DNA from: an uncultured Candidatus Saccharibacteria bacterium
GTDB taxonomy: Bacteria > Patescibacteriota > Saccharimonadia > Saccharimonadales > CAIOMD01
Assembly: GCA_963716565.1 (NCBI GenBank)
Contig: OY970318.1
Location: 385,934 to 449,933 of the forward strand
Length of the DNA stretch: 64,000 nt
Reading direction: 5' to 3'
In this document: positions 1-64,000 of the stretch, piece by piece
How positions within the stretch are numbered: position 1 is the stretch's first letter
How the letters are laid out: every line of letters starts with the position of its first letter
Program-made: the position numbers and the translations under genes
The notes under the pieces: generated by a model
Told to the model about the DNA's origin: nothing
The model's input: only the letters and a program-made list of their open reading frames with translations
The model's database searches: none

Positions 1-160
1 TAAATCATCTTTAACATCAAAATATACCCAACGATTTTTGCTAACTCTAAAATTCGCCAATTCACCTTCAATTTTAATCAAACCAAAGGCAAATTCTAAA
101 GTCTGGTTGGCAATTGCAACAAAATCAGTTGGCGTCAGGATGAGTTCTGGTTGGTTCACG
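1..160 (-). CDS. xseA: exodeoxyribonuclease VII large subunit, N-terminal OB-fold region; gene continues beyond window start
   Basis: Reverse-strand translation of 1-120 gives ...TLEFAFGLIKIEGELANFRVSKNRWVYFDVKDDL, matching the XseA N-terminal motif (VEGEISNF..SGHWYFTLKD). Start is probably GTG/ATG near 150-160, overlapping the 3' end of the upstream ORF. Confidence 0.4.
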
Positions 161-1198
161 GCCTGGCACTCCTGCTTCGCCCTTACGTAGAGATAATTGA
201 TAAAGTATAAAGCCTACTGGCAAGAAAACTATCATACAGACAATTCTATAGATTAACGTAGCCGATAGAGCCAAGGCTTTGGCTACTCCAGCCGAGGCCA
301 AGACACCGGTCATTAAGGCTTCATAAACACCTATGCCACCGGGCAAGATCGAAACTAATCCGGCAAAACTGGCCACCGAATAAGCTAATATTACCGCACC
401 TGGATTAACTAATTGGCCCAGAGCTATGTAAGCCAGATAAATTGTGCCAATTTCGGTAATATTAATTAGTAGCGCCCAAACAAAAGGCATCTTTAAATTG
501 CGCCAATCGCGGCGCATTTTTACAAAATCTTATGCAGATTCGTGCATAGCCTTTCAACGCGCTCGACGTTAAAATAGCTCTTTGCTAACTAATCTTTTTG
601 ATAAACGATTAGCAATTCTTGGGCAAAAATGCCGTGAAAGATTTTTATGCGATTTTCGCTACTAATGAGATAAGAAAATACTGAATACTGCGAATAAAGT
701 TAAGAAAGCTATCGATAAGACCAATAAACATGGCAATCCGCCCCACCGCTCTTGACCACTACCAAAACTTAGTAAAAACATACCAAAGAATAGGATTATC
801 AAAAAGCTAATAAAGGTTAAGCCAAAGCGCATCGTTTGAGCCAGGGTAGTATTAGCTACTGGTACTCCTTGTTTACGCATCCTAAGCCCTAGAATAAGAG
901 AAACCGGCCACACCACCGCTAGGAAAAATGTGATTAACAAAATTGAGCTCTAGCGCCACTCTATACATAAACTGCATTGGTAGATTTTGACCACCGTTTT
1001 TAAAATAAGACTGATAAAACTTAGCAATAACAAAATAATTAATTAACTGCAGAGGGATTATTAGAAGACTATCGAAATCTTAGCCCCTAGTATTTCTTTT
1101 AAGCCGTTAACAATCTGAGGCCACGAATAATAAATCAAGAAAACCAAGAGCAACGATGGTAACAACATTAATTACTACTTTGACTTGCTTTGATGTCA
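125..1198 (-). pseudogene. UPF0104 / flippase-like (lysylphosphatidylglycerol-synthase TM-region family) membrane protein, read in at least 3 frames
   Basis: ATG at 1198 (MTSKQVKVVINVVTIVALGFLDLLF...). Hydrophobic pieces 662-940 and 125-517 (...LPGGIGVYEALMTGVLASAG...) lie in different frames, ~1.07 kb in total. Confidence 0.4.
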
Positions 1199-1303
1199 TC
1201 TTCTTAAGAAGATTATACCTTAATCCGTGTATACTTGTATCAAATGAAATCCGTTGCCATATTAGGCAGACAGCCTGACATCAGTTTAGCCGAATTAGAG
1301 TCA

Positions 1304-2200
1304 CTATTTTCGGCGAAAAGATATCACTTGCCACAATCCAGAAGTGGCCCTATTGGATGTGCCAGTCGACGAGATACCGTTTGAAAGGCTTGGTGGAACC
1401 ATAAAACTTGGTTCGGTTGTTGGCTTTATCGAAAGAAATGATCTAAAAACCGGCTTAATTAAGCTCTTGCCTAAGATACAGTTGCCTTCTAAAAAATTAA
1501 ATCTTGGCATTAGTGCTTATGGTCTAAATATCGATCCAGAGCTACAACCAATCTTTCATTAACACTTAAAACACTACCTTGTCGGCATAAGGGCCACAAA
1601 ATTCGAGTAGTGCCCAATCAAAGAGCTATCCTTAATACCGCCCAGGTTTGGCACAACCAATTGTTCTTCCCTGCTGGCTTAGAATTATTGCTAATTGATT
1701 GGCAAGGCCAAGTTTTGGTGGCCTACACTAATCAAAATCCAAGATATCGAAGATTATACCGTGAGAGATCGAGAACGCCCTAAGCGCGACGTACATATTG
1801 GCATGTTACCACCAAAATTAGCTCAGATAATCATTAACTTGGCTACTAGGTGATGAACCCACTCAAAACGCCACCCTGCTTGACCCTTTCTGCGGTACCG
1901 GTGTTATCTTACAAGAAGCGGCCTTGATGGGTTTTGATGTTGTTGGCAGAGATATTAATCCAAAAATGATTAATTATTCTAAAGAAAATCTATTGTGGTT
2001 AGCTAAACGACATACCGTATTAAATTTTAAGTCCATCCGTGGCAATTGGCGATGCTACCCAATATTACTTGGCCATCACCAATAAAACCGAATGTCGCCA
2101 GCGAAACCTACTTAGGGCCAGTTTTTGACACGTTACCAGATGGAGCGCAGCTTAACTGAACATCGTAAACGAGCTAAATTTACTCCATAAAAAATTTCTG
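1304..2200 (+). pseudogene. SAM-dependent (THUMP/N2-G type) RNA methyltransferase remnant, multiple frame breaks
   Basis: Plus-strand 1880-2050 encodes ...LDPFCGTGVILQEAALMGFDVVGRDINPKMI... (motif I DPFCGTG). The flanking N- and C-terminal parts are in other frames and no ORF exceeds 72 aa. Confidence 0.3.
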
Positions 2201-2421
2201 CAAAATCTACACAAACAATTAGATGCCTGGTACTAGATTATGCTTAGCAATACCGGCCTGGTTTGTTGGAACCCAAGTTTATCACCTGCCACTTCTTGAC
2301 CAATTGGCTAATTTAGGCTACAATCGTGTAGCTTTTGAGCATGCTAAGGCTGAGCAGCTGGTTTACCATCGACCTCAGCAAATAGTAGCCAGAGAACTTG
2401 TAACACTTATAAGGAACTAAT

Positions 2422-2715
2422 ATGTCACACGTTAAAGCAGGCGGTACATCTAAAAATACCAAAGACAGCCCCGGTCAACGATTGGGAGTTAAGTTATTTG
2501 GTGGCGAAAAAGTTAAGACCGGCGGTGTAATTGTACGTCAGGTTGGCCAAACTAAGGTAGCCGGTCCGGGCACTTTTATGAGCCGTAATTTTACAATCCA
2601 TGCCGCTAAAGACGGCCTTGTTGGTTACCGCCAGCGCAAAGTCAAGCATTACAGCGGTAAAACCGTTACTCGCACCGAAGTATTTAGTAGATTAATCTTT
2701 CTCGGTCGTACTTAA
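2422..2715 (+). CDS. rpmA: 50S ribosomal protein L27
   Basis: MSHVKAGGTSKNTKDSPGQRLGVKLFGGEKVKTGGVIVRQ... is the classic L27 N-terminus. AGGAA lies 8 nt upstream of the ATG. Confidence 0.9.
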   Translation: MSHVKAGGTSKNTKDSPGQRLGVKLFGGEKVKTGGVIVRQVGQTKVAGPGTFMSRNFTIHAAKDGLVGYRQRKVKHYSGKTVTRTEVFSRLIFLGRT

Positions 2716-2790
2716 GTAAAAGCCATAGTTTTCTATGGCTTTTAACATGTCAAACGACTAAACTAAAGACAGCTCATTTTAAAAACTGAT

Positions 2791-4283
2791 ATGCTATCAA
2801 AAATTAATAAACTATCCAACCGAAGCTGGCTACTTATATTGGCGGGCACCTTTAGTTTTAGCCGATTAGCCTACTTGGCTTTTCCCTTTTGATAGCGACC
2901 ATTGGATTTTTTATTACATTGGCAAGCACTGGGTTTAATGGCGCAACATTATATGTAGACATGTGGGATCATAAATCACCACTTATTTATGCCTACAATG
3001 GCATTCTAAGTAAGCTGTTTGGCGATAATATTATCTTGCACCGTGTTTTCTTTACCGTGATTGCCATATTGGCAGTCTGGCTATTTTATAAAACCGCCCT
3101 GCTTTTATACCGACAGCTCAAATTAAAAAACCAGCCGGCCTTAGCCAGATTATCAACCCTAGTCTTTGCTTTTGTTGCTAACCTAGCGGTTTTTACCAAC
3201 AGTGGCAATAACAATGAAAACCTTGGCATTTTATTTCTGTTAGCCGTTCTTTACTGGTATTTAAGATGGCGCGAAAATCCTTTAGATAAACGACATTATT
3301 TGCTTATGAGTGGTTTAGCGGCCAGTCTTGTGTTTGTTTTAAAAGCAAACTTTGCTGTTCTTTTACTGCCGGTTGTTGTCGATCTAATCATCGTTACTAG
3401 AAAAAATGTCTATCGCTTAATTAGTAGCCTATGCCTCTTTGCGGCAGGCACATTGCTCCATCTGCTCCTTTGGGCCATATACTTCCAACAAGTTGGCACT
3501 TTTAAGCAGTTTTTGATTGCAACCTTTGAGTTTAATAGCAAATATATGTCTGCCCTGGGTTGGGATATCCACGCTACCGGTATTGTAATTTTTGTTGGCA
3601 TCTTAGTCTTGCTGCTGCTCTTTTTTGCACCATTTATTATCCGTGCCTGGACGGCTTTTATAAAAGACAAAGGCAACGATAACTTATTAATAAACTTACT
3701 GGGCATTTGCTCATTAATTTTTATGGTCTTAGCCGGTACTTTTTACTCCCATTACTTTTTAATCGCCCTGCCTTGGCTGTGCTTGGTGTTTGGTGCCACC
3801 TATCAGCTTAAATCTAAGCTAAAGCCCAGGTTATTACTTAGCTGTTTGGGCATAGTAGCCCTACTGTTGGCTGGTGCTAGCTATAAACAACTTTATAATT
3901 CTTACCTTGGCGGCGTAAAGACAGAAGCCAACAATCAAGTTGCCGTAGCTAACTATATAAATGAACACACCGCCCCAGGCGACACCTTCTTCGCCTACAC
4001 TTATGGTGCCACCTTTTATGAGTTAGCCCAGCGCGATTCTGGCAGCCGCTATATCAGCGCTTCTCACCTGCTAATCGATTACAAGCATCAATTCGGTTAC
4101 AACCTTAATGAACAATTTATCTTTGATATGATTTGCAAAGAAGCTAAATATGTAATTATGTTTAGCGACGTCAATGATATCTACCGAGTACAAAATCCGG
4201 TAGCCATGCGATTTATTAATAATAATTACCACCTAGAAACAACTTTAAATGGTTATGATATATTAGTTAGGAATAATCTATGA
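2791..4283 (+). CDS. GT-C fold membrane glycosyltransferase (ArnT/PMT-like, GT39/83 type); N-terminal 33 codons in a different frame (frameshift near 2885)
   Basis: Frame A 2791-2892: MLSKINKLSNRSWLLILAGTFSFSRLAYLAFPF*. Frame B from 2889: LIATIGFFITL...YVDMWDHKSPLIYAY... with more than 10 TM helices. The TTG at 2889 is only an ORF-caller start. Confidence 0.6.
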
Positions 4284-4756
4284 TAAAAAACATTTGGTCA
4301 CATACTGGAACTCGTTTTGCCGCCGTTGGTATTTTTAATACCCTATTCGATTTTGCCGTACTCAACTTATTGGTTTTTGGCTTTGGTTTAAATAATATCG
4401 CCGGCAACACTATATCGGTAACCCTGGCTATGGCAATCAGCTACGTGCTTAATTACCACGTGGTCTTTCGGCAAAAAACAGCTAATCATGCCAAAAAAGT
4501 TCTATTGTTTTTGTTAGTCACCGCTTTTGGTTTGTGGGTTCTGCAAAACGGCGTAATATACATATTCGTGCACTGGTTTACCTGGCCAGCTTCGGTCGCA
4601 AAAAGCTTGTTTGATTTAGTTGGCCTAGATAGCTTTACAAAAGACTTCGCCATACTAAACACTGCTAAAGTTTTTGGTACGGTGGTTAGCTTGCTGTGGA
4701 ACTTCTTTATGTACAAACGTGTAGTTTTTACCGACAAAAATACAATCGCCTCTTAA
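4280..4756 (+). CDS. GtrA-family membrane protein (polyisoprenol-linked sugar translocation)
   Basis: RFAAVGIFNTLFDFAVLNLLVF... signature with 4 TM helices. ATGA overlap with the upstream glycosyltransferase stop suggests an operon. Confidence 0.8.
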   Translation: MIKNIWSHTGTRFAAVGIFNTLFDFAVLNLLVFGFGLNNIAGNTISVTLAMAISYVLNYHVVFRQKTANHAKKVLLFLLVTAFGLWVLQNGVIYIFVHWFTWPASVAKSLFDLVGLDSFTKDFAILNTAKVFGTVVSLLWNFFMYKRVVFTDKNTIAS

Positions 4757-4841
4757 AAAGAAGTGCTTTTTTAATAGTACAGCTCTTATTCTGGTTGTTT
4801 ATGTGGTGACTAATGCAATAAGTCGTTATATAACAAGAATG

Positions 4842-6074
4842 CTAAAGCCCTAGAGCGTTTTTGGCGGCTTCTAGTTGTGAATCGATGTTATTAGTTATAT
4901 CGGTTTCGGTTGGTTCTAGTACGGCGTCCGGTTCGATGCCTTCTTTATCGATATTCTGACCAGCCGGTGTGTACCAGCGAGCTACCGTTACTTTTAGAAC
5001 ATCGCCTGCATCAAAGGTGCTGAATTCTTGCACGCTGCCCTTGCCGAATGAAGTTACGCCAACGATAGTTGCAAGGTTATTATCTTTTAAGGCACCAGCC
5101 ACGATTTCGCTAGCACTAGCACTGCCCTCGTTAATCAACACAACTGTTGGTATGCCATTTAATATCCCGTTTTCATCGGCACGATAAGTTCTAATTGTAA
5201 TACCGGCCCGTTTTTCCTCTAAAATAATCTGCCCATCTTTTAGCCAAGCCTCAGAAACGCCAACTGCTCCATCAAGATATCCACCCGGGTTATTTCTTAA
5301 GTCTAGAATGATACCGCTAACATTAGCCGCATCAAATTCACTAGCTATTCTATTAAAACTACTTACCGTATCGTCAGCAAAACGACTAATTTTAACGTAC
5401 CCAATGTTGCCTTCTAAAGTTTTGCTTTCAACGCTAGGCAAAGTGATGACTTGTCTGGTAATAGTAAATTCTAATGCCTGCCCATCGCGAATAATAGTTA
5501 GTTTTACGTTAGTGCCAGCCTCTCCGCGAATATTAGTCACTGCCTCGTCTATGCTCATGCCAACTGTGTCTTTATCGTCAATCATATAAATAATGTCACC
5601 AGCCTTTAATCCGGCTTTTTCGGCTGGCATTCCACTTATGGGCGCAATAACTACAATATCTGAACCCTGCTTGCCAAGTTCGGCTCCAATACCGCTAAAT
5701 GAGCCATTTAGCTGCTCATTAAAAGCATTGGCTTCGTTTGCATCTAAATACGCCGTGTAGGGGTCTCCAGCGGCCTCTACGAGGCCTTTTTTGATACCTG
5801 TAAGTAAATCATCGATGTTTAGTTGGCCATCGTAGCCTTGTTTCAATAAGCGATATAGTTCATCAACCGAACTGTAGTCTAAATTGTCTGGCAAGCCTTG
5901 GTTCTCGCCTACCGGCTGACGGCCAAATTTTATTGCCCAGTTGCCGTTGCCAAATTGATAGCCGGTATAAAAAACACCAGCCAGCACCAAAACACCAGCA
6001 AAGCCTGCCAAAAAAGCGCGCCATTTACTTCTTTGTTTTATAAAACCAGCCGTTTTTCTTCGCCACCTAATCAT
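4842..6074 (-). CDS. ctpA: carboxyl-terminal processing peptidase (S41, CtpA/Prc-like) with PDZ domain
   Basis: PDZ segment GIGAELGKQGSDIVVIAPISGMPAEKAGLKAGDII. Catalytic segments LINEGSASASEIVAGAL and TSFGKGSVQ. N-terminal TM anchor. Confidence 0.9.
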   Translation of the reverse strand: MIRWRRKTAGFIKQRSKWRAFLAGFAGVLVLAGVFYTGYQFGNGNWAIKFGRQPVGENQGLPDNLDYSSVDELYRLLKQGYDGQLNIDDLLTGIKKGLVEAAGDPYTAYLDANEANAFNEQLNGSFSGIGAELGKQGSDIVVIAPISGMPAEKAGLKAGDIIYMIDDKDTVGMSIDEAVTNIRGEAGTNVKLTIIRDGQALEFTITRQVITLPSVESKTLEGNIGYVKISRFADDTVSSFNRIASEFDAANVSGIILDLRNNPGGYLDGAVGVSEAWLKDGQIILEEKRAGITIRTYRADENGILNGIPTVVLINEGSASASEIVAGALKDNNLATIVGVTSFGKGSVQEFSTFDAGDVLKVTVARWYTPAGQNIDKEGIEPDAVLEPTETDITNNIDSQLEAAKNALGL

Positions 6075-6115
6075 TACCGTTTAGTGTACCATAATCCAAC
6101 AATTTCTATCTTAAC

Positions 6116-7273
6116 TTATGGAAAACGTAAGAAATATAGAGTGCCTAGCCAACCTGTATTGTTTAAATCTATCCACATTTCAGAATACTCACCATGGATT
6201 ACGTTATATTGACTAACATATATTCTGCCACTAGCAACTGTTTCGACATACATAGCATGCCCATAACCACCGGCTTTAGAGATTGCTACGTCACCCGGCT
6301 GAGGATCATAATAAACAGGAATGCCCCAATCGTAAGCATTGCTTACCCAGTCAGCAGCATTACCCCTATAGCCCCAGTAAGGCATGTGGCGTCCAGACTG
6401 AAAGACTTTAAAGGCCGTATAAGAAACACATTCACGATTTAACATACCCCACCAATCAGACATTGAATCCTGTGGAGCTGTCGCCCAGGGTGGATCGGTT
6501 GGGTATCCTCCGCGCGTACCATCTCCGCTAAATTGCTGGAAACTAGCAGCAATTTGAGCCAGCAAAGCAAGTTGCTGTTGCCTTAAATCAGCTGCCGTCT
6601 GCCTGTAGGCATCCTCTCGGCCTTGTGTATCATTAAGCAAGCGCTGCTGTTCTGCTCTGGTCATATTCAAAGACGTCTGTTCTGATTGTTGCTGAGAAAG
6701 CAGGGCTTTCTGCTCTTCTTGTTGGGCTTGGATTTGCTGTTTTAGGGCAATAACTTTTTCTGTCGAATCTTGTATGCCAGTCTTTAATTTTTCTAGATAA
6801 GTCTGATCGTTAATAAATTGGCTGAAGCTTTCACTGCCAACAAGCAACTCAACAGTCGAGGCTCCGCCCTTTTTATATAAGGCCTGCAGACTAGCCTTCA
6901 ACAGACTCTTTTGCCTGTCCAGCTCTACCTGCGCCTGCTCTAACTGCACCTGTAGCTCATTAATTTTTGTAGTTGTTAAATCGATTTGTGCCTGAAGCTG
7001 CGATATTTGAGTATTTAAAATTGCCAACTTATTTTGCAATGTGTCAGCTTCGCCTGCTAGTCTTGTGGCTTCGGCATTATTTGCATCTATTTGAGCCTGC
7101 AAGGCATTAGCTTGAGCTCTTAGCTCATCAACCGTGGCAGCTTTAACGTTTTTACTGCCATAAAACGAATACGGCACAATAAACGCGCTGGCGATAACAA
7201 CAACCAACACAACCGACAGAAGCCATGTTGTCTTTGATAATTTTTGTTTTCTGAATTTTAGCAAACGCTTCAT
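6116..7273 (-). CDS. PcsB-like secreted peptidoglycan hydrolase: signal/TM, long Q/L/A-rich coiled coil, C-terminal CHAP domain
   Basis: C-terminus CVSYTAFKVF...GDVAISKAGGYGHAMYVE (Cys...His CHAP). Residues ~40-230 are heptad-like (LQAQIDANNAEATRLAGEADTLQNKLAILNTQISQLQAQIDL...). It sits directly downstream of ftsE-ftsX. Confidence 0.7.
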   Translation of the reverse strand: MKRLLKFRKQKLSKTTWLLSVVLVVVIASAFIVPYSFYGSKNVKAATVDELRAQANALQAQIDANNAEATRLAGEADTLQNKLAILNTQISQLQAQIDLTTTKINELQVQLEQAQVELDRQKSLLKASLQALYKKGGASTVELLVGSESFSQFINDQTYLEKLKTGIQDSTEKVIALKQQIQAQQEEQKALLSQQQSEQTSLNMTRAEQQRLLNDTQGREDAYRQTAADLRQQQLALLAQIAASFQQFSGDGTRGGYPTDPPWATAPQDSMSDWWGMLNRECVSYTAFKVFQSGRHMPYWGYRGNAADWVSNAYDWGIPVYYDPQPGDVAISKAGGYGHAMYVETVASGRIYVSQYNVIHGEYSEMWIDLNNTGWLGTLYFLRFP

Positions 7274-7415
7274 TACTTCTTATGTTATACCAAAAAAAGG
7301 CATTTTAGACAATAGACAATTGACGTTGGACGTTAGAACTTAACACAAGCAAGACCAAGCTACTTTTTAACAATCATTCATCTATCGTCTATTATCCAAC
7401 GTCAAGCGTCTAGCT

Positions 7416-8354
7416 TCACCAGCGCTTGAGTTTAAGGTGTTTTTCCATCGCAATCATACTAGAAATCGCCCCTATCAATATGCCAATAAATACGGCTCCT
7501 ACATACAAGGCGACAATAATTTTTGACTGGGTAAAGAATTGATAAGTTTCGGCAAATTCGGCTTGGTTGGCCATTTTACCAAGCAATGAATAAACGGCTG
7601 CCACAACTAAACTTGCCGCCACAATACCAGCGATAACTCCATATAAACTAGCTTCTATTAAAAATGGACCCCTAATATAGCCAGGTGTTGCCCCAATTAA
7701 TTTCATAATTTTTATTTCTTCAGAGCGGGTAAAGATTGCCATCCTGATAGTATTAAAAATTATCAACATACTAACGACTGCAAAAACGATAGCCGCCACA
7801 AAACTGGCACTGGTTATATAGCGTTGAGCCGATGCAGCACTGTCGATTGTTTTTTTAGCATCGGTTTTGCCAAGCGTTACACTATCAACAGTTGATTTAT
7901 AATCTTCCCTTTGCGGTATCTGCCCAACTTCTTCTATTTTTGACAAATCCGATACACTAACTTCTAGCGAAGCCGGCAACGTATCACCACCAACTAAAGC
8001 TAAGCCTTCTAATAGTTCTGGATCGTTTTTAAAACTCTCGCTAAATTGTTGCTGGGCTTGTTCTTTAGAAATATACGAAACATCGGCCACGTAATTATTG
8101 TTAGTTAATTCACTGCGCAATCTGACCACTTCGGAGTCTTTAGCGTCACTAACCAAATATACTGACACTTTTAAATTCTTAGATAGTTCGTCTATGGCGT
8201 TTCGAGCTGTAACATTTAGTACCACAGCCAATAGTATTATGGTCAAAGCCACAACCATAACTGCTGTGGCGGCTACGCTTAACCAAGAATTCCTAAAGAA
8301 GTTAGCTATACCACTAGCAAGAATTCTTCTTAGAGTTATTAAGTCCCGTTTCAT
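7416..8354 (-). CDS. ftsX: cell-division ABC transporter permease FtsX
   Basis: 312 aa with an N-terminal TM, a large extracytoplasmic loop and 3 C-terminal TM helices (FtsX topology). It is adjacent to ftsE; its ATG overlaps the ftsE stop. Confidence 0.75.
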   Translation of the reverse strand: MKRDLITLRRILASGIANFFRNSWLSVAATAVMVVALTIILLAVVLNVTARNAIDELSKNLKVSVYLVSDAKDSEVVRLRSELTNNNYVADVSYISKEQAQQQFSESFKNDPELLEGLALVGGDTLPASLEVSVSDLSKIEEVGQIPQREDYKSTVDSVTLGKTDAKKTIDSAASAQRYITSASFVAAIVFAVVSMLIIFNTIRMAIFTRSEEIKIMKLIGATPGYIRGPFLIEASLYGVIAGIVAASLVVAAVYSLLGKMANQAEFAETYQFFTQSKIIVALYVGAVFIGILIGAISSMIAMEKHLKLKRW

Positions 8355-9040
8355 TATTTATAGCCCCCACTGGCTTTATCACTAATTATCTGACCGTCTT
8401 TCATAGAAATAACTCGGCGCTTAAGTTGGTTAACAATTTCTTGATTGTGAGTAGTTAAAAGCACGGTGGTGCCATATTTATTAATTTTTTCTAAAACCCT
8501 TATGACGTCCCAGGCGTGCTTAGGATCTAAGATTGCCGGTAGGTTCATCGGCAATTAATATTTTTGGCTGCCTAGCAACCGCTCTAGCAATAGCTAACCG
8601 CTGCCTTTCGCCACCAGATAGTTCACTTGGATAGTTGTTTTCTTTGCCACTCAAATTAACTAGTGAAAGCACTTTTGGTACCGTAAACTTATTTCTTTAT
8701 TACTGGCACCCAACAATTTCTAAGGCAAAGGCAACGTTTTCGAACACGGTTTTATTAGGCAATAGTTTAAAATCCTGAAAAACAACACCTATTTTTCTTC
8801 GTAAATATGGAATGTCTTTATCTTTTAAAGTCTTCGTAATCAATACCATTAACAATAATCTTACCGCTGGTAGGCTTTTCTTCGCGGGTCAGCATTTTCA
8901 GTAGGGTCGATTTGCCAGCCCCACTCGGGCCAACAATAACCACAAATTCTTTGGGTTCAACATGCAATGACACCGTCTTTAGAGCCGTTCCTCGCCTGAT
9001 TATAGTTTTTTGTTACTCTATCTAGTAAAATCATCTGCTA
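8354..9040 (-). pseudogene. ftsE: cell-division ATPase FtsE, frame-disrupted (at least 2 breaks)
   Basis: C-terminal piece 8354-8554 (..[33 protein letters not shown]..). The Walker-B/signature region ([13 protein letters not shown]) near 8590-8640 is in another frame. The Walker-A region (IVGPSGAGKSTLLKML) near 8900-8960 is in a third frame. Confidence 0.7.
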
Positions 9041-9136
9041 ATTGATTATACAAAACTTGTGCTTATTAAGTCTAAAGAAGTTTTTAGGTAAGCCTCTATA
9101 AAATCGTTAATTTCGCCATCTAAAACACCCTGTGTA

Positions 9137-10092
9137 TTACTGGTTTCGATACTTTGTCCGTAAGTCTTTAACCATATTATAAGGATGTAGAACATAATTG
9201 CGGATTTGATTGCCCCAAGCTGCTTGTTCGTTTGGACCCTTTAATTCATCAATTTTTTCTTTGTGTTGTTCTATCTGCAGTTGAACCAATTTTGAGCGCA
9301 AAATGGTTAACGCTGTTTCTTTATTTTGCAACTGTGAACGTTCATTTTGAATAGTTACGGTAATATTGGTTGGCAAGTGAGTTATTCTAACAGCTGAATC
9401 AGTAGTATTAACACTTTGACCGCCATGGCCACCGGCTCTAAAAACGTCTATTTTTAAATCTTTTTCGTCAATTATCGACCTCACCAGGTTGATCAATTTT
9501 GGGCATTATTTCTACTCTAGCAAAACTGGTTTGTCGTAAATGATCGGCATTAAATGGGCTTAAACGTACCAGACGATGAACGCCCTGCTCGCCTTTTAGT
9601 TTGCCATAGGCTAAGTTGCCATTTATTTCTAAGGTTACACTTTTTAAGCCCGCTTCTTCACCAGATGATTGATCAATTATTTTACAGTTCAAGACCTTTA
9701 GATTTTTCTACCCAGCGGGTATACATTCTAAGCAACATCTGCGCCCAGTCTTGAGCATCAGTACCGCCCGCACCAGCATAAATACTCATAATTACATCAT
9801 AATCATCGTACGGGCCGCTATATAAAAGCTCGTGGTTCAGTTTATTGAATTGGTCAAAAGTTTCTTGAACTTGATTAGCAATCTCTTTGTTTATAGTTAG
9901 TCGTTCAGCTATTAACGTCAATAGTTTCACCAACCTGTTTTTTTAATATGTTGCCAGGGCTCAATTTTTGCTTTTAATTTCGATATTTGGCGATTAACCA
10001 CTTGAGCGTTAGATTGATCTTGCCAAAAATCTGGTTTTTGCGTCTCTTGGTTTAACTCATCAATTCTGCCCAATTATATCTTGAGCCTTCAT
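9137..10092 (-). pseudogene. prfB: peptide chain release factor 2, fragmented into at least 4 frames
   Basis: Three fragments: 9682-9933 (..AGAGGTDAQDWAQMLLRMY..), 9468-9692 (..GVHRLVRLSPF..) and 9137-9496 (..[23 protein letters not shown].. GGQ motif). A candidate start MKAQDIIGQN-TGA sits at 10092-10060 with the downstream region (DELNQETQKPDFWQDQ) in the +1 frame. The extreme C-terminus is missing or in another frame. Confidence 0.75.
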
Positions 10093-10319
10093 CTGCTTTA
10101 AAGCGCTGTCGATTTTAGAGCAATATCTTTTAGAAGTTCTTAGTCGTCATTCATCATTCAATAATTATACTCTATTAATTGCCATAAGCCTTGGTTGCAA
10201 TGAATTATATATAGCTATTTGCTAATATCTGATGCAATTTTTGGAGTCTATTTTGTTTGTTGCACCGTAGAAACCAACCCCCCAGACATTTTTTGAATCT
10301 AAGCAAATTCGAGCACATT

Positions 10320-11500
10320 TAATAATTTGCTGGCAAGTTATGCGCCTTGATGCGATCGGGAATTTTATTGTACTCTTCAACTTCATCATCAAATACTAGG
10401 CGAGTATTGTAGCCATTTACCAGCTGGCCGACAGTTTGAACGCTGCGATTAAAATCACCCAGCATATATTGCTTAGCGGCCTTGAGCTCACTTAAGCTAA
10501 ACTGACCCTTTGGCGACCGATTTTAATTCTTTGGCCATTAGCTTAAACAAAGCTTCGCAGTTTTCTGGCAATACTTGGCCACCCACCCACCAAATATTGT
10601 TGGTCTTTAGCCGACATTTGCCATAATTAATTCCATAAACCAAGCCCTGCTCCCTGGCTGTGCCGAATATCCTAGAATGCAGGGTATTAAATAAAACAGC
10701 AAATAGCGTGTCCCAAGCATCATTCTTCCTGTGGTTTCTGAACATGATCTAATACGGTTTCCCAAAAATAATAGACATTGTCTATAGCGTTATTTTTTTC
10801 CACGATAGGAGCTTCTAGCTTTGTCAAACCGTTTTCTATGCAATGAAATCCGGCCCTTGCCACCATCTAAATCTAGTCGTTGCAAGCGCTTTGTGATGGC
10901 AGGCTTGTGCTTGCTCACCGGCCCAGCAATAATAAATCTTAGGTTCGACGTATGGTGAGTGCGTTTATAATGATCTTTAATATCATCTAGGTGGATATTT
11001 TTTAGCTGTTTCTCTCTTTCGGAAAAGTTTAGTTCTTTATAGCCCATTGCCTTGCTTAAGCCAATTACCAACCTAGAAAAGTGATCATTGTGTAAACCGC
11101 GAAGCTCATCTTTAATATTGGACTTTTCTGCTACAAACGCCTCTTTAACAAATAGCGGAGCTTCAATAGCCAAACATAATAAATCTAAAATACGATCTGT
11201 TTCAAAATCAGCGCATTCGGCTTCGTAGACAATATCGTAATCGCCAGTTGAGGCATTACAATAAGCTCCATTTTTATTAAATTCTTTAAAAAAATTATTT
11301 GGCGATCTAAAACGCTTATTGGCACCCAGTAGCATATGCTCCATAACATGCGCTGTATCCCATTTATCATTTGGTGATAAATAATCACCTGCTCTAAAAT
11401 TAAAGTAAAAATTTGTAACCGAAGCGCTGGGCACATTCAATTAGTAGGCCCATGATGCCGTTGGGCAATTCTATTTTTTCTACCGTATGTTTCATTTATT
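10320..11500 (-). pseudogene. M16-family (insulinase/pitrilysin-like) zinc peptidase, frame-disrupted
   Basis: 10790-11440 contains HVMEHMLLG (HxxEH inverted zinc motif). 10497-10745 and ~10320-10500 continue the C-terminal half in other frames. Confidence 0.55.
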
Positions 11501-14093
11501 AGCGATGTTTCTTTTTACGATTTTGGCGTTCTTTTTTACGAGTTCGACGCTTTTTTGCGTTGAGCTGTACTTTATTCTTAGTTTTTCTTGGTACTAAAAT
11601 CGCCTTCATCTACTATTTCGGCTTCGGTTATTGTATCGGCATTATCAACCGAGCTACGAGCTGCTCTGGTTAGTTCTGTTTCGTGCATTTTGCTTTCTTC
11701 GGGTACTTTTATCTACTGGCATAGCATGCATTAAATTACGTAGAACTTCTCGTCTTAACACTTTTTGCATAGCTTCAAACATAGCCTGGCCACGACGTCG
11801 ATATTCTACTAAAGGATCACGCTGACCAACGCTTGTCCAATGAATACCTTCGCGCAAGTGTTGCATATCTTCTAGGTGCTGCATCCATAAATTATCAAGA
11901 ATTTGAAAATATATATCACGTTCAATTAGACGCATAATTGGTGCCGTAAAGGCTGTTTCGCGAGCTTTATATAACTCTAGAGCTTCTTGATTTAGGACCA
12001 TAGCAAACTTATCGGCTTCGGCATCAAATAATCTATCTAGAGTTGGCTGCATCAAACGGAAAAACTTCGTTAATATATTTTTCGTAATCTTTTACTTTGA
12101 CCAGCCAACATAGCTAATTCGCTAGATTCTTCTTTAATAAATTGCTTTATGCGATCTTCAATATTAGCGTTTTCTAGCAAAGCTCGTCGAGTTTCGTAAG
12201 TGACTTTACGATGGCGATTCATAACGTCATCATACTTAACAACATTCTTGCGAGCATCAAAGTTAAAGCCTTCTACCTTCTTTTGAGCACCTTCTAATGA
12301 CTTGCTAACAACTCGGTTTTCTAGTGGCATATCTTCATCGACTTTTAATCTATCCATTAAAGCAGCAATTTTTTCGCCACCAAAAATACGCATTAAGTCA
12401 TCTTCGGTGCTAACATAAAATTGGGTAGTACCTGGATCGCCCTGACGGCCACAACGACCTCTTAGCTGATTATCGATTCGCCTAGATTCGTGACGTTCAC
12501 TACCAAGAACAAATAAGCCGCCAAGTTCAACTACACCCTCACCCAACACAATGTCAGTACCTCGACCAGCAATGTTAGTAGCCAAGGTGACTGCACCTTT
12601 TTGACCAGCTTTAGCAATAATGGCTGCTTCTTTTTCGTTGTTTTTGGCGTTTAGCATCTCGTGCGGAACGCCGGCTTTTGTTAAAGCATTATGGATTTCT
12701 TCGTTACTTTCAATAGAAGCCGTACCCAGTAGAACCGGTTGCCCTTTTTCGTGTAAGTTCTTTAACAGCCTTAACAATAGCTCTAATTTTTGCTGCTTTG
12801 GTTTTATAAATTCTGTCTGGCAAATCTTTTCGTTTTATTGGCCGATTAGTTGGTATGTCAATGACATCTAGCTTATAGATCTGATGGAATTCTTCGCTTT
12901 CGGTCATAGCCGTACCAGTCATACCGGCTAGTTTTTCGTACAATCTAAAGTAGTTCTGGAATGAAATCGTCGCTAGCGTCATTGATTCTTCTTGAACTTC
13001 TACACTCTCTTTGGCCTCGATTGCCTGGTGTAAACCTTCGTTATAACGACGACCCTTTAGTAAGCGACCAGTAAAGTCATCAACAATAATTACTTCGCCA
13101 TCGTTGGTTACAACATAATCTTTGTCGCGAACAAATAATGTTTGAGCTCTTAGGGCCTGTTCTAGGTGATAAATAGTTCGGACGTTAGCTTCTTCGTATA
13201 AATTCTTAATACCTAGCAGTTTTTCTACTTTTTCAACGCCATCATCGGTTAAGGTCACCCGTTTTTCTTTTTCGTCGACAACGTAATACTTGGGTTCTAG
13301 TTGGGCTATAACCCTGAGCAAATTGTTGATAGGCTTGACCACTCGATGTGCTTGGCGCCGAAATAATCAACGGCGTTCGAGCTTCGTCAATTAATATTGA
13401 GTCAACTTCGTCAACTATAGCATAGTGCAATTTACGCTGACGCAGTTGATCGACTTCGCGCACCATGTTGTCTCTTAAATAATCAAAACCAAATTCGTTG
13501 TTAGTGCCATAAGTAATATCTGCTTTGTAAGCTTCTTGTCGAGTACAGGGTCTTAGATGTCTAAAGCGTTCATCGGAATGGTCTTCGTTGTTATAATCTG
13601 GGTCATAAATTAACGACACATCTGGGTAAATTACCCCTACCGTTAGGCCTAAGAAATTATAGATTGAACCCATCCACCCGGCATCACGCTGGGCTAAGTA
13701 TTCGTTAACCGTAACAACGTGCACCCCTTGGCCGGTTAAGGCATTTAGATACACCGGTACTGTGGCTACTAAGGTTTTACCTTCACCAGTTTTCATTTCG
13801 GCAATATCACCTTCGTGCAATACAATGCCACCAATCAGCTGAACATCAAAATGCCTTTGGCCTAGTTTGCGTTTAGCTGTTTCACGAACCACCGCAAAAG
13901 CATCCGGCAAAATTTTATCTAACGACTCTTTTTTTAGGCGCTCTTTCAAAACGGTAGTTTGGGCGGCCAAATCTTTATCTTTTAGCTTGGAATACTTAGA
14001 TTCCAGCTTGTTAATTTCTACCACTCTACGGCGCAAACGACGGACTTTACCCTTTTGATTGTCGCCAAGTACCCGCTTTAAAAAACTCGCCAT
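11500..14093 (-). pseudogene. secA: preprotein translocase ATPase SecA, split into at least 5 frames
   Basis: N-terminus at 13242-14093 (..[35 protein letters not shown]..). Continuing fragments are 12710-13342 and 12070-12777 (..[32 protein letters not shown]..). Fragment 11654-12055 and a basic C-terminal tail (KNKVQLNAKKRRTRKKERQNRKKKHR) near 11500-11580 complete the gene. Each junction diverges from SecA consensus as expected for 1-nt indels. Confidence 0.85.
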
Positions 14094-14191
14094 AAGTTAT
14101 CAAACCTCTCTTAAAAAGTTTAAGCTTTTGTTAGCTTAGTATCACTACGTTGCTATATTGTACCTTATCCAACCCTATTTCGAAATAATGT

Positions 14192-14569
14192 CTAACTTGT
14201 TTTTTTACGAATGATTTTACCCAAAAAGGCTCTAACTTGGGTTTCGCGATGACCGCGCTTGGCCGAAAAACTGGCCTTGTATTTTCTTAGCTGGGCTTTG
14301 AGCTTTTCTTCTACAATATCAATGGCTGCATACATGTTCACCGTACTATCACTGGCCGTAATAGTTTCGCCAGGCAATTGCAGACTAACCTCAACCGTGC
14401 AACGTCTTTTTGTACGATCCTTGCCTTCGCTTAAACGAACCTCGGCAAAAGCACTTTTGCGAGCATGGCGAGGCATATAATTGTCTAATTTGGAAATTTT
14501 TTGGTTTATATAGCTCTCTAGGTCTTTGGTTGTTTCGGTATGAATAGTTTTTATTTCTATCCTGTTCAT
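14192..14569 (-). CDS. hpf: ribosome hibernation promoting factor / RaiA (S30AE family)
   Basis: 125 aa with the typical beta-alpha-beta-beta-beta-alpha pattern (MNRIEIKTIHTETTKDLESYINQKISKLDNY...). Its ATG overlaps the serS stop (TAATG). Confidence 0.75.
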   Translation of the reverse strand: MNRIEIKTIHTETTKDLESYINQKISKLDNYMPRHARKSAFAEVRLSEGKDRTKRRCTVEVSLQLPGETITASDSTVNMYAAIDIVEEKLKAQLRKYKASFSAKRGHRETQVRAFLGKIIRKKTS

Positions 14570-15807
14570 TAAATCTTTTCCCTTCCACCCATGTATGGTC
14601 GCAGAGCTTCTGGTAACAGTAGCTCTTTGCCATCAACTTGGCAGTTATCCATAACGGCCACTAGCGTTCTGGCTAGCGCCACAGCCGTACCATTTAGTGA
14701 ATGGGCCAGCTCAATTGTGCCGTCTTGGCGACGAACCTTTATGTTTAGATTTCGGGTTTGATAGTCTGTGCAGTTAGAACAACTGGTTAACTCGCGATAA
14801 GTCTGATCTATGGGGCTCCAATATTCGATGTCATATTTTTTGGCGGCCGCAGCACCTAAATCGCCACTAGCAATATCTATAACCCTATACGGTATACCTA
14901 AGGCCTGCCAGACCGCCTCTTCGATTTCTAATAGTTTTGCGTGCATAGCTTGGCTGTTTTCGGGAAGTGTAAAGGCATACATTTCTAACTTATTAAACTG
15001 GTGGACCCTAAACAACCCCCTGGTATGTTTGCCATAAGCGCCAGCTTCTTTGCGGTAACACGGACTGTAAGCGCAATACGTTAAAGGCAAGGCAGCTTCA
15101 TCTAAGACTTCATCTTTATGATAGCCGGTTAATGGAATTTCGGCAGTGGCAATCATAGTTAGGTCTTCGCCTTCTATATAGTACTCATCACTCTGCTCGC
15201 TAGTTCTTGGCGCAAAGCCAGCACCGGCAGCTACGTTTGAAGATACCATGTGCGGAACGGCCATAAATTGAAAATCTCTTTTAAGCAATAAGTCTAGGGT
15301 GAACTGGTAAAGGGCGTTTTCTAGAAGAGCTAGGTCGCCTTTTAAATAATAAAACTTATTACCAGCAACTTTGGCACCGCGATCAAAATCTATCCAATCG
15401 TGCTTTGTAGCAAGTTCTAGGTGATCAACCCCGCCAGTTTTTTTGTCACCAAATTCCGACACCACCTTATATTCACTCTCACTGCCAATTGGCACGTCTT
15501 CTGCTGAAAGGTTTGGTATAGCCCTTAATAAAGCACTGAATTCAGCACTAATCGGCTCTAGCTCGGCCTCTAATTTGGTGATATCTTCTTTAAGCTGTCG
15601 ACCCTTTTCTATCTGCTCGGTCGAAGGCTTTTCTTTGCCGCTAGCTACTTGATTGCGCTCCTGGCGTAGCTGTTCTAGGGCGCCCAGCCCTTCGCGACGC
15701 TGTTTGTCTAGTTGTAGAAGCCTGTCTACATCTAAACTAAAACCTCGCTGCTGATTGTTTTCTTTTACTTTGTCAGGATCTTTTCGAATAATCTCTATAT
15801 CTAACAT
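14569..15807 (-). CDS. serS: seryl-tRNA synthetase
   Basis: N-terminal coiled-coil arm. Class-II motifs (..FRVHQFNKLEMYAF.. and ..GDLGAAAAKKYDIEYW..). C-terminus ..TAVALARTLVAVMDN.. Confidence 0.9.
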   Translation of the reverse strand: MLDIEIIRKDPDKVKENNQQRGFSLDVDRLLQLDKQRREGLGALEQLRQERNQVASGKEKPSTEQIEKGRQLKEDITKLEAELEPISAEFSALLRAIPNLSAEDVPIGSESEYKVVSEFGDKKTGGVDHLELATKHDWIDFDRGAKVAGNKFYYLKGDLALLENALYQFTLDLLLKRDFQFMAVPHMVSSNVAAGAGFAPRTSEQSDEYYIEGEDLTMIATAEIPLTGYHKDEVLDEAALPLTYCAYSPCYRKEAGAYGKHTRGLFRVHQFNKLEMYAFTLPENSQAMHAKLLEIEEAVWQALGIPYRVIDIASGDLGAAAAKKYDIEYWSPIDQTYRELTSCSNCTDYQTRNLNIKVRRQDGTIELAHSLNGTAVALARTLVAVMDNCQVDGKELLLPEALRPYMGGREKI

Positions 15808-15846
15808 GCTAGTAATTATACTTCTTTTAAGGACAGCTCGCCAAAG

Positions 15847-16626
15847 CTATTTTTTACGCTTGCTCAGATGATCGAGAGTCAGTTGGGTGCGAGATTTAGC
15901 GTAAGTACAAAATTCACAGTCGCCACCCATAACGGCCACGCCAATTTTATCGGGCATGGGGCCTTCTAGGCATTTTTTTACATCTATCAAGGTAGGCTCT
16001 ACCCAGTTATCGTTACCCTTATAAGATATAAGTTTGGTTTTAAACTCTACCTTGTCAAAAAAGCCTTCGGCCTCACTTATGCCATTGGTATAAACAAAAT
16101 AGCCTGTATCACTCACCTTAAAGCCGTTCTGCCTGAATAACCATTGATAAACTTCCATTTGCCGTTTATAGGTAATCTGCCAATCGGCGTCTAAGCTTAC
16201 TTCGGTCTTTTTTGAGGTAGCCTTATAGTCAACAATTATTAGTTCGCCACTAGGTGTAACCCAAACATCATCAATGGCGCCAAACACTAAAAAATTGGTT
16301 GGTTTGTGCAGATATTGGATACCCACAAAATTCTCGCGCCACTTGCTTAAATCTTTATGCTCAAACGGGATTGCATCAATTTTGTGTTCAATCATCCAGT
16401 GGTGTGCAATCTGTTTTTTGCGGAATTCATCAAACTCTTTCTTTAACAATTCATCTATTGCCTTGTTTATTTGGAAAGGTGGGCTGCTCGGCCGTTTAAT
16501 GCCAATTACCCTGTCTAGCCAAAGACATCTGGGGCATTGCACGAATAAATCAATCTTACTGCGACTTAATTTAAAGGACTCAGTTTGGCCAGGTTTATAT
16601 TTAGTATCGTATCTTGAATATGCCAT
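15847..16626 (-). CDS. PD-(D/E)xK nuclease-superfamily protein with four-Cys cluster (Cas4-like fold)
   Basis: N-terminal VQCPRCLWL, core GAIDDV...ELIIVDYKAT (D...D/E-x-K) and C-terminal GGDCEFCTYA. No CRISPR array or other cas genes lie nearby. Confidence 0.5.
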   Translation of the reverse strand: MAYSRYDTKYKPGQTESFKLSRSKIDLFVQCPRCLWLDRVIGIKRPSSPPFQINKAIDELLKKEFDEFRKKQIAHHWMIEHKIDAIPFEHKDLSKWRENFVGIQYLHKPTNFLVFGAIDDVWVTPSGELIIVDYKATSKKTEVSLDADWQITYKRQMEVYQWLFRQNGFKVSDTGYFVYTNGISEAEGFFDKVEFKTKLISYKGNDNWVEPTLIDVKKCLEGPMPDKIGVAVMGGDCEFCTYAKSRTQLTLDHLSKRKK

Positions 16627-16635
16627 TAAAACTCC

Positions 16636-17349
16636 TTAAATAGTTAGGGCAACAGTTAGTGCGGCGATAGCAGCCGTTTCGGCTCTTAATGTCATATCCG
16701 ACAAGTTTATATGAGGCAGGTTATTCTCTCTAAATATGTCCTTTTCTTTTTCGCTCCACCCGCCCTCTGGCCCAATTAAAATACCAAATTCCTGTTCTTT
16801 CGGCAGCAACCGACCCGATCCTTCCGTAGCCTGTTCGCATATATACAGTGACAGATTTTTATATTCTTCTAGGGCTTCTGTTAAACTGATTGGCTCCCTA
16901 ATAACTGGTATGTCACTGCGGCCACACTGTTCGGCGGCTTCTATAGCAATTTTTTGAGACCGTTCTACATTTAAATCGGTTTTTTCGCTACGCTCAGAAA
17001 TTATTGGCACTAAGTCGCTTACGCCTAATTCGGTTGCCTTTTGGATTACCCAGTCGTTCTTGTCATTTTTTAGCAGCGACCATAATAAATAAACATGTTT
17101 TTTGGGCATCTTACGCTCTATCTCGGTGACCATTTCTAGTAAAACCGACAGCGAAGATTCGATGTCTTTTATCTTATATAAGCGTTCTTCTGTGTCATTG
17201 AATAGAATCAACTGATCGCCGGATTTATATCGCAATACTTTTAGCCACTGATTCAGAAGATTAGCGTCGTGAATCCACACTATTTGGCTAAGCTCTAGCT
17301 TGCCTGCTTTGTCGTGGACAGACTCTACATAGAATCTATGCAACTTCAT
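16636..17349 (-). CDS. rsmE: 16S rRNA (uracil1498-N3)-methyltransferase RsmE
   Basis: N-terminal MKLHRFYV... and C-terminal ..ILIGPEGGWSEKE...LSDMTLRAETAAIAALT, both RsmE hallmarks. Confidence 0.8.
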   Translation of the reverse strand: MKLHRFYVESVHDKAGKLELSQIVWIHDANLLNQWLKVLRYKSGDQLILFNDTEERLYKIKDIESSLSVLLEMVTEIERKMPKKHVYLLWSLLKNDKNDWVIQKATELGVSDLVPIISERSEKTDLNVERSQKIAIEAAEQCGRSDIPVIREPISLTEALEEYKNLSLYICEQATEGSGRLLPKEQEFGILIGPEGGWSEKEKDIFRENNLPHINLSDMTLRAETAAIAALTVALTI

Positions 17350-17362
17350 TAGCCAAAAACCC

Positions 17363-18179
17363 TTAAGGCCTCAAACTACCGGCAAAAACTTGCCAGGCTA
17401 AAGCACTTTTTGCAACTACACTTAAAATCATATAAACCCGTTCGCCAAATAGGTAGTTCTTCCAGGGGCCAATCTTTTTATACTGTAAACACATGTTAAT
17501 AGCAAAACAGTTAAAGAATATAAAAATACTGGCGTAAATTCCGTACACAAAACCAGGTACGCCACCGCTACCAAAAGCACTGGCTCCTACAAAATAAATA
17601 ACCAACACTAGCCATGGAATAAAACCGCTTAAACAACCAATCCAAAATGTATACCAGTTGGTTTTTTGGGTAGCTTGATTCCATAGTTCCATGCCCAATC
17701 CCATCAAATTCATAATTGCGGTAAGGAAGAATATCATGACTAGATTGCTTAGCTCATACACGCCACTAAGCATGGCAATCGCCACCATCATAGTGCTGGC
17801 ACTGACGGCATATTCTATCCAGCGAGCTTTATTAATGCCCTTTTTTAAATCTTTTTCGTATCTTTTACGATATATTGTTGCCACAATTAAGTGTGCAAAG
17901 GCCGACATAAACAAAAATGATACTGTTAGCCAAGCAAATTGAACATCAAACAAGTTGCGAGTGGCAGTTTCTAAGGCTTTGAGTCGATTCATTAAAAGTT
18001 AAATAGGTAGTAGTGACTGGCAAAAAGAAACTTTTAGCAATAATAGCCATAACTACAGCTTGGACAACATGCAAACCGGCCATTATATAATTAAAACGAT
18101 TTAAATATTGCATAGTTATTTGGCGGCGTTTTTTAGAGCCAAAAGATAGCCTAAAGTAGGTCAGTTTGATTTTTTTCAT
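17363..18179 (-). CDS. heliorhodopsin (7-TM retinal protein), interrupted by one frameshift near 17950-17990
   Basis: C-terminal 209-aa piece: ..ARWIEYAVSASTMMVAIA..FWIGCLSGFIPWLVLVIYFV..VPGFVYGIYASIFIFFNCFAINMCLQYKK..GERVYMILSVVAKSALAWQVFAGSL. This is collinear with characterised heliorhodopsins, including the retinal-binding Lys in the SVVAKSALAW segment. The N-terminal piece (..MQYLNRFNYIMAGLHVVQAVVMAIIAKSFFLPVTTTYL..) is in another frame at 17946-18115. Confidence 0.75.
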
Positions 18180-18230
18180 TCGCTTATCCTCCTATTTATA
18201 ATTTTACATTTAAGTAGATTATCCATGGTT

Positions 18231-18935
18231 CTATTTCCAAAGCTGCAAATTTTTCGTTAATTCGGCGGCAATCTCATTTGGTGCAAAGAATGCAATACCG
18301 TAGAATGTCGTAGCTTCAATGGTCTGCTCTTTCATGGTGTCAATAATTTCTTGGTCATTAGTCGTATCTTGCATCTCTTTGATAAAAACGTGGTGTTTTA
18401 GTTTGCGTTCGCAGACGTTAGTGTAAATCTTATGCAATTCTTTCTCATCAGCTCGCATGATGATAATCGGATATTGAGGGTTGCGGGGCAACTTTTCGCC
18501 ATCTTGGCTAACAAAATAATCGCCACTAACTAATTGCTCTTTGTCTACCATGCTACCGATTATTGCATTCATATGTGCAACGGCATTTGTAACGCGCCAA
18601 GGCTCTAGATCTTTATTGACAACGGCTACAATGCGCCTAGAAAAATCTTGGGGGGAACTTCTGCCATGGCTAATGTCAGATTTTGTTGCAAAGACTTCAG
18701 GGTAAAACTCCCGGGTTGTATTATCAACTTCTAATCTAAGTTGTGGGAATGGTACACCTTCGCGGGCCGTTACGCCCTCGAATACCCAAAAAACCCGTTC
18801 ACTGATGCCCCAACCACATGCCGGTGGCATTCCGTATTCCAGCATTTCTACGTAATCAATATCTAACATCATAGCTTCTTCGTCACCGCTATCACGCATT
18901 TGTTGTTGTTCTACAAATCGATTTAGCTGTTCCAA
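18231..18935 (-). CDS. ORF combining the LysRS C-terminal motif-3 region (aa 1-70) with a ~160-aa PTH2/DUF2000-like domain
   Basis: N-terminal part ..EYGMPPACGWGISERVFWVFEGVTAREGVPFPQLR is LysRS motif 3. It continues without a stop into RIVAVVNKDLEPWRVTNAVAHMNAIIGSMV...YPIIIMRADEKELHKIYTNV...HVFIKEM. There is no internal ATG before aa ~120. Confidence 0.4.
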   Translation of the reverse strand: MEQLNRFVEQQQMRDSGDEEAMMLDIDYVEMLEYGMPPACGWGISERVFWVFEGVTAREGVPFPQLRLEVDNTTREFYPEVFATKSDISHGRSSPQDFSRRIVAVVNKDLEPWRVTNAVAHMNAIIGSMVDKEQLVSGDYFVSQDGEKLPRNPQYPIIIMRADEKELHKIYTNVCERKLKHHVFIKEMQDTTNDQEIIDTMKEQTIEATTFYGIAFFAPNEIAAELTKNLQLWK

Positions 18936-18964
18936 CGGGTCATTTAGTTCGCTAAAACCATTGC

Positions 18965-20062
18965 CTAGCTCGCTACCGCCGATAATGGCTGAAAACGCTG
19001 AACGGTGTTAGGCTTAATGGGGTCTACCTTGGCGAGCGGGCTAATAAATAATGGCATACTCACCAACCAGATCGGGCCAGCAATATCTTTGCGTAGATTC
19101 TTCCAAAGTTTATCAATTCCCCGCGATATGTTTTCGGCTTTTTCTACCTCTAGTTTGTTTTCGACTAACAGTTTCTTAACTTCTTCTAAACTGCAGTTAA
19201 AAACATCTATACCATATTTTTGCTGCATTAAATCGGCATAATCTTGTTGTGGCCAATCTTGGCTTAAATCTACATCAAAACCATTAACTTTAAACTGTAA
19301 CTTGCCATAAACCTCGTTTAGCACATAACTATACATTTCGGTTGTTAGCTTTATGCCATCTTGCCAGTCGGCATAAGCCCAGTACCATTCCATGGCAATA
19401 TGTTCTGGCAAATGTTCATCAGAATAATTTTCGTTTCTAAAGCGTGGACCAATATCAAATACCTTTTCGTAACCACCACCTATCAACCTTTTTAGTGGTA
19501 GTTCTTGGCTTATTCTTAAATAAAAATCTTGGTCTAGCGCATCCATGTGAGTAACAAATGGCTTAGCATCAGCTCCGCCAGTGGTATGTTCTAATACCGG
19601 AACATTCATTTCGTAAAAACCATTGTCTACCAAGAATTGTCTCGTAGCTTGCCAAAAATGGCTACGTCTTATGTACCGTTCATAGACGTCTTTATTTATA
19701 TTTGTATCTATGTAGCGGCGCCTTAAACGTTCTTCTTTATTAGAAAAACCATCGTAGCTATTGGGCATTGGCCTTAAGCTTTTTGTAAGCAACCTTAAGG
19801 TTTTAGCTTCAACCGATATCTCACCAGTTTGTGTCTTGATAACCAATCCCGAGCCTTCTATAAAGTCACCAATATCTAGTAAGGCTAGATCTTCTAAGCC
19901 AATAAAACCATCAGCAGGCTGGGTGGATCCAACGGTTCCCTCTTTAATAAAAAGTTGTACCGAACCACTAGCGTCTTTAATGGCAATAAAAGCGATTTTA
20001 CCAAATTTTCTAATATTAATAATTCGGCCAGCTACGGTAACTTCTTTACCCTTTAAGTTCAT
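18965..20062 (-). CDS. lysS: lysyl-tRNA synthetase (class II), N-terminal 365 aa; reading frame breaks near 18950-18975
   Basis: OB-fold anticodon-binding N-terminus (VTVAGRIINIRKFGKIAFIAIKDASGSVQLF). Catalytic core through ..FISPLAKVDPIKPNTVQRFQPL, then out-of-frame residues SAVAS*. Motif 3 is found in the next ORF. Confidence 0.85.
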   Translation of the reverse strand: MNLKGKEVTVAGRIINIRKFGKIAFIAIKDASGSVQLFIKEGTVGSTQPADGFIGLEDLALLDIGDFIEGSGLVIKTQTGEISVEAKTLRLLTKSLRPMPNSYDGFSNKEERLRRRYIDTNINKDVYERYIRRSHFWQATRQFLVDNGFYEMNVPVLEHTTGGADAKPFVTHMDALDQDFYLRISQELPLKRLIGGGYEKVFDIGPRFRNENYSDEHLPEHIAMEWYWAYADWQDGIKLTTEMYSYVLNEVYGKLQFKVNGFDVDLSQDWPQQDYADLMQQKYGIDVFNCSLEEVKKLLVENKLEVEKAENISRGIDKLWKNLRKDIAGPIWLVSMPLFISPLAKVDPIKPNTVQRFQPLSAVAS

Positions 20063-20235
20063 CAAAACCAGCTACAACAGATTGGCATTGATGAGTCCGA
20101 TTAGCCTTAGCCGGATATGGATTAAAGCCCTTATCTTTTAACGCCTGCAGTTTGCGCAGTCGTTCATCCCTTAACTCTTTTAGTGTAGCCATAACTTAAA
20201 AACTAGTATAACAAATAATGTCTGGGTGGGTTATG

Positions 20236-20850
20236 TTATTCAGTTGGCTCGATAGTTTCGTCTGTCTGGTTGGCAATAACTACGTATCTCTGCCAATCTG
20301 TACCGATAGGCCAACAAGTTACTAGGCTAATTTTTTTGCCATCACCTTGTTCCAAAATACTAAAATCATTTGAGTTTACTATTTTTTTAGACTCAACGAC
20401 GTATTTATAGATTTTGCCCTCGCGATATATTAGCACTTCGTCACCATTTTCTAAGCGATGCAAAGTTGAAAATATAGTTTCGTAATAACTACCACCCCGA
20501 CCAGAACTATGCCCAAAGAACGCTACGTTACCCGTTTCACCTGGCATGGCAGTACCCGGCATGTGCCCCACTCCATTGCCAAAACCACGATACAGGTCCC
20601 AGGTATTCCCTGGATAGAATAAATTAGCTATCACATTTAAGGCTGGAATCTCTAGCCGGTCCGTTACTTCTTTATCATTTTCTTGTGATTTAGCTTGCTC
20701 GTAGGCTGCAACATTATCTTCTTTGTCAAAGGTTATATTCTTCCATAGCCCAGAAAAGTTTATGGCAATCCATATACCAACAACGCCCAATATCCCAACA
20801 GCAATAAGTAACAACGCCCATTTAAGTTTTTTAGATTTTGGCTTATCCAT
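20236..20850 (-). CDS. sortase-family transpeptidase
   Basis: N-terminal TM anchor, catalytic His (AFFGHSS), LVTCWP (TLxTC Cys motif) and a downstream Arg. Confidence 0.8.
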   Translation of the reverse strand: MDKPKSKKLKWALLLIAVGILGVVGIWIAINFSGLWKNITFDKEDNVAAYEQAKSQENDKEVTDRLEIPALNVIANLFYPGNTWDLYRGFGNGVGHMPGTAMPGETGNVAFFGHSSGRGGSYYETIFSTLHRLENGDEVLIYREGKIYKYVVESKKIVNSNDFSILEQGDGKKISLVTCWPIGTDWQRYVVIANQTDETIEPTE

Positions 20851-20867
20851 CTAAAGATAGTTGCTAA

Positions 20868-21329
20868 CTAGCCTAGTTCAGCAATAACGTATTTAGCAGT
20901 TTCAACAGGTGTAGATATCTCTACTTCTTCACCAACTTTTTTATTAAGCAAAACCAGGCCAATTGGCGATTCATCGGAAATCTTGCCAGATAGTGGATCG
21001 GCTTCTACGGTGCCAACAATTTTAAACTCTAAGGTCTTACCGCCCCGCCCTTTTAGCTTTACATTAGAGCCCATTTTAACCTTGTCACTATTCCTTGGAG
21101 CGCTAATTTTTTCGACATTTTTTAGGATGTGTTCGATTTCGCTAATACGATTTTCGTTGCGCTCTTGTTCGTTACGAGCAGCCGCATATTCAGCGTTCTC
21201 ACTTAAATCGCCTAACTCGCGAGCACTTTTAATGCGTTCAGTTATTTGGCCGCGCTCGGCAACCAATCCGCCCAATTCTGCCATGAGCTCATCAATACCA
21301 TCTTGAGTCAACTTAAATTGCTTTTTCAC
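20868..21329 (-). CDS. greA: transcription elongation factor GreA
   Basis: N-terminal coiled coil with the DLSENAEYAAAR motif and a C-terminal FKBP-like domain. Confidence 0.9.
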   Translation of the reverse strand: MKKQFKLTQDGIDELMAELGGLVAERGQITERIKSARELGDLSENAEYAAARNEQERNENRISEIEHILKNVEKISAPRNSDKVKMGSNVKLKGRGGKTLEFKIVGTVEADPLSGKISDESPIGLVLLNKKVGEEVEISTPVETAKYVIAELG

Positions 21330-21405
21330 TTGATCTCCTACTTAATTAAAAACCCTCAGTCACCTCTGTAATGTCAACCAATGTTGCCATAGTATATAGC
21401 AAAAT

Positions 21406-22659
21406 TTATTTGTTGCCTAGTACTTTTATGAATTCCTTTTCGGACATCATTTGGGTATTGTCATGGGTACGCTTCTTGACTTCTAACTGTCTTTTTTCGA
21501 GCGTTTGCTCGCTAATTACCACTCTGTAGGGTATGCCATATAAATCGGCATCGTTAAATTTGACGCCCGCTCTTTCGTCCCTATCATCCCAAAAGATACT
21601 TACGCCTTGTTCGTTGCAATCATCATAGAACTTTTTAGAAGCTGCTTTTACATTTTCTGAGTCGCCGATTTGAGCCAAATAGACCTTAAATGGGGCTACG
21701 TTTTCTGGCCAAACTAAGCCTCTTTCGTCACTAAATAACTCAGCCAAAACGCCCATTATTCTGCCTGGACCAATGCCATAACAACCCATATAAACCGGTT
21801 GCACTTGCCCGTCTTTATCAGTGTAAGTTAAGCCTAGCGGCTTACTATATTTTGTTCCCAACGGGAATATGTTGCCTACTTCAATGCCCGATTTTTCTAC
21901 CAGATGGGCTTTATCAATCCCTAGCTCGGCCAACAGCTCATCATCTAGCACTTCTTTATTGATGGCTATCTTTTTATCTTGATCTATATAAATGGTGTCT
22001 TCGCCAATATCACTAATAGTTTGGAATTCATGGCTAAATTTAGAAAAACTCCCGCCGCTAGCAAAAGTAATGTATGTTATATCTCCAATACCCAGCCGTT
22101 TAAATACCTTGTGATAAGCATCAGTCATCTTGTTATAAAAAGCTTCGTGTTCTTCGGGCGTACGGCTGAAGGAATATAAATCTTTCATTAAAAATTCCCG
22201 GCACCGCAAAAGACCACTCTTGGCTCTAAGTTCATTACGGAATTTTGTTTGGAACTGATACGGATAGCATGGCAAATCTTTATAGCTATTAACAAAGCGT
22301 CTCATTAAATTTGTCAGCGGTTCTTCGTGGGTTGGCGCCAGGCCGGCTTCGACATTATTAGATAGTTTGGTCTTAAACCAAATATCAATTACTTGGTCAT
22401 TCCAGCGACCAGTAACCTCCCAGATATCTTTGGGCTGAAGCGCCGTTAAACTAATTTCGCAGCCCCCCACTTCATCCATTTCTTCGCGGATAATTTGAAC
22501 AATATTATCTAGCACTCTCTTGCCGAGGGGCAAAAAGGCATATACACCAGCCATCTGCTTATCTATAAAACCAGCCTTTATAAGTAACTGAGCGTTTTTG
22601 GCCGGTTCGTCAACCGGAACAATACGGCTGGTTTTGGTAAATAACTGGCTAGCTTTCAT
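21406..22659 (-). CDS. proS: prolyl-tRNA synthetase, short form lacking the bacterial INS editing domain
   Basis: 417 aa with class-II motifs and C-terminal ..GIPYRVVISEQTLEKRQLEVKKR. There is no insertion between motifs 2 and 3. Confidence 0.85.
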   Translation of the reverse strand: MKASQLFTKTSRIVPVDEPAKNAQLLIKAGFIDKQMAGVYAFLPLGKRVLDNIVQIIREEMDEVGGCEISLTALQPKDIWEVTGRWNDQVIDIWFKTKLSNNVEAGLAPTHEEPLTNLMRRFVNSYKDLPCYPYQFQTKFRNELRAKSGLLRCREFLMKDLYSFSRTPEEHEAFYNKMTDAYHKVFKRLGIGDITYITFASGGSFSKFSHEFQTISDIGEDTIYIDQDKKIAINKEVLDDELLAELGIDKAHLVEKSGIEVGNIFPLGTKYSKPLGLTYTDKDGQVQPVYMGCYGIGPGRIMGVLAELFSDERGLVWPENVAPFKVYLAQIGDSENVKAASKKFYDDCNEQGVSIFWDDRDERAGVKFNDADLYGIPYRVVISEQTLEKRQLEVKKRTHDNTQMMSEKEFIKVLGNK

Positions 22660-22683
22660 GGGTTAAAATGATTGTACCAGCTC

Positions 22684-23433
22684 TTAGCCTCTAAATACAA
22701 AAAGCGCTAAAAAGGCTACCCCGTTTTTTAGCGCGTGTAAGCCCACACAAACCCATAAGTTCTTAGTTTTTTCGTATAAGAAAATCATCACCATCGATAA
22801 TACAAATACATCCACGCCCACATTCCACTGAAAATGCACTACCGCAAAAAGCACGCTGGCAAAGATCGCGGCCAATAATTTTGGCCACTTTTTAGCTAAG
22901 CCCCTGTAAAGGAACCCCCTAAACAACATCTCTTCGGCCAGTGGCGGCAAAACAACTAACCCAATGAATGCCAAGCCAAGCTGCCAGCCATTAGCTGTTT
23001 GGTAGCCAATTTCCTGAGTCTGTTCTAGATCAAATCCTGGAATCAACTGCGCCAGCGATAACATCGCTATCAAAGCGGCATAATACATTATTGCCCCTAA
23101 AACCATCCAGCCAATATCGGAATTTTTTAATTTATTAAACCCTAGTTCTTTAAAACTGCTTTTACGATGTTTTAAGAATAGCCAAAGAACAGTTAATAAG
23201 GTTGCCGACGAAATGCCGGTTAAAGCTAAGTTCAACCAAGGTGAACTGTTTAAGAGCGTCTGGATATCTTGGCCACGATTTACCGCCTGAATAATTACAA
23301 ATGGCACAAACATGATTACCACTGACGCAATGTAAGCCAAAACCGAAACTACTATTGAACCTAGCGGACCCCACTTTAGGCTAGATTTATCTGCCACTTC
23401 TATCGTTTCTTCGGTTGACTTTATTTTGTTCAA
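22684..23433 (-). CDS. CPBP-family (CAAX/Abi) intramembrane metalloprotease
   Basis: Polytopic membrane protein with the AEEMLFRGFLYRGL motif (EExxxR) and a later HxxxN-type motif (LHALKNG). Confidence 0.8.
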   Translation of the reverse strand: MNKIKSTEETIEVADKSSLKWGPLGSIVVSVLAYIASVVIMFVPFVIIQAVNRGQDIQTLLNSSPWLNLALTGISSATLLTVLWLFLKHRKSSFKELGFNKLKNSDIGWMVLGAIMYYAALIAMLSLAQLIPGFDLEQTQEIGYQTANGWQLGLAFIGLVVLPPLAEEMLFRGFLYRGLAKKWPKLLAAIFASVLFAVVHFQWNVGVDVFVLSMVMIFLYEKTKNLWVCVGLHALKNGVAFLALFVFRG

Positions 23434-23446
23434 AATTTTCCCCTAC

Positions 23447-24604
23447 CTATAAGAATCGCTTTACGTCAACCACTGTTATTAAAATAAATAGTGCCATTAA
23501 AGCCATAAAGCCAATTCCATGTATCAGATCTTCAGTCTTTGGCCTCAAAGGCTTCTTAAATAATCTAAATAACAACGTCACAAATATTTTGCCACCGTCT
23601 AGCGCTGGTATCGGCAAAATATTCATTATAGCTAGCGACAAACTTAAAAGCGCAATTACAAATAAGGTAAACTCATAACCTAGTGTTTCGCCCTGTCGTA
23701 AGATGACAAAAATGCCAACTGGCCCCGAAACGTTTTGGCCGGCCGCGCTGGCATCTTCTTTGGCCTGCTGGCCGTGGCCAGTTACGGCGTTATATAAAGC
23801 TTTGCCCAGGTTGCCCAAAGCCGAGCCAACGCCTTCTAAAGTTAAGCCCGTAAACTGGGTCATAGTTCCAACGGCAACAACCGGAGCCGACCACGTAGCT
23901 TTGGCCAAGGCATATTCACTTGTACCGACACCTAAATAGCCTTTTTGCTCGCCAGCGGCAATACTAGCTTGAACTTCTGCTTCGCTTAACAAGGTGATAC
24001 TTTTTGATTGGTACTCTTTGTCTCTAACATAACCAACCTCAATAGTTTGACCAGCATAATAAGCCGTAGCTTCTAGCAATTGGTCTCGCGTTTTAACATT
24101 CTTCTCGCCAACTTTATTTATTTTATCGGCGATTTTTAGCCCAGTTTTTTCGGCTGGCGAATCTTTATCAACATAATTAACAATTATCTCTTGTAGAGTA
24201 ATTTTGCTATCACTACTAACCCTAAACTGATTTTCTACAACTTGCGGCATCCCAATTACTGACACAATCGTGAATACTACGAAAGCAACTATAAAGTTTG
24301 CCGTTACACCAGCTAACAAAATCCGCATCTTGGCTGGTAACCTGGCCGCACCATACGCACCCTTTTGCTTATCGGCATCGTGTTCGCCTTTTAACCTAAC
24401 AAAACCGCCCAAAGGCAATAAGTTGTAGGAGTAATAGCTCCTAAATATCCCCTTGCCCATCGTGCGCCCATAAATTTTTGGCGGAAAGCCAAGCCCAAAT
24501 TCTTCAACTTCTACTTTATTGCGCTTGGCTACTAAAAAATGACCATATTCGTGAGCTATTACCAGCAGAACAAACAATAAGATACCGATAATTAATAACG
24601 TCAT
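23447..24604 (-). CDS. rseP: RIP zinc metalloprotease RseP (site-2 protease, M50) with PDZ domain
   Basis: HEYGHFLVAK (HExxH) in TM1, a central PDZ domain and a C-terminal NILPIPALDGG motif. Confidence 0.85.
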   Translation of the reverse strand: MTLLIIGILLFVLLVIAHEYGHFLVAKRNKVEVEEFGLGFPPKIYGRTMGKGIFRSYYSYNLLPLGGFVRLKGEHDADKQKGAYGAARLPAKMRILLAGVTANFIVAFVVFTIVSVIGMPQVVENQFRVSSDSKITLQEIIVNYVDKDSPAEKTGLKIADKINKVGEKNVKTRDQLLEATAYYAGQTIEVGYVRDKEYQSKSITLLSEAEVQASIAAGEQKGYLGVGTSEYALAKATWSAPVVAVGTMTQFTGLTLEGVGSALGNLGKALYNAVTGHGQQAKEDASAAGQNVSGPVGIFVILRQGETLGYEFTLFVIALLSLSLAIMNILPIPALDGGKIFVTLLFRLFKKPLRPKTEDLIHGIGFMALMALFILITVVDVKRFL

Positions 24605-25303
24605 CTAAGTCCCAAACCTTCTCTGCCGATTGGCGTATTCATTTATTACTTCATCTAGATCGGTTTCGTTAAAATCTGGCCACATTTTATCTACAAACAT
24701 CAGCTCGCTATAAGCTGCCCGCCACAGCATAAAATTGCTTAGCCGTTTTTCGCCCGAAGTTCTAACAATAATATCCATCGGTGGTATTTCTGGGTAATAC
24801 AGGTTGTCGGCCACAGTCTGCTCTGTGATCATTTCGCCCCCTACGCCACTATTAATTATTTTTTTAACAGCTTCAACAATTTCTAGCTGCCCTCCATAAT
24901 TAAAGCATAAGCTAATCGTAATCTTTTTATTATTCTTAGTTTTATTTTCGGCATTATTAATCATTTTTAGAACGTTTTTATCAATATTTTTTCGATCGCC
25001 CAAAAAACATATTTTGGCACCAGCTTGATCAAATTCTTTTAAGTGCCTCTTTAAACCTTCAATCACTAGCCTCATTATAGAGCCAACTTCGGCCTCGGTT
25101 CTTTGCCAGTTTTCGGTAGAAAACACGTAAACGCTTAGGTACTTAACACCCCGCTCAATGGCATGCAAGGTAACTTTTCTTAAAGCTACAGCGCCTTCTT
25201 CGTGGCCCACGTTAACACTAACATTATGCTGCTTGGCCCATCGCCGGTTGCCATCCATAATAATTCCTATGTGTTGAAGTAATAATTTGTTCATTTTTAC
25301 CAC
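24605..25303 (-). CDS. uppS: undecaprenyl-diphosphate synthase (cis-prenyltransferase)
   Basis: HIGIIMDGNRRWAKQ plus ..SVYVFSTENWQR and C-terminal ..RQRRFG. Confidence 0.9.
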   Translation of the reverse strand: MVKMNKLLLQHIGIIMDGNRRWAKQHNVSVNVGHEEGAVALRKVTLHAIERGVKYLSVYVFSTENWQRTEAEVGSIMRLVIEGLKRHLKEFDQAGAKICFLGDRKNIDKNVLKMINNAENKTKNNKKITISLCFNYGGQLEIVEAVKKIINSGVGGEMITEQTVADNLYYPEIPPMDIIVRTSGEKRLSNFMLWRAAYSELMFVDKMWPDFNETDLDEVINEYANRQRRFGT

Positions 25304-26394
25304 TTTCTTTCAACAGAATACTTAACAATTTCGGAATAAAATCCCCTTAGCTCTTGAGGCAATTGAGAACTCTCTATTACCTTTATGGCCTTTTTTGCCG
25401 CCAGTTTTGCTTCGTTTTCAACCCTATCTTTTGCACCGCATTTTTCGATTATCAGCTTAACTTTTTTGAATTCGTCTTCGGTCAATTTTGGGTTACCAAG
25501 TTGCTTTTTTATTACCGCCTGCTCTGCTGGTTTGGACATTTTCATTGCGTAAAGTATTAACAGGGTTCTTTTGCCCTCTCTTAAGTCATCCATATTTGGT
25601 TTGCCGGTAGTTCTGCTATCACCAAACATACCCAGAATGTCATCTTGTAGCTGAAAAGCCAAGCCAGCCGAAAGCCCAAACTCCACTACCGTATTTAAGA
25701 GTTCTTTATCATTACCGCCTGCTAATGCCATACCCATCTGAATTGGATTTATAAATGTGTAGTAGCTACTTTTGGCTTCATATACGTTGTGCACCGTTTG
25801 CTGGCTAGGCATTGTTTTGCCGTTGCCAGCTATTAGGTCGTCGATTTGGCCATAACAAGTAATGATTATATTTTTATGCAGTGCTTTCAGTGTCTGCCTA
25901 ATCCGATCATCGGTTTCACCACAATTAAGAACCAGATCATTAGCTAAATGCTGAGCTAGCGAACCAACGCTAACAGCTAGCATATTGGCTAGATGTAACC
26001 GCTTAGACTTTGATACCGAGTTTAATTGTGTTAAATATAGCTCGTGTACCGTTGGCAGGCCGCGACGAAAAGCTGAACAATCCATAACATCATCAATAAT
26101 CAACAAATAATCCTGAATCAGCTCTAAAGCAACTGCCAAATCGGCTCCAACTGATTCTAATGGCTTATCACTCATCTGGTTATAGGTGTGCCAAGCTAGC
26201 GCACCACGTATTCGCTTGCCGGGGCCATTACTAAACCTAGCCAACAGCTCAATAGCTTCTAGGCTATTTTGGGATACAGATTTCTTTTTATAATCTTTAT
26301 AGTAGCCATTGAGTCTGTCTTCTATGGCCTCATCTATCAAAATTTTATAGTGGCTTAAAATTTTAACCGTTTTAATATCGGTATCTTTTGTCAT
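25297..26394 (-). CDS. trans-polyprenyl diphosphate synthase (IspA/IspB family)
   Basis: First and second Asp-rich motifs: LIIDDVMDCSAFRRG and FQLQDDILGMFGD. Confidence 0.85.
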   Translation of the reverse strand: MTKDTDIKTVKILSHYKILIDEAIEDRLNGYYKDYKKKSVSQNSLEAIELLARFSNGPGKRIRGALAWHTYNQMSDKPLESVGADLAVALELIQDYLLIIDDVMDCSAFRRGLPTVHELYLTQLNSVSKSKRLHLANMLAVSVGSLAQHLANDLVLNCGETDDRIRQTLKALHKNIIITCYGQIDDLIAGNGKTMPSQQTVHNVYEAKSSYYTFINPIQMGMALAGGNDKELLNTVVEFGLSAGLAFQLQDDILGMFGDSRTTGKPNMDDLREGKRTLLILYAMKMSKPAEQAVIKKQLGNPKLTEDEFKKVKLIIEKCGAKDRVENEAKLAAKKAIKVIESSQLPQELRGFYSEIVKYSVERKW

Positions 26395-26413
26395 ATATCA
26401 CCTAATTAGCGAC

Positions 26414-26977
26414 CTAGACGGTCAAGATATCTTTTTCTTTATCAGATGCCAAGGCATCAACTTGCTGCTTATTTTTGAACATTAGATCTTCAATTTGTTT
26501 TTCGACTCGCTTGTAGTCGTCCTCGCCCATTTGCTTATCGGCCTTGGCCTTTTTGGCCACATCTAAGATTTCGTGCCTGACGTTTCTGGCGGCAATCATA
26601 GCTTCTTCAACCTTTTCGCCCAATTGCTTAACAATTTCTTGGCGGCGCTCGGTACTTAGTGGTGGAATTTGGATTCGCACTACTCGGCCATCATCCATCG
26701 GGTTCAATCCCAAAGTCTGGTCTTCGCGGATAGCATCGCTTATAACGCCAATATTTGTTGGGTCGAAGGGGGTAATTTGTAGCAACTGGCCCTCTGGGGC
26801 ACTTACGGTTGCCAGCTGCTTTAAGGGCATCAACACGCCATAAGCCTTTACCAATACACCGTCAACCATAGCTGGATGAGCGCGACCGGTACGTACTTTT
26901 TTTAGCTCTTCTTCAAAATGAGCTTCTACTTGGGCCAGTTTTTGTTTTACGTTTTCAACGATTTGATTAGAATCCAC
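26414..26977 (-). CDS. frr: ribosome recycling factor
   Basis: 187 aa, ..KVRTGRAHPAMVDGVLVKAYG..LQITPFDP.. typical RRF. Start is GTG. Confidence 0.9.
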   Translation of the reverse strand: MDSNQIVENVKQKLAQVEAHFEEELKKVRTGRAHPAMVDGVLVKAYGVLMPLKQLATVSAPEGQLLQITPFDPTNIGVISDAIREDQTLGLNPMDDGRVVRIQIPPLSTERRQEIVKQLGEKVEEAMIAARNVRHEILDVAKKAKADKQMGEDDYKRVEKQIEDLMFKNKQQVDALASDKEKDILTV

Positions 26978-27065
26978 TCGGCTTCCCTCTTTAAAAGTAC
27001 CTCTATTGTACCAAAAAACCGGCCAGTATTACTACCGCCGGTTTTTTATTCAAAATTGTTATTTT

Positions 27066-27665
27066 TTAGTTAACTTCACCGAGGGCGACGCGAGAAAAGC
27101 GCCTAACTACGATGTTTTCGCCAAGCTTGGCAATAGCTTCTTTTACATAATCACCCACTGTTTGGTCAGGGTTCTTTATGTAGGGCTGATTTAGCAAACA
27201 AACTTGATCGTAATATTTAGCCATCTTGCCTTCGGCGATTTTTTCTAGCATTTCGGCTGGTTTGCCGGTACTTTTTAGTTCTTCTAGAACTAAAGCTTTT
27301 TCTTTTTCGACTGCCTCTTTTGGTACATCTTCTGGGGTAACATATTGTGGTGCACTAGCAGCAATATGCAAGGCAATATTGTGTACATACTCTCTAAAAA
27401 GTTCATTACGAGCTACAAAATCGGTTTCGCAGTTTACTTCTAAAAGTACACCAATGCGATCGCTGTGTACGTAAGCGTCAACCACACCACTGCGAGCTTC
27501 ACGTTCGGCTCGTTTGTCGGCCTTAGCTAAACCTTTAACGCGCATCGCTTCTAGCGCTTTGTCAAAATCGCCACCATTTTCTACTAAGGCCTTTTTGGCA
27601 TCAGTTATGCCTACGCCAGTTAATTCGCGTAATCTTTTGATAGTTTCAACTGTAATTTCGGCCAT
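27066..27665 (-). CDS. tsf: elongation factor Ts
   Basis: MAEITVETIKRLRELTGVGITDAKKAL (UBA-like N-terminus) plus the dimerisation core. 199 aa. Confidence 0.9.
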   Translation of the reverse strand: MAEITVETIKRLRELTGVGITDAKKALVENGGDFDKALEAMRVKGLAKADKRAEREARSGVVDAYVHSDRIGVLLEVNCETDFVARNELFREYVHNIALHIAASAPQYVTPEDVPKEAVEKEKALVLEELKSTGKPAEMLEKIAEGKMAKYYDQVCLLNQPYIKNPDQTVGDYVKEAIAKLGENIVVRRFSRVALGEVN

Positions 27666-28397
27666 TTATTTACCCTCCCCTTTATTATCCTCTACCTTCT
27701 TAGCCCTGGCTGATTTGCCAGCTTCGATAGCATCTTTAATATAATTAGTAATCAAATTAATGGTTTTTATAGCGTCGTCGTTAGCGGCAATTGGATATTC
27801 GATTTTAGAAGGATCAACGTTGGTGTCAACGATAGCCACAATTGGCACGCCTAAACGGGTAGCTTCACGAATAGCTGTAGCTTCTTCTATAGCATCAACC
27901 ACAAACACGGCTCCTGGCTTACCTGGCATCTCTTTTATGCCGCCAAAAATAAAGTTCATGGCGTCGATTTGTTCTTGGAAGCGCTGAACTTCTAGCTTGT
28001 TATATTTATTAGCTAATTCACCACTAGCCATTTTGGTTTCTAAGTCTTTAAGTTTCTTAATGCGACCGCTAATGGTGTTAACGTTAGTCAAAGTACCGCC
28101 TAGCCATCGCTCTACAACGTATGGTTGGCCGGCAGCTTCGGCTGCAGCCTTAACTAGGTCTTTGGCTTGTCTTTTGGTGCCAACAAAAAGCACTTGCTGG
28201 CCTCTGGCAACTACACCTTCGACAAACTTCATTGCCGTCTCAATCTGCTCAACGGTTTTTTCTAGGTTAATAATGTGAATGTCACCCCTGCGGCTATGAA
28301 TGAAAGGTGCCATTTTAGGGTGCCAACGGCTAGTTTTGTGCCCAAAATGAGCACCAGCTTCTAGCAAAGCTTTAATATCTACTACGTTTGTAGCCAT
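27666..28397 (-). CDS. rpsB: 30S ribosomal protein S2
   Basis: ..LLEAGAHFGHKTSRWHPKM..ERWLGGTLTN.. Classic rpsB-tsf-frr order. Confidence 0.9.
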   Translation of the reverse strand: MATNVVDIKALLEAGAHFGHKTSRWHPKMAPFIHSRRGDIHIINLEKTVEQIETAMKFVEGVVARGQQVLFVGTKRQAKDLVKAAAEAAGQPYVVERWLGGTLTNVNTISGRIKKLKDLETKMASGELANKYNKLEVQRFQEQIDAMNFIFGGIKEMPGKPGAVFVVDAIEEATAIREATRLGVPIVAIVDTNVDPSKIEYPIAANDDAIKTINLITNYIKDAIEAGKSARAKKVEDNKGEGK

Positions 28398-28588
28398 TTA
28401 TATATCCTTTTCTTCTTCGTTTGGCAGTCACCCCGAGCGGGGAGGATATCTCTACCAAACTGAATCGTTAATTATTAAATCTCTGCTATATTATCAGATT
28501 AGCCAAATATGTTCAAGGGGTAGCTACTATTTACTAGACTGCGCACCCTTGACTAAAAGCCTCAAAACACCTATACTAGCCCGAGCTT

Positions 28589-28933
28589 ATGAAAAAATCT
28601 ATTCACCCCGACGATTACCGCTTGGTTGTGTTCGAAGACTTGAACAACGGCCAGCGTTTTATTACTCGCTCAACAATCAAAACCACCGAGACAATCAAGC
28701 TCGAAGATGGTAAGGAATATCCGCTATCTAAAATCCATATTTCTAGCGCCAGCCATCCATTCTTTACTGGTCAAGAAAAACTGGTTGATATTGAAGGCCG
28801 TGTTGACCGCTTTAAAGCCCATCAAGCTGCTGCCGAAAAAGCCCGCCTATCCAAAATAGAAGCCGCCAAGAAAAAGAAGCCTGCACCCAAAGCCAAAAAA
28901 GAAGTTCCTGGCGATATTCTCGTTAGCAAATAA
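28589..28933 (+). CDS. rpmE: 50S ribosomal protein L31 (type B, no Zn-ribbon cysteines) with Lys-rich C-terminal extension
   Basis: [17 protein letters not shown]... followed by the tail ..[18 protein letters not shown]. Confidence 0.8.
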
Positions 28934-28981
28934 CTCTACAAGCCATATATCTCTAATAGATTAAGCCTGTATACTATTAAT

Positions 28982-30037
28982 ATGGAAGAAAAATACGCCC
29001 CTATCCAAGCCGAGTACAACGAGCTAAAAGAACGCCTTCAAGACAAAGATGTTTATAGCTCGCCAGATTACATAAAACTAGCCAAGCGCTTAAGCCAGCT
29101 AGAAGATATAGTTGCTTTATTCGAAGAACAAGCCCGCTTAAAGCAACAATTAGCCGATGCCATTACTTTAATTGATAGCGACGACGAATTATCCCAGCTG
29201 GCCCGCCAAGAAAAATCTCAGCTTGAAACCCAACTATCAGAGATAAACACCAAACTCGAAGAGTCATTATTGCCCAAAGACCCTAACGATTCGCGTGATG
29301 CTATTATCGAAATTCGAGCCGGAGCCGGTGGTGACGAAGCCAGCTTATTCGCCGGCGAGCTATACCGCATGTATGCCCGTTACTGCGAAATTAACAAGCT
29401 AAAAGTCGAGCTGGTCAGTGAAAGCGCTAACGAAAGCGGCGGGTTTAAAGAAATAATTTTTGCCGTGCGCGGTGATAGCACCTATAAAACATTCAAGTTC
29501 GAAGCCGGCGTACACCGGGTCCAGCGCGTTCCAGTTACCGAAAGCCAGGGCCGGATTCACACCAGTACCGTTACGGTGGCTGTTTTGCCAGAGGCCGAAG
29601 AATCAGACATTGTTGTTAGCCCCAGCGACTTACGCATAGACGTTTATCGCGCTAGTGGCCATGGCGGCCAAAGTGTAAATACAACCGATTCGGCCGTTAG
29701 AATTACCCACTTGCCCTCTGGTTTAGTTGTTACCTGCCAAGACGAAAAGAGCCAAATTAAAAATAAAGATAAGGCTATGGGGGTATTACGCTCTCGCCTT
29801 TTGGCCCAAAAAGTTGAAACCGAGCAACAAAAGCTGTCGCAAGACCGCCGCAGATTAATTGGCTCTGGAGACCGCAGCGAAAAGATTCGTACTTACAACT
29901 TCCCGCAAGATCGCATTACCGACCATCGCATTGGTTATAGCCGCAGTAACATCCCTGGCGCCTTAAATGGTGAGATTCAAGATTTAATCGATAATTTACA
30001 GTCCTTTGAGCGCCAGCTTATTCAGCAAGAAGTTTAA
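28982..30037 (+). CDS. prfA: peptide chain release factor 1
   Basis: PVTES (PxT) tripeptide motif and [23 protein letters not shown] (GGQ). 351 aa, intact. Confidence 0.9.
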
Positions 30038-30038
30038 T

Positions 30039-30845
30039 ATGACTATTGGCAAGTGGCTTAAAAGCGCTACTAACAAATTAAAATTGGCTAATATATCAAG
30101 TGCCCGCCTAGACGCCTTACTACTGCTAGAGTATGCCCTAAAGTTTGACCGTTCCCACCTATTAGCCCATCAAGATTCCAGTATTAAGCCAGGGCCACTT
30201 TTAGTGCTTAACCGACTACTAAAAAGGCGCCTAAAATATGAACCAATAGCCTATATAAGGGGCTTTTGCGAATTTTACGGCCGTGAATTTGTAGTTAATA
30301 AAAACGTACTTGTGCCTAGACCGGAATCCGAAGATTTCATTGAATTGCTCAAAAAGACACCCCCAAAGCCAGCCCAAAGATTATTAGATATTGGCACTGG
30401 CAGCGGCATCTTAGCCATTACCGTAAAGCTAGAATTCCCCAGTTTACAGGTTTTTGGCAGCGACATATCTAAAAAAACTATTAAGGTTGCGACTGTTAAT
30501 GCTAAATCCCTAGGCGCAGATGTAAAGATTGCTAAGGCCAATTTAATGGGCAAGTCTTTTGGCAAATGTGACTATATTCTGGCTAATCTACCCTACGTGC
30601 CAATCGGCTACGAAGTTTCGCCAGCGGTTAATCACGAGCCCCGTAGAGCACTTTACGGTGGCAAAGACGGCCTAGATTTAATCAGAACTCTCGCGCCATT
30701 GGCCCACAAACATCTTAATAATGGCGGCTATATCCTTTTAGAGTCTCTACTTGAACAACAAGCGCAAATCAAAATTATCTACCAGCAGGTCGGTTTTAAA
30801 TTCGTCGCTAAAAGCACTCTTGTTCAGTGTTTCCAAAAAATCTAA
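30039..30845 (+). CDS. prmC: release-factor glutamine N5-methyltransferase (HemK/PrmC)
   Basis: LDIGTGSGILAI (SAM motif I) and NLPYVP (NPPY-type motif). ATG 2 nt after the prfA stop. An alternative in-frame start lies at 30006. Confidence 0.8.
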   Translation: MTIGKWLKSATNKLKLANISSARLDALLLLEYALKFDRSHLLAHQDSSIKPGPLLVLNRLLKRRLKYEPIAYIRGFCEFYGREFVVNKNVLVPRPESEDFIELLKKTPPKPAQRLLDIGTGSGILAITVKLEFPSLQVFGSDISKKTIKVATVNAKSLGADVKIAKANLMGKSFGKCDYILANLPYVPIGYEVSPAVNHEPRRALYGGKDGLDLIRTLAPLAHKHLNNGGYILLESLLEQQAQIKIIYQQVGFKFVAKSTLVQCFQKI

Positions 30846-30876
30846 CGGGCAAATGTTTAATTGTATAAACACTATC

Positions 30877-31626
30877 TTAGATTGTTTTGTCTTGCCAGTC
30901 CGAAAAAACAATAATAACTAGCAGCAAAACCGTAATAATGCTTAAAAGCTGCCGCCTTAATGCCGGGGTCAGCTTACTCTTGGCGTGAAAATAATACATA
31001 GCCGCTAATCCGTAGCCCAAAACGCTTAGCACTAAGGCTATTTGCGGCAAAAACAAATAATCTATAGCCCAATGCCCTAATATCCAAGCCATTATCATGC
31101 CAAACCAACCCCAGATGTTGGCAATGACTGATGTCATTGGTTCTTCAAAGGCACTAAGTAGGTGGCGAGCCACGGCGTAACATATTAACCAAACTACAAT
31201 CATGCCAATTAATATTGAGCTATTGGGAAACGCCCGGTAATAGCCTATTAAAGCCAAAACTTGAGCTATCAAAGCCTGGATAACAACCATAAGTGGCCTT
31301 GACTGTTGTTTTAGCCAAACCAGCCAAACCATATACAAGGCGGCCCAAACAGCTTGTATGTACCAAGTTCTGGTGCCGGCCATAAAAGCGACCGCCGAAA
31401 GCCCAATAAAGATATCTACCAAATTTGCCCGAATGTTCGACACCCAGTAGCGCGGTTTTACGGCCAACATTCGCCACTTGGCTAGTAGCACCATTACGGC
31501 AGCGATAATGACTAGATCTAGCCTAATAAAAACAATCAGCACAATCGGCAATAAGGCGTTCAATAGAATATGAAAAGCGTAAGACAGGCCGGATTCCGGT
31601 TTTAATCTGTATAGTAGTTTACTCAT
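30877..31626 (-). CDS. polytopic integral membrane protein, function unknown
   Basis: 249 aa with ~8 hydrophobic helices and no recognisable catalytic motif. It lies immediately downstream of the LCP gene. Confidence 0.4.
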   Translation of the reverse strand: MSKLLYRLKPESGLSYAFHILLNALLPIVLIVFIRLDLVIIAAVMVLLAKWRMLAVKPRYWVSNIRANLVDIFIGLSAVAFMAGTRTWYIQAVWAALYMVWLVWLKQQSRPLMVVIQALIAQVLALIGYYRAFPNSSILIGMIVVWLICYAVARHLLSAFEEPMTSVIANIWGWFGMIMAWILGHWAIDYLFLPQIALVLSVLGYGLAAMYYFHAKSKLTPALRRQLLSIITVLLLVIIVFSDWQDKTI

Positions 31627-31628
31627 GG

Positions 31629-33221
31629 TTAGGGTCCAACAACAATTATAAAGTCTGCCTGGTAAGTATCCAAAGGCAGGCCTTCAACATTAGCCACTGC
31701 TTCGGTGTTATAGCGTAATTCCATGTATCTTACAGTATACGGCTTTTGGCCATTGGTTTTATCTATAACTTGAGTAGCAGTTACGCTAACTGGCGCATCG
31801 GCCACCTGGATAACATTGTAGCCATAGCTAGTTAGCTCATCGGCCTTCTGCTGAGCCAAACCATATTCGGTAGTACCATTTAGCACAATTATTGATGGGT
31901 TTTCTTTGGTTATAAAACCATCTTTTAGCTTTTCGCGCACAAAAGCTCTTACTTCGTCATAGCCATTTATTGGTGCTGCGCTACCGTTAACAACCTCTTC
32001 ACCTTCATCCGACAATGTGTAGTTTTTGATATTTTCAGGGCTAACATCTTTTATAAAGTTATAAACTTTCATCATATCGTCAATCGATAAGTTAGTGCGC
32101 ACCCGATCCCCAAAAGCATCTAATAATCCCGAGATTTTTAGGGGGTTGGCAAATGTGCCAATTGATATAGCTTTGTCTTTTATTGCCAGCAACACTGCTT
32201 GCTGATTTTGGCCACGGCTTAAATCGCTGTTAGCTGCCGAACCATACAAACCGTGCCTAGAACGAGCATATGCCAAGGCCATCCCTCCATCAAGCTGATG
32301 GGAACCCGCTTCTAGATAAAGTGGTTGACCGCCAATTATCATCACTCCGTCATAATAATCTTCGGCTAGCGTAATGGTTATGCCGCCTAAAGTATTAACA
32401 GCCTCTTCTAAAACTGTAAAATCCATCATACCGTAGTAATTTATTGGAATGCCCATATACTCTTCCACTACCTCGGTGAGTTTATTTAAGCCAGCCATCT
32501 CGGCGGCATCGTTATCGTCGGGATTTTCGTTGAGCGCTCTTAATTTTGCTTCTACATAAATCGCATTAATTTTTGTAGACCCAAAATCAGTATCTACCGG
32601 GAAGTCTCTTGGTATGCTCAACAACCCTAACCCCTTATTAATAGTATCTAGGCTAACGATCATTAAACTATCAGTAGCGTCCGGGCCACCTTCGTCTGGC
32701 CTGCCCGTGCCCGGCTTGCCAATAAGCAATATGTTCACTCGGCCATCACCCTCTCCGGTAAGTAAGTTCGGATCAAAATTAGAATCAAATGCTAGGGCCG
32801 TACCACCGCCCTGGAAGACCTTGTGAGCATTCCACCAAGCCTTGCCAAATAGATATCCGCCAGTCAATAAAACGGCTACTACTACAATTAGAACCATTCT
32901 TGCTACAATCTTAAACACTTTGCGAGTGTTCTTAACTGGAGCCACCGAGTTGGTTGGGCGTGCTTGTCTGCCCTTACGCCCAAAACGTCGGCTGGGGGCC
33001 GCATTAACTTGAGCATACTGGCTAGTTTCGGTTAATTTTGGTGACATTCGGCCCCTAAATCCTTCTGGTTTATTAAAATCATCCAACCTATTACTGCCTG
33101 GTCTCTGCATTTGCCCACTAAAACCATCGGTACTACTTGAATTTAACGGTTTTCTGGGACCCGACACTAAAAAGCCCTCTATGGACTTCGGTTGTTTTGA
33201 ACGGTTTATGAATCTTGTCAT
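31629..33221 (-). CDS. LCP-family (LytR-CpsA-Psr) glycopolymer phosphotransferase
   Basis: Basic, disordered cytoplasmic N-terminus and a single TM. LCP core ..ILLIGKPG...DATDSLMIVSLD...LLSIPRD.. plus a C-terminal LytR_C-like domain. Confidence 0.8.
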   Translation of the reverse strand: MTRFINRSKQPKSIEGFLVSGPRKPLNSSSTDGFSGQMQRPGSNRLDDFNKPEGFRGRMSPKLTETSQYAQVNAAPSRRFGRKGRQARPTNSVAPVKNTRKVFKIVARMVLIVVVAVLLTGGYLFGKAWWNAHKVFQGGGTALAFDSNFDPNLLTGEGDGRVNILLIGKPGTGRPDEGGPDATDSLMIVSLDTINKGLGLLSIPRDFPVDTDFGSTKINAIYVEAKLRALNENPDDNDAAEMAGLNKLTEVVEEYMGIPINYYGMMDFTVLEEAVNTLGGITITLAEDYYDGVMIIGGQPLYLEAGSHQLDGGMALAYARSRHGLYGSAANSDLSRGQNQQAVLLAIKDKAISIGTFANPLKISGLLDAFGDRVRTNLSIDDMMKVYNFIKDVSPENIKNYTLSDEGEEVVNGSAAPINGYDEVRAFVREKLKDGFITKENPSIIVLNGTTEYGLAQQKADELTSYGYNVIQVADAPVSVTATQVIDKTNGQKPYTVRYMELRYNTEAVANVEGLPLDTYQADFIIVVGP

Positions 33222-33295
33222 TGTTTTTTAGATTACTCAATTATAGCAAAAACTCGCACAAAAACTTTAAGTTTAGTTTACAATGTATCCGTATC

Positions 33296-34009
33296 ATGAT
33301 TCCTAACCAAAGCCAGCCTAAACAAACGCTTCCTGCGCCACAATCATTACCTCCGCGCAACAATAGTGCCGAACGTTTTAACCACAAAGAAAGTATAAAA
33401 AACGTGGTTTATACAGTTTTGTTATTTATATTGGCACCATTATTTGCCTTATTTATGATAATGTTTTGTTTTCAAAGTTATGTGGTTGATGGTTCTAGCA
33501 TGGAGCCAACTTTGCAAAACGGTAATCGCGTATTTATATTAAAGCTACCCAAAACTTGGTCTAAAATCAGGGGCAATCAATATATTCCTGCCCGTTATGA
33601 TGTAATTGTCTTTAAAAAACCCACCGACCCGAATGTACAGCTTATAAAAAGAGTGATTGGCCTGCCCGGCGATAAGGTGGTCGTAAAAGACGGCGTTATT
33701 ACAATCTATAATAGCCAATACCCCAACGGTTTTAACCCAGATGCGGATGCCAGCTACGCTACCACCTCTGAAGATGCTGATGGCAATGTTGATTTAACTG
33801 TGGGCGATGGCATGTTGTTTGTCTGCGGCGACAATCGTAACCCTGGCGGTTCATTAGATTCCCGTAATAGCCTAGGCTTAGTACCAGTAGAAAACATTGT
33901 TGGACGTTTATGGGTCCGCTATTACCCATTAAGCGACTTTAGGTACTTCAGCGCCCTAGAATATGCTCAACAATTTTGGCAAATTCTTCCTCTGTCTTAT
34001 AGGTTATAA
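33296..34009 (+). CDS. lepB: signal peptidase I (S26)
   Basis: ..VDGSSMEPTLQNGNRVFI.. (Ser box), ..LIKRVIGLPGDKV.. (Lys box) and ..GDNRNPGGSLDSR. The ORF could start at TTG 33215. The ATG at 33296 is preferred. Confidence 0.8.
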   Translation: MIPNQSQPKQTLPAPQSLPPRNNSAERFNHKESIKNVVYTVLLFILAPLFALFMIMFCFQSYVVDGSSMEPTLQNGNRVFILKLPKTWSKIRGNQYIPARYDVIVFKKPTDPNVQLIKRVIGLPGDKVVVKDGVITIYNSQYPNGFNPDADASYATTSEDADGNVDLTVGDGMLFVCGDNRNPGGSLDSRNSLGLVPVENIVGRLWVRYYPLSDFRYFSALEYAQQFWQILPLSYRL

Positions 34010-34823
34010 CCAACTTACCGCTGCCCTTTTTGCTACGCTGTACGTAAACTTTTTGCGCCTTTAGGCGTTTTTGAATCTTGTTGGTGATTGTATCTATAAC
34101 CGTTTCATGCTTATTAGTGGTGCTGACCTGCCCTTTTTTGACTGCCACCACGTATTGTTCAGCCTGCCTAACGGTCCACTTTTTTTCTAGAATATACTGC
34201 AATAGCATTGCCTGCTCTTTAGGGTGATCTTGCAGACTCAACAAGGTCCTGGCGTGGCCTTCGCTAATTTCACCGGCTTGTAGAGATTTTTGTATATTGG
34301 CAGGTAAGTTAAGTAATCTAATATTATTGATGATGGTTGAGTTAGCCTTGCCTATTCGCTTAGCAATATCGTCATATTTTTGATTGAACTCGGTGTGTAA
34401 CTTGTAAAGCGATGCTGCTAGTTCTAACGGAGTTAAATCTTCTCTTTGAACGTTCTCTAAAAGTGCCAGCTCTAGCTGTTCGTGATCGGTTACGCTTCTA
34501 ACAATTGCCGGGATTTCTTTTAAGCCAGCTATTCGAGCCGCTCGCCATCTTCTTTCGCCAGCAATAATTGAATATAGATTATTTTCTATTTGACGCACCA
34601 CTATGGGTTGCAAAATGCCATATTCCACGATCGACTGAGCCAATCCCCTTAGGGCTTCTTCGTCAAAACCCTGTCTAGGTTGATCATCTTTGGGCTTAAC
34701 CACGTCTAATGCTAACCTGTGGACCTTTTCGTGTACCCCTGTGGTTACTTCTGTAATATCCATTTCTACTGGGATTAATACATCAAAACCCCTACCTAGG
34801 CCTTTATTTTTACTTGTTGACAC
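33948..34823 (-). CDS. parB: chromosome partitioning protein ParB/Spo0J
   Basis: ..KGLGRGFDVLIP.. and a ParB box with an HTH (..IAKRIGKANSTIINNIRLLNLP..). It ends with a TGA stop. Confidence 0.9.
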   Translation of the reverse strand: MSTSKNKGLGRGFDVLIPVEMDITEVTTGVHEKVHRLALDVVKPKDDQPRQGFDEEALRGLAQSIVEYGILQPIVVRQIENNLYSIIAGERRWRAARIAGLKEIPAIVRSVTDHEQLELALLENVQREDLTPLELAASLYKLHTEFNQKYDDIAKRIGKANSTIINNIRLLNLPANIQKSLQAGEISEGHARTLLSLQDHPKEQAMLLQYILEKKWTVRQAEQYVVAVKKGQVSTTNKHETVIDTITNKIQKRLKAQKVYVQRSKKGSGKLVITYKTEEEFAKIVEHILGR

Positions 34824-35625
34824 GATTAATTACCTCCTTGGCTAGATTTTTATAGGCCCTAGCCCCTTTAGACCATTTATCATATTCAGCTATCGGCAAA
34901 CCATAACTTGGCGCTTCGGCTAAACGTACATTACGCGGTATAACAGTTTCGAACACTAAATCTCCAAAAGCCTTTAGCATTTCATCATATACCTGTTTGC
35001 TAAGGGTCGTTCTGGAATCAATCATAGTCATGACTATACCCAGCATCTGCAAGGTGGGATTTGCTCCCTGTTGAATCCTTTGAACAACCTGCAAAAGTTG
35101 GCTTAAGCCTTCCATGGCATAATACTCTGCTTGTACTGGAATAATCACGTCTGTTGCAGCAATTAAAGCATTCACTGTTAATAAGCCCAGCGAAGGCGGG
35201 CAATCTATAAGTATGATGTCGTAGGGCTGTTCGTGCCGAATTAAGAAGTTTTTTAACACCTTATCTCTGTCTGGCATGCCGGCCATGCGAACTTCGGCGC
35301 CAGACAGATCAGCGCTAGATGGCAATAGCCACAAGTTTTTAACAGTAGTATTTAAGATAATGTCGTTCTGGCTTAAGTTTTCTAACAAGCCCTGGTAGAT
35401 AGTATGCTTTAGTTGCATCTTGTCTACCCCTAGGCCGCTAGTGGCATTAGCTTGGCTGTCTAAATCAATAACTAGAATCTTTAACCCTGCCTTAGCCAAA
35501 TAAGTAGCCAAGTTTATTACGGTCGTAGTTTTGCCTACCCCGCCTTTTTGGTTTAAAACGCTAATTACCCTCATGTCTTTAAATACATTACCACCTAAAG
35601 TGGTAAAGGTAAACTCTTCTGTCAA
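34810..35625 (-). CDS. parA: chromosome partitioning ATPase ParA/Soj
   Basis: Deviant Walker A NQKGGVGKTTT. The listed start is TTG; the ATG at 35574 (MRVISVLNQKGG) is the more likely true start. Confidence 0.9.
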   Translation of the reverse strand: MTEEFTFTTLGGNVFKDMRVISVLNQKGGVGKTTTVINLATYLAKAGLKILVIDLDSQANATSGLGVDKMQLKHTIYQGLLENLSQNDIILNTTVKNLWLLPSSADLSGAEVRMAGMPDRDKVLKNFLIRHEQPYDIILIDCPPSLGLLTVNALIAATDVIIPVQAEYYAMEGLSQLLQVVQRIQQGANPTLQMLGIVMTMIDSRTTLSKQVYDEMLKAFGDLVFETVIPRNVRLAEAPSYGLPIAEYDKWSKGARAYKNLAKEVINRVNK

Positions 35626-35771
35626 CTAGCCGTATAATCCTAGCTTTTATTTACTATGTAATCTATTGCGATGGGTCTACTTTTATCTTATCTAAAGAGA
35701 TCAGCTAATTGCCTAGCGTTCATAACATCCTCGGTAACCGACTATTTTACGACACTGCGTATACCTATCTT

Positions 35772-38700
35772 CTACTGAAGAGTTATCAAGATCCAAACAA
35801 GATTGTTGGCGTCTTTAGTACTAGTAGCTTTACCTAGTAAGGAGCCAGCACTTGGAGTAACTGAAACTGTGGCTATGCCTTCTTGATTACCGGCTATTAT
35901 CATGTCGCCACCAGCAACGGTTGTAAATCTATCTACCTGCACTTGCACATTACCACCTATGGCTACCCCTACTTCGTCACCCTCTGCAAAAGCCTCTTCT
36001 ACAATTACGCCTATAACCTTGGTATCACCTTCCGCCTCGGTGGTAGTTATATAGCCGTCTCTGGTATTGTCTATTACTACCACGCTACCGGCGGCAATTG
36101 GTTTGCTGGCATAGAACTTCTTAGTAATGGCCTGTCTGGTATTCACCTTGGCAGCTAATTGCAGGTCGCTACTAACACTCAAGTTAGCCACCTGAACATT
36201 ACCCGTTACGGTTAGGTTACCGGTGATAGTAGTTAGATTAAGATCAGAGTTGTATTGTAGATTGCTGCTTAGAGTAGCCACTCTGCTACTTAGTTCTTCT
36301 ATGGTTTGTTGTTGTTGTTGAATAGCGGTAGCTAAGTATGGGGTTAGACCAGCGTAAGAGATAGACTTAATGCCCTGGGCGTCGGTATAGACTAAGTCTG
36401 GGAAGAGTTGTTCGTACTCTTGAGCGATGAAGCCAACGTGTAAGGTGTCAGTCTCGGCATCGGCTAGCATGTGGTAAGACACTGTTCTAAGGCCTAGTAT
36501 CTGATTTAGGGCATCACCATAGGTTGTGATGTCTTTCTTGAGTCTTTCGTCGGAAGTACAGGTTATACCGCCAGCCGTATTGGGGGTAACCGTACAGGTG
36601 CCACCAGCGTTTTCAAAGCGGGCTACGGCAGTGCCATCGGCTACTGAAGCACTGCCAACATGTAACAGATAGCCTGGGGAGGTGTTGGAGATACCAACGT
36701 TGCCAGCCATAATAGCCATTTTGCCTTGGTCTAAGTTCAGTATCTGCCCAGTTTGGAAGCTAAAACTGCTAATATTATTCTCTTGAACTGCTAGAATATT
36801 TTGACGGATACCAAAGTCGTAAATACGCAGAACGTCCAAAGCCCCGCTATAAATACCGCCATAAACATACATATTATTGTTGTAGACTACGGCAGCATGG
36901 TAATACCTGGTATAGCTACCATCAGTAACACCGGACGACCAAGTATTAGCAGCAAAGTTATAAATCCGCACCGTACCAAAGACTCCGCTGCTATAACCGC
37001 CAAAGACATACATATTATTGTTGTAGACTGCAGCAGAGTGAGCATATCTGCCATAAGTACCGTCTGACGCTCCGGCCGACCAGGCATCAGTTGTAAAGTT
37101 ATAAATACGCAAACTACCATCGTAATTGCCGTCATAAACGTACATTTTATCACCGTAAACCACTGCGGCGTGTCTGTATCTGGTTATCCCTGTATCGGCA
37201 GTCCCGGCCGACCAGCTGCCTGTAGCGAAATCATAGATTCGCATAGTGTCTAGAGCGCTACCGTCAAAACCGCCAAAAACATACATTTTATTGTTGTAGA
37301 CTACGGCAGAATGTTGCAGCCTACCATTACCAGTGTCGGCAGTCCCGGCCGACCAGCTGCCTGTAGCAAAATCATAGATTCGCATAGTGTCTAGGGCGAT
37401 ACTGCCATTACCACCACCATAAACATACATTTTATTGTTGTAGACTACGGCAGAATGGTAGCCCCTGATATTACCTGTATCGGCAGTCCCGGCCGACCAG
37501 CTGCCTGTAGCGAAATCATAAACTCGCAAAGTATCTAAATAGCTGCCACCATTAATTCCACCAAAAACATACATTTTATTGTTGTAGACTACGGCAGAGT
37601 GAGCATATCTGGCATAACTGGTATCTGAGGTACCGGAAGACCAAGTGGCAGTTACGTCATATGTAACATTTTTATTAACTACAAGGGGGTTATTAGTGGA
37701 TGTGGAGTTCAAGCTAGCGCCGGCATCAGCGTTAAGTTTGGCGGCAGTATGTATAGCATTACCTGCCACATCTAAAGCATAGCCTGGCATAGCCGTACCA
37801 ATCCCCACATTCCCGCTACTGTCAATTACCAATCTGTCACCGGTACCTAATCCGGTTGTAGAGATCTTAAATTTATCACTATCACTATCGTCTATTCCCA
37901 TAGTGAATAGATTAGTGCCATCGGTTAGCTCAAAGCCAATCTGGGAGTCGTAATCACCAGCATTGGTATTAGACACTGTTAGTTGGGTTAGAGCTGTGCC
38001 AGTGTTCATTACTTCTAGCTTTTGGTCAGGCGAAGTGTCGCCGATGCCAACGTTACCACCATCGGCCACTCTAAGTACACTTGCCGCGTCGTGCTGAACA
38101 TCAAAATACCCAGTACCGCTAACGTTATAAACCATATTGTAATTACCTTGGGTAATGGTCGTGTTTTCAGAAAGTGTTCCGCCCAATTTTACGTTTGGCG
38201 CAGTTGCCGTTAAGCCGTTGGAAGCTGTTACATCTGGGTTGATGCTCGCCCAGATGGAGCCATCCCAGTACATAAGTTTCTTGGTGTCCTTTTGAACCCT
38301 TACATCGCCTATAGCATTGGAAGAAGTTCCCGTAAAGTAACAGTCCGTGGGTATACCGTAACCACCGGCATTAGACCACGACAATCCATCAGTGCCATAC
38401 TTTGCGTTGCCTCCAGAACTTGATGCTCTTTCCAAAAAGATTCTATCACCACTTATATATGCCGTGACTAACCAATATGTAGTACTTTGGGTGAGATTAG
38501 CATTCGAAAAGCTATAATAATAAGCATCGCCCGCATTTGGACCAGGAGTTACAGTACTATCGCTAGTTGCCACGAGCGTACCAGGTACACCTCCATTGTT
38601 TGTATATATATAACCCCTTAAAGTTGTAGACGAGGCGTTAGTATTTGACCTACTTTGCCAAAACTGATAAATGCCCATACCATTACCAGTAATGTCCTCC

Positions 38701-41699
38701 GCATGCCAATCAGTAGACGCTGAATAATTGGCATAAAACTGGCTACTCCAGACTCCGCCAACTGAAGCGTACAGACCCAGTACCCCTGGCAGCGCAGCGG
38801 CATTGGCTACAGCAGACTTCCATTGCACGTCCCCAAAGCCACAATTTATGCTGCCCTGTAAACAAACTGTGCCGGTTTCACTGGGCAAAGTAACCGTATA
38901 ATTACTGGCTGAGGTGTTAGCCGTAGCAATAGTAGTAACGCCAGTAGATGTACCTTTCATAGCTAGCATGGAGTTGTCGAAGGTCTTTAGAGCCGTAACG
39001 CTTTGGGCAGTACCTAGTAGCATGTCCCCTACACTCCAGCTGCGGTTAGCACTCAAGTCATAGCTGGTACCGTTAATACTGAGGGTTCGGGAAGTGGGAA
39101 CACCACCTAGGCCACCTAAAGTGACATCTGGGTTAAGAATATCCCAGCTACTATTATTAAAGTACATTATCTTTTTGGTGTCTTGCTGAATGCGAGTGTC
39201 ACCAAGATAAGAGTTAATAACAGCCGATGTGTTCTTATACTGCGGGTTGCGCCAGTAGAACAAACTAAAGCTTGGCGTGCCTTCTGGGTCATAATCGGTA
39301 TCTATGTAAACGGAATCAGCCCCTCCACCATAAGATTGAGCAGTTTCTGCAGAATTGCCATTTCTGTACCATACAAAATAGTACAACACTCCGTTTGTTA
39401 AGTTTAGGTTATCAAATTGCGCATAATACGTAGCGTCAGCAGTTATATTAACTGTGACATAACTGACACCGGCAAGTCTTGTAGTAGGCGCCCCTGCACT
39501 ACTTTGAAATACATAAACTTTAAAGCTGTCGTTATTCCTAGCCCTAATATAACTTCTGTACGTACCCAGTCCCTGACCCGTTATAGGGTAAGCATTTGCA
39601 CTAGCTACGCCCCATGCATCAACAGCTTCGCCCCAAGCTTTTGAATTAATTATATTTTCTGTATTGGTTGGCAACGCCGCCGCATTAGCTACAGCCGCCT
39701 TCCATTGCACGTCCCCAAAACCACAATTTATGCTGCCCTGCAGACAAACCGTACCAGCTTCACTAGGCAGAGTAATCGTGTAGTTGCTAGCTGATGTATT
39801 GGCGGTAGCAATAGTAGTAACGCCAGTGGAAGTACCTTTCATGGCTAACATGGAGCTGTCGAAGGTCTTTAGAGCCGTAACGCTTTGGGCAGTACCCAGT
39901 AGCATGTCCCCTACGCTCCAGCTGCGGTTAGCACTCAAGTCATAACTGGTACCGTTGATGCTGAGGGTTCGGGAGGTGGGAACACTACTGTCACCAGGGC
40001 AGGTTCCCCAACTAGGCGCGGCTCCAGTAGTGCCAATTAGACATTGGCCAGTCGCACCAGCGGCTGTAGCTTGGATAGCGCTAGTAGTGTTACCGTACAG
40101 AACGCCGTATTGAGCGAAGGTAGCGGCACCAGTACCACCGTTAACTACGTCTACGGTAGCTACGGTACCAATTACTCCAGCCGCCGTGTTAGTGACTATG
40201 CCAGCAGTAGATAGGTTGTTAACCGTTAGGCTACTAGCCGTTAGGCCACCATTGAAGGCGGAAGCTGTAGAAGTATTAGCCCCTCTACCAGTAACGTCAG
40301 CTAGGTCGTCGGCTTCGGCAGTCAGGTAGCTGCCAGCTGGTTGTTTGTTATTGAAGATATTCCAATCGGTGTCGCTTAAAGCACCAGTGGTAGCAGCCGA
40401 AGCTAGAGCTAAGCTGAGTTGTTGGGTGCTTAAGCCCAGTCCGTTAGCGGTACCTAGGGTGACGGCACTATGTAAGTCGCTAGTTAAAGCTACTACGCCA
40501 GTAGCGGCTGGTAGGGTTAGAGTGTAGTTGTTAGCTGAGGTGTTAGCCGTAGCAATAGTAGTAACGCCAGTGGAAGTACCTTTCATGGCTAACATAGAGT
40601 TGTCGAAGGTCTTGAGAGCGGTAACGCTTTGGGCAGTACCAAGTAGCATATCCCCTACACTCCAGCTGCGGTTAGCACTCAAGTCATAGCTGGTACCGTT
40701 AATACTGAGGGTTCGGGAAGTGGGAACACCACCTAGGCCACCAAGTGAAAGGGCTGACCAACTAGGAATGTTAGTGTTAATACCATCGCCTATGGAAGTT
40801 AGAACGTAAGTATCGGTGGTAGTGTTGCCGCCTAATCTAGTTGGTGTGCCAGCTAGGCCGCCGTAGATGAGGTCGCCCAGGGTGGACATAGGGTTGGTCA
40901 TGCCGCCACCGCCAGCCAAAGCAAAGTCGCTAGCTTCATGGCCGTCTAGCAAATCAGCATTAAGATTAGTGACTTTGTAGTTAGAATCTACCCCGAATGG
41001 AGCTGATGAACCAGTGGCACCACCATTGAAAGCCGGGATGCCAGTGACGACTTCGTTCTGGTTGAGGTTGAAGTAGTTAGCCTTGGCTGTTGACCAACTG
41101 GGATCGGTTTCGTTAGTTAGAAAGCCCGATACATTGACGGTTGGGATATTGATGTCTGGGATATTGATGACGTCACCACTGTTGCCGGCTGTAACGATCA
41201 TCTGGTATTCATCGCCATCGTAGAAGTACAGCTGGTTGGTTTGGTTGTCGACGTAGATTTGGCCAATGACAGGGTTAGCTGGAGCTTCACTGGGAGTGAC
41301 TACTACTGAGCCGTTAACTCGAAGATTACCATTGATGTCTAGTTGGCTGATTTGGCCTAGGGCGGTGGCGAGGTCGGTATTTAATCTACTCAATGATAGC
41401 GATGCTAAAGTATAGGCTTCATCATTGTTGGTATTCTGAGGCTCATAACTATTATCCATTCGATTAATAGTTATAGCTAGAAGAATAATTAACAGGCCGC
41501 CTAGCAAACTAGAAACGACAACAAAGAATCCAGGTTTACGAATTTTGGGGCGATAACCAAAAAAGGACTTTAGTGGAGTGGGCGTTGCCGGCGTAAGAAC
41601 TGAGCTGTTTTCTAGCACACTGGGCTGGGGCACAACAATGCCGTCTGACATGGGACTGATGGTTGGTGGAGTTGGGGCTGGTAGGGTGTCTGGGTTCAT
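35772..41699 (-). CDS. giant fibre protein G1 (1975 aa): N-terminal TM anchor, tail-fibre-like repeats, Kelch beta-propeller, S74 chaperone domain, unique C-terminal tail
   Basis: Pro/Thr-rich N-terminus (MNPDTLPAPTPPTISPMSDGIVVPQPSVLENS) followed by one TM helix (FFVVVSSLLGGLLIILLAITI). Tail-fibre motifs IYVDNQTNQLYFYDG and NADLLDGHEASDFA. Three ~250-aa repeats (..VPTSRTLSINGTSYDLSANRSWSVGDMLLGTAQSVTALKTFDNSMLAMKG..TLPAATG..). Six Kelch-type blades (..AVVYNNKMYVFGG..). Then SDERLKKDITTYGDALNQILGLRTVSYHM..HVGFIAQEYEQLFPDLV. Confidence 0.8.
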   Translation of the reverse strand: MNPDTLPAPTPPTISPMSDGIVVPQPSVLENSSVLTPATPTPLKSFFGYRPKIRKPGFFVVVSSLLGGLLIILLAITINRMDNSYEPQNTNNDEAYTLASLSLSRLNTDLATALGQISQLDINGNLRVNGSVVVTPSEAPANPVIGQIYVDNQTNQLYFYDGDEYQMIVTAGNSGDVINIPDINIPTVNVSGFLTNETDPSWSTAKANYFNLNQNEVVTGIPAFNGGATGSSAPFGVDSNYKVTNLNADLLDGHEASDFALAGGGGMTNPMSTLGDLIYGGLAGTPTRLGGNTTTDTYVLTSIGDGINTNIPSWSALSLGGLGGVPTSRTLSINGTSYDLSANRSWSVGDMLLGTAQSVTALKTFDNSMLAMKGTSTGVTTIATANTSANNYTLTLPAATGVVALTSDLHSAVTLGTANGLGLSTQQLSLALASAATTGALSDTDWNIFNNKQPAGSYLTAEADDLADVTGRGANTSTASAFNGGLTASSLTVNNLSTAGIVTNTAAGVIGTVATVDVVNGGTGAATFAQYGVLYGNTTSAIQATAAGATGQCLIGTTGAAPSWGTCPGDSSVPTSRTLSINGTSYDLSANRSWSVGDMLLGTAQSVTALKTFDSSMLAMKGTSTGVTTIATANTSASNYTITLPSEAGTVCLQGSINCGFGDVQWKAAVANAAALPTNTENIINSKAWGEAVDAWGVASANAYPITGQGLGTYRSYIRARNNDSFKVYVFQSSAGAPTTRLAGVSYVTVNITADATYYAQFDNLNLTNGVLYYFVWYRNGNSAETAQSYGGGADSVYIDTDYDPEGTPSFSLFYWRNPQYKNTSAVINSYLGDTRIQQDTKKIMYFNNSSWDILNPDVTLGGLGGVPTSRTLSINGTSYDLSANRSWSVGDMLLGTAQSVTALKTFDNSMLAMKGTSTGVTTIATANTSASNYTVTLPSETGTVCLQGSINCGFGDVQWKSAVANAAALPGVLGLYASVGGVWSSQFYANYSASTDWHAEDITGNGMGIYQFWQSRSNTNASSTTLRGYIYTNNGGVPGTLVATSDSTVTPGPNAGDAYYYSFSNANLTQSTTYWLVTAYISGDRIFLERASSSGGNAKYGTDGLSWSNAGGYGIPTDCYFTGTSSNAIGDVRVQKDTKKLMYWDGSIWASINPDVTASNGLTATAPNVKLGGTLSENTTITQGNYNMVYNVSGTGYFDVQHDAASVLRVADGGNVGIGDTSPDQKLEVMNTGTALTQLTVSNTNAGDYDSQIGFELTDGTNLFTMGIDDSDSDKFKISTTGLGTGDRLVIDSSGNVGIGTAMPGYALDVAGNAIHTAAKLNADAGASLNSTSTNNPLVVNKNVTYDVTATWSSGTSDTSYARYAHSAVVYNNKMYVFGGINGGSYLDTLRVYDFATGSWSAGTADTGNIRGYHSAVVYNNKMYVYGGGNGSIALDTMRIYDFATGSWSAGTADTGNGRLQHSAVVYNNKMYVFGGFDGSALDTMRIYDFATGSWSAGTADTGITRYRHAAVVYGDKMYVYDGNYDGSLRIYNFTTDAWSAGASDGTYGRYAHSAAVYNNNMYVFGGYSSGVFGTVRIYNFAANTWSSGVTDGSYTRYYHAAVVYNNNMYVYGGIYSGALDVLRIYDFGIRQNILAVQENNISSFSFQTGQILNLDQGKMAIMAGNVGISNTSPGYLLHVGSASVADGTAVARFENAGGTCTVTPNTAGGITCTSDERLKKDITTYGDALNQILGLRTVSYHMLADAETDTLHVGFIAQEYEQLFPDLVYTDAQGIKSISYAGLTPYLATAIQQQQQTIEELSSRVATLSSNLQYNSDLNLTTITGNLTVTGNVQVANLSVSSDLQLAAKVNTRQAITKKFYASKPIAAGSVVVIDNTRDGYITTTEAEGDTKVIGVIVEEAFAEGDEVGVAIGGNVQVQVDRFTTVAGGDMIIAGNQEGIATVSVTPSAGSLLGKATSTKDANNLVWILITLQ
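36264..36554 (-). other. peptidase S74 intramolecular-chaperone autoproteolysis domain (variant A) of G1
   Basis: S-x4-K dyad (SDERLK) followed by the conserved HVGFIAQE...FPELV-type block and a QQQQQ coiled segment. Confidence 0.6.
36790..37650 (-). other. six-bladed Kelch-type beta-propeller in G1
   Basis: Six tandem ~48-aa units, each Y(A/R)RY.H(S/A)AVVY(N/G)(N/D)KMYV(F/Y)GG....LR(I/V)Y(D/N)F(A/T)T..WS(A/S)G. Confidence 0.6.
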
Positions 41700-41723
41700 A
41701 TTTTTATTGTTTTATGTTTTACA

Positions 41724-44700
41724 TTATTCAAAAACAAAGTAATTAAATTTATACACTGCCTGCTCTAGCGGAGATTGTTTTAGGTAAATGAAGAACTTAT
41801 CTTGAGTAGCGTCTGCGGAATAACGCAAACCAGCTGCTTCTGCATTGCTAGGAGTTAGGATTACTTTTGGATTCTTATTGAATTGCTTATTAAATACCAA
41901 TTCTGCAAATGCCTCATTAACCGCCGTACCCTCCCCCGTTGTAACGGTAATCGTTCCGCCTGTATCATTGCCCATCACTTCAGTTATAGCTCCCTCTCCA
42001 GCGGCGATACCTGGAGTAACGGTTGGCGTATCACCAGCCGAGATAATGTGACCGTTTACAGTAATATTGCCCACACTTAGATTGTCTTTAACTACTACTG
42101 AGCCTTCAAAGATAGCTTGGTCGGTAACGGTTAGACTAGCTACGTTAACTGTATTAACTTGTAAGTGATTTAGCTCAACATCACCGGAGGCGCTTAATAA
42201 GCTCTGAACCGTGGCTAGACCTTCTGATACTAATGATATTTCGGTATTTAAATCATCTATCTGACTAGTGTTTACAGCAATTTCTGCCTGTTGTTCTTGG
42301 ATGCCCTTAATAACTATCGGAATAAGACCTTCATACTTGATGTTATTTATCTCTCCATTTTTCCAGCCGACTATTTCTGGGAATAGTTCGTTTACTTCTT
42401 CGGCAATTAGTCCGTAGTCGTGTATCCCGCCATCGGCAGCCAAAGTATTGCTAGACGCCTTCCAGTCAAAACTGACCGGTCTTAACTGATCTATGGCCGA
42501 CAAGGCACTATCTAGATTTTGAACGTTTTCTTTGTACTTGATAGACGACAACGAGCAACTGGCGCCACGGGTTATTTCGTAGTTAGTGGTTTCCCAGCAC
42601 ATGTAATAACCACTCGAGCCACTGGGTAGATAGTCCATGAAGTAGTGAGGGTCAGGACTTCCCGAGTCAAATTCCATCATCGGGGTGGCAAGATCCTCTG
42701 GGAATATACTAAATAACGTGCCACCCTTCCATAGCTGGAATGAATGATTGCCGGTTCCGGCCGGGCCGAATTGCATTTGGGCATTAGTGTCATCAATAAA
42801 TATACTGCCCTGAGTACTAAGCCCAGCAGTGGCAGACAGATAGCCATAAATTGTTGCAGGGCCATTAACTACCAGATAGTCATTCATGGTTGCAGTACCA
42901 TTAACGACCAAGTCGTTGCCTACGGTTGTGGTGGTTTCGCCAACGGTGAGAAGTGGGGTGCCAAAAGCATCTACTACTTCTAGAACACCTTTAACGCGTA
43001 AAGCATTACTTGAATAATCACCTATGATTGTTGATGCAAATTCAGCTGATGGGTCGCTAGTTGCAGCAGCAGGACCGCCAGCGATAGCCGTGGGGTCACT
43101 AGTGCTAGCTGAAGGACTACTAGTACTAGCCGAGGGATCGCTGACGGTGGCAGTTGGGCTGCCACAATAAAGACCACAGCCAACGATATCGCCTTGAGAA
43201 TCGAGCTTAGCTAAGAAGATATTGTAGTTATAGTTGTTGTCAAAACTATCAGTGCCACCCGTAATTGCATAACCACCATCGGCAGTTTGAATTATATAAT
43301 AAGTCGTTTCGTATCCGCCGCCGCCAAAGGTTGTATCCCAAGAAAGATTGCCACTGCCATCAAACTTAGCTATATAGGAGTCGCCGCTAGTATTATAAGT
43401 AACACCCGTAACGGCAAATCCAAACGCGCCGCCACCATCATCAGTCTGCGTCAAAGAGTACCCTTCATCATAGTCTCCGATTCCTCCGTCCCAAGTTTTA
43501 TCCCAAGAAATGTTACCACTGCCGTCGAACTTGGCTATAAACATATCTCCATCGCTATCTTCTAATTCGGTATAGCCAGTTATGGCGTAGCCGCCATCAG
43601 CAGCCTGAACGACTTGATACCCATAATCGAATCCAGAACCTCCCCAGATGGTACTCCAAGAAAGATTGCCACTACCATCGAACTTGGCTATGTAGGCTTC
43701 TTCATCACCGCTGCCATAACTATCGGTTTCGCCAGTTATGGCATAGCCACTATCAGCAGTCTGGATTATTGAGGCGCTATCATCATATTCGGTACCGCCC
43801 CAAATTAGGTCCCAAGAAAGATTGCCACCACCATCGTATTTAGCAATGAATGCATCACAATTTACACTATAACTGCAAGTATCGCCAGTGAGTGCATATC
43901 CGCCGTCAGCGGTTTGAACTATCGAATCACCACCATCATACTCGGTACCACCCCAAAGTACATCCCAAGAAAGATTGCCGCTGCTGTCGTATTTAGCAAC
44001 GAACGCATCATAATAACCACTGCCGTAACTTCTGGTATAACCACTTACTACGTAACCACCGTCAGCAGTTTGAACTATTGATTGACCAATATCGCTGTTT
44101 GCTCCGCCCCAAGTCTTAGCCCAAGATAAATTAAGATCACTGTCATATTTAAGTATGACCATGTCTTCGCTACCGCTGCCATAGCTGCTGGTGTAACCAG
44201 TTACTGCATAGCCACCGTCAGCAGTTTGTACCACAGTATGACCATAATCGGCATCATAACTATTGTAATCCCCCCACACCACCACACTACTCATATAACT
44301 ATCAAAGGAATCTTCGTTAGTAACAGTTACTTGCATATTAGTAGTGTCGGCGTTTAGTAGGCCAACGTTAGAGCTGTTCTGGACAACAAAGGCCGAGTTG
44401 GCATCGGACTCAACTGTAGCATTGCCATTTACAAAGGTGTCTTGGTTGAGGTTTATCTGGGTAGCGTTGGTAGTACCAATGTTTAGAGCGGCAGCCGTAT
44501 TGGCGTCTAGCAGCGGAGTTAACAAGCTGGTGCCCAGTATGCCGGTGCCAGATATGTTCATGTGGCCAACTTGTTGGGTGCCGGGAGTGCTCGCTTGCAG
44601 CTCAACATTGCTACCACCACCAGCTCCCTCTAACAAATCCTTATTAATAGTCCCGTTATAAAAGTACAGGTTGGTGCCATTCCACCATAAATCACCACTA

Positions 44701-47700
44701 TTAGGAGCAGCTGGGTTAACACCGCCAGCTGAAGCCGTCACGTTTAATGAAGCCTCTGATGTAGTAGCGGCAGCCACTTGCAAACGAGCCGTTGGGGCAG
44801 CTATTCCTACTCCCACATAACCATTGTTCAATATAGTCATAGCCGTAGTCGCACCGGCGTCGCCGACTTTGAATTGTAAGTTGGCGTTAGTCAGGGTGTT
44901 GCCGCCAGACGTAGTACCTTGTAGAACTAAAGTACCGTTAGCAGCTGTTGAACCGTAGACGGTTGGCGTGGTAGTAGAAGTAGCAAAGACTGGGTTGGCT
45001 ACAGTGCTAATCGTTACGGTGTCAGTAGCTCCGGCTACGGTAGTGATGTTAGTACCTTGAGCTATGGTAATAGTGTCAGTGTCGGTAATAGATTGGGGGG
45101 TACCACTGCTACCGGCTAGGGTTAAGGAAGTTATACCACCGCCGGCGCCAAGGCATGAGCCCCAGCTAGGAGCCGCACTAGTATTGCTGACTAGGCATTG
45201 GCCAGTAGTGCCGGCAGCCGTAGCAGCAACTGCGCTGGTACCGTTACCGTAAAGTACGCCATATTGAGTTAAGGTGGTTGCACCAGTACCGCCCAAACTA
45301 ACACCAACCGTGCTAGTTGTGCCCAGTACACCAGCAGCTGTATTAGTGACTATGCCGGCAGTGTTAAGGGCAGAAAATGTTATTGTTCCAGAACTAGTAA
45401 TGCCAGCAGCTGCAGCAATTTGACCGCTAGTATTTACCTGGAATAAATCGCCGCTACCAACAGTTAGTAAGGCCAAAGGCGAAGCGTCGCCGATGCCCAC
45501 ATTGCCACTGCTGTCTACAACTAGCCTGTCATTAGTTCCCAAACCCGTAGTAGAAATCTTAAATTTATCACTGTCACTATCATCTACGCCGACAGTAAAT
45601 AAATTGGTGCCATCCGCTAGTTCAAAGCCAATCTGAGCATCATAGTCGCCAGCATTAGTATTAGACACCGTAATCTGGGTATTGGCCGCCGTGGCACTCA
45701 TAACTTCTAGTTTTTGGTCGGGCGAAGAATCGCCGATGCCAACATTGCCGCTGGTGCCTATTATCGTCATCCTTTGGGCTATTCCGCTCTCTACTATTGA
45801 GAAACTAGCCCCGCTCGGAGCTGATTCATAGTGCCACTTATTGGCTCCGTTTTCGGCGAAATATTGCATGGCGTACCAGCCTAATGGAGTATCAATTGTA
45901 AAGGCCGCATTTGCCCCAACCGCCGACACCTCTAGCTGGGTGGCCGGTGCCGCCGTCCCTACTCCTACATAACCATTGTTTAGGATGGTCATAGCCGTAG
46001 TGACGCCAGCGTTACCGACTTTGAATTGTAGGTTGGCGTTGGTTAGGGTGTTACCGCCAGACGTAGTACCTTGTAGAACTAAAGTACCGTTAGCAGCTGT
46101 TGAACCGTAAACGGTTGGGGTAGTTGTGGATGTGGCGAAAGTTGGGTTGTCGACAGTGCTAATCGTTACAGTGTCAGTAGCTCCAGCTACGGTAGTGATG
46201 TTAGTACCTTGAGCTATGGTAATAGTGTCAGTGTCGGTAATAGATTGGGGGGTGCCACTGCTACCGGCTAGGGTTAAGGAGTTCATGCCACTGCCACCTA
46301 CTCCACAAGCTCCCCAACTAGGCGCGGCTCCAGTAGTGCCAATTAGACATTGGCCAGTCGCACCAGCGGCTGTAGCTTGGATAGCGCTAGTAGTGTTACC
46401 GTACAGAACGCCGTATTGAGTGAAGGTAGCGGCACCAGTACCACCGTTGGATACATCTACAGTAGCCACTGTACCAATGACCCCAGCTGCGGTGTTAGTG
46501 ACTATCCCAGCAGTAGATAGGCCATTGACGGTTAGGCTACTAGCCGTTAAGCCGCCATTGAAAGCGGAAGCTGTAGAAGTATTAGCCCCTCTACCAGTAA
46601 CGTCAGCTAGGTCGTCGGCTTCGGCAGTCAGGTAGCTGCCAGCTGGTTGTTTGTTATTGAAGATATTCCAATCGGTGTCGCTTAAAGCACCAGTGGTAGC
46701 AGCCGAAGCTAGAGCTAAGCTGAGTTGTTGGGTGCTTAAGCCCAGTCCGTTAGCGGTACCTAGGGTGACGGCACTATGTAAGTCGCTAGTTAAAGCTACT
46801 ACGCCAGTAGCGGCTGGTAGGGTTAGAGCGTAGTTGTTAGCTGAGGTGTTAGCGGTAGCAATAGTAGTAACGCCAGTGGAAGTACCTTTCATGGCTAACA
46901 TAGAGTTGTCGAAGGTCTTGAGAGCGGTAACGCTTTGGGCAGTACCAAGTAGCATATCCCCTACACTCCAGCTGCGGTTAGCACTCAAGTCATAGCTGGT
47001 ACCGTTAATACTGAGGGTTCGGGAAGTGGGAACACCACCTAGGCCACCAAGTGAAAGGGCTGACCAACTAGGAATGTTAGTGTTAATACCATCGCCTATG
47101 GAAGTTAGAACGTAAGTATCGGTGGTAGTGTTGCCGCCTAGTCTAGTTGGTGTGCCAGCTAGGCCGCCGTAGATGAGGTCGCCCAGGGTGGACATAGGGT
47201 TAAACATACTAGCTCCGCCAGCACAGGCTCCCCAAGTGGGAGTGGCGTTAGAACCAGACAACAAACATAGTCCAGCTGTGCCAGTACCGGCTAGTACCTG
47301 CATTTGGGTAGCGTTAGTCCAAACAATACCGCCATTGCTAGCTGTTAGGTTGGCGTTAGTACCGCCATTAGCCAGTGGAACAGTAGCTACCGTACCCAGT
47401 ACACCGGCAGCGGTGTTAGTAACTATGCCGGCGGTAAACAGGTTGTTGACGGTTAGGCTAGTAGTAGTTAGGCCACTAGTGAATGATGGGTTGCCAGTAA
47501 CAGTTTCATTCTGGTTGAGATTGAAGTAGTTATTGCTGGCAGCCGACCAAATAGGATCGGTTTCGGCAGTTAGATAGCCAGACAGGTTGATGTTTGGGAC
47601 ATCAATTACATCACCGCTATTGCCAGTTGTAACGATCATTTGGTATTCATCGCCATCGTAGAAGTACAGCTGGTTGGTTTGGTTGTCGACGTAGATTTGG

Positions 47701-48134
47701 CCAATGCTAGGACTGGTTGGAGCATCGCCGGGAGTGATTACGACTGAACCATTGACCTGGAGGTGGCCGTTAATGTCTAGTCGGCTAATTTGGCCAAGCA
47801 AGGAGTTAAGGTCAATACCAGAACCGTCAAGCGACAAAGACACCAGGGTGTAGGTATCGCCTTGAGCTGTATCCCCTGTTGGGGGCTTTCGTAACTGGCT
47901 GAATATGGCAACTAGAATGATGATTAACAAACAGGTCAGCAAACCATAAACCATCATCCAGGTTCGGCGCTTTTTAGATTGGTAGCCGGGATAAGGTTGT
48001 GATGGGGCTGGTGTTACTGGTGCTACTGGGGAGGTGGTGCTGTTTTCTAGCACGCTGGGCTGGGGCACAACAATGCCGTCTGACATGGGGCTGATGGTTG
48101 GTGGAGTTGGGGTTGGCGTAATGTCTGGGTTCAT
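41724..48134 (-). CDS. giant fibre protein G2 (2136 aa): TM anchor, tail-fibre-like repeats, 7-blade SBBP beta-propeller, S74 chaperone domain (variant B), C-terminal beta module
   Basis: Starts 24 nt upstream of G1. N-terminal ~660 aa are identical to G3. An internal ~1.15-kb duplication (..ITSLTLAGSSGTPQSITDTDTITIAQGTNITTVAGATDTVTISTV..) is present. Seven YDxxGNLSWxxxWGG / QTADGGYAxTG blades. SSIKYKENVQNLDSALSAIDQLRPVSFDWK..YGLIAEEVNELFPEIV. Confidence 0.8.
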   Translation of the reverse strand: MNPDITPTPTPPTISPMSDGIVVPQPSVLENSTTSPVAPVTPAPSQPYPGYQSKKRRTWMMVYGLLTCLLIIILVAIFSQLRKPPTGDTAQGDTYTLVSLSLDGSGIDLNSLLGQISRLDINGHLQVNGSVVITPGDAPTSPSIGQIYVDNQTNQLYFYDGDEYQMIVTTGNSGDVIDVPNINLSGYLTAETDPIWSAASNNYFNLNQNETVTGNPSFTSGLTTTSLTVNNLFTAGIVTNTAAGVLGTVATVPLANGGTNANLTASNGGIVWTNATQMQVLAGTGTAGLCLLSGSNATPTWGACAGGASMFNPMSTLGDLIYGGLAGTPTRLGGNTTTDTYVLTSIGDGINTNIPSWSALSLGGLGGVPTSRTLSINGTSYDLSANRSWSVGDMLLGTAQSVTALKTFDNSMLAMKGTSTGVTTIATANTSANNYALTLPAATGVVALTSDLHSAVTLGTANGLGLSTQQLSLALASAATTGALSDTDWNIFNNKQPAGSYLTAEADDLADVTGRGANTSTASAFNGGLTASSLTVNGLSTAGIVTNTAAGVIGTVATVDVSNGGTGAATFTQYGVLYGNTTSAIQATAAGATGQCLIGTTGAAPSWGACGVGGSGMNSLTLAGSSGTPQSITDTDTITIAQGTNITTVAGATDTVTISTVDNPTFATSTTTPTVYGSTAANGTLVLQGTTSGGNTLTNANLQFKVGNAGVTTAMTILNNGYVGVGTAAPATQLEVSAVGANAAFTIDTPLGWYAMQYFAENGANKWHYESAPSGASFSIVESGIAQRMTIIGTSGNVGIGDSSPDQKLEVMSATAANTQITVSNTNAGDYDAQIGFELADGTNLFTVGVDDSDSDKFKISTTGLGTNDRLVVDSSGNVGIGDASPLALLTVGSGDLFQVNTSGQIAAAAGITSSGTITFSALNTAGIVTNTAAGVLGTTSTVGVSLGGTGATTLTQYGVLYGNGTSAVAATAAGTTGQCLVSNTSAAPSWGSCLGAGGGITSLTLAGSSGTPQSITDTDTITIAQGTNITTVAGATDTVTISTVANPVFATSTTTPTVYGSTAANGTLVLQGTTSGGNTLTNANLQFKVGDAGATTAMTILNNGYVGVGIAAPTARLQVAAATTSEASLNVTASAGGVNPAAPNSGDLWWNGTNLYFYNGTINKDLLEGAGGGSNVELQASTPGTQQVGHMNISGTGILGTSLLTPLLDANTAAALNIGTTNATQINLNQDTFVNGNATVESDANSAFVVQNSSNVGLLNADTTNMQVTVTNEDSFDSYMSSVVVWGDYNSYDADYGHTVVQTADGGYAVTGYTSSYGSGSEDMVILKYDSDLNLSWAKTWGGANSDIGQSIVQTADGGYVVSGYTRSYGSGYYDAFVAKYDSSGNLSWDVLWGGTEYDGGDSIVQTADGGYALTGDTCSYSVNCDAFIAKYDGGGNLSWDLIWGGTEYDDSASIIQTADSGYAITGETDSYGSGDEEAYIAKFDGSGNLSWSTIWGGSGFDYGYQVVQAADGGYAITGYTELEDSDGDMFIAKFDGSGNISWDKTWDGGIGDYDEGYSLTQTDDGGGAFGFAVTGVTYNTSGDSYIAKFDGSGNLSWDTTFGGGGYETTYYIIQTADGGYAITGGTDSFDNNYNYNIFLAKLDSQGDIVGCGLYCGSPTATVSDPSASTSSPSASTSDPTAIAGGPAAATSDPSAEFASTIIGDYSSNALRVKGVLEVVDAFGTPLLTVGETTTTVGNDLVVNGTATMNDYLVVNGPATIYGYLSATAGLSTQGSIFIDDTNAQMQFGPAGTGNHSFQLWKGGTLFSIFPEDLATPMMEFDSGSPDPHYFMDYLPSGSSGYYMCWETTNYEITRGASCSLSSIKYKENVQNLDSALSAIDQLRPVSFDWKASSNTLAADGGIHDYGLIAEEVNELFPEIVGWKNGEINNIKYEGLIPIVIKGIQEQQAEIAVNTSQIDDLNTEISLVSEGLATVQSLLSASGDVELNHLQVNTVNVASLTVTDQAIFEGSVVVKDNLSVGNITVNGHIISAGDTPTVTPGIAAGEGAITEVMGNDTGGTITVTTGEGTAVNEAFAELVFNKQFNKNPKVILTPSNAEAAGLRYSADATQDKFFIYLKQSPLEQAVYKFNYFVFE
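42250..42548 (-). other. peptidase S74 intramolecular-chaperone domain (variant B) of G2; the equivalent in G3 is at ~49087-49385
   Basis: SSIKYK (S-x4-K) followed by ..DYGLIAEEVNELFPEIVGWKNGEINNIKYEGLIPIVIKGIQEQQAEIA. Confidence 0.6.
43165..44270 (-). other. seven-bladed SBBP-type (PF06739-like) beta-propeller of G2
   Basis: Repeats of ..GxSIVQTADGGYAITGYTxSYGSG..DAFIAKYDGSGNLSWDxxWGG.. ending in GDIVGCGLYCGS. Confidence 0.6.
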
Positions 48135-48136
48135 GC

Positions 48137-48325
48137 CTACATTCCCCTCTTAGTTAGGCCTGAGGATAAAGAAGCCCTGCTACCAAAAACCACAAAAAGC
48201 ACCGAACTCATCTTAGCGAGGGTGCACTTAACAATTTGGCTGGTGTTTTTTTGCCTTGTCATACCTTTGGTTTTATTTTTGTTTAGTACGGTTTGTCTTG
48301 ATTTGCTTTTTACTGTTTTGGACAA
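48137..48325 (-). repeat. ~190-bp leader immediately upstream of the G2 ATG, identical to 55118-55306 upstream of G3
   Basis: The identical TTG-initiated 62-codon ORF is called at both sites. The leader ends in AAGAGGGGAATGTAGGC-ATG (GAGGGG Shine-Dalgarno ~9 nt before the ATG). Confidence 0.7.
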
Positions 48326-48335
48326 ACTAAGGCTA

Positions 48336-48364
48336 TTGTGGGCCCACTACCCTCTCAATTCAAG
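48336..48364 (-). promoter_or_regulatory. candidate sigma70-like promoter for G2 (TTGAAT - 17 nt - CACAAT), minus strand; the equivalent for G3 is at 55316-55344 (TTGAAG - 17 nt - CACAAT)
   Basis: The motif and 17-nt spacing are conserved between the two otherwise diverged inter-gene spacers, right at the 5' edge of the identical leader. Confidence 0.25.
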
Positions 48365-48560
48365 ATAGAAAATGCAAATTATGTGTTCAGTAAAAGTTTG
48401 GTAAAAAACTAATGTTTTTAGTGCTGAATAGTAGTCTTTAATACTACATTACAGACATTGATAGTAAAACTTTCTAGCTTAGGCCTTTTGTTTTTTGTTG
48501 TAATAATTATTACAGATTCCAAAAAACAAATTATTTATCCACAGCTTGTTTATGTTTTTC

Positions 48561-51500
48561 TTACTCAATTATAAAGTAGTTAAACTCGTACGTAACTTGC
48601 TCTAGCGGCGATTGCTCTATAAGACGTATCAAGAATTTGTCCACTGTTCCGTCGGCGTAGTAAAGCAAATCAGACGTTTCAATATTGCTTGGAGTTAGTA
48701 CTACCCTGGGTTGTCTGCTAAATGGTTTGCTAAAAACAAGCTCCACCAAATCGTTAGTCGTAGTACCCTCCCCCGTTGTAACGGTAATCGTTCCGCCTGT
48801 ATCATTGCCCATCACTTCAGTTATAGCTCCCTCTCCAGCGGCGATACCTGGAGTAACGGTTGGCGTATCACCAGCCGAGATAATGTGACCGTTTACAGTA
48901 ATATTGCCCACACTTAGATTGTCTTTAACTACTACTGAGCCTTCAAAGATAGCTTGGTCGGTAACGGTTAGACTAGCTACGTTAACTGTATTAACTTGTA
49001 AGTGATTTAGCTCAACATCACCGGAGGCGCTTAATAAGCTCTGAACCGTGGCTAGACCTTCTGATACTAATGATATTTCGGTATTTAAATCATCTATCTG
49101 ACTAGTGTTTACAGCAATTTCTGCCTGTTGTTCTTGGATGCCCTTAATAACTATCGGAATAAGACCTTCATACTTGATGTTATTTATCTCTCCATTTTTC
49201 CAGCCGACTATTTCTGGGAATAGTTCGTTTACTTCTTCGGCAATTAGTCCGTAGTCGTGTATCCCGCCATCGGCAGCCAAAGTATTGCTAGACGCCTTCC
49301 AGTCAAAACTGACCGGTCTTAACTGATCTATGGCCGACAAGGCACTATCTAGATTTTGAACGTTTTCTTTGTACTTGATAGACGACAACGAGCAACTGGC
49401 GCCACGGGTTATTTCGTAGTTAGTGGTTTCCCAGCACATGTAATAACCACTCGAGCCACTGGGTACGTGATCCATGTAGTAATGAGGCGTGGGGCTTCCC
49501 GAGTCAAATTCCATCATTGGACTGGCAAGATCTTCTCCGGTTATATTGAATAACGTGCCACCCTTCCATAGCTGGAATGAATGATTGCCGGTTCCGGCCG
49601 GGCCGAATTGCATTTGGGCATTAGTGTTATCAATAAATATACTGCCCTGCGTGCTAGGCCCAGCAGTGGCAGACAGATAGCCATAAATTGTTGCAGGGCC
49701 ATTAACTACCAGATAGTCATTCATGGTTGCAGTACCATTAACGACCAAGTCGTTGCCTACGGTTGTGGTGGTTTCGCCAACGGTGAGGAGTGGAAGGCCT
49801 GGATCGTCTAATGTTGCCATTTCAAACCCCGCCATCATCATACCGCCACCTCCGACCGGAGGTAATCCTGATGCTACTTCTAAGACACCTTTAACACGTA
49901 GCGCATCAATCTGGTAACCGCCTGCGATAGAAACGGAGTAGGCCGATGGGTCACTAGTCGTAGCAGCAGGATTCGCAACTATAGCTGTTTGGCTCGTTGT
50001 GATATACGCTGGGCTATAGGCACTCATGCTGGGGTCGCGAATTGTTACGCTTGGAGTGTAACAATGCGCACCACAACCAACAATATTACCCTGAAAATCG
50101 AATTTGGCTAAAATCATATTAATATTAAGATCAATGGGCTGGCTGTCACCAACAACCATAAAGCCGCCACTAGTAATCTTAACCATATCCCATCCTATGC
50201 CCCAATCGTATGGGAGGCCCGTAGTTACAAAGTTTTCTACCCACAAGAAATTGCCGCTGCTATCAAATTTGGCTAGCGACAGCTCGTAATCAGAGGTAGA
50301 ATTCAGCATGGTGCCCGCTATAACATAGCCACCATCGGCAGTTTGAACAATTGCATTGCTTTCGTCGATGTCGTTATAGGGACTGCTTAAAGTCCTATCC
50401 CACATCAGATTGCCACTGCTATCAAATTTAGCTATGAACATGTCATCGTCAGCGCCATATACATCATCGTTTACATCTGTTGTGCCGGTAATAGCATAGC
50501 CCCCATCAGCCGTTTCAATTATGGAACTACCGTATTCGTACGTATATCCTCCGCTGTCCCACTGCCTGGATAGCAAAAGATTGCCACTGGCATCAATCTT
50601 CATAAAAAACATGGCCCAGCCACCGCCACTACCATCGCCGCTACCCGTGATTAAATAACCACCGTCAGAAGTCTGAGCCATCTTTGTTTTATAGCCAAAA
50701 CTCAGATCACTATCACCGTACGTTTTAGTCCACAAAAGATTGCCACTGCTGTCGTAATTAGCCAGAAAATAGTTACTGTAGCTGGTACCGGCATAAAAGC
50801 TATTAGTTTGACCACCAACCATATAATCACCGTCGACAGTTTCAAAAACACTAAAGCCCCTTTCTTGATGCTGGTCACCATCGCCAGCCCATATTGCATC
50901 CCATAACAAATTACCACTACCATCATATTTAGCAATAAACATATCTTCACAATTGCCAGGGGAGTAGGAACTACAAGTAGTAACTTCAAAACTTCCGCTC
51001 TCTCCGGTTATTACGTAACCGCCGTCACTAGTTTGTATTATAGAATACCCTATATCTGATCTCGTACCACCCCAAGTTCTATCCCATTGCAGATTTAAGT
51101 TACTATCATATTTGGCTATAAGCGCATTATTAGAATCAGGATAGCCCGCAGCAAAATATTCTGTATAACCGGTAACGGCGTAACCGCCGTCGGCAGTTTG
51201 AACAACCGAGTGACCTCTTTCGCTTTTAAAGCCATCGTATACCCTATCTCCCCACACCACCACACTACTCATATAACTATCAAAGGAATCTTCGTTAGTA
51301 ACAGTTACTTGCATATTAGTAGTGTCGGCGTTTAGTAGGCCAACGTTAGAGCTGTTCTGGACAACAAAGGCCGAGTTGGCATCGGACTCAACTGTAGCAT
51401 TGCCATTTACAAAGGTGTCTTGGTTGAGGTTTATCTGGGTAGCGTTGGTAGTACCAATGTTTAGAGCGGCAGCCGTATTGGCGTCTAGCAGCGGAGTTAA

Positions 51501-54500
51501 CAAGCTGGTGCCCAGTATGCCGGTGCCAGATATGTTCATGTGGCCAACTTGTTGGGTGCCGGGGGTATATAATTGTAAGTCAATATTATTTTCGGTAATT
51601 CCCGCCAGCAAATCTGTATTAATAGTCCCGTTATAAAAGTACAGGTTGGTGCCATTCCACCATAAATCACCACTATTAGGAGCAGCTGGGTTAACACCGC
51701 CAGCTGAAGCCGTCACGTTTAATGAAGCCTCTGATGTAGTAGCGGCAGCCACTTGCAAACGAGCCGTTGGGGCAGCTATTCCTACTCCCACATAACCATT
51801 GTTCAATATAGTCATAGCCGTAGTCGCACCGGCGTCGCCGACTTTGAATTGTAAGTTGGCGTTAGTCAGGGTGTTGCCGCCAGACGTAGTACCTTGTAGA
51901 ACTAAAGTACCGTTAGCAGCTGTTGAACCGTAGACGGTTGGCGTGGTAGTAGAAGTAGCAAAGACTGGGTTGGCTACAGTGCTAATCGTTACGGTGTCAG
52001 TAGCTCCGGCTACGGTAGTGATGTTAGTACCTTGAGCTATGGTAATAGTGTCAGTGTCGGTAATAGATTGGGGGGTACCACTGCTACCGGCTAGGGTTAG
52101 CACGGTCATGCCGGCACCAGCGCCCGCACAGGAACCCCAAGCGGGAGCAGCACCGGTTACGGCTATAAAACATTGCCCTGTTATTCCGGCGCTCGTGGCA
52201 CCCACGGCATTAATACCCCTACCGTACAACACACCATATTGGGTTAAAGTAGTCTCGCCGGTACCACCGTTAGCCACGCCCACAGCAGCCACAGTGCCTA
52301 ACACCCCAGCAGCTGTGTTGGTGACAACGCCAGACGTAGAGAGTCCGCTAAGAGTAATCGTACCAGAAGATGTAATGCCGGCCGCTGTAGCAATTTGACC
52401 ACTTGTATTAACCCTAAACAGATCGCCGCTACCAACAGTTAATAAAGCCAAGGGCGAGGTGTCGCCAATACCTATACTACCAGTACTAATCACTACCAAC
52501 CTGTCATTCGTACCTAGCGCAGTGGTCGAGATCTTGAATTTATCGGTATCGCTATCGTCTACACCAATGGTAAAAGCGTTAGTGCCATCAGCTAGTTCAA
52601 AGCCAAATTGGCTATCATAGCTACCAGCATTGGTATTAGACACCGTAATCTGGGTATTAGCCGCCGTGGCACTCATAACTTCCAGCTTTTGGTCGGGCGA
52701 AGAATTACTAATGCCCACATTGCCGCTGGTAACTAGTACTGTCATTCTTTGAGTGGCGATGCTGCTTTCTACAATCGAGAAGCTGGCTCCCCCAGGCGCC
52801 GATTCATTGTGCCACTTATTGGCTCCGTTTTCGGCGAAATATTGCGTAGCAGAGTAGCCCAATGGGGCATTTACTGTAGATCCTACATTTGCCCCAGTTC
52901 CAGACACCTCTAGCTGGGTGGCCGGTGCCGCCGTCCCTACCCCCACATAGCCATTGTTCCGTATAGTCATAGCCGTAGTCGCACCAGCGTCACCAACTTT
53001 GAATACCAAGTTAGCGTTTGTAGCAGTATTACCAGCTACCGCCGAGTTGCCTTGCAGGGTTAGAGTACCGTTAGCGGCTGTTGAGCCGTAAACGGTTGGG
53101 GTAGTTGTGGATGTGGCGAAAGTTGGGTTGTCGACAGTGCTAATCGTTACAGTGTCAGTAGCTCCAGCTACGGTAGTGATGTTAGTACCTTGAGCTATGG
53201 TAATAGTGTCAGTGTCGGTAATAGATTGGGGGGTGCCACTGCTACCGGCTAGGGTTAAGGAGTTCATGCCACTGCCACCTACTCCACAAGCTCCCCAGCT
53301 AGGTGCGGCTCCAGTAGTGCCAATTAGACATTGGCCAGTCGCACCAGCGGCTGTAGCTTGGATAGCGCTAGTAGTATTGCCGTACAGAACGCCGTATTGA
53401 GCGAAGGTAGCGGCACCAGTACCACCGTTAACTACGTCTACGGTAGCTACGGTACCAATTACTCCAGCCGCCGTGTTAGTGACTATGCCAGCAGTAGATA
53501 GGTTGTTAACCGTTAGGCTACTAGCCGTTAGGCCACCATTGAAGGCGGAAGCTGTAGAAGTATTAGCCCCTCTACCAGTAACGTCAGCTAGGTCGTCGGC
53601 TTCGGCAGTCAGGTAGCTGCCAGCTGGTTGTTTGTTATTGAAGATATTCCAATCGGTGTCGCTTAAAGCACCAGTGGTAGCAGCCGAAGCTAGAGCTAAG
53701 CTGAGTTGTTGGGTGCTTAAGCCCAGTCCGTTAGCGGTACCTAGGGTGACGGCACTATGTAAGTCGCTAGTTAAAGCTACTACGCCAGTAGCGGCTGGTA
53801 GGGTTAGAGTGTAGTTGTTAGCTGAGGTGTTAGCCGTAGCAATAGTAGTAACGCCAGTGGAAGTACCTTTCATGGCTAACATAGAGTTGTCGAAGGTCTT
53901 GAGAGCGGTAACGCTTTGGGCAGTACCAAGTAGCATATCCCCTACACTCCAGCTGCGGTTAGCACTCAAGTCATAGCTGGTACCGTTAATACTGAGGGTT
54001 CGGGAAGTGGGAACACCACCTAGGCCACCAAGTGAAAGGGCTGACCAACTAGGAATGTTAGTGTTAATACCATCGCCTATGGAAGTTAGAACGTAAGTAT
54101 CGGTGGTAGTGTTGCCGCCTAGTCTAGTTGGTGTGCCAGCTAGGCCGCCGTAGATGAGGTCGCCCAGGGTGGACATAGGGTTAAACATACTAGCTCCGCC
54201 AGCACAGGCTCCCCAAGTGGGAGTGGCGTTAGAACCAGACAACAAACATAGTCCAGCTGTGCCAGTACCGGCTAGTACCTGCATTTGGGTAGCGTTAGTC
54301 CAAACAATACCGCCATTGCTAGCTGTTAGGTTGGCGTTAGTACCGCCATTAGCCAGTGGAACAGTAGCTACCGTACCCAGTACACCGGCAGCGGTGTTAG
54401 TAACTATGCCGGCGGTAAACAGGTTGTTGACGGTTAGGCTAGTAGTAGTTAGGCCACTAGTGAATGATGGGTTGCCAGTAACAGTTTCATTCTGGTTGAG

Positions 54501-55115
54501 ATTGAAGTAGTTATTGCTGGCAGCCGACCAAATAGGATCGGTTTCGGCAGTTAGATAGCCAGACAGGTTGATGTTTGGGACATCAATTACATCACCGCTA
54601 TTGCCAGTTGTAACGATCATTTGGTATTCATCGCCATCGTAGAAGTACAGCTGGTTGGTTTGGTTGTCGACGTAGATTTGGCCAATGCTAGGACTGGTTG
54701 GAGCATCGCCGGGAGTGATTACGACTGAACCATTGACCTGGAGGTGGCCGTTAATGTCTAGTCGGCTAATTTGGCCAAGCAAGGAGTTAAGGTCAATACC
54801 AGAACCGTCAAGCGACAAAGACACCAGGGTGTAGGTATCGCCTTGAGCTGTATCCCCTGTTGGGGGCTTTCGTAACTGGCTGAATATGGCAACTAGAATG
54901 ATGATTAACAAACAGGTCAGCAAACCATAAACCATCATCCAGGTTCGGCGCTTTTTAGATTGGTAGCCGGGATAAGGTTGTGATGGGGCTGGTGTTACTG
55001 GTGCTACTGGGGAGGTGGTGCTGTTTTCTAGCACGCTGGGCTGGGGCACAACAATGCCGTCTGACATGGGGCTGATGGTTGGTGGAGTTGGGGTTGGCGT
55101 AATGTCTGGGTTCAT
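48561..55115 (-). CDS. giant fibre protein G3 (2184 aa): paralog of G2 with a diverged SBBP propeller and partly diverged C-terminal module
   Basis: Same N-terminus, TM and first ~660 aa as G2 (DNA identical at a 6981-bp offset). Blades of the form YDGSGNLLWDxxW with longer inserts. Same variant-B S74 domain. C-terminal ..FSKPFSRQPRVVLTPSNIETSDLLYYADGTVDKFLIRLIEQSPLEQVTYEFNYFIIE. Confidence 0.8.
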   Translation of the reverse strand: MNPDITPTPTPPTISPMSDGIVVPQPSVLENSTTSPVAPVTPAPSQPYPGYQSKKRRTWMMVYGLLTCLLIIILVAIFSQLRKPPTGDTAQGDTYTLVSLSLDGSGIDLNSLLGQISRLDINGHLQVNGSVVITPGDAPTSPSIGQIYVDNQTNQLYFYDGDEYQMIVTTGNSGDVIDVPNINLSGYLTAETDPIWSAASNNYFNLNQNETVTGNPSFTSGLTTTSLTVNNLFTAGIVTNTAAGVLGTVATVPLANGGTNANLTASNGGIVWTNATQMQVLAGTGTAGLCLLSGSNATPTWGACAGGASMFNPMSTLGDLIYGGLAGTPTRLGGNTTTDTYVLTSIGDGINTNIPSWSALSLGGLGGVPTSRTLSINGTSYDLSANRSWSVGDMLLGTAQSVTALKTFDNSMLAMKGTSTGVTTIATANTSANNYTLTLPAATGVVALTSDLHSAVTLGTANGLGLSTQQLSLALASAATTGALSDTDWNIFNNKQPAGSYLTAEADDLADVTGRGANTSTASAFNGGLTASSLTVNNLSTAGIVTNTAAGVIGTVATVDVVNGGTGAATFAQYGVLYGNTTSAIQATAAGATGQCLIGTTGAAPSWGACGVGGSGMNSLTLAGSSGTPQSITDTDTITIAQGTNITTVAGATDTVTISTVDNPTFATSTTTPTVYGSTAANGTLTLQGNSAVAGNTATNANLVFKVGDAGATTAMTIRNNGYVGVGTAAPATQLEVSGTGANVGSTVNAPLGYSATQYFAENGANKWHNESAPGGASFSIVESSIATQRMTVLVTSGNVGISNSSPDQKLEVMSATAANTQITVSNTNAGSYDSQFGFELADGTNAFTIGVDDSDTDKFKISTTALGTNDRLVVISTGSIGIGDTSPLALLTVGSGDLFRVNTSGQIATAAGITSSGTITLSGLSTSGVVTNTAAGVLGTVAAVGVANGGTGETTLTQYGVLYGRGINAVGATSAGITGQCFIAVTGAAPAWGSCAGAGAGMTVLTLAGSSGTPQSITDTDTITIAQGTNITTVAGATDTVTISTVANPVFATSTTTPTVYGSTAANGTLVLQGTTSGGNTLTNANLQFKVGDAGATTAMTILNNGYVGVGIAAPTARLQVAAATTSEASLNVTASAGGVNPAAPNSGDLWWNGTNLYFYNGTINTDLLAGITENNIDLQLYTPGTQQVGHMNISGTGILGTSLLTPLLDANTAAALNIGTTNATQINLNQDTFVNGNATVESDANSAFVVQNSSNVGLLNADTTNMQVTVTNEDSFDSYMSSVVVWGDRVYDGFKSERGHSVVQTADGGYAVTGYTEYFAAGYPDSNNALIAKYDSNLNLQWDRTWGGTRSDIGYSIIQTSDGGYVITGESGSFEVTTCSSYSPGNCEDMFIAKYDGSGNLLWDAIWAGDGDQHQERGFSVFETVDGDYMVGGQTNSFYAGTSYSNYFLANYDSSGNLLWTKTYGDSDLSFGYKTKMAQTSDGGYLITGSGDGSGGGWAMFFMKIDASGNLLLSRQWDSGGYTYEYGSSIIETADGGYAITGTTDVNDDVYGADDDMFIAKFDSSGNLMWDRTLSSPYNDIDESNAIVQTADGGYVIAGTMLNSTSDYELSLAKFDSSGNFLWVENFVTTGLPYDWGIGWDMVKITSGGFMVVGDSQPIDLNINMILAKFDFQGNIVGCGAHCYTPSVTIRDPSMSAYSPAYITTSQTAIVANPAATTSDPSAYSVSIAGGYQIDALRVKGVLEVASGLPPVGGGGMMMAGFEMATLDDPGLPLLTVGETTTTVGNDLVVNGTATMNDYLVVNGPATIYGYLSATAGPSTQGSIFIDNTNAQMQFGPAGTGNHSFQLWKGGTLFNITGEDLASPMMEFDSGSPTPHYYMDHVPSGSSGYYMCWETTNYEITRGASCSLSSIKYKENVQNLDSALSAIDQLRPVSFDWKASSNTLAADGGIHDYGLIAEEVNELFPEIVGWKNGEINNIKYEGLIPIVIKGIQEQQAEIAVNTSQIDDLNTEISLVSEGLATVQSLLSASGDVELNHLQVNTVNVASLTVTDQAIFEGSVVVKDNLSVGNITVNGHIISAGDTPTVTPGIAAGEGAITEVMGNDTGGTITVTTGEGTTTNDLVELVFSKPFSRQPRVVLTPSNIETSDLLYYADGTVDKFLIRLIEQSPLEQVTYEFNYFIIE
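50065..51255 (-). other. SBBP-type beta-propeller of G3 (diverged from G2)
   Basis: VVQTADGGYAVTGYT..ALIAKYDSNLNLQWDRTWGG.. through ..FQGNIVGCGAHCYTPS. Confidence 0.55.
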
Positions 55116-55117
55116 GC

Positions 55118-55306
55118 CTACATTCCCCTCTTAGTTAGGCCTGAGGATAAAGAAGCCCTGCTACCAAAAACCACAAAAAGCACCGAACTCATCTTAGCGA
55201 GGGTGCACTTAACAATTTGGCTGGTGTTTTTTTGCCTTGTCATACCTTTGGTTTTATTTTTGTTTAGTACGGTTTGTCTTGATTTGCTTTTTACTGTTTT
55301 GGACAA
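55118..55306 (-). repeat. second copy of the ~190-bp leader (upstream of G3)
   Basis: Identical to 48137-48325. Confidence 0.7.
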
Positions 55307-55539
55307 ACTAAGGCTATTGTGGGCCCACTACCTCTGAACTTCAAGACATAAAATGTAAAAAAAGTATTCATTCGAAGCTTGGTAAAATACGGTTGTCTCA
55401 CAGTACAAATAGTAGTCATTAATACTACAGTTAAGACAGGGGGTTGCGCTATGCCCCATCTTTATAACTAGAAATATGTTGTAATTACCAATACAGCTGC
55501 TAGCGCTACTCAATACTTATCCACAACTAAAATTTTATT

Positions 55540-58500
55540 TTATTCAATTACTACGTAATCAAAGATGTAGGTAGTATTTTCTTGTGGCAATTGTGTGAGG
55601 TTAATAGTAAAGCCGTCTGATGAAGCACCTCTAAAGATGTTCAATTCGGCGGCATTGGCATCACCTGCCGTTAATATAACTCTTGGCTGCTTGCCAAATG
55701 GTCTATTAAATATCAACTCTACCAATTTATCGGCCAATACATTCTTGCCCGTAGTAATTGTTATGGTTCCGCTGGTGTCATTGCCTAGTACTTCGGTTAC
55801 GGCTCCTTCGCCGGCGGCGACACCAGCTACTATTGTAGGCGTCTCACCAGCGGAGATGATATGCCCATTAACACTCAAGTTAGCCACCTGAACATTACCC
55901 GTTACGGTTAAGTTACCGGTGATAGTAGTTAGATTAAGATCAGAGTTGTATTGTAGATTGCTGCTTAGAGTAGCCACTCTGCTACTTAGTTCTTCTATGG
56001 TTTGTTGTTGTTGTTGAATAGCGGTAGCTAAGTATGGGGTTAGACCAGCGTAAGAGATAGACTTAATGCCCTGGGCGTCGGTATAGACTAAGTCTGGGAA
56101 GAGTTGTTCGTACTCTTGAGCGATGAAGCCAACGTGTAAGGTGTCAGTCTCGGCATCGGCTAGCATGTGGTAAGACACTGTTCTAAGGCCTAGTATCTGA
56201 TTTAGGGCATCACCATAGGTTGTGATGTCTTTCTTGAGTCTTTCGTCGGAAGTACAGGTTATACCGCCAGCCGTATTGGGGGTAACCGTACAGGTGCCAC
56301 CAGCGTTTTCAAAGCGGGCTACGGCAGTGCCATCGGCTACTGAAGCACTGCCAACATGTAACAGATAGCCTGGGGAGGTGTTGGAGATACCCAGATTACC
56401 GGCAGAATTAACGCGAAGTCGTTCTGCGTTATTTGAATATATTGCCGTATACGGTGATCCGCTGTTTGTGCTTACATAAACTCCGCCATATATCGTGCTA
56501 AGACCACTATCATACGCAAGCCAACTAGACGTTCCCGTAGATGATATCACTGCAAGATAGCTCGCATTTCTATTAACACTTTCAACCACAACTGTTGCGT
56601 TAGAAGCAACGTCTCCTGTGTTTGCAGTATTATAGACGTGCAATGAACGCCCTAACGTTGTTATTGGGCTGCCTGTTCCTATCCCCATGTTTCCGCTACT
56701 ATCAATCACCAGCCTGTCATTAGTGCCTAATCCCGTAGTAGAGATCTTGAACTTATCACTATCACTGTCGTCTACACCCATAGTAAATAGGTTCGTGCCG
56801 TCAGTTAGCTCAAAGCCAATTTGGCTATCGTAATCACCAGCGTTAGTATTAGATACTGTTATCTGAGTTAAGGCCGTGCCAGTGTTCATTACTTCTAGCT
56901 TTTGGTCAGGAGAGATGTCGCCGATGCCAAGGTAACCAGCAGTAGTCACCCTAAAGCCTACATTCCACGACGACACTGTTGAGCCAGCGGCTACGCCTGA
57001 GCTATACAAAAGACTAAAGTAATCGCTATTTTTTTGAAGTTGGTAGTTAGAACCAGCATCAGAACTAATCCAGTTTGTACCGTTAAAATACGAATCGAAC
57101 GCCATAGCCATGTTGTCATGCGACTGATTAAGCTGTTGATAAAGCGGATAGGTGTCGGCGGATGTGAATATCTTAATATGAGGTCCAGCTGCTGCACTTG
57201 AGTCTGTACCAGAAAGCGTCAATTTACTATCCGGGCTACTTGCCCCAATACCAATATTACCAGCGAAGTAGTTATTGTTAGCTGAGCTATTGTAAATGCC
57301 AAAGCTGCCGCTTGGTGCCGTTGATGTGCCCATTAACAAATACGTGTTGTTGGTCGCGCCAGCAAGCGAATTAATATTTATGCCAACTTTATTGGTGTTA
57401 GCTTGTACGCCATCAATATAAATTCCCTTCCCAGTCGTCACCGTGCCAGCAACAGTTCCTTGATAAATGTACAGCGGTACTAGTTCGGTGGTAGCCGTAC
57501 TAGCACTAGTGTTAGTGTATACTTCTATGCCTCGCATACTAGAAATTGCACCGCCACCAGTTAGATTATTACCAACAATAAAACGAGAGTTTCTAAACAC
57601 TGCTTGATTGGATGCGGAGCTAGCCGTCAAGGTACGGGCTACCACTAATGACATATCTGCTGTATCGGCAGTATTAACTTGAGTCTGCGTAACCCCAATA
57701 CCAACAGTTGGACCAGATGCAGCAACTTGATCGCTAACATTAAGTCTATAAGAAGGGCTAGCAGTGCCTATGCCAACATTACCTAGGTCATTAACTACCA
57801 ATGCAACTGCGTTGCTAGAATCCCTAGCAATTAGAATGGCTGGCAGTTTATCCGGGCTAGCGTCGTTGGCATTATCACTAAAGGCAGTATTTACAGTTAA
57901 ACTGGTGTTAGAAGCAATGGCGGTGACTGTTCTGGTTTCGCCAGTTACGGTTATTCGATCACCAACTACTAGTTCGGTAGTAAATAAGGTACCTACGCCT
58001 GTTACGGTGGTAGAAGCAGTTGGATCAATACTACCCGTTAAAACACTTGTAGCTGCACCAGTAAAACGACCAGATCCAGCAACATCAAGTTTGGTCAAAG
58101 GCGTAGTAGTGTTAACGCCTACATTCCCAGTAAAATAGCTAGTTCCAGTTATTGTGTTAACGTTAAAGTAAGAAGCCCCAAGTCTATTCACCACATTTAG
58201 AATTGTTCCGTCGCTTGCAGTAGACGAAAGCTGCCCTATGGTTACGTCTTTATCATTCACCAGCAAGGCCCCCCTCGTTCTGCCAGCACCAGCTTTCATA
58301 ACTTCGAAAATACCAGTTGGGTTAGTAGTGCCGATGCCCACATTACCGGAACTATCAATTCGCAAGCGCTCTGATTTTGCTGTAGCACCAATTGCAGTGG
58401 TAGAAAATGTAAAATATGAGCCCCTAGCCGACTCGGTGAAGTTTTCTGCTGCAAACATTTTAATTGCGGCAGCAGTTTCCGTTCCCCAAGTTGACACCCC

Positions 58501-61500
58501 ATAGCCGGAACCTGCAAGGCCACCGAGCTGATCATCAGCCAGGACGGCAGTCGGCGAAGCGGCAGTTCCCCTTGCCCTTCTTGCAACAAACGCAGAACCG
58601 CTTGATGTGCCATAACTACTAAGTGTCATTTTTAGGTCAGCATCACTCGACAACTCTAGCAAAGAACTCGGGGCTGTCGTCCCTATCCCAACATAGCCAC
58701 TGGTATTCATGACGCTTAATCTATTTACGTTGTTGGTTCTAAGATGAAAATCATGTGACGTCATAGATCCAGCAAAAACACTACTACTACCACCCGAAAC
58801 ACCCATAACAAACTCTATATCATTTGTTACGTCCCTACCCATAAAATATGCTTGACCGGAACCCTGCACAGAAATGGCTGAGTCCATTTGTGCTTGACTT
58901 ATAAGAGCTGGAGAACTTTCTATGCTTTGCCCGGGTTGCACAACTGAAAGACGAAAAGTTGGAGCCGTAGTGCCAATACCAACATTGCCATTCATCATAA
59001 AAGCTGAATATGTTCCATCGCCGTTCAAATAGGCGGGTTTAGCGTTTGAATATAAAGCATAGCTACTACCGGCTAGGTCAGAAGCAGAGCCAAGAGTCGC
59101 ATAACCAGATGAGTTCACCCTACCAGTAACAACGGATGCACCATTGCCAAACAAAACCCCCCCCGTACCAGCATCGTAACTAAGGTAGACGGAACCAGTA
59201 CTATAAGGATTAAGAACTAAATTATTTGTCGCGACTCCTCTTATTGATGGAACAGTCGGCGAGTTAACACCACCCGAGTAAATATCTAAATAGCTACCAA
59301 CACTTAAATTCTGCCTTGGGGCTGTATTGCCACTGATACCAATATTCCCACTACTATCTATTACTAGCCTGTCATTAGTACCTAATGCAGTGGTAGAGAT
59401 TTTGAATTTATCACTATCGCTATCATCTACACCAAGCGTAAAAGTATTTGTGCCATCGGCCAGCTCAAAGCCGATTTGGGCATCATAGCTACCGGCATTG
59501 ATGTTGGAAACTGTCAACTGGGTATTAGCCGCCGTAGCACTCATAACTTCTAGTCTTTGGTCGGATGAAGAGTCGCCGATACCAACATTACCGCTACTTA
59601 ATATTCTCATCGATTCCGTAAGGGTTGAATCCGTTACGTTGCGTCGAGTAGAAAAGATAATATCCCCCCTGGTGTTACTACTGCCGTCGGTGACGTATCC
59701 TTTAATTGCAGCAAATTTCCACTGTTGGCTACCAGCACTGAAAACAATAGCCCCTCCGTTTCCGACTGCTCCTCCTGCACCACCATCTAATAGCAAAGCG
59801 CCTCCCATTGCCCCTGCTGTATTAAAATCTCCAGTAGTTTGACCAGTTCCTGTCACAACAAGCTGAGATTGGGGGTTGGTAGCTCCTACTCCCACATAAC
59901 CATTGTTTAGAATAGTCATAGCCGTAGTCGCACCAGCGTCACCAACCTTGAACTGTAAGTTAGCGTTAGTTAGGGTGTTGCCAGCTACAGCCGAGTTGCC
60001 TTGTAGGGTTAGAGTACCATTAGCAGCTGTTGAACCGTAAACGGTTGGGGTAGTTGTGGATGTGGCGAAAGTTGGGTTGTCGACAGTGCTAATCGTTACG
60101 GTGTCAGTAGCTCCAGCTACGGTAGTGATGTTAGTACCTTGAGCTATGGTAATAGTGTCGGTGTCGGTAATGGATTGGGGGGTACCACTGCTACCGGCTA
60201 GGGTTAAGGAGTTCATGCCACTGCCACCTACTCCACAAGCTCCCCAGCTAGGTGCCGCTCCAGTAGTGCCAATTAGACATTGGCCAGTTGCACCGGCGGC
60301 TGTAGCTTGGATAGCGCTAGTAGTATTGCCGTACAGAACGCCGTATTGAGCGAAGGTAGCGGCACCAGTACCACCGTTAACTACGTCTACGGTAGCTACG
60401 GTACCAATTACTCCAGCCGCCGTGTTAGTGACTATGCCAGCAGTAGATAGGTTGTTAACCGTTAGGCTACTAGCCGTTAGGCCACCATTGAAGGCGGAAG
60501 CTGTAGAAGTATTAGCCCCTCTACCAGTAACGTCAGCTAGGTCGTCGGCTTCGGCAGTCAGGTAGCTGCCAGCTGGTTGTTTGTTATTGAAGATATTCCA
60601 ATCGGTGTCGCTTAAAGCACCAGTGGTAGCAGCCGAAGCTAGAGCTAAGCTGAGTTGTTGGGTGCTTAAGCCCAGTCCGTTAGCGGTACCTAGGGTGACG
60701 GCACTATGTAAGTCGCTAGTTAAAGCTACTACGCCAGTAGCGGCTGGTAGGGTTAGAGTGTAGTTGTTAGCTGAGGTGTTAGCCGTAGCAATAGTAGTAA
60801 CGCCAGTGGATGTACCTTTCATGGCCAGCATAGAGTTGTCGAAGGTCTTTAGAGCAGTAACGCTTTGGGCAGTACCCAGTAGCATGTCCCCTACACTCCA
60901 GCTGCGGTTAGCCGTTAGATCATAGCTGGTGCCGTTAATGCTGAGAGTTCGGGAGGTGGGGACGCCACCACCTGGGCACACATCCCAGCTAGGAGTAGTA
61001 TTAGAGCCAGACAATAAACACAGTCCAGCGGTAGCTGTGCCAGATAATACTTGCATTTGAGTGGCGCTAGTCCAGACAATACCACCATTGCTGGCTGTTA
61101 GGTCAGCGTTAGTGCCACCGTTAGCCAGTGGAACAGTAGCTACGGTACCAATTACTCCAGCCGCGGTGTTAGTGACCATGCCGGCGGTGTTAAGGGCAGA
61201 AAATGTTATTGTTCCAGAGCTAGTTATGCCAGCAGCTGCAGCAATTTGACCGCTAGTATTTACCTGGAATAAATCGCCGCTACCAACCGTCAACATGGCT
61301 AATGGAGAGGTATCGCCAATGCCAAAGTTGCCAGCCGCAAACCTACCCCATTCAGTAACAAGACCTGTAGTGCCAGCTCCAAAAATCATCGGTCGGCTAG
61401 ATGAACCATTAAGAATATTTAGGCTTGTAGTAGCCGAGGAGGCACGTATAAAAGCCGCTGATGGATTTGAGGTACCACTAGAACTAAGACCTATTTCTAT

Positions 61501-62478
61501 AATTCGACCAGTATCGTTTACCGCTTGTATAGACGCAAAAGCGTTTGTTCCATTGGAAGCGTTCGTAAAGCTAATCCCCCGGTACCAGGAATCACTATTT
61601 ACCCTAACATCTAGCGGATAGCTCGGAGTGCTAGTGCCAACACCTATAGCTGTATCAAATATACCCGTACCACTTATCCAAAAATTGGCCGTTTGGGCTG
61701 ATGTGTTCTGGTTTTGAATATAATTACCACTTCCTGAGCCAGCCAAAGCAAAATCACTGGCCTCATAACCATCTAGTAGATCAGCGTTAAGATTAGTGAC
61801 CTTGTAGTTAGAATCTACCCCAAATGGGGCTGATGAACCAGCAGTACCACCATTGAAGGCTGGAATGCCAGTGACTACTTCGTTCTGGTTGAGATTGAAG
61901 TAGTTAGCCTTGGCTGTTGACCAACTGGGATCGGTTTCGTTAGTTAGAAAGCCCGATACATTGACAGTCGGAATGTTGATGTCTGGGATGTCAATGACGT
62001 CACCGCTGTTGCCGGCCGTAACGATCATCTGGTATTCATCGCCATCGTAGAAGTACAGCTGGTTGGTTTGGTTGTCGACGTAGATTTGGCCAATGACAGG
62101 GTTGGCTGGAGCTTCACTGGGAGTAACTACTACCGAACCGTTAACTCGAAGATTACCATTGATGTCTAGTTGGCTGATTTGGCCTAGGGCGGAGGCAAGG
62201 TCGGTGCCAGAACTATTAATTGGCAAGGATAACAAAGTGTAAGCACCGTCTTGGCTAGGGCCGGTCTGCGAAGCCTGTCGCATCTTGCCAGCCAAAGCAA
62301 CCAATAAGACTACCAACAAGCTGGTAAGCACAATAAATAACACAGGCCACATTCTCTTTTTCGAAGGGTTGGCCTCAACAACAGACGCTCGCAGCACAGG
62401 ATGTTCTGGTAATTTTGAAGCCATCGCCGTTGTAGGGCGCGGGTTTTTCACTGGTTCTTCGATATAATCAATATCCAC
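55540..62478 (-). CDS. giant fibre protein G4 (2312 aa): distinct cytoplasmic N-terminus, TM anchor, tail-fibre-like repeats, ~12 GNVGIGTTxP-headed beta-repeats (no propeller), S74 chaperone domain (variant A), C-terminal beta module
   Basis: GTG start at 62478 (an ATG alternative lies at 62424). After the TM it shares the G1-type tail-fibre N-terminal region. The repeats are GNFGIGDTSP/GNVGIGTTAP/GNVGIGTTNP/GNIGIGASSP... C-terminus has the same SDERLKKDITTYGDALNQ... block as G1 (~55960-56250), followed by NGHIISAGETPTIVAGVAAGEGAVTEVLGNDTSGTITITTG...YIFDYVVIE. Confidence 0.8.
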   Translation of the reverse strand: MDIDYIEEPVKNPRPTTAMASKLPEHPVLRASVVEANPSKKRMWPVLFIVLTSLLVVLLVALAGKMRQASQTGPSQDGAYTLLSLPINSSGTDLASALGQISQLDINGNLRVNGSVVVTPSEAPANPVIGQIYVDNQTNQLYFYDGDEYQMIVTAGNSGDVIDIPDINIPTVNVSGFLTNETDPSWSTAKANYFNLNQNEVVTGIPAFNGGTAGSSAPFGVDSNYKVTNLNADLLDGYEASDFALAGSGSGNYIQNQNTSAQTANFWISGTGIFDTAIGVGTSTPSYPLDVRVNSDSWYRGISFTNASNGTNAFASIQAVNDTGRIIEIGLSSSGTSNPSAAFIRASSATTSLNILNGSSSRPMIFGAGTTGLVTEWGRFAAGNFGIGDTSPLAMLTVGSGDLFQVNTSGQIAAAAGITSSGTITFSALNTAGMVTNTAAGVIGTVATVPLANGGTNADLTASNGGIVWTSATQMQVLSGTATAGLCLLSGSNTTPSWDVCPGGGVPTSRTLSINGTSYDLTANRSWSVGDMLLGTAQSVTALKTFDNSMLAMKGTSTGVTTIATANTSANNYTLTLPAATGVVALTSDLHSAVTLGTANGLGLSTQQLSLALASAATTGALSDTDWNIFNNKQPAGSYLTAEADDLADVTGRGANTSTASAFNGGLTASSLTVNNLSTAGIVTNTAAGVIGTVATVDVVNGGTGAATFAQYGVLYGNTTSAIQATAAGATGQCLIGTTGAAPSWGACGVGGSGMNSLTLAGSSGTPQSITDTDTITIAQGTNITTVAGATDTVTISTVDNPTFATSTTTPTVYGSTAANGTLTLQGNSAVAGNTLTNANLQFKVGDAGATTAMTILNNGYVGVGATNPQSQLVVTGTGQTTGDFNTAGAMGGALLLDGGAGGAVGNGGAIVFSAGSQQWKFAAIKGYVTDGSSNTRGDIIFSTRRNVTDSTLTESMRILSSGNVGIGDSSSDQRLEVMSATAANTQLTVSNINAGSYDAQIGFELADGTNTFTLGVDDSDSDKFKISTTALGTNDRLVIDSSGNIGISGNTAPRQNLSVGSYLDIYSGGVNSPTVPSIRGVATNNLVLNPYSTGSVYLSYDAGTGGVLFGNGASVVTGRVNSSGYATLGSASDLAGSSYALYSNAKPAYLNGDGTYSAFMMNGNVGIGTTAPTFRLSVVQPGQSIESSPALISQAQMDSAISVQGSGQAYFMGRDVTNDIEFVMGVSGGSSSVFAGSMTSHDFHLRTNNVNRLSVMNTSGYVGIGTTAPSSLLELSSDADLKMTLSSYGTSSGSAFVARRARGTAASPTAVLADDQLGGLAGSGYGVSTWGTETAAAIKMFAAENFTESARGSYFTFSTTAIGATAKSERLRIDSSGNVGIGTTNPTGIFEVMKAGAGRTRGALLVNDKDVTIGQLSSTASDGTILNVVNRLGASYFNVNTITGTSYFTGNVGVNTTTPLTKLDVAGSGRFTGAATSVLTGSIDPTASTTVTGVGTLFTTELVVGDRITVTGETRTVTAIASNTSLTVNTAFSDNANDASPDKLPAILIARDSSNAVALVVNDLGNVGIGTASPSYRLNVSDQVAASGPTVGIGVTQTQVNTADTADMSLVVARTLTASSASNQAVFRNSRFIVGNNLTGGGAISSMRGIEVYTNTSASTATTELVPLYIYQGTVAGTVTTGKGIYIDGVQANTNKVGININSLAGATNNTYLLMGTSTAPSGSFGIYNSSANNNYFAGNIGIGASSPDSKLTLSGTDSSAAAGPHIKIFTSADTYPLYQQLNQSHDNMAMAFDSYFNGTNWISSDAGSNYQLQKNSDYFSLLYSSGVAAGSTVSSWNVGFRVTTAGYLGIGDISPDQKLEVMNTGTALTQITVSNTNAGDYDSQIGFELTDGTNLFTMGVDDSDSDKFKISTTGLGTNDRLVIDSSGNMGIGTGSPITTLGRSLHVYNTANTGDVASNATVVVESVNRNASYLAVISSTGTSSWLAYDSGLSTIYGGVYVSTNSGSPYTAIYSNNAERLRVNSAGNLGISNTSPGYLLHVGSASVADGTAVARFENAGGTCTVTPNTAGGITCTSDERLKKDITTYGDALNQILGLRTVSYHMLADAETDTLHVGFIAQEYEQLFPDLVYTDAQGIKSISYAGLTPYLATAIQQQQQTIEELSSRVATLSSNLQYNSDLNLTTITGNLTVTGNVQVANLSVNGHIISAGETPTIVAGVAAGEGAVTEVLGNDTSGTITITTGKNVLADKLVELIFNRPFGKQPRVILTAGDANAAELNIFRGASSDGFTINLTQLPQENTTYIFDYVVIE

Positions 62479-62631
62479 CGCCAGCCCTACCCTTTCACCT
62501 TAGTCGAAGAGATCAAATTATATATCATTTGCCTTTTGGTTTGTTTACCCCTCATACAATCTGTATACATTTTCTCTGCATTTACTCTCTATTACAAGAT
62601 AAAAATACACTTTTTTTGTTCAATAAAATAA

Positions 62632-62645
62632 CCCTCGAAAGAGGG
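62632..62645 (-). terminator. putative intrinsic terminator for the upstream minus-strand gene (hairpin CCCTC-TTTC-GAGGG followed by TTATTTTATTG on the minus strand)
   Basis: Plus strand reads aaCCCTCgaaaGAGGGcatttt. A T-rich tract follows on the minus strand, ~165 nt downstream of the 62808 stop. Confidence 0.4.
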
Positions 62646-62807
62646 CATTTTAACCAATTATACGTAGTTTAAGCAACAACGGTACAGATTAAAAAGTTCA
62701 TATAATTATAGATACCATCAGTTGAAATCGTTGTATTAATTATAACTAATACAGATTGCGCATATGCTTTATCCACACATCATTGCATTAAACTAAATAA
62801 GATATGT

Positions 62808-63671
62808 CTATAGCGTTATTACAAGATACATTGACGCGACCGCTATAACTGCTATTAGAGCCGTCATGGACATAGCCTGGGCCAAAGAGCCATAAATTGT
62901 GGATTTTGCCAGCGGATTACGGCCAGCGGCAATGATAGAACTTTTAACAGAGCTATAAGCGATTACTATTATAGATATAAGCCCAATTATTGCGATGGCC
63001 ACGCACACAGTCAAGCGCAAAGCCGAAACTGGTTTGCCTGCAATTTTAGCAGCCCACTTCTCTATTGCGTTTAAATCGTTATCTTCATTAGATGTTATTG
63101 AATTTACCCCAATTTGGATGGGAATATAACCAACATAAACGTCTATAGTCCTGCCTTGATCATCTATGGCCGTTTCTTCTTGTGCATTTTCACTATTCTG
63201 GCTAAAGGCTGCTTGGGCAACGCCTATCACCCTATCGCCATCCTGAGCTTTAGCACCTACACCGTTTATTGATGATTGGGCGATAAAGTCGCCAGTACTG
63301 ATATCGCCAGCAAGATTGGTCACTATAGCCATGGCTTGACCGCTTATTGCAACTTGTACTTTGTTACTTTCTGAATTAACCGCTAGCAACGAATCTCCCA
63401 ATTCGACAGCTACCCCTAATAGGTATTCACTGTTTTGCTTGCTGGCCAATACAACCTCTTTGTCATCGTCTTTGCTTAAACTTACCAGATTACCCGATAC
63501 AATCTCTTCTTCGGTAGAAAAGGACTTAGAAAGATTCTCGGCAGCCGCAATTGCAACAATACCCGTAACTCCCGTAGCCAAGAAACCTAGGGTGCAGATC
63601 CCAATAATACTTACAATTCTGCTCGTCGCCTGTTTAAAACGCGCCAGGTTGTGCTTAGATATGACTTTCAT
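62808..63671 (-). CDS. membrane protein, function unknown (N-terminal TM, ~200-aa extracytoplasmic domain, two C-terminal TM helices)
   Basis: 287 aa with hydrophobic segments at aa 20-45 and 225-285. No recognisable motif. Confidence 0.4.
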   Translation of the reverse strand: MKVISKHNLARFKQATSRIVSIIGICTLGFLATGVTGIVAIAAAENLSKSFSTEEEIVSGNLVSLSKDDDKEVVLASKQNSEYLLGVAVELGDSLLAVNSESNKVQVAISGQAMAIVTNLAGDISTGDFIAQSSINGVGAKAQDGDRVIGVAQAAFSQNSENAQEETAIDDQGRTIDVYVGYIPIQIGVNSITSNEDNDLNAIEKWAAKIAGKPVSALRLTVCVAIAIIGLISIIVIAYSSVKSSIIAAGRNPLAKSTIYGSLAQAMSMTALIAVIAVASMYLVITL

Positions 63672-63747
63672 AGATTATAGGACCCACCCAATCATTTTAT
63701 AAACATTAGCCTAACCAGATTTTATATCGTTTACTCTAAGCGCGCAA

Positions 63748-64000
63748 TTATTTAACACTAATCTCTTTAATCGAGATTCTGGTTTTTTGCTGGCGATGCC
63801 CTTGTACTTTTTTAACTCTCTTTTTAGCTTCAAATCTAATAGATAGGACCTTATCGTCTTTTACCATGGATTCAACAACTTCGGCGACCACCTTCGCACC
63901 TTCAACAACAGGCTGACCGACTAATGTCTTGTCGCCATCTATAACCAATAAGGGTTGGAATTCTATAGCTTTTTTATCTTTTATTAGTTCAATATCAACA
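63748..64000 (-). CDS. rplU: 50S ribosomal protein L21, C-terminal part (gene continues past window end)
   Basis: ..VVEGAKVVAEVVESMVKDDKVLSIRFEAKKRVKKVQGHRQQKTRISIKEI matches the L21 C-terminus (..GHRQ..T...I). Confidence 0.65.
   Translation of the reverse strand, partial: VDIELIKDKKAIEFQPLLVIDGDKTLVGQPVVEGAKVVAEVVESMVKDDKVLSIRFEAKKRVKKVQGHRQQKTRISIKEISVK

What the first reader, a model, noticed from the sequence alone, without database searches (positions are those of the whole stretch)
35772..62478. Tandem array of four giant, membrane-anchored, phage-tail-fibre-like proteins with S74 chaperone domains
Four co-oriented ORFs of ~2.0-2.3k codons fill 27 kb and are visibly more G+C-rich than their flanks. 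Each has a short Pro/Thr-rich cytoplasmic N-terminus and one TM helix, so the cell anchors it by its N-terminus rather than a virion. The body is built from tail-fibre motifs (IYVDNQTNQLYFYDG; NADLLDG(H/Y)EASDFA; ..KTFDNSML..TLPAATG..; GNVGIGTTxP). Each ends with a peptidase-S74 intramolecular-chaperone domain (S-x4-K dyad: SDERLK or SSIKYK), the module that drives trimerisation and autoproteolytic maturation of phage tail spikes. There are no capsid, terminase, portal or baseplate genes; the neighbours are parAB and ribosomal genes. I read this as a cellular family of trimeric surface fibres made from domesticated tail-fibre parts, with distal binding modules. In an episymbiotic, reduced-genome bacterium these are prime candidates for host-cell attachment. 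I am not aware of a described system with this layout.
Basis: partly seen in the sequence, partly recalled or inferred. Interest (0 to 1): 0.9.

Follow-up and report, generated by a model that had tools for sequence, protein, structure and literature searches.

The report
Membrane-anchored phage-fibre-like giants in Saccharibacteria
A tiny parasitic bacterium (Saccharibacteria) carries four tandem giant genes for membrane-anchored surface fibres built from phage tail-fibre parts; these resemble the adhesive fibres recently found in the predator Bdellovibrio and are good candidates for how it recognises its host.

Summary
Four co-oriented minus-strand ORFs (1975, 2136, 2184 and 2312 aa) fill 35772-62478. 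Each has one N-terminal transmembrane helix and a Peptidase_S74 domain with a Ser-x4-Lys dyad. The rest of the window is housekeeping, with no phage genes.

The reading needs four corrections.
- A described relative exists: the Bdellovibrio MAT (mosaic adhesive trimer) fibres. They are the only solved structures protein D hits by sequence.
- The MAT N-terminal domain is absent. These proteins instead have a TM helix plus their own juxtamembrane domain. That anchor heads a large family of metagenomic giants (median about 2100 aa, up to 5857 aa).
- S74 is not the end of the protein. A further 180-215 residues follow it (coiled coil, then a conserved beta-sandwich or a phage-cement-like domain). 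Most family members have such an end domain and no S74.
- The extra G+C sits in codon position 2, so it reflects amino-acid composition, not foreign origin.

The paralogues are recombination mosaics with swapped tips (Kelch propeller, DUF5122-type propeller, beta-helix). The locus (287-aa membrane protein, giant genes, parAB, signal peptidase I) is conserved in related genomes.

Verdict: a new variant of a known kind. Fibre identity is well supported; trimerisation, self-cleavage, anchoring and host adhesion are inferred.

The parts
35772..41699 (-). Gene A, 1975 aa. Order: TM anchor, N-domain, fibre modules (three copies of the 'SRTLSING...KTFDxSML...TLPxxxG' unit and two ~190-aa insert domains), Kelch propeller tip, S74, coiled coil, phage-cement-like end domain.
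41454..41534 (-). A: transmembrane helix (aa 56-82). It is preceded by a Pro/Thr-rich 55-aa N-terminus ending in RPKIRKPG.
   Evidence: Kyte-Doolittle 2.84. AF2 models a 27-residue helix with pLDDT 92-97.
41154..41444 (-). A: juxtamembrane N-domain (aa 86-182; 'LGQISQLDINGxLxVNG...PxNPxxGQIYVDxxTNQLYFYDG'). This is the family-defining anchor module. All four proteins have the same module.
40260..40748 (-). A aa 318-480: the most widely shared fibre module (VPTSRTLxING..DLSANRSW; GxLSxTDWNxFNNKQ). It is present in A-D at 92-99% nucleotide identity. It also occurs in Patescibacteria, Bacteroidota and Bdellovibrio proteins.
36780..37721 (-). A: Kelch beta-propeller (aa ~1327-1640), the module just before S74 and therefore the presumed distal tip.
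   Evidence: PF24681 E 2.4e-48; Kelch_1 E 1.3e-44
36387..36554 (-). A: Peptidase_S74 core (aa 1716-1771), with Ser1716 and Lys1721 (SDERLK). It is 99.8% nucleotide-identical to the D block.
35775..36173 (-). A: C-terminal type-1 end domain (aa 1843-1975), Phage_cement_2-like.
   Evidence: PF09956 E 2.2e-5, 25.2 bits against a cut-off of 24. The same domain ends P0031, P0292, P0328 and P0330.
41724..48134 (-). Gene B, 2136 aa. TM aa ~58-84; DUF5122-type propeller region aa ~1290-1700 (nt 43035-44267); S74 aa 1863-1922 (nt 42369-42548; SSIKYK); type-2 end domain aa 2022-2136 (nt 41727-42071).
48561..55115 (-). Gene C, 2184 aa. Close paralogue of B: the first ~660 aa are 96-100% identical to B (100% to ~aa 420) and the C-terminal ~300 aa 78-100%. 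The propeller tip region is only 30-55% identical. S74 aa 1911-1970 (nt 49206-49385); type-2 end domain aa 2070-2184 (nt 48564-48908).
55540..62478 (-). Gene D, 2312 aa. TM aa ~42-68 (nt 62275-62355). Long body with 12 'GNxGIGT'-type repeats. S74 aa 2077-2132 (nt 56083-56250). Type-2 beta-sandwich end domain, aa ~2199-2312 (nt 55543-55884).
58297..58629 (-). D aa 1284-1394: module homologous to crystallised Bdellovibrio MAT fibre segments (8OML, 8OL4, 8ON4, 8OND).
   Evidence: E 7e-9 to 3e-3; BLASTP E 4e-21 to a Bdellovibrio MAT
62808..63671 (-). Conserved partner gene: a 287-aa membrane protein with an N-terminal hydrophobic segment, an ectodomain and hydrophobic C-terminal segments. It lies directly upstream of the first giant gene.
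   Evidence: 43% identical to the syntenic ORF in L001. 34% identical, E 8e-30, to the syntenic ORF in L096. No Pfam, PHROG, NCBIfam or PADLOC hit.
48135..48560 (-). Spacer upstream of B. Its gene-proximal ~225 nt are identical to those of the spacer upstream of C (55116-55539). It begins with TGTGGATAA, the reverse complement of the DnaA-box consensus.
55116..55539 (-). Spacer upstream of C, with the same features as the spacer upstream of B.
62479..62807 (-). Spacer upstream of D. It holds the TGTGGATAA motif and a terminator-like hairpin (62646-62631) after the 287-aa gene.
33215..35625 (.). Conserved flank: signal peptidase I (33215-34009, +), parB (33948-34823, -) and parA (34810-35625, -).
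   Evidence: The same neighbourhood occurs in L083, L084 and L096.

Best explanation
The four genes encode cell-surface fibres of a Saccharibacterium (Patescibacteria/CPR). They work like the mosaic adhesive trimer (MAT) fibres of Bdellovibrio but are anchored differently.

Proposed mechanism, with the status of each step.
(1) Each protein is inserted by Sec as an N-in/C-out signal-anchor. A 40-57-residue cytoplasmic tail, a K/R cluster and a ~27-residue helix are shown in the sequence. The topology and the absence of cleavage are inferred.
(2) The 1,600-2,000-residue ectodomain is exported. It folds from its C-terminus, where the S74 intramolecular-chaperone domain and the following coiled coil trimerise and template a long fibre. 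The fibre is built from phage tail-fibre-like modules. Domain presence is shown; trimerisation is inferred from the S74 family and from homology to crystallised trimeric MAT segments.
(3) The Ser/Lys dyad cuts the chain at A S1716, B S1863, C S1911 and D S2077. This would release a 236-274-residue cap (chaperone, coiled coil and end domain). It would expose the module just upstream as the distal tip: a Kelch propeller (A), DUF5122-type propellers (B, C) or a beta-helix (D). The dyad is shown; cleavage is inferred.
(4) The fibre would be of the order of 100 nm. This scales from about 0.07 nm per residue for Bd3182 in PMC10769870. It would reach through the envelope and bind surface glycans or proteins of the host bacterium.
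(5) Recombination among the tandem paralogues shuffles tips and stalk blocks and so diversifies specificity. The mosaic pattern is shown; its purpose is inferred.

The conserved 287-aa membrane protein encoded just upstream is probably an assembly or docking partner (inferred from synteny only).
For: S74 domain.
- S74 HMM hits lie above the curated cut-off in all four proteins, and the Ser-x4-Lys dyad is intact.
- A Foldseek search of the C-terminal model against viral structures gives 35 hits at E<=1e-3. They are dominated by tail-fibre proteins, many carrying the S74/intramolecular-chaperone domain.

Relationship to MAT fibres.
- The only solved structures that protein D matches by sequence are Bdellovibrio MAT fibres, 8OML/8OL4/8ON4/8OND, E 7e-9 to 3e-3.
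- BLASTP of D against a Bdellovibrio S74-type MAT gives E 4e-21 for a fibre module and 2e-14 for S74. B against another MAT gives E 6e-8 for the DWNxFNNKQ motif.
- The MAT paper shows surface exposure, trimeric crystal structures, S74 self-cleavage at Bd3182 S782 and diverse swappable tips.

N-terminal anchor.
- Each protein has a single hydrophobic helix with positive charges on its N-side.
- AF2 models this segment as a helix with pLDDT 92-97.
- The TM plus N-domain arrangement recurs in 78 of the 85 anchor-type proteins among the top 150 hits of an exhaustive profile search. Median TM start is about residue 60 and median protein length 2123 aa.
- No conserved AxA-type cleavage motif follows the helix, and there is no LPxTG.

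Cellular, not viral.
- Neighbours are housekeeping genes.
- Giant genes lie beside parA/parB in L083, L084 and L096; L084 and L096 also have signal peptidase I there. The 287-aa gene lies upstream of the giant gene in L001 and L096.
- GC3 matches the flanking genes.
- The full N-domain is absent from 2.9 million viral contigs; only the generic fibre motif is found there.

Mosaic paralogues.
- Blocks of 92-99.8% nucleotide identity alternate with unalignable tips.

Organism.
- RF1 is about 70% identical to named Saccharibacteria/Saccharimonadales proteins.
- The genes sit on a 799-kb contig.
Against: - No experiment or multimer model supports trimerisation or cleavage. The S74 part of the monomer model has low confidence, and the best PDB fold hit (MyRF ICA) is only E 0.0096.
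- Cleavage of the hydrophobic segment by signal peptidase cannot be excluded without a dedicated predictor or proteomics.
- In the wider anchor family only 2 of 82 other members carry S74, while 27 end in one of the two conserved end domains. The conserved end domain, not S74, may therefore be the key C-terminal element, and cleavage would discard it. This is unexplained.
- A conserved end domain is odd for a variable adhesin tip.
- Deleting MAT genes in Bdellovibrio does not significantly reduce predation, so even the model family's function is not firmly established.
- In Saccharibacteria, host attachment has so far been attributed to type IV pili.
- No expression data are available.
Confidence: 0.6

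Rival explanations
1. The fibres belong to the cell's own envelope and are not host adhesins. They could act as spacers, a coat or S-layer-like canopy, or wall-spanning struts. In this reading the conserved C-terminal end domain binds the bacterium's own wall or the neighbouring 287-aa membrane protein.
For: - The C-terminal end domains are conserved across very divergent family members, which is unlike a specificity tip.
- The type-2 domain also occurs on ~300-aa TM-anchored mini-proteins.
- A's end domain weakly resembles the ectodomain of the 287-aa neighbour (E 0.002).
- LytR-CpsA-Psr (31629-33221) and signal peptidase I lie next to the array, and sortase further along at 20236-20850.
Against: - Tips just upstream of S74 vary between paralogues while the stalks are near-identical. 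That pattern is typical of receptor-binding diversification.
- Kelch and propeller tips are typical ligand binders.
- The homologous MAT fibres are surface-exposed and one binds glycans.
Confidence: 0.15
2. They are tailspike-like enzymes, that is depolymerases on a stalk. They would degrade host capsule or cell-wall polysaccharide rather than simply adhere, as many S74-bearing phage tailspikes do.
For: - The S74 domain is classically attached to endosialidase and other beta-helical depolymerase tailspikes (Pfam name; MAT comparison with the P22 tailspike).
- D has a long beta-helix-type repeat region.
- Fold hits include tailspikes.
Against: - No glycosidase, lyase or esterase family was detected in any of the four proteins by Pfam, NCBIfam or PHROGs.
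- The modules preceding S74 in A-C are propellers with no catalytic signature.
- The PDB tailspike fold hits are not significant (E > 0.01).
Confidence: 0.12
3. The hydrophobic segment is a cleaved (long) signal peptide. The fibres would then be released or only loosely attached: secreted trimeric lectins, or bacteriocin-like or decoy fibres.
For: - A signal peptidase I gene lies beside the locus in the window and in two of the related loci, L084 and L096.
- D has 'ALAG' at the end of its hydrophobic stretch.
- MAT proteins use cleaved signal peptides.
Against: - The N-region is 40-57 residues and the hydrophobic core about 23-27 residues. Both are far longer than typical Sec signal peptides.
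- No conserved small-x-small motif follows the helix across 45 family members.
- The fibre's first conserved module starts only ~5-20 residues after the helix, and there is no other attachment domain. This fits a helix that is itself the anchor.
Confidence: 0.1
4. The genes are a prophage remnant: leftover tail-fibre genes of an integrated phage.
For: PHROG and phage-database hits to tail-fibre proteins. Phage_cement_2-like domain.
Against: - No other phage gene was found among the window's ORFs.
- Chromosomal synteny is conserved in genomes whose RF1 is 79-81% identical and whose ParA is 54% identical.
- GC3 is native.
- N-terminal TM anchors replace virion-attachment domains.
- Phage matches are only 26-30% identical.
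- The N-domain is absent from viral contigs.
Confidence: 0.03

Closest known systems
Bdellovibrio bacteriovorus MAT (mosaic adhesive trimer) fibre family (Caulton et al., Nat Microbiol 2024, PMC10769870; structures 8OML, 8OL4/8ONF, 8ON4, 8OND)
   Same: - Cellular (not virion) long fibres built from phage tail-fibre-like modules.
- S74-terminated and non-S74 subgroups.
- The variable tip is placed distally and the conserved anchor at the N-terminus.
- Many paralogues per genome, with evidence of tip swapping.
- Direct sequence similarity: E 7e-9 to MAT crystal structures, E 4e-21 and 2e-14 to a Bdellovibrio S74 MAT, and shared DWNxFNNKQ, GNVGIGT and PxSPxxGxIY motifs.
- The bearer lives by attaching to other bacteria.
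   Different: - MATs have a cleaved signal peptide plus a conserved ~130-aa beta-rich N-domain. That domain is absent here (hhalign probability 0.1-0.2%, under 5 bits).
- Here the anchor is a 40-57-aa cytoplasmic tail, a TM helix and an unrelated juxtamembrane domain.
- These proteins are about twice as long (2.0-2.3 k aa against about 1 k aa).
- 180-215 extra residues (coiled coil plus a conserved end domain) follow S74.
- The genes form a tandem array beside parAB with a conserved 287-aa membrane partner.
- The host organism is a likely monoderm Patescibacterium, not a Gram-negative predator. Patescibacteria are not among the MAT-bearing taxa listed in that paper.
Phage tail fibres and tailspikes with the C-terminal intramolecular chaperone (Peptidase_S74 / ICA) domain, e.g. 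K1F endosialidase and T5 pb1
   Same: S74 domain with a Ser-Lys dyad at the C-terminal side of a fibre. Tail-fibre PHROG and BFVD matches. The whole C-terminal unit (S74 plus beta-sandwich) has a counterpart in uncultured Caudovirales proteins, E 1.7e-10.
   Different: There is no virion context and no N-terminal tail-attachment domain; a TM anchor takes its place. Identity to any sequenced phage is only 26-30% over at most 23% of the protein. The proteins are much longer.
MYRF (eukaryotic membrane-bound transcription factor with an ICA/S74 domain)
   Same: S74/ICA domain in a membrane-anchored cellular protein. It is the best PDB fold hit for the C-terminal model (7DC3, probability 0.99, E 0.0096).
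   Different: In MYRF the TM helix is C-terminal to the ICA domain, and cleavage frees a nuclear N-terminal fragment (general knowledge of the family). Here the TM is N-terminal and the released piece would be extracellular. Apart from the ICA domain there is no relationship.
Trimeric autotransporter adhesins (YadA-like)
   Same: Long trimeric surface adhesin fibres with modular stalks. Some metagenomic homologues combine YadA-head repeats with S74 (P0078; L002).
   Different: No C-terminal beta-barrel anchor or YadA domains were found in the window proteins. The polarity is opposite: here the N-terminus is at the membrane.

Membership tests
Peptidase_S74 / intramolecular chaperone auto-processing domain (PF13884) | HMM match above Pfam's gathering threshold | tested here: met
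   48.4-54.2 bits against a cut-off of 22, E 1.1e-12 to 1.7e-14, in all four proteins
Peptidase_S74 / intramolecular chaperone auto-processing domain (PF13884) | Catalytic Ser with Lys five residues downstream (SDxxxK consensus) | tested here: met
   A and D have SDERLK. B and C have SSIKYK, where Asp is replaced by Ser. The Ser aligns to profile position 1.
Peptidase_S74 / intramolecular chaperone auto-processing domain (PF13884) | Homotrimerisation and autoproteolytic release of the C-terminal fragment | not testable with these tools
   Only monomer prediction was available, and the S74 region of that model has low pLDDT. Needs a multimer model or biochemistry.
Bdellovibrio MAT fibre family | Fibre body homologous to MAT beta-helix and fibre modules | tested here: met
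   D aa 1284-1394 matches 8OML/8OL4/8ON4 at E 7e-9 to 9e-8. BLASTP E 4e-21 to a Bdellovibrio MAT.
Bdellovibrio MAT fibre family | C-terminus either S74 or an alternative capping or tip domain | tested here: met
   S74 is present. The wider anchor family shows the same S74 / non-S74 split.
Bdellovibrio MAT fibre family | Cleaved signal peptide followed by the conserved ~130-aa beta-rich MAT N-terminal domain (stated for all 21 MATs) | tested here: not met
   A profile of 8 Bdellovibrionales MAT N-domains was compared with the window proteins and their N-domain alignment. hhalign probability 0.1-0.2%; hmmsearch under 5 bits.
Bdellovibrio MAT fibre family | Surface exposure on the cell | not testable with these tools
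   Requires immunolabelling or cryo-ET
Phage tail fibre (virion component / prophage gene) | Encoded among phage structural and packaging genes | tested here: not met
   All other window ORFs tested are housekeeping genes or lack any phage match. Chromosomal synteny is conserved.
TM-anchored giant fibre family defined here (TM + 'LGQxSQLxxNG...GQIYxDxxTNQLYxYxG' N-domain) | N-terminal TM helix immediately followed by the conserved N-domain | tested here: met
   All four proteins match profile positions 2-99 at residues ~86-182. 78 of the 85 anchor-type proteins have the preceding TM.
TM-anchored giant fibre family defined here (TM + 'LGQxSQLxxNG...GQIYxDxxTNQLYxYxG' N-domain) | Conserved C-terminal end domain (type 1 cement-like or type 2 beta-sandwich) | tested here: met
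   A has type 1; B, C and D have type 2. 27 of 82 other members have one at the extreme C-terminus. This is a lower bound, because many sequences are fragments.
Sortase-anchored (LPxTG) surface proteins | C-terminal LPxTG sorting signal | tested here: not met
   None of the four proteins has an LPx[TSA]G motif, although a sortase gene lies at 20236-20850.
Trimeric autotransporter adhesins | C-terminal YadA-type beta-barrel anchor | tested here: not met
   No such Pfam hit
Known anti-phage defence systems (PADLOC) | Match to any defence-system protein model | tested here: not met
   No hits for A, B, D or the 287-aa protein

The most novel reading that the evidence does not exclude
These genes exemplify a large, undescribed Patescibacterial family of giant fibres. 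The family has a conserved TM plus juxtamembrane base, a hypervariable body of 1,000-5,800 residues made of phage tail-fibre parts, and a conserved C-terminal cap. On this reading the fibres are the main host-range determinants of episymbiotic CPR bacteria. In the S74-bearing subset, self-cleavage sheds a trimeric cap to unmask the binding tip. Gene conversion among tandem paralogues swaps tips, giving the cell a phage-like receptor-binding repertoire fixed to its membrane.
Probability: 0.3. Interest if true: 0.8.

Novelty: new variant of a known kind. Interest (0 to 1): 0.62.

Why it matters
How ultrasmall episymbiotic bacteria (Saccharibacteria and other CPR) choose and hold their host cells is largely unknown. 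In the papers I could read, type IV pili are the main experimentally implicated attachment factor, with a few Tn-seq 'adhesins' besides.

This locus gives concrete candidates: four fibres of roughly 100 nm, with different tips, in a genome of only about 0.8 Mb. Together they take up about 26 kb, roughly 3% of that genome.

It also extends the idea of phage-fibre-like adhesins in bacteria that attach to other bacteria, from Gram-negative predators (MAT) to Patescibacteria. Here the solution to anchoring is different.

The work exposes a family of hundreds of metagenomic giants defined by conserved ends. It also raises a specific puzzle: why is a conserved end domain placed after a self-cleaving S74 domain?

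The tips are testable reagents for identifying hosts of uncultivated CPR.

Tried and rejected
- Exact-sequence look-ups of protein A, of ribosomal protein S2 and of P0001 (the database copy of A) found no contig. The source record could therefore not be read beyond the window.
- Cluster look-up gave no informative names.
- No tRNA or Rfam features were found in the window.
- SBBP (PF06739) gave no hit; DUF5122 hit instead.
- A Foldseek search of the C-terminal model against the PDB gave nothing at E<=1e-3. The fold of the type-2 end domain therefore stays unassigned beyond 'beta-sandwich also present in uncultured Caudovirales proteins'.
- The N-terminal model was confident only for the TM helix and a ~35-residue beta-meander. 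That is too little for a meaningful fold search, so none was run.
- Literature searches combining Patescibacteria, Saccharibacteria or CPR with S74, intramolecular chaperone, tail fibre or giant proteins found no description of these proteins. Four candidate papers were read without finding them.
- A word-based search with the C-terminal 237 aa returned only 22 mostly short fragments.
- tblastn of the N-domain against the fetched genome loci found it only in L001. The other loci end before the N-termini of their giant genes.
- Foreign origin inferred from G+C was rejected after the codon-position analysis.
- Prophage origin and a known defence system were rejected.


Full report
**1. The observation**

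The window has four co-oriented minus-strand ORFs at exactly the stated coordinates: A 35772-41699 (1975 aa), B 41724-48134 (2136 aa), C 48561-55115 (2184 aa) and D 55540-62478 (2312 aa). A and B are 24 nt apart. The other genes are separated by spacers of 329-426 nt.

All four match Pfam Peptidase_S74 above the curated threshold (E 1e-12 to 2e-14). Profile position 1 falls on a serine with a lysine five residues later. The motif is SDERLK in A and D and SSIKYK in B and C.

Each protein has a single strongly hydrophobic segment near residue 56-84 (42-68 in D). It follows a 40-57-residue N-terminus that ends in a K/R cluster. AlphaFold models this segment as a 27-residue helix with pLDDT 92-97.

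Protein A carries a Kelch propeller. B and C carry a propeller that hits DUF5122 (PF17164), not SBBP.

The higher G+C is real, but it lies in codon position 2 (0.49-0.52 against 0.33-0.41). GC3 equals that of the flanks. It therefore reflects a composition that is 44% Thr, Gly, Ala and Ser, and is no sign of foreign DNA.

**2. Context and organism**

Every other ORF tested is housekeeping or envelope-related.
- parA, parB, signal peptidase I, LytR-CpsA-Psr, RF1, PrmC, S2, EF-Ts.
- aminoacyl-tRNA synthetases, SecA, FtsX, GreA, sortase, RseP and a heliorhodopsin.

There are no capsid, terminase, portal or integrase genes, and no tRNA or Rfam features.

RF1 is about 70% identical to proteins named Candidatus Saccharibacteria or Saccharimonadales. 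The giant proteins are recorded on a 799,209-bp contig. This is a reduced-genome Saccharibacterium.

The locus is conserved.
- In two relatives (RF1 81% and 79% identical), an S74-bearing giant gene lies directly upstream of parA.
- A more distant relative (ParA 54% identical) has giant genes on both sides of parAB and signal peptidase I. One of them has Kelch repeats.
- The 287-aa membrane protein upstream of D recurs immediately upstream of the first giant gene in two other loci: 43% identity in L001 and 34% identity, E 8e-30, in L096.

This rules out a prophage remnant.

**3. Anatomy**

The paralogues are mosaics. At the nucleotide level, blocks of 92-99.8% identity alternate with unalignable regions.
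- A and D share the S74 block at 99.8% identity.
- A aa 262-566 equals B/C aa 305-609 (96-99%), and D aa 504-747 equals A aa 323-566 (97%).
- B and C are 96-100% identical over the first ~660 residues (100% to ~aa 420), and the ~225 nt upstream of each gene are identical too. Their tip regions are only 30-55% identical.

Homologues outside the genome share mainly short, highly conserved fibre motifs (VPTSRTLTING..DLSANRSW; GYLSSTDWNTFNNKQ; GNVGIGT).

A genome-wide scan with the most widely shared module found it in Patescibacteria (Parcubacteria, Moranbacteria, Gracilibacteria, Paceibacterota, Saccharibacteria). It also found it in Bacteroidota, TM6 and repeatedly in Bdellovibrio.

**4. The closest known system**

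The Bdellovibrio hits led to the MAT (mosaic adhesive trimer) family (Caulton et al. 2024, PMC10769870). That paper describes 21 fibre proteins of about 1000 aa. Thirteen end in S74 with an SDxxxK motif and eight have other tips. All have a signal peptide followed by a conserved ~130-aa beta-rich N-domain. The paper shows surface exposure, trimeric crystal structures, self-cleavage of Bd3182 at S782 and evidence of tip swapping. Its table of MATs in other organisms lists predators and an Omnitrophica bacterium, but no Patescibacteria.

The relationship is more than an analogy.
- The only PDB sequences protein D matches are MAT structures 8OML, 8OL4, 8ON4 and 8OND (E 7e-9 to 3e-3).
- BLASTP of D against an S74-type MAT read from a B. 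bacteriovorus locus gives E 4e-21 for a fibre module and 2e-14 for S74.
- B matches another MAT through the DWNxFNNKQ motif (E 6e-8).

The defining MAT N-domain is nevertheless absent. A profile of eight Bdellovibrionales N-domains gives hhalign probability 0.1-0.2% and under 5 bits against the window proteins. The proteins work like MATs and share their building blocks, but they are not MAT family members in the strict sense.

**5. A separate family defined by its ends**

I ran an exhaustive profile search with the ~100-residue juxtamembrane domain (LGQISQLDINGxLxVNG...PxNPxxGQIYVDxxTNQLYFYDG). It found 3297 representative proteins at E<=1e-3 and 784 at E<=1e-10. The hits are of two kinds.
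- Some proteins repeat only the generic 'GQIYxD..TNxLYxY' fibre motif. This motif also occurs on 11 viral contigs.
- Others have a single full-length match at residues ~60-200. There are 85 of these among the best 150 hits.

Of those 85, 78 have a TM helix immediately before the domain (median start at residue 60). Their median length is 2123 aa and the maximum 5857 aa. The full domain was never found on viral contigs.

The C-termini are conserved as well.
- After S74, the window proteins continue with a predicted coiled-coil helix and then an end domain.
- In B, C and D this is a ~110-residue beta-sandwich ('NGHIISAGDTPT...GNDTSGTITITTG...FDYxVIE'; pLDDT 89-96).
- In A it is a Phage_cement_2-like domain (PF09956, E 2.2e-5, above the cut-off).
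- Among 82 other anchor-type proteins, 23 end in the first type and 4 in the second. Only 2 have S74.
- The beta-sandwich also ends ~300-aa TM-anchored mini-proteins that lack S74.
- It has structural counterparts in uncultured Caudovirales proteins: E 1.7e-10 over 279 columns, and E 3.9e-9 with rmsd 3.1 Å over 123 columns.

The window's S74-bearing genes are therefore a minority branch of a large family. That family has a TM plus N-domain base, a variable fibre and a conserved cap. The split parallels the S74 / non-S74 division in MATs.

**6. Mechanism**

Best explanation, confidence about 0.6.
- The protein is inserted as an N-in/C-out signal-anchor.
- The ectodomain is exported.
- Trimerisation is nucleated at the C-terminus by S74 and the coiled coil.
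- Autoproteolysis at the Ser releases a 236-274-residue cap.
- This exposes the upstream module (Kelch, DUF5122 propeller or beta-helix) as the distal tip.
- The fibre would be of the order of 100 nm, scaled from the ~55-nm, ~760-residue Bd3182 fibre.
- The tip binds host-cell surface structures.
- Recombination among paralogues diversifies the tips.

What is shown: the domain order, the dyad, the TM helix, the mosaicism, the synteny and the homology to MAT and phage fibres. What is inferred: topology, trimerisation, cleavage, fibre length and host binding.

The main unexplained point is why a conserved end domain sits distal to a self-cleaving site.

Rivals are an own-envelope structural role (0.15), stalked depolymerases (0.12), cleaved and secreted fibres (0.10) and a prophage remnant (0.03). 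No PADLOC defence model matches, and there is no LPxTG signal.

**7. Novelty and verdict**

I found no paper describing S74-type or tail-fibre-like fibres in Patescibacteria (papers read).

The concept itself, cellular fibres made from phage tail-fibre parts in bacteria that attach to other bacteria, was published for Bdellovibrio in 2024. This is therefore a new variant of a known kind. It differs in its anchor, its doubled length, the domains after S74, a conserved partner gene and locus, and a new phylum.

Interest is moderate to high (0.62). It gives testable host-recognition candidates for Saccharibacteria and reveals a large family of giants, but every functional step still needs experiment.

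Noticed in passing
window 48535-48543, 55517-55525, 62769-62777 (+ strand): There are three exact copies of the DnaA-box consensus TTATCCACA, and these are the only ones in the window (0.59 expected; 5 of 100 shuffles reach 3). Each lies 17-38 nt after the stop codon of the upstream gene, at the head of the long spacers preceding B, C and D. On the coding strand it reads TGTGGATAA, then ~20 nt, then CTGTAWT...ATTACAAC. It could be a shared regulatory site. Given the nearby parAB, it could instead be origin-proximal DnaA boxes.
   Followed up: partly
window 8354-14093 (- strand): Essential genes appear fragmented. SecA is split into at least three overlapping ORFs (12070-12777, 12710-13342, 13242-14093). 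The M16 peptidase is partial, and 8.4-10.8 kb holds only ORFs under 120 aa. An AspRS-like gene is also split (18231-18935 and 18965-20065). This suggests indel errors in the assembly (or pseudogenes), yet the four 6-7-kb giant ORFs are intact.
   Followed up: partly
window 17363-17992 (-): A heliorhodopsin gene (PF18761, E 5e-83) in this reduced genome.
   Followed up: no
window 62808-63671 (-) and 35775-36173 (-): The ectodomain of the conserved 287-aa membrane protein weakly resembles the Phage_cement_2-like C-terminal domain of protein A (23% identity over 92 aa, pairwise E 0.002). This hints at a common fold or an interaction between partner and fibre cap.
   Followed up: partly
window 33215-34009 (+): A signal peptidase I gene (TIGR02227, E 2e-38) sits between lytR and parB on the opposite strand and overlaps the parB 3' end by ~60 nt. 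The same gene neighbours parB in L084 and L096.
   Followed up: partly
window 20236-20850 (-): A sortase gene is present, although none of the four giant proteins has an LPxTG signal.
   Followed up: partly
window ~38600-39700 and ~37800-38400 (protein A aa ~660-850 and ~950-1130): Two copies of a ~190-aa insert domain ('VCLQGSINCGFGDVQWK..AVANAAALP...') lie between repeats of the shared fibre unit. They had no homologue among the 120 listed hits and no Pfam match. They may be an additional binding module unique to A.
   Followed up: partly
L002 (850-kb contig, ENA ERZ21869602): Another genome-sized contig (850 kb), whose taxonomy I did not check, has its own tandem array of large proteins: 1360 aa with YadA-head repeats plus S74, then 1151, 1284 (S74), 900 (S74) and 693 aa. 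Tandem S74 fibre arrays thus recur in at least one other genome.
   Followed up: no
P0245, P0246, P0248 (~300 aa, metagenomic): These are mini-versions: a cytoplasmic tail, a TM helix, a short beta-helical stalk and the type-2 end domain, with no S74. They show that the end domain is displayed on its own.
   Followed up: partly
homologue list: Many distant homologues carry precomputed Pfam families PF26696 and PF25918, which are not in the local Pfam copy. JGI names them 'predicted heme/steroid binding protein', which is probably a misannotation of fibre repeats.
   Followed up: no

Follow-up and report, generated by a model that had tools for sequence, protein, structure and literature searches.

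A tiny-genome bacterium of the Saccharibacteria (CPR) carries four neighbouring giant genes, G1 to G4, on the minus strand of its chromosome, at 35772-62478 of the window (the whole 64-kb stretch analysed). Overall, they are best explained, with good probability, as a mosaic array of four paralogous giant surface fibres with recombined scaffolds. The genes are intact paralogs encoding 1975-2312 aa each, and the tandem array comprises 26.7 kb, which represents 3.3% of the 799-kb contig. It is flanked by the gene of a conserved 287-aa membrane protein on one side and by parA on the other. All four proteins follow one domain order, in which a TM anchor at the N-terminus leads into a modular stalk, and a distal module that differs between the proteins precedes the self-cleaving intramolecular chaperone Peptidase_S74:

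35772-41699, minus strand: G1, 1975 aa, beginning 24 bp past the G2 stop
41460-41528, minus: G1 TM anchor (aa 58-80)
36840-37721, minus: G1 Kelch propeller head (aa 1327-1620; Pfam)
36387-36554, minus: G1 S74, variant A
35775-36173, minus: G1 phage-cement-like C-terminal domain
41724-48134, minus: G2, 2136 aa
47895-47957, minus: G2 TM (aa 60-80)
43140-44282, minus: G2 7-bladed beta-propeller head (aa 1285-1665)
42369-42548, minus: G2 S74, variant B
41727-42056, minus: G2 C-terminal beta-sandwich
48561-55115, minus: G3, 2184 aa, scaffold as in G2
50040-51260, minus: G3 propeller head, dS-saturated against that of G2
49206-49385, minus: G3 S74, variant B
48564-48893, minus: G3 C-terminal beta-sandwich
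55540-62478, minus: G4, 2312 aa, GTG start
62281-62343, minus: G4 TM (aa 46-66)
56404-59931, minus: G4 GNVGIG-type beta-helix repeat region, ~1176 aa
58300-58608, minus: G4 stretch matching Bdellovibrio MAT fibre structures
56083-56250, minus: G4 S74, variant A
55543-55869, minus: G4 C-terminal beta-sandwich
62808-63671, minus: 287-aa membrane protein, directly upstream of G4

Each N-terminus comprises a short positively charged tail and one TM helix, followed by a conserved membrane-proximal neck; the tail is cytoplasmic and the helix is an N-in anchor. G1 carries a Kelch propeller as its distal module; those of G2 and G3 are 7-bladed propellers of the DUF5122 type that diverged from each other long ago, and that of G4 is a long beta-helix region resembling MAT. 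As the initial annotation had stated, the heads of G1 and G4 are unrelated (Pfam finds Kelch in the former, and the latter carries the long GNVGIG-repeat region). Pfam DUF5122 exceeds its threshold for the propeller head. For the G2 head, AF2 gave a model with a pLDDT of 88.7 and 28 strands, which Foldseek matched to the CylK propeller (TM 0.85) and also to 7-bladed lectins. No PDB relative of the G2 stalk was detectable. The Pfam S74 scores are 48-54 bits (gathering threshold 22), and the Ser-x4-Lys dyad occurs in the motifs SDERLK (G1/G4) and SSIKYK. T5 pb1 (6f45), a tail fibre (8jov), and MYRF (a weak sequence match to 7dc3) can be aligned with the S74 regions. S74 is not C-terminal in these proteins, as 130-260 aa more come after it. 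Cleavage would therefore discard a conserved lectin-like domain, which is left unexplained by a simple model of a chaperone that is thrown away. G2-G4 end in an H-lectin-like beta-sandwich, and the last domain of G1 is phage-cement-like (Phage_cement_2, 25.2 bits against a gathering threshold of 24). The domain after S74 is itself variable. The modules occur in different combinations: G1 has an N-tail of the G2/G3 type, a neck of the G4 type, S74-A, and a private C-terminal domain, and in G4 S74-A is joined to a C-terminal domain of the G2/G3 type.

At the DNA level, the genes share tracts of 0.13-1.8 kb that contain 0-7 mismatches, and these alternate with blocks of 41-75% identity. Each of the six gene pairs is connected by exact or near-exact tracts, in varying combinations. 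The main tracts and blocks are the following:

46564-48351 = 53545-55332, minus: G2 = G3 near-identical tract, 1788 bp, 2 mismatches
41926-42628 = 48763-49465, minus: G2 = G3 exact tract, 703 bp
44272-45124, minus: two G2 = G3 exact tracts (44272-44585 = 51250-51563 and 44642-45124 = 51617-52099)
42951-44270 (G3 counterpart ~49788-51249), minus: G2 divergent head cassette, aa 1289-1728
45130-46100, minus: anciently diverged homologous stalk block of G2/G3, ~1 kb
40018-40895 = 53305-54182, minus: G1 = G3 tract, 878 bp, 3 mismatches
40258-40522 = 46564-46828 = 53545-53809 = 60494-60758, minus: segment identical in all four genes, 265 bp
46421-46563, minus: G2-private patch, 143 bp, 22 differences from G1 = G3 = G4
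36173-36695 = 55869-56391, minus: G1 = G4 tract, 523 bp, 1 mismatch
53086-53861 = 60035-60810, minus: G3 = G4 tract, 776 bp, 7 mismatches

The tandem unit formed by G2 and G3 was confirmed, with an offset of 6981 bp in the 5' part, 6975-6978 bp in the middle, and 6837 bp at the 3' end. The longest exact run of this pair (46855-48351 = 53836-55332) reaches 1497 bp, compared with a mean of 46 and a maximum of 88 when the same mismatches were permuted 2000 times. It lies in the near-identical tract that spans the first ~523 codons and a 217-bp non-coding leader (48135-48351 = 55116-55332). Identity ends with this leader, and the distal intergenic DNA is diverged yet alignable. The 703-bp tract covers S74 variant B and the coiled-coil/beta-helix after it; a further 130 bp (42821-42950) are also exact. 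Between the exact tracts on both sides, the head cassettes of G2 and G3 have only 41-67% nucleotide identity and saturated dS, in agreement with the divergence first described for the propeller regions. The lower edge of 44272-45124 is the N-terminal boundary of the propeller cassette, and tract edges match domain boundaries. The stalk block at 45130-46100 is 60-88% identical at the nucleotide level, with saturated dS and a dN of 0.09-0.24, and part of the G2 block is nearer to G4 (87%) than to G3. The G1 = G3 tract at 40018-40895 is overlapped by G1 = G4 identity (40093-40574, 482 bp exact) and by G1 = G2 identity (40258-40895, 3 mismatches). The G1 = G4 tract at 36173-36695 covers the neck, S74 variant A, and a helix.

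All nine features proposed in the initial annotation are real, but several extents or identities had been set too large and some paired coordinates were 1-4 bp off. The first ~2.1 kb of G2 and G3 (46200-48325), described as identical, are near-identical (98.7%), with 27 mismatches, 22 of them in the 143-bp patch. Across the S74 region (41880-42990) the exact runs of 703 and 130 bp stand, although overall identity is 93%. The last codons of the pair are indeed diverged, over ~75 codons instead of ~60. The S74-A block common to G1 and G4 was recovered, as was their common post-TM region (40911-41378 vs 61738-62205, 92%), and the segment recurring in all four genes was longer than the ~180 bp reported. 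The internal duplication of G2 and G3 has a period of 1152-1158 bp, but the repeat can be detected over only 340-490 bp (84-85%), including an exact core of 68 bp. Three repeat copies do exist in G1, with a core of 200-320 bp (89-95%, spaced 882 and 744 bp) rather than 0.8 kb.

At the sequence level, homologous recombination or gene conversion is the only explanation for this mosaic pattern, as had been proposed, because tracts with dS = 0, including the non-coding leader, abut saturated blocks, the tracts regroup the genes, and the modules are combinatorial. In the G2/G3 pair, dS is 0 within shared tracts and saturated elsewhere. Grouping switches between adjacent tracts, and the blockwise site patterns in the shared module are aabb, abaa, all identical, and aaab. 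The identity profile in 100-bp steps alternates between 100% and 41-75%, and the pattern does not fit uniform divergence or selection. A scenario without recombination, in which a whole gene was duplicated recently and its heads and some stalk blocks then came under rapid diversifying selection, would be in line with the collinearity of G2 and G3 at a constant ~6.98-kb offset and with heads as the expected target of such selection. It is, however, hardly credible, as selection at the protein level cannot place saturated dS beside a dS of exactly 0, the dN/dS of the diverged stalk block is well under 1, and the G1 = G3 and G1 = G4 tracts cross the G2/G3 pairing. The dS profile contradicts this scenario. 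From the zero divergence, and from it only, we infer that exchange may be ongoing.

An assembly or polishing artefact, in which mis-joined repeats, strain alleles set in tandem, or cross-polishing of paralogs made the order or the identical blocks, is improbable. The window does contain indel errors near homopolymers, in essential genes, that are typical of an imperfect long-read consensus (SecA is broken into 4 ORFs and Asn/AspRS into 2), and a related contig (L001) stops within its own repeat array. Nevertheless, the four ORFs of 6-7 kb each are intact, and the dS-saturated cassettes that separate the copies point to distinct loci rather than to a duplicated consensus. Every junction (stop codon, intergenic region, next gene) is unique but homologous, and the tracts connect all six gene pairs in different combinations. 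Polishing may erase a few SNPs but cannot make kb-scale identity from 50-70%, and a single 799-kb contig implies reads able to span 1.8-kb repeats.

RecA-type homologous recombination between the tandem copies would have recently copied tracts of 0.13-1.8 kb, by non-reciprocal gene conversion, and unequal crossing-over would account for the intragenic repeats. These tracts comprise the leader, the N-terminal third, stalk modules, and S74 blocks; old divergence persists in the head cassettes, in one of the stalk blocks, and at the very 3' ends. The earlier suggestion that conversion varies the distal domains found no support in this analysis; it is the heads that homogenisation spares. At about 46% aa identity, the propellers of G2 and G3 are no nearer to each other than to those of unrelated proteins (48-49%); they are therefore old or imported cassettes and not products of exchange within the array. 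The idea that anchor, stalk, and chaperone are kept was also too simple, as each occurs in two variants and one stalk block is dS-saturated between G2 and G3. It is possible, if doubtful, that the divergent cassettes (heads, G2-private patch, and stalk block) were imported by natural transformation or HGT and that intragenomic conversion only homogenises. Saccharibacteria are naturally competent (PMC10633639), the foreign propellers that resemble the heads as much as these resemble each other include the pilin-fused P0255, and neither the diverged stalk blocks nor the G2-private patch has a better donor in the window (best 86.5% for the patch). Old divergence kept between conversion tracts, however, explains the same data with no need for import, and none of the databases searched yielded a near-identical donor from outside. 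No full-length relatives occur in the database clusters holding the four proteins, nor strain-level relatives in the databases. Comparable identity blocks were absent from the other Saccharibacteria loci compared; contig L001 has nine intragenic repeats of 939 bp (95-99%).

Mosaic paralogs of surface proteins, in a bacterium that depends on a host and has a reduced genome, recall the variation loci of Mycoplasma and Neisseria, and a programmed system might be considered, i.e., an expression site with silent cassettes (pilE/pilS, vlsE, or MgPa type), a diversity-generating retroelement, or an invertase/shufflon. This is very unlikely, as each of the four is a full-length ORF that has a start codon and a TM anchor, and three of them are preceded by an upstream region of their own. 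Inverted repeats of at least 100 bp were absent from 35-63 kb, and no reverse transcriptase, recombinase, invertase, or silent cassettes were found in the window. The variable patch contains every type of substitution, and the changes are not adenine-specific. Neisseria pilE/pilS, Borrelia vlsE, Mycoplasma genitalium MgPa/MgPar, and Helicobacter babA/babB do share with the array non-reciprocal homologous recombination among paralogous surface-protein sequences, host-dependent bacteria, and mosaics with sharp tract boundaries. In those families, however, silent partial cassettes vary the exposed region at one expression site, whereas the array consists entirely of complete genes, in which recent conversion affected the structural scaffold and not the tips.

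The locus context is cellular rather than phage. The neighbours of the array include ParA, ParB, LytR, RF1, and further housekeeping genes, and the best ParA matches are Saccharimonadales (about 60%). Other Saccharibacteria also carry giant ORFs upstream of parA, some with Kelch or S74. A conserved counterpart of the 287-aa membrane protein (43% identity) is syntenic with the giant gene on contig L001, which makes the protein a possible accessory factor. Prophage or phage-derived tail-fibre genes would agree with the PHROG tail-fibre matches over the C-terminal parts, with the phage-cement-like domain of G1, and with the nearest relatives of S74-B (minor tail proteins of Streptomyces and Arthrobacter phages) and S74-A (Pelagibacter and Synechococcus phage fibres). 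Such an origin is nonetheless highly improbable: the phage matches cover at most 23% of the query at 25-38% identity, no capsid, terminase, baseplate, or integrase genes lie within the 64 kb, N-terminal TM anchors are no virion attachment device, the upstream-of-parA position is taken by giant ORFs in many Saccharibacteria, and the C-terminal domain is almost missing from IMG/VR. The S74 domain, with the same spacing of the Ser-Lys dyad, is also found in phage fibres and tailspikes that carry an intramolecular chaperone at the C-terminus (K1F endosialidase, T5 pb1; PF13884, MEROPS S74); endosialidase also has the layout of propeller, stalk, and chaperone, and mosaic module exchange is well known in phage fibre genes. 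The proteins of the array differ in being chromosomal, membrane-anchored, and 2000-2300 aa long, with no virion genes nearby, and in having S74 away from the extreme C-terminus (the match in Streptomyces phage Endor2 is the last 189 of 427 aa).

No paper on such fibres in CPR bacteria was found in the literature. There is a resemblance to the fibres with which the predator Bdellovibrio recognises its prey. In B. bacteriovorus, mosaic adhesive trimer (MAT) fibres are cellular and phage-tail-fibre-like (Caulton et al. 2024, PMC10769870). S74 with an SDxxxK motif stands at the end of 13/21 of them, their beta-helix repeats carry the capping-loop motif VG.G...P...L, and the authors themselves propose tip swapping (PMC10769870). 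Both sets form a cellular multi-paralog repertoire in a bacterium living off other bacteria, with a conserved cell-proximal region (~130 aa in MAT) and variable distal domains. SDERLK occurs in G1/G4, and G4 (aa 1291-1393) matches the MAT crystal structures 8OML, 8OL4, 8ON4, and 8OND (E 7e-10). This sequence-level match is restricted to G4, the G2 stalk having none. Moreover, G1-G4 have an uncleaved N-terminal TM anchor, in contrast to the signal peptide and surface-binding domain of MAT in a diderm. Compared with MAT, they have roughly double the length, continue for 130-260 aa past S74 with a lectin-like or cement-like domain, and are distinguished by propeller heads, tandem genes, and kb-scale identical tracts. 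MYRF (myelin regulatory factor) is likewise a cellular membrane protein and uses an S74-type domain, its ICA domain, for trimerisation-dependent self-cleavage. In MYRF, however, the TM segment comes after the cleavage site and a transcription factor is released, whereas in G1-G4 the C-terminal fragment would leave and the fibre would stay anchored, because the TM segment is N-terminal.

By analogy, G1-G4 would be membrane-anchored, phage-tail-fibre-like surface fibres. Trimerisation would be driven by S74, which would then cut itself off, as in phage endosialidase, T5 pb1, MYRF, and Bdellovibrio MAT, and a membrane-anchored trimeric fibre would remain displayed at the surface. The recombination proposed here would thus yield four fibres with partly homogenised scaffolds and differing tips, and the distal modules would bind ligands, probably on the surface of the host bacterium.

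The array at 35772-62478 consists of four consecutive minus-strand ORFs, G1-G4, encoding giant fibre paralogs of 1975, 2136, 2184 and 2312 aa, respectively. The stop of G2 and the start of G1 are 24 bp apart, and the G2/G3 and G3/G4 spacers measure ~425 bp each. The initial annotation had described these genes as a mosaic of identical and diverged blocks, and this is borne out by self-BLAST, exact-match extension and a 100-bp identity profile, with which the following tracts were mapped.

Identity tracts among the minus-strand genes G1-G4
46564-48351 (-): G2 = G3 over 1788 bp with 2 mismatches, 1497 bp of it exact, including 217 bp upstream of the ATG
46105-46394, 44642-45124, 44272-44585 and 42821-42950 (-): G2 = G3, near-identical
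41926-42628 (-): G2 = G3, 703 bp exact
40018-40895 (-): G1 = G3, 878 bp with 3 mismatches
40093-40574 (-): G1 = G4, 482 bp exact
36173-36695 (-): G1 = G4, 523 bp with 1 mismatch
40258-40895 (-): G1 = G2, near-identical
53086-53861 (-): G3 = G4, near-identical
Two shorter tracts: G2 = G4

Outside the tracts, G2 and G3 share 41-67% identity in the head (the distal module), 51-64% over the final ~75 codons and 60-88% across a stalk block of 1 kb. Sharp-edged identity of this kind within diverged paralogs is the pattern looked for in gene conversion, and it lies far beyond chance: when the same mismatches were permuted 2000 times, the longest identical run averaged 46 bp and never exceeded 88 bp, against the 1497 bp observed. 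Some of the blocks had been drawn too generously. The stretch 46200-48325, which had been called identical, differs at 27 positions, of which 22 lie in a single 143-bp patch; the S74 region at 41880-42990 includes exact sub-tracts but is only 93% identical over its whole range. The internal 1.15-kb duplication is recovered with a period of 1152-1158 bp, although its detectable part is 340-490 bp at 84-85%, and the three ~0.8-kb repeats of G1 exist in three copies, but as cores of 200-320 bp at 89-95%.

Codon-wise comparison of G2 and G3 gave a dS of 0 for aa 1-400, 451-500, 1051-1150, 1202-1251 and 1860-2059, whereas dS was above 1 or incalculable for aa 751-800, 851-1000, most of 1302-1709 and 2060-end; dN was merely 0.09-0.24 within the diverged stalk block. 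Near-zero dS in the tracts and high dS outside them is what gene conversion leaves behind, and the G2/G3 identity reaches into the non-coding leader. Because zero synonymous change abuts saturation and the leader is identical as well, the tracts are attributed to recombination and not to protein constraint, and an explanation by selection only is rejected.

The module common to all four genes has its variable sites arranged in blocks. The first opposes G1 = G2 to G3 = G4, the second carries 22 changes private to G2 in 143 bp, and blocks 3-4 comprise 265 bp without a difference among the four genes, followed by changes private to G4. These site patterns (aabb, abaa, all-identical, aaab) mean that the grouping of the genes differs by tract; in one tract G3 is nearer to G1 than to G2, and in the next G2 = G3. 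Single genes are composite too. G1 follows G2/G3 in its first ~90 nt and G4 in its neck (the membrane-proximal region) and S74 block, and its C-terminal domain is private to it, while G4 joins S74-A, the Peptidase_S74 variant of G1/G4, to a C-terminal domain of G2/G3 type. The divergent G2/G3 cassette at 42951-44270 begins only a few codons from where the propeller starts, and the tract edges fall on domain edges. The distal parts of the intergenic spacers are diverged yet can still be aligned, also with the G4 upstream region, which favours an old duplication, overlaid later by conversion tracts, over a very recent one. The exchange may be ongoing, as inferred solely from zero divergence.

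A mis-join or a cross-polishing artefact of the assembly was weighed as another source of the tracts. In the window, SecA is spread over four overlapping ORFs, and two ORFs make up a class II Asn/Asp-tRNA synthetase (11654-14093 and 18231-20065, minus strand). The breaks lie near A/T homopolymers and are most likely long-read consensus indel errors, not pseudogenes. Such errors suggest a long-read assembly, which supports reads having spanned the repeats but also shows that the sequence is imperfect. Homopolymers are ~3x less frequent in the giant genes, a possible reason why their frames are intact. A consensus that carries indel errors in these housekeeping genes lends the artefact some credit, but the copies of the array differ by saturated cassettes, each junction is unique and the tracts connect all gene pairs, so an artefact is judged very improbable.

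Gene conversion among paralogous surface-protein genes is well established, as is the mosaicism of phage fibre genes. Several other variation systems do not fit the array. Silent-cassette variation, as in pilE/pilS, vlsE and MgPar, is discounted because all four genes are complete ORFs with starts and TM anchors, and extra partial cassettes were not found within the window. A diversity-generating retroelement is rejected because the window has no reverse transcriptase and the substitution spectrum is mixed, and an invertase or shufflon because neither inverted matches of at least 100 bp nor a recombinase occur in it. Against a prophage tail-fibre module stand the housekeeping flanks, which extend across the whole 64 kb. 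For gene conversion, RecA-type recombination between the tandem copies would homogenise the scaffold, and the heads would escape either by being too diverged to pair or by selection against conversions there. Natural competence, documented in Saccharibacteria (PMC10633639), could be a route for importing cassettes; the search for a donor of such cassettes found none.

ParA and ParB are encoded directly downstream of the array, and beyond them lie genes for LytR, RF1/PrmC, ProRS, RseP, UppS, RRF, EF-Ts, S2, SecA, SerRS, a sortase and a heliorhodopsin. The nearest ParA homologs among 185,579 species genomes belong to Saccharimonadales/Saccharibacteria, at 56-62% identity, and the array makes up 3.3% of the 799,209-bp contig. 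The housekeeping genes, the ParA relatives and the contig size indicate that the window belongs to a chromosome of the Saccharibacteria (CPR/Patescibacteria), one without close relatives among sequenced genomes. Cluster look-ups for all four proteins returned no other full-length cluster members, the contig index contained no exact match of G2, and the N-terminal anchor alignment (A1) had no relatives in 185,579 GTDB species genomes and three short matches only in JGI metagenomes. In many Saccharibacteria MAGs, one or two ORFs of 1.5-2.3 kaa lie directly upstream of parA (loci L018, L021, L023, L024, L025, L006 and L012), some with Kelch or S74 domains, and other loci (L004) have IleRS there instead. 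The site upstream of parA appears to be a conserved location for giant surface-protein genes. Several neighbouring features, and those of the comparison locus L001 on a related contig, are as follows.

Further features of the window and of locus L001
17363-17992 (-): heliorhodopsin gene, Pfam E 5e-83, the profile aligned only from position 43
62808-63671 (-): 287-aa membrane protein directly upstream of G4, 43% identical to the ORF at L001 9129-9992
L001 9129-9992: 287-aa ORF directly upstream of the L001 giant gene
L001 11399-19953: stalk repeats of P0003, the contig ending inside or just past the array

The giant gene at the orthologous position of L001 encodes 3295 aa (P0003) and contains ~nine tandem repeats of 939 bp (313 aa) at 95-99% identity, which were detected by blastn and exceed the TRF period limit of 500. 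Neighbouring repeats resemble each other most, which marks unequal crossing-over within this gene family. When 17 further parA-adjacent loci of Saccharibacteria, mostly from short-read MAGs, were each compared with themselves, no high-identity paralog tracts appeared. The exo-domain of the 287-aa membrane protein has weak similarity (E 0.002) to the cement-like C-terminal domain of G1, and this protein may work specifically with the fibres. The heliorhodopsin gene may be N-terminally truncated by a frameshift; its presence points to an environmental habitat that receives light.

The upstream regions of G2, G3 and G4 (48135-48560, 55116-55539 and 62479-62807, minus strand) have short conserved motifs in common, namely GTGTGGATAA, a GTAGT..ACTAC hairpin and TATCTTGAA, located just after the preceding stop. 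A 217-bp leader is identical in G2 and G3. Because Rfam finds nothing in these shared regions, and has no matches in the window, a regulatory element upstream of G2/G3/G4 is possible. Promoter and terminator scanning of the G3-G2 spacer gave background level only. Co-regulation of G2 and G3 is probable, as is co-transcription of G1 and G2.

All four proteins begin with a tail of 45-60 residues with basic residues at its end, followed by one strongly hydrophobic helix (Kyte-Doolittle mean 2.8-3.0), which indicates an N-in membrane anchor. A conserved region of ~130 aa comes after the TM helix. Stalk modules are also found, in varying copy numbers, in proteins of other CPR bacteria, and no PDB relative of the G2 stalk was found by sequence. 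The heads differ.

Heads of the four fibre proteins
G1: Kelch propeller (Pfam E 1e-44 to 1e-48)
G2: 7-bladed propeller (AF2 pLDDT 88.7, 28 strands; Pfam DUF5122 above threshold)
G3: propeller homologous to that of G2
G4: GNVGIG-type repeats over ~1176 aa

In Foldseek searches the G2 head matched the CylK propeller (TM 0.85) and also 7-bladed lectins; its repeat family is very large (87,367 proteins with E of 0.001 or less). The G2 and G3 propellers are 46% similar to each other, versus 48-49% to propellers of unrelated proteins, one of them fused to a prepilin signal. That fusion protein, P0255 (634 aa), has a prepilin-type N-terminus (GFTIVELLIV...) and a DUF5122-type propeller plus linker as in the G2 head, with 42% identity over 403 aa; a type IV pilin scaffold therefore displays this head module as well. 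Residues 1291-1393 of G4, including ...SGNVGIGT.P..., align to crystal structures of the mosaic adhesive trimer (MAT) fibres of Bdellovibrio, 8OML, 8OL4, 8ON4 and 8OND (E 7e-10 to 2e-4); MAT fibres have trimeric beta-helix/beta-prism repeats with a capping-loop motif.

Peptidase_S74 (PF13884) is present in all four proteins at 48.4-54.2 bits, against a gathering threshold of 22. Its Ser-x4-Lys ('SDxxxK') dyad occurs as SDERLK in S74-A (G1 S1716, G4 S2077) and as SSIKYK in S74-B, the variant of G2/G3 (G2 S1863, G3 S1911). S74-A aligned to T5 pb1, the dyad lying opposite its SSDRRIKK, while S74-B gave an alignment with a phage tail fibre and a weak one with MYRF. The domain does not occupy the extreme C-terminus: another 130-260 aa extend beyond the S74/helix region, including a ~110-aa beta-sandwich that is confidently folded in the model. 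The fate of this conserved lectin-like domain beyond the cleavage site is not accounted for by the simple model of S74 self-cleavage. In IMG/VR the C-terminal domain is almost absent. The G1 C-terminal domain (35775-36173, minus strand) reaches 25.2 bits with the Pfam family Phage_cement_2, whose gathering threshold is 24, and also has a weak match to 9gay, a phage minor capsid/cement protein. The ORF just upstream of parA in L011, another Saccharibacteria MAG, ends in a related domain (44% identity). The S74-B block with ~80 adjoining residues (42210-42794; G2 aa 1781-1975), the would-be C-terminal tip of the mature fibre, has minor tail proteins as its closest phage proteins, from phages of Streptomyces (139 records) and Arthrobacter (101 records) at 32% identity and E 2e-14, in a phage database strongly skewed to actinophages. 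Cultivated Saccharibacteria are known to use Actinobacteria as hosts.

Among described systems, the Bdellovibrio MAT fibre family comes closest; it comprises 21 surface-displayed paralogs, 13 of them with S74/SDxxxK, with a conserved N-proximal domain and variable tips for which 'tip swapping' has been proposed (PMC10769870). The S74 chemistry is common to both, and part of the G4 repeat region matches the MAT repeats at the sequence level. MAT fibres have a conserved beta-rich N-terminal domain of ~130 aa and a cleaved signal peptide, whereas G1-G4 are anchored by a TM helix, with their ~130-aa region following it. G1-G4 further differ in being ~2x as long, in their extra domains beyond S74 and propeller heads, and in the tandem arrangement of their genes with conversion tracts. 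The MAT-fibre literature deals throughout with Bdellovibrio-like predators, and no publication was found that links S74, tail fibre or MAT to CPR/Saccharibacteria; database annotation already calls some CPR proteins 'tail fiber domain-containing'.

Architecture, catalytic motif and mosaic DNA are established here, and all functional steps are inferred from the characterised S74 proteins K1F endosialidase, T5 pb1, MYRF and Bd3182 (PMC10769870). By analogy, the S74 domains would trimerise, serve as a template on which the upstream fibre folds, and finally cut themselves at the conserved Ser. The product would be a trimeric fibre with three N-terminal helices in the membrane and the propeller or beta-helix distal. 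Cultivated Saccharibacteria are all obligate epibionts, whose growth needs surface adhesins (PMC10633639), and from this lifestyle the most economical function would be the recognition of host-cell surface structures, with four specificities from one locus. A wider reading, tentative and rather doubtful, is that epibiotic Saccharibacteria have phage-like receptor-binding fibres of their own, membrane-anchored, trimeric, S74-matured and homologous to the MAT prey-recognition fibres, which set the range of bacteria that a cell can attach to, and that the array is a workshop that shifts this range by recombining tips (propellers, beta-helix and lectin-like C-terminal domains) with homogenised scaffolds. 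Under this reading, S74 cleavage could also release or cap a trimeric lectin-bearing fragment with its own function.

The mosaic offers a clean natural case of concerted evolution, with the scaffold homogenised and the tips kept distinct. Such loci break or collapse in short-read MAGs and are probably under-counted. Published accounts of host attachment in CPR/Patescibacteria name type IV pili and few adhesins (PMC10633639, PMC12206443), and four MAT-related fibres with different tips, occupying 3.3% of the genome, are a concrete candidate for a host-specificity determinant. They also suggest that one phage-derived toolkit served both an obligate epibiont and an obligate predator.

Follow-up and report, generated by a model that had tools for sequence, protein, structure and literature searches.

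A lectin-like domain downstream of a predicted self-cleaving S74 chaperone in giant surface proteins of Saccharibacteria

The S74 chaperone is usually viewed as a disposable, terminal folding aid of phage fibres. Four giant surface proteins (G1-G4), encoded in a 64,000-nucleotide stretch of DNA from an uncultured Candidatus Saccharibacteria bacterium (the window), carry such a chaperone with more protein behind it. We ask what this additional protein is, and what would become of it if the chaperone cut its own chain. We found no paper on S74 proteins in Saccharibacteria, and none that combines the terms 'H-type lectin' and 'intramolecular chaperone'. G2, on which much of the analysis centres, is a singleton cluster and sits on a contig of 799,209 bp. 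A prophage origin of the locus was considered and rejected, as its neighbours on the 799-kb contig are ParA/ParB, RF1, PrmC, S2 and EF-Ts.

Architecture of the C-termini

Positions 41724-42548 (minus strand) encode the last 274 residues of the 2136-residue G2 open reading frame (41724-48134). In G2, G3 and G4 the order is the same: a Peptidase_S74 chaperone, a beta stalk of ~26 residues, an all-beta domain of 118-119 residues (the tail) and the stop codon. The features are as follows.

41724-48134, minus strand: G2, giant surface protein of 2136 residues (open reading frame list)
47901-47960, minus strand: G2 N-terminal transmembrane (TM) anchor, W59-F78, after a Pro-rich segment and KKRR (read from sequence)
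42162-42548, minus strand: G2 S74 chaperone, residues 1863-1991, including a C-terminal helical segment (PF13884, local S74 HMM, PHROG tail-fibre profiles)
42546-42548, minus strand: codon of G2 Ser1863, predicted catalytic residue and cleavage site (aligns with MYRF S587)
42531-42533, minus strand: codon of G2 Lys1868, predicted catalytic residue (aligns with MYRF K592)
42084-42161, minus strand: G2 beta stalk linker, residues 1992-2017, 'VNTVNVASLTVTDQAIFEGSVVVKDNLSV' (LNVSG/LTVTG-type repetitive segment)
41727-42083, minus strand: G2 tail, residues 2018-2136, all-beta, H-type-lectin-like, up to the stop codon (AF2, family profile, weak H_lectin matches)
48999-49385, minus strand: G3 S74 chaperone, residues 1911-2039, with Ser1911 and Lys1916 (PF13884, local HMM)
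48564-48920, minus strand: G3 tail, residues 2066-2184, first half as in G2, last ~65 residues an anciently diverged cassette (local HMM, G2/G3 comparison)
55876-56250, minus strand: G4 S74 chaperone, residues 2077-2201, with Ser2077 and Lys2082 (PF13884, local HMM)
55543-55896, minus strand: G4 tail, residues 2195-2312 (family profile, alignment)
36180-36554, minus strand: G1 S74 chaperone, residues 1716-1840, with Ser1716 and Lys1721 (PF13884, local HMM)
35775-36137, minus strand: G1 alternative C-terminal domain, residues ~1855-1975, Phage_cement_2/DUF2190-like, outside the tail family (PF09956)

The original prediction, that S74 is not the C-terminus of G2, G3 and G4, is borne out, since a stalk and a folded tail follow an intact S74 in each. 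The extension is longer than the ~110 residues first estimated: the S74 core is trailed by ~145 residues of stalk and tail in G2 and G3, with ~111 following it in G4 and ~135 in G1, so that none of the four has the extreme C-terminal location of phage type. If the chain were cut, the predicted C-terminal fragments would weigh 29.3 kDa (G2), 29.4 kDa (G3), 25.3 kDa (G4) and 27.6 kDa (G1), in line with the 25-30 kDa piece expected to leave with the chaperone. The anticipated motifs (NGHIISAG.., GNDTxGTITxTTG, P(K/R)V(I/V)LT and Y.F(N/D)Y...E) occur in all three tails, and G4 indeed carries a diverged copy of the module, 54-55% identical to that of G2. G1, as also foreseen, ends differently, in a domain that matches Phage_cement_2 (PF09956, E=5e-5, its score of 24 bits lying at the cut-off) and aligns with the pre-stalk domain of non-S74 relatives at an hhalign E of 5.7e-4 and a probability of 29%. 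The S74 domains of G4 and G1 are 94% identical.

The G2 and G3 modules had been taken for identical copies, which is true of only part of their length. Their DNA is 100% identical over ~640 nt, a tract that starts ~60 nt before the codon for the catalytic Ser and runs to mid-tail ('...TTGEGT'); over the final ~65 codons identity falls to 60-67% at the nucleotide level and ~55% at the amino-acid level, and identity across the 114-residue core is 75%. In the diverged tail halves pS is 0.88, with synonymous sites saturated, and pN is 0.21. Positive selection as the source of this difference was rejected because pN lies far below the saturated pS; judged from these rates, the two ends are old cassettes adjoining a recent conversion tract, and are maintained under purifying selection.

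The S74 domains themselves appear complete. All four exceed the PF13884 gathering cut-off of 22 bits (G1 54.2, G2 48.5, G3 48.4 and G4 52.9 bits). The Pfam Peptidase_S74 match in G2 covers residues 1863-1922, beginning at the first residue of the 41724-42548 stretch; a local S74 HMM, all 133 positions of which are covered, spans residues 1861-1991 (E=2e-39), and phage PHROG tail-fibre profiles align at the sequence level through to their C-terminal ends. An absence of the catalytic residues on careful alignment would have counted against the prediction, and they are present: each protein has an S-x4-K dyad (G1 S1716/K1721, G2 S1863/K1868, G3 S1911/K1916, G4 S2077/K2082). The G2 pair aligns with MYRF S587/K592, which is experimentally essential and corresponds to S911/K916 of the K1F endosialidase, endoNF. 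Across two independent data sets, S-x4-K is preserved in 51 of 51 S74 modules upstream of a member of the tail family. Every S74 domain with an intact dyad that has been tested cleaves itself, including those of the cellular Bd3182 fibre and of MYRF, in which domains lie downstream; characterised S74 domains are cut upon trimerisation, and in endoNF the chaperone is released.

At the other end of the proteins, G1-G4 open with a Pro-rich segment and then a TM anchor, and no TM segment was found elsewhere. By the positive-inside rule we infer that the G2 anchor is an N-in/C-out signal anchor. With the anchors N-terminal, the C-terminal tails would be distal.

The tail domain and its family

As originally predicted, what follows S74 is a true, conserved domain. 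An AF2 model of the tail monomer built from a 45-sequence alignment, which replaced a run with 4 sequences (pLDDT 54), reaches a pLDDT of 94.1 and a pTM of 0.83. A profile of the module retrieves 2,925 cluster representatives (clusters defined at 50% identity) at E<=1e-3, of which 985 reach E<=1e-10, a yield that places the module far beyond chance. That the tail might be a chance low-complexity Gly/Thr stretch was rejected on the strength of this confident fold and family size. The profile matches the tails of the window through their last residues (G2 E=3.7e-47, G3 4.3e-47, G4 1.9e-49), and does the same in 150 of the 150 relatives listed. In nearly all of 81 open reading frames, from 80 genome loci, the tail ends 0-3 residues from the stop codon, and the last residues follow a conserved pattern, Y.F.Y...(E/Q)-stop. 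Genome scanning located 118 stretches encoding a relative, and the best 80 of the 118 are almost all from Saccharibacteria/Saccharimonadia metagenome-assembled genomes. On sequence grounds, the tail and its relatives make up a large family that has no name and is centred on Saccharibacteria.

What stands before the tail varies. All family members have the repetitive LNVSG/LTVTG-type segment, and directly upstream lies S74 in ~27%, a cement/Peptidase_G2-like domain in ~41% and neither in ~31%. In at least one relative the cement/Peptidase_G2-like domain bears a 'DxAE' motif. The proposal that the tail always follows a self-cleaving chaperone was rejected on account of this last group. The S74-stalk-tail arrangement is a stable, recurrent cassette, found in 25 of 94 representatives and at 15 of 55 genome loci; of the 11 relatives closest to the tails of the window, 8 could be classified, and every one of these is S74-linked. 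Short relatives of 260-330 residues consist of a TM anchor, a stalk and a tail with no chaperone, leaving the tail as the sole extracellular globular domain; these short members also give sub-threshold Bactofilin matches. The original suggestion of a folding or export determinant is less favoured: with ~73% of members lacking S74 and the tail standing alone in short TM-stalk-tail proteins, an autonomous displayed, presumably binding, domain is the better reading.

H_lectin (PF09458) is the only recurrent Pfam match of the tail, hitting 26 of 44 members with a best E of 6.5e-5, all below the gathering score. G2 scores 16.4-16.8 bits (E=0.008-0.01) against a gathering score of 24 bits, and the G4 tail has no PF09458 match. 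These matches are confined to the C-terminal half of the tail, and the N-terminal half (NGHI...GNDTxGTITxTTG) is without an H-type lectin counterpart. The tail shares an all-beta nature with H-type lectins (Helix pomatia agglutinin, discoidin), and phage proteins annotated as H-type lectin are among its weak structural neighbours. A Foldseek search of the PDB with the tail model gave nothing significant (best E=0.14), Helix pomatia agglutinin (2ce6) reaching a TM of 0.34-0.40. Its structural neighbours come from the fibre or receptor-binding tips of phages, and two proteins of uncultured Caudovirales match at TM 0.82-0.86. That the G2 and G3 tails differ in their last ~65 residues alone, beside the identical tract, would likewise suit a binding tip. 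Taken together, the tail is probably a distant, elaborated relative of the H-type lectins.

The tail profile matched no PDB sequence, NCBIfam gave no match and PHROGs gave one weak match of unknown function; tblastn against 50,697 phage records and a pattern scan of IMG/VR returned no relative, and a word-index homology search returned one fragment only. Whether the extension is a common, characterised terminal beta-helix cap, a possibility that would have undercut the original prediction, can be answered in parts: it is common, but it is neither characterised nor a beta-helix cap.

Predicted cleavage and the fate of the C-terminal fragment

An intact S74 followed by a stalk and a lectin-like domain means that self-cleavage would shed a chaperone-plus-lectin piece of ~29 kDa. 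We propose, at a probability of roughly 60%, that S74 cleaves and so sheds a chaperone-stalk-lectin fragment of 25-29 kDa; the cleavage, release, trimerisation and carbohydrate binding are steps that we infer. Three chains would be exported with their N-terminal anchors remaining in the membrane. Their C-terminal S74 domains would form a trimer by way of the helical segment and seed the folding of the fibre upstream, after which the Ser-Lys dyad (S1863/K1868 in G2) would cut the chain. The mature fibre, residues 1-1862 of G2, would stay on the cell, and the severed trimeric 29 kDa piece may diffuse off or remain only non-covalently attached. Its lectin-like heads would then be a soluble or loosely held glycan-binding factor, for which the surface of the actinobacterial host is the likely target.

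Known systems offer partial precedents for this scheme. The intramolecular chaperone auto-processing (ICA) domains, or Peptidase S74 domains, of phage proteins (endoNF, the T5 L-shaped tail fibre pb1, GA-1 gp12 and actinophage minor tail proteins) share the Pfam family and the Ser-x4-Lys dyad with G1-G4 and likewise stand directly behind a fibre segment; identity to minor tail proteins of Arthrobacter and Streptomyces phages is 32-41%. In phages S74 is the extreme C-terminus, a premise that holds for the phage relatives nearest to these proteins (gp17 of Arthrobacter phage Kittykat) and for ~20 PHROG tail-fibre families, whereas here 111-145 further residues form a stalk and a folded domain, and the proteins are cellular, ~2,000 residues long and membrane-anchored. 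A non-terminal S74 is nevertheless not unprecedented. In the eukaryotic membrane-bound transcription factors MYRF and MrfA, whose catalytic residues align with those of G2, the S74/ICA domain is internal with a functional downstream part, as here, and cleavage yields two functional pieces. In MYRF, however, the downstream part is the membrane anchor and the N-terminal part is released. G2 has its anchor at the N-terminus and a soluble all-beta domain downstream, so the polarity of release would be opposite; the 274 residues from Ser1863, where a downstream TM of MYRF type would lie, show no hydrophobic segment.

The mosaic adhesive trimer (MAT) fibres of Bdellovibrio are likewise phage-like and mosaic surface fibres of a cell, in their case a bacterium living on other bacteria. 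They end in a self-cleaving S74 or in lectin, TNF-like or beta-sandwich tips; compared by description only, S74 and tip are thus alternatives in MAT fibres and stand in tandem, as S74, stalk and tip, in G2-G4. The N-termini differ as well, MAT fibres having a signal peptide and a conserved ~130-residue domain rich in beta structure where G1-G4 have the Pro-rich segment and TM anchor. That MAT tips substitute for S74 and are not found downstream of it speaks against shedding, as does the apparent waste of discarding a domain that is the displayed head in S74-less relatives.

A possible, if rather unlikely, alternative is that the tail is kept. Cleavage would be suppressed or very slow, or the fragments would associate tightly without a covalent bond; the tail would be the mature adhesive head, and S74 would act only as an in-line node for trimerisation and folding. 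If cleaved, the non-covalent junction could serve as a breakaway joint. The tail is the only extracellular head of the short TM-stalk-tail relatives, ~31% of the family has no chaperone-like domain upstream, the N-terminal anchor puts the tail at the distal end, and the ancient, conserved alternative C-terminal half-cassettes of G2 and G3 would fit specificity modules. Such a purely structural node would have no need of a Ser-Lys dyad, which is kept in 51 of 51 cases, and the cutting of characterised S74 domains on trimerisation, with the chaperone freed in endoNF, points the other way.

A more far-reaching form of the shedding model is doubtful. S74 autoproteolysis would here be a shedding or secretion device that either frees a trimeric lectin to bind actinobacterial host glycans or turns the fibre tip into a breakaway joint held without covalent bonds, the 'disposable' chaperone thereby gaining a cargo and an effector role between episymbiont and host. 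Autoproteolysis of SEA or GAIN domains is a parallel for such a joint.

It is quite improbable that stalk and tail are a folding helper only, a trimerisation and registration clamp that would gather three S74 domains of very long chains, be the last part out of the translocon and then be discarded. The extreme C-terminal position of the tail among the members listed, the ability of beta-sandwich tips to replace S74 in MAT fibres, and the placement of ~68% of tails just after S74 or a cement/Peptidase_G2-like domain would suit a clamp. S74 alone, however, is enough for folding of phage and Bdellovibrio fibres, a sole extracellular globular domain in short proteins argues for a function of its own, and the diverged tail halves are under purifying selection (pN 0.21 against saturated pS). 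Less probable still is a C-terminal sorting or anchoring signal, removed or used in surface display as a secretion or cell-wall attachment domain (compare T9SS C-terminal domains and wall-binding modules): the strictly terminal position and conserved ending would fit, and known C-terminal sorting domains resemble the tail in size and beta-sandwich nature, but an N-terminal membrane anchor is already present, the tail sequence shows neither a hydrophobic segment nor a sortase-type motif, Pfam and NCBIfam give no sorting-domain match, and the structural neighbours are phage fibre tips and not sorting domains.

Implications for Saccharibacteria

The tail family, which numbers at least 2,925 clusters and lacks both a solved structure and a model in Pfam or NCBIfam, deserves a name. 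In its S74-linked members a folded, lectin-like domain lies on the leaving side of the predicted cut, as part of a stable and recurrent cassette. Were the fragment to be released, or kept without a covalent bond, the S74 autoprotease would have a new use. The cassette sits in giant surface proteins of Saccharibacteria, ultra-small episymbionts that need to recognise and hold host bacteria. Either fate of the fragment would also supply a concrete candidate, open to testing, for how the host surface is recognised in a phylum in which such factors are largely unknown.

Chromosomal setting of the giant proteins

The window is bacterial chromosome and not phage. The giant ORFs neighbor genes for ParA, ParB, a LytR-CpsA-Psr protein, RF1, PrmC, ribosomal protein S2, EF-Ts, and a polyprenyl synthetase. 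The only recorded source of the giant proteins and S2 is one contig of 799,209 bp, and all named near relatives of the window's RF1 (68–72% identity) are Candidatus Saccharibacteria, Saccharimonadales, or Patescibacteria. Four giant surface proteins, G1–G4, are encoded in tandem, with a Kelch beta-propeller in the fiber body of G1 alone (Pfam E=1e-40 to 1e-48):

35772–41699, minus strand: G1, 1975 aa
36981–37721, minus strand: Kelch beta-propeller of G1, residues ~1327–1573
41724–48134, minus strand: G2, 2136 aa
48561–55115, minus strand: G3, 2184 aa
55540–62478, minus strand: G4, 2312 aa

Each N-terminus comprises a Pro-rich segment, a Lys/Arg cluster, and a single hydrophobic helix (W59–F78 in G2) that looks like a signal anchor, which would place the remainder outside the cell with the C-terminus distal. 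Upstream of G2 and G3, the ~215 nt abutting the start codon (48135–48350 and 55116–55330) are 100% identical between the two genes. Within them, a GC-rich hairpin precedes a T run ('GTGCACC...GGTGCTTTTTGTGGTTTTTGG'), a possible leader terminator or attenuator. All three intergenic regions share the motif 'TGTGGATAA...ATTACAAC' right behind the upstream stop codon. Tandem arrays like G2–G4 recur on other Saccharibacteria contigs as two tail-bearing genes lying within 10–15 kb:

CAZMHM010000003.1: paired loci L006/L052
CAWIAU010000001.1: paired loci L032/L039

An internal S74 chaperone with an intact catalytic dyad

Peptidase_S74 (PF13884), an intramolecular chaperone, scores above the Pfam threshold in all four giant proteins and is the only Pfam domain in G2–G4. 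As originally noted, it is not terminal in G2, G3, and G4. In G2, a local HMM places the S74 core at residues 1861–1991, followed by a ~26-aa beta-type linker (the stalk) and a 119-aa tail domain at 2018–2136 that terminates at the stop codon; the Pfam match begins with residue 1863, whose codon opens the stretch originally flagged (41724–42548). The tail motifs quoted at the time are all found in G2, G3, and G4. The catalytic residues are also there, fitting a Ser-x4-Lys dyad ('S1863-S-I-K-Y-K1868' in G2, 'S-D-E-R-L-K' in G1 and G4). HMMER aligns G2 S1863 and K1868 to S587 and K592 of the MYRF ICA chain, which are essential for MYRF cleavage and equivalent to endoNF S911/K916. All 51 S74 modules found upstream of the tail family retain the dyad. 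Most S74 modules examined (G1–G4 and 47 relatives) also carry a Cys 2–3 residues ahead of the dyad's Ser, in the pattern 'C-[ST]-S-D' or 'C-S-S-S'.

The premise that S74 is terminal in phage fibers was right: only 8 codons separate the S74 end from the stop in Arthrobacter phage Kittykat gp17, and S74 matches the extreme end of the profile in about 20 PHROG tail-fiber families. The S74 of the giant proteins is 32–41% identical to that of Arthrobacter and Streptomyces phage minor tail proteins, and the tail is covered by none of 362 phage records with S74 relatives. These minor tail proteins are the closest phage S74 relatives (145 Arthrobacter and 139 Streptomyces phage records). Such phages infect Actinomycetota, the host phylum of cultivated Saccharibacteria; this pattern may simply reflect database over-representation of actinophages. 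An internal S74 nevertheless has a precedent in MYRF, where the downstream part is a membrane anchor and cleavage parts two functional pieces. The mosaic, cellular MAT fibers of Bdellovibrio end in a self-cleaving S74 or in lectin, TNF, or beta-sandwich tips, not in both in tandem; in G2–G4, by contrast, the tail follows S74.

A family of C-terminal tail domains

An exhaustive profile search of 1.84 billion cluster representatives retrieved 2,925 tail-bearing proteins at E≤1e-3 (985 at E≤1e-10); in 150 of the 150 listed, 121 to 5,567 aa long, the match extends to the last residues. Relatives are encoded in 118 stretches of one-genome-per-species contigs. The best 80 are almost all from Saccharibacteria/Saccharimonadia MAGs, and in nearly all of their 81 carrying ORFs the tail ends 0–3 residues from the stop codon.

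AlphaFold2 confidently models the tail as all-beta (45-sequence alignment; pLDDT 94.1, pTM 0.83). Foldseek returned no significant solved structure (best E=0.14), its weak matches being pyocin and phage fiber tips and Helix pomatia agglutinin (TM 0.34–0.40). In a viral predicted-structure library, two uncharacterized 'uncultured Caudovirales' proteins match well (TM 0.82–0.86, E~1e-8) and, weakly, so do several phage H-type-lectin or receptor-binding proteins. H_lectin is the sole Pfam family recurring among members (26/44, best E=6.5e-5, all under the curated cut-off). NCBIfam models and PDB sequences gave no match, PHROG gave one weak match for the tail alone (unknown-function phrog_36859, E=0.002), and the tail was not found in 50,697 GenBank phage records or an IMG/VR scan. 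On these comparisons, we regard the tail as an unnamed end domain, possibly related to H-type lectins.

Domain directly upstream of the stalk in tail-bearing proteins whose available upstream sequence is 330 aa or longer
Full S74: 25/94 representatives, 15/55 genome loci
~150-aa domain with invariant D-x-A-E: 39/94 representatives, 23/55 genome loci
Neither: 30/94 representatives, 17/55 genome loci

The D-x-A-E domain ('NNSDLAEAY...' and '...ALSGRVPVKV..EGG.I..GD.IT.SS.PG...KAT'), present in about 41% of tail-bearing proteins (e.g. P0033, P0046, P0047, P0064, and P0070 in the alignment of relatives, A7), gives repeated sub-threshold matches to XM1_gp53 minor capsid, Phage_cement_2, and Peptidase_G2. 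Peptidase_G2, an IMC autoproteolytic domain, matches the motif region in 5/16 members (best 21.7 bits, cut-off 25); the D-x-A-E domain may represent another class of self-cleaving chaperone, placed where S74 otherwise sits. Of the 11 proteins closest to the window's tails, eight could be classified, and all eight are S74-linked, indicating that S74-stalk-tail is an inherited cassette. Short Saccharibacteria members (260–330 aa; loci L017, L050, L080, L076, L012, L062, L074, and L030) represent the family in its minimal form. They comprise a cytoplasmic N-terminal part, a single TM helix, a bactofilin-like beta-helical stalk with sub-threshold Bactofilin matches in 3/3, and the tail, their only extracellular globular domain, with no chaperone.

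Cassette shuffling and the putative severed fragment

The C-terminal modules have been shuffled, since S74 cores pair G1 with G4 (94%) and G2 with G3, while the tail is common to G2, G3, and G4. The claim that G2 and G3 carry identical tails needs correction: identity stops mid-tail, after '...TTGEGT', beyond which it falls sharply to 60–67% in nucleotides and ~55% in amino acids. Synonymous sites in these tail ends are saturated (pS 0.88; pN 0.21), indicating old alternative cassettes beside a recent conversion tract; the breakpoint points to recent gene conversion halting mid-domain or to half-domain cassette exchange. G1, as originally noted, ends differently, in a domain whose Phage_cement_2 (DUF2190) score lies at the Pfam cut-off. 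The S74 and stalk of G1 are 94% identical to those of G4, and G1 diverges after '...ANLSV' into this domain, which is weakly like the pre-stalk domain of S74-less relatives (hhalign E=5.7e-4), so that S74, cement-like domain, and tail behave as shuffled C-terminal cassettes.

~41920–42610 and ~48760–49450, minus strand: G2/G3 identical tract, ~640 nt at 100% DNA identity (S74, helical segment, stalk, first half of tail)
35775–36137, minus strand: G1 alternative end domain, ~120 aa

We propose that S74 most likely cleaves and severs the fragment behind it. S74 would act in its usual role, driving trimerization, folding the upstream fiber, and cutting itself at the conserved dyad; because the anchor is N-terminal, a 25–29 kDa chaperone-stalk-tail piece would leave the cell-bound fiber. 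As the tail is itself a displayed, putative binding head in S74-less relatives, this piece would be a trimeric, lectin-like factor, either shed or non-covalently held. In the main rival reading, the fiber keeps the tail as its tip, either through suppressed cleavage or through continued association of the fragments. The short TM-stalk-tail proteins make a stalk-tail serving purely as a folding helper less likely, and the N-terminal anchors, together with structural neighbors that resemble fiber tips, make a sorting signal unlikely.

The original observation is thus confirmed, with the G2/G3 correction, and its interpretation partly supported. Our literature search found no paper on S74 with a C-terminal cargo domain or on the tail family. 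What emerges is an S74 chaperone bearing such a cargo domain, together with the large, undescribed domain family of Saccharibacteria surface proteins to which the tail belongs.
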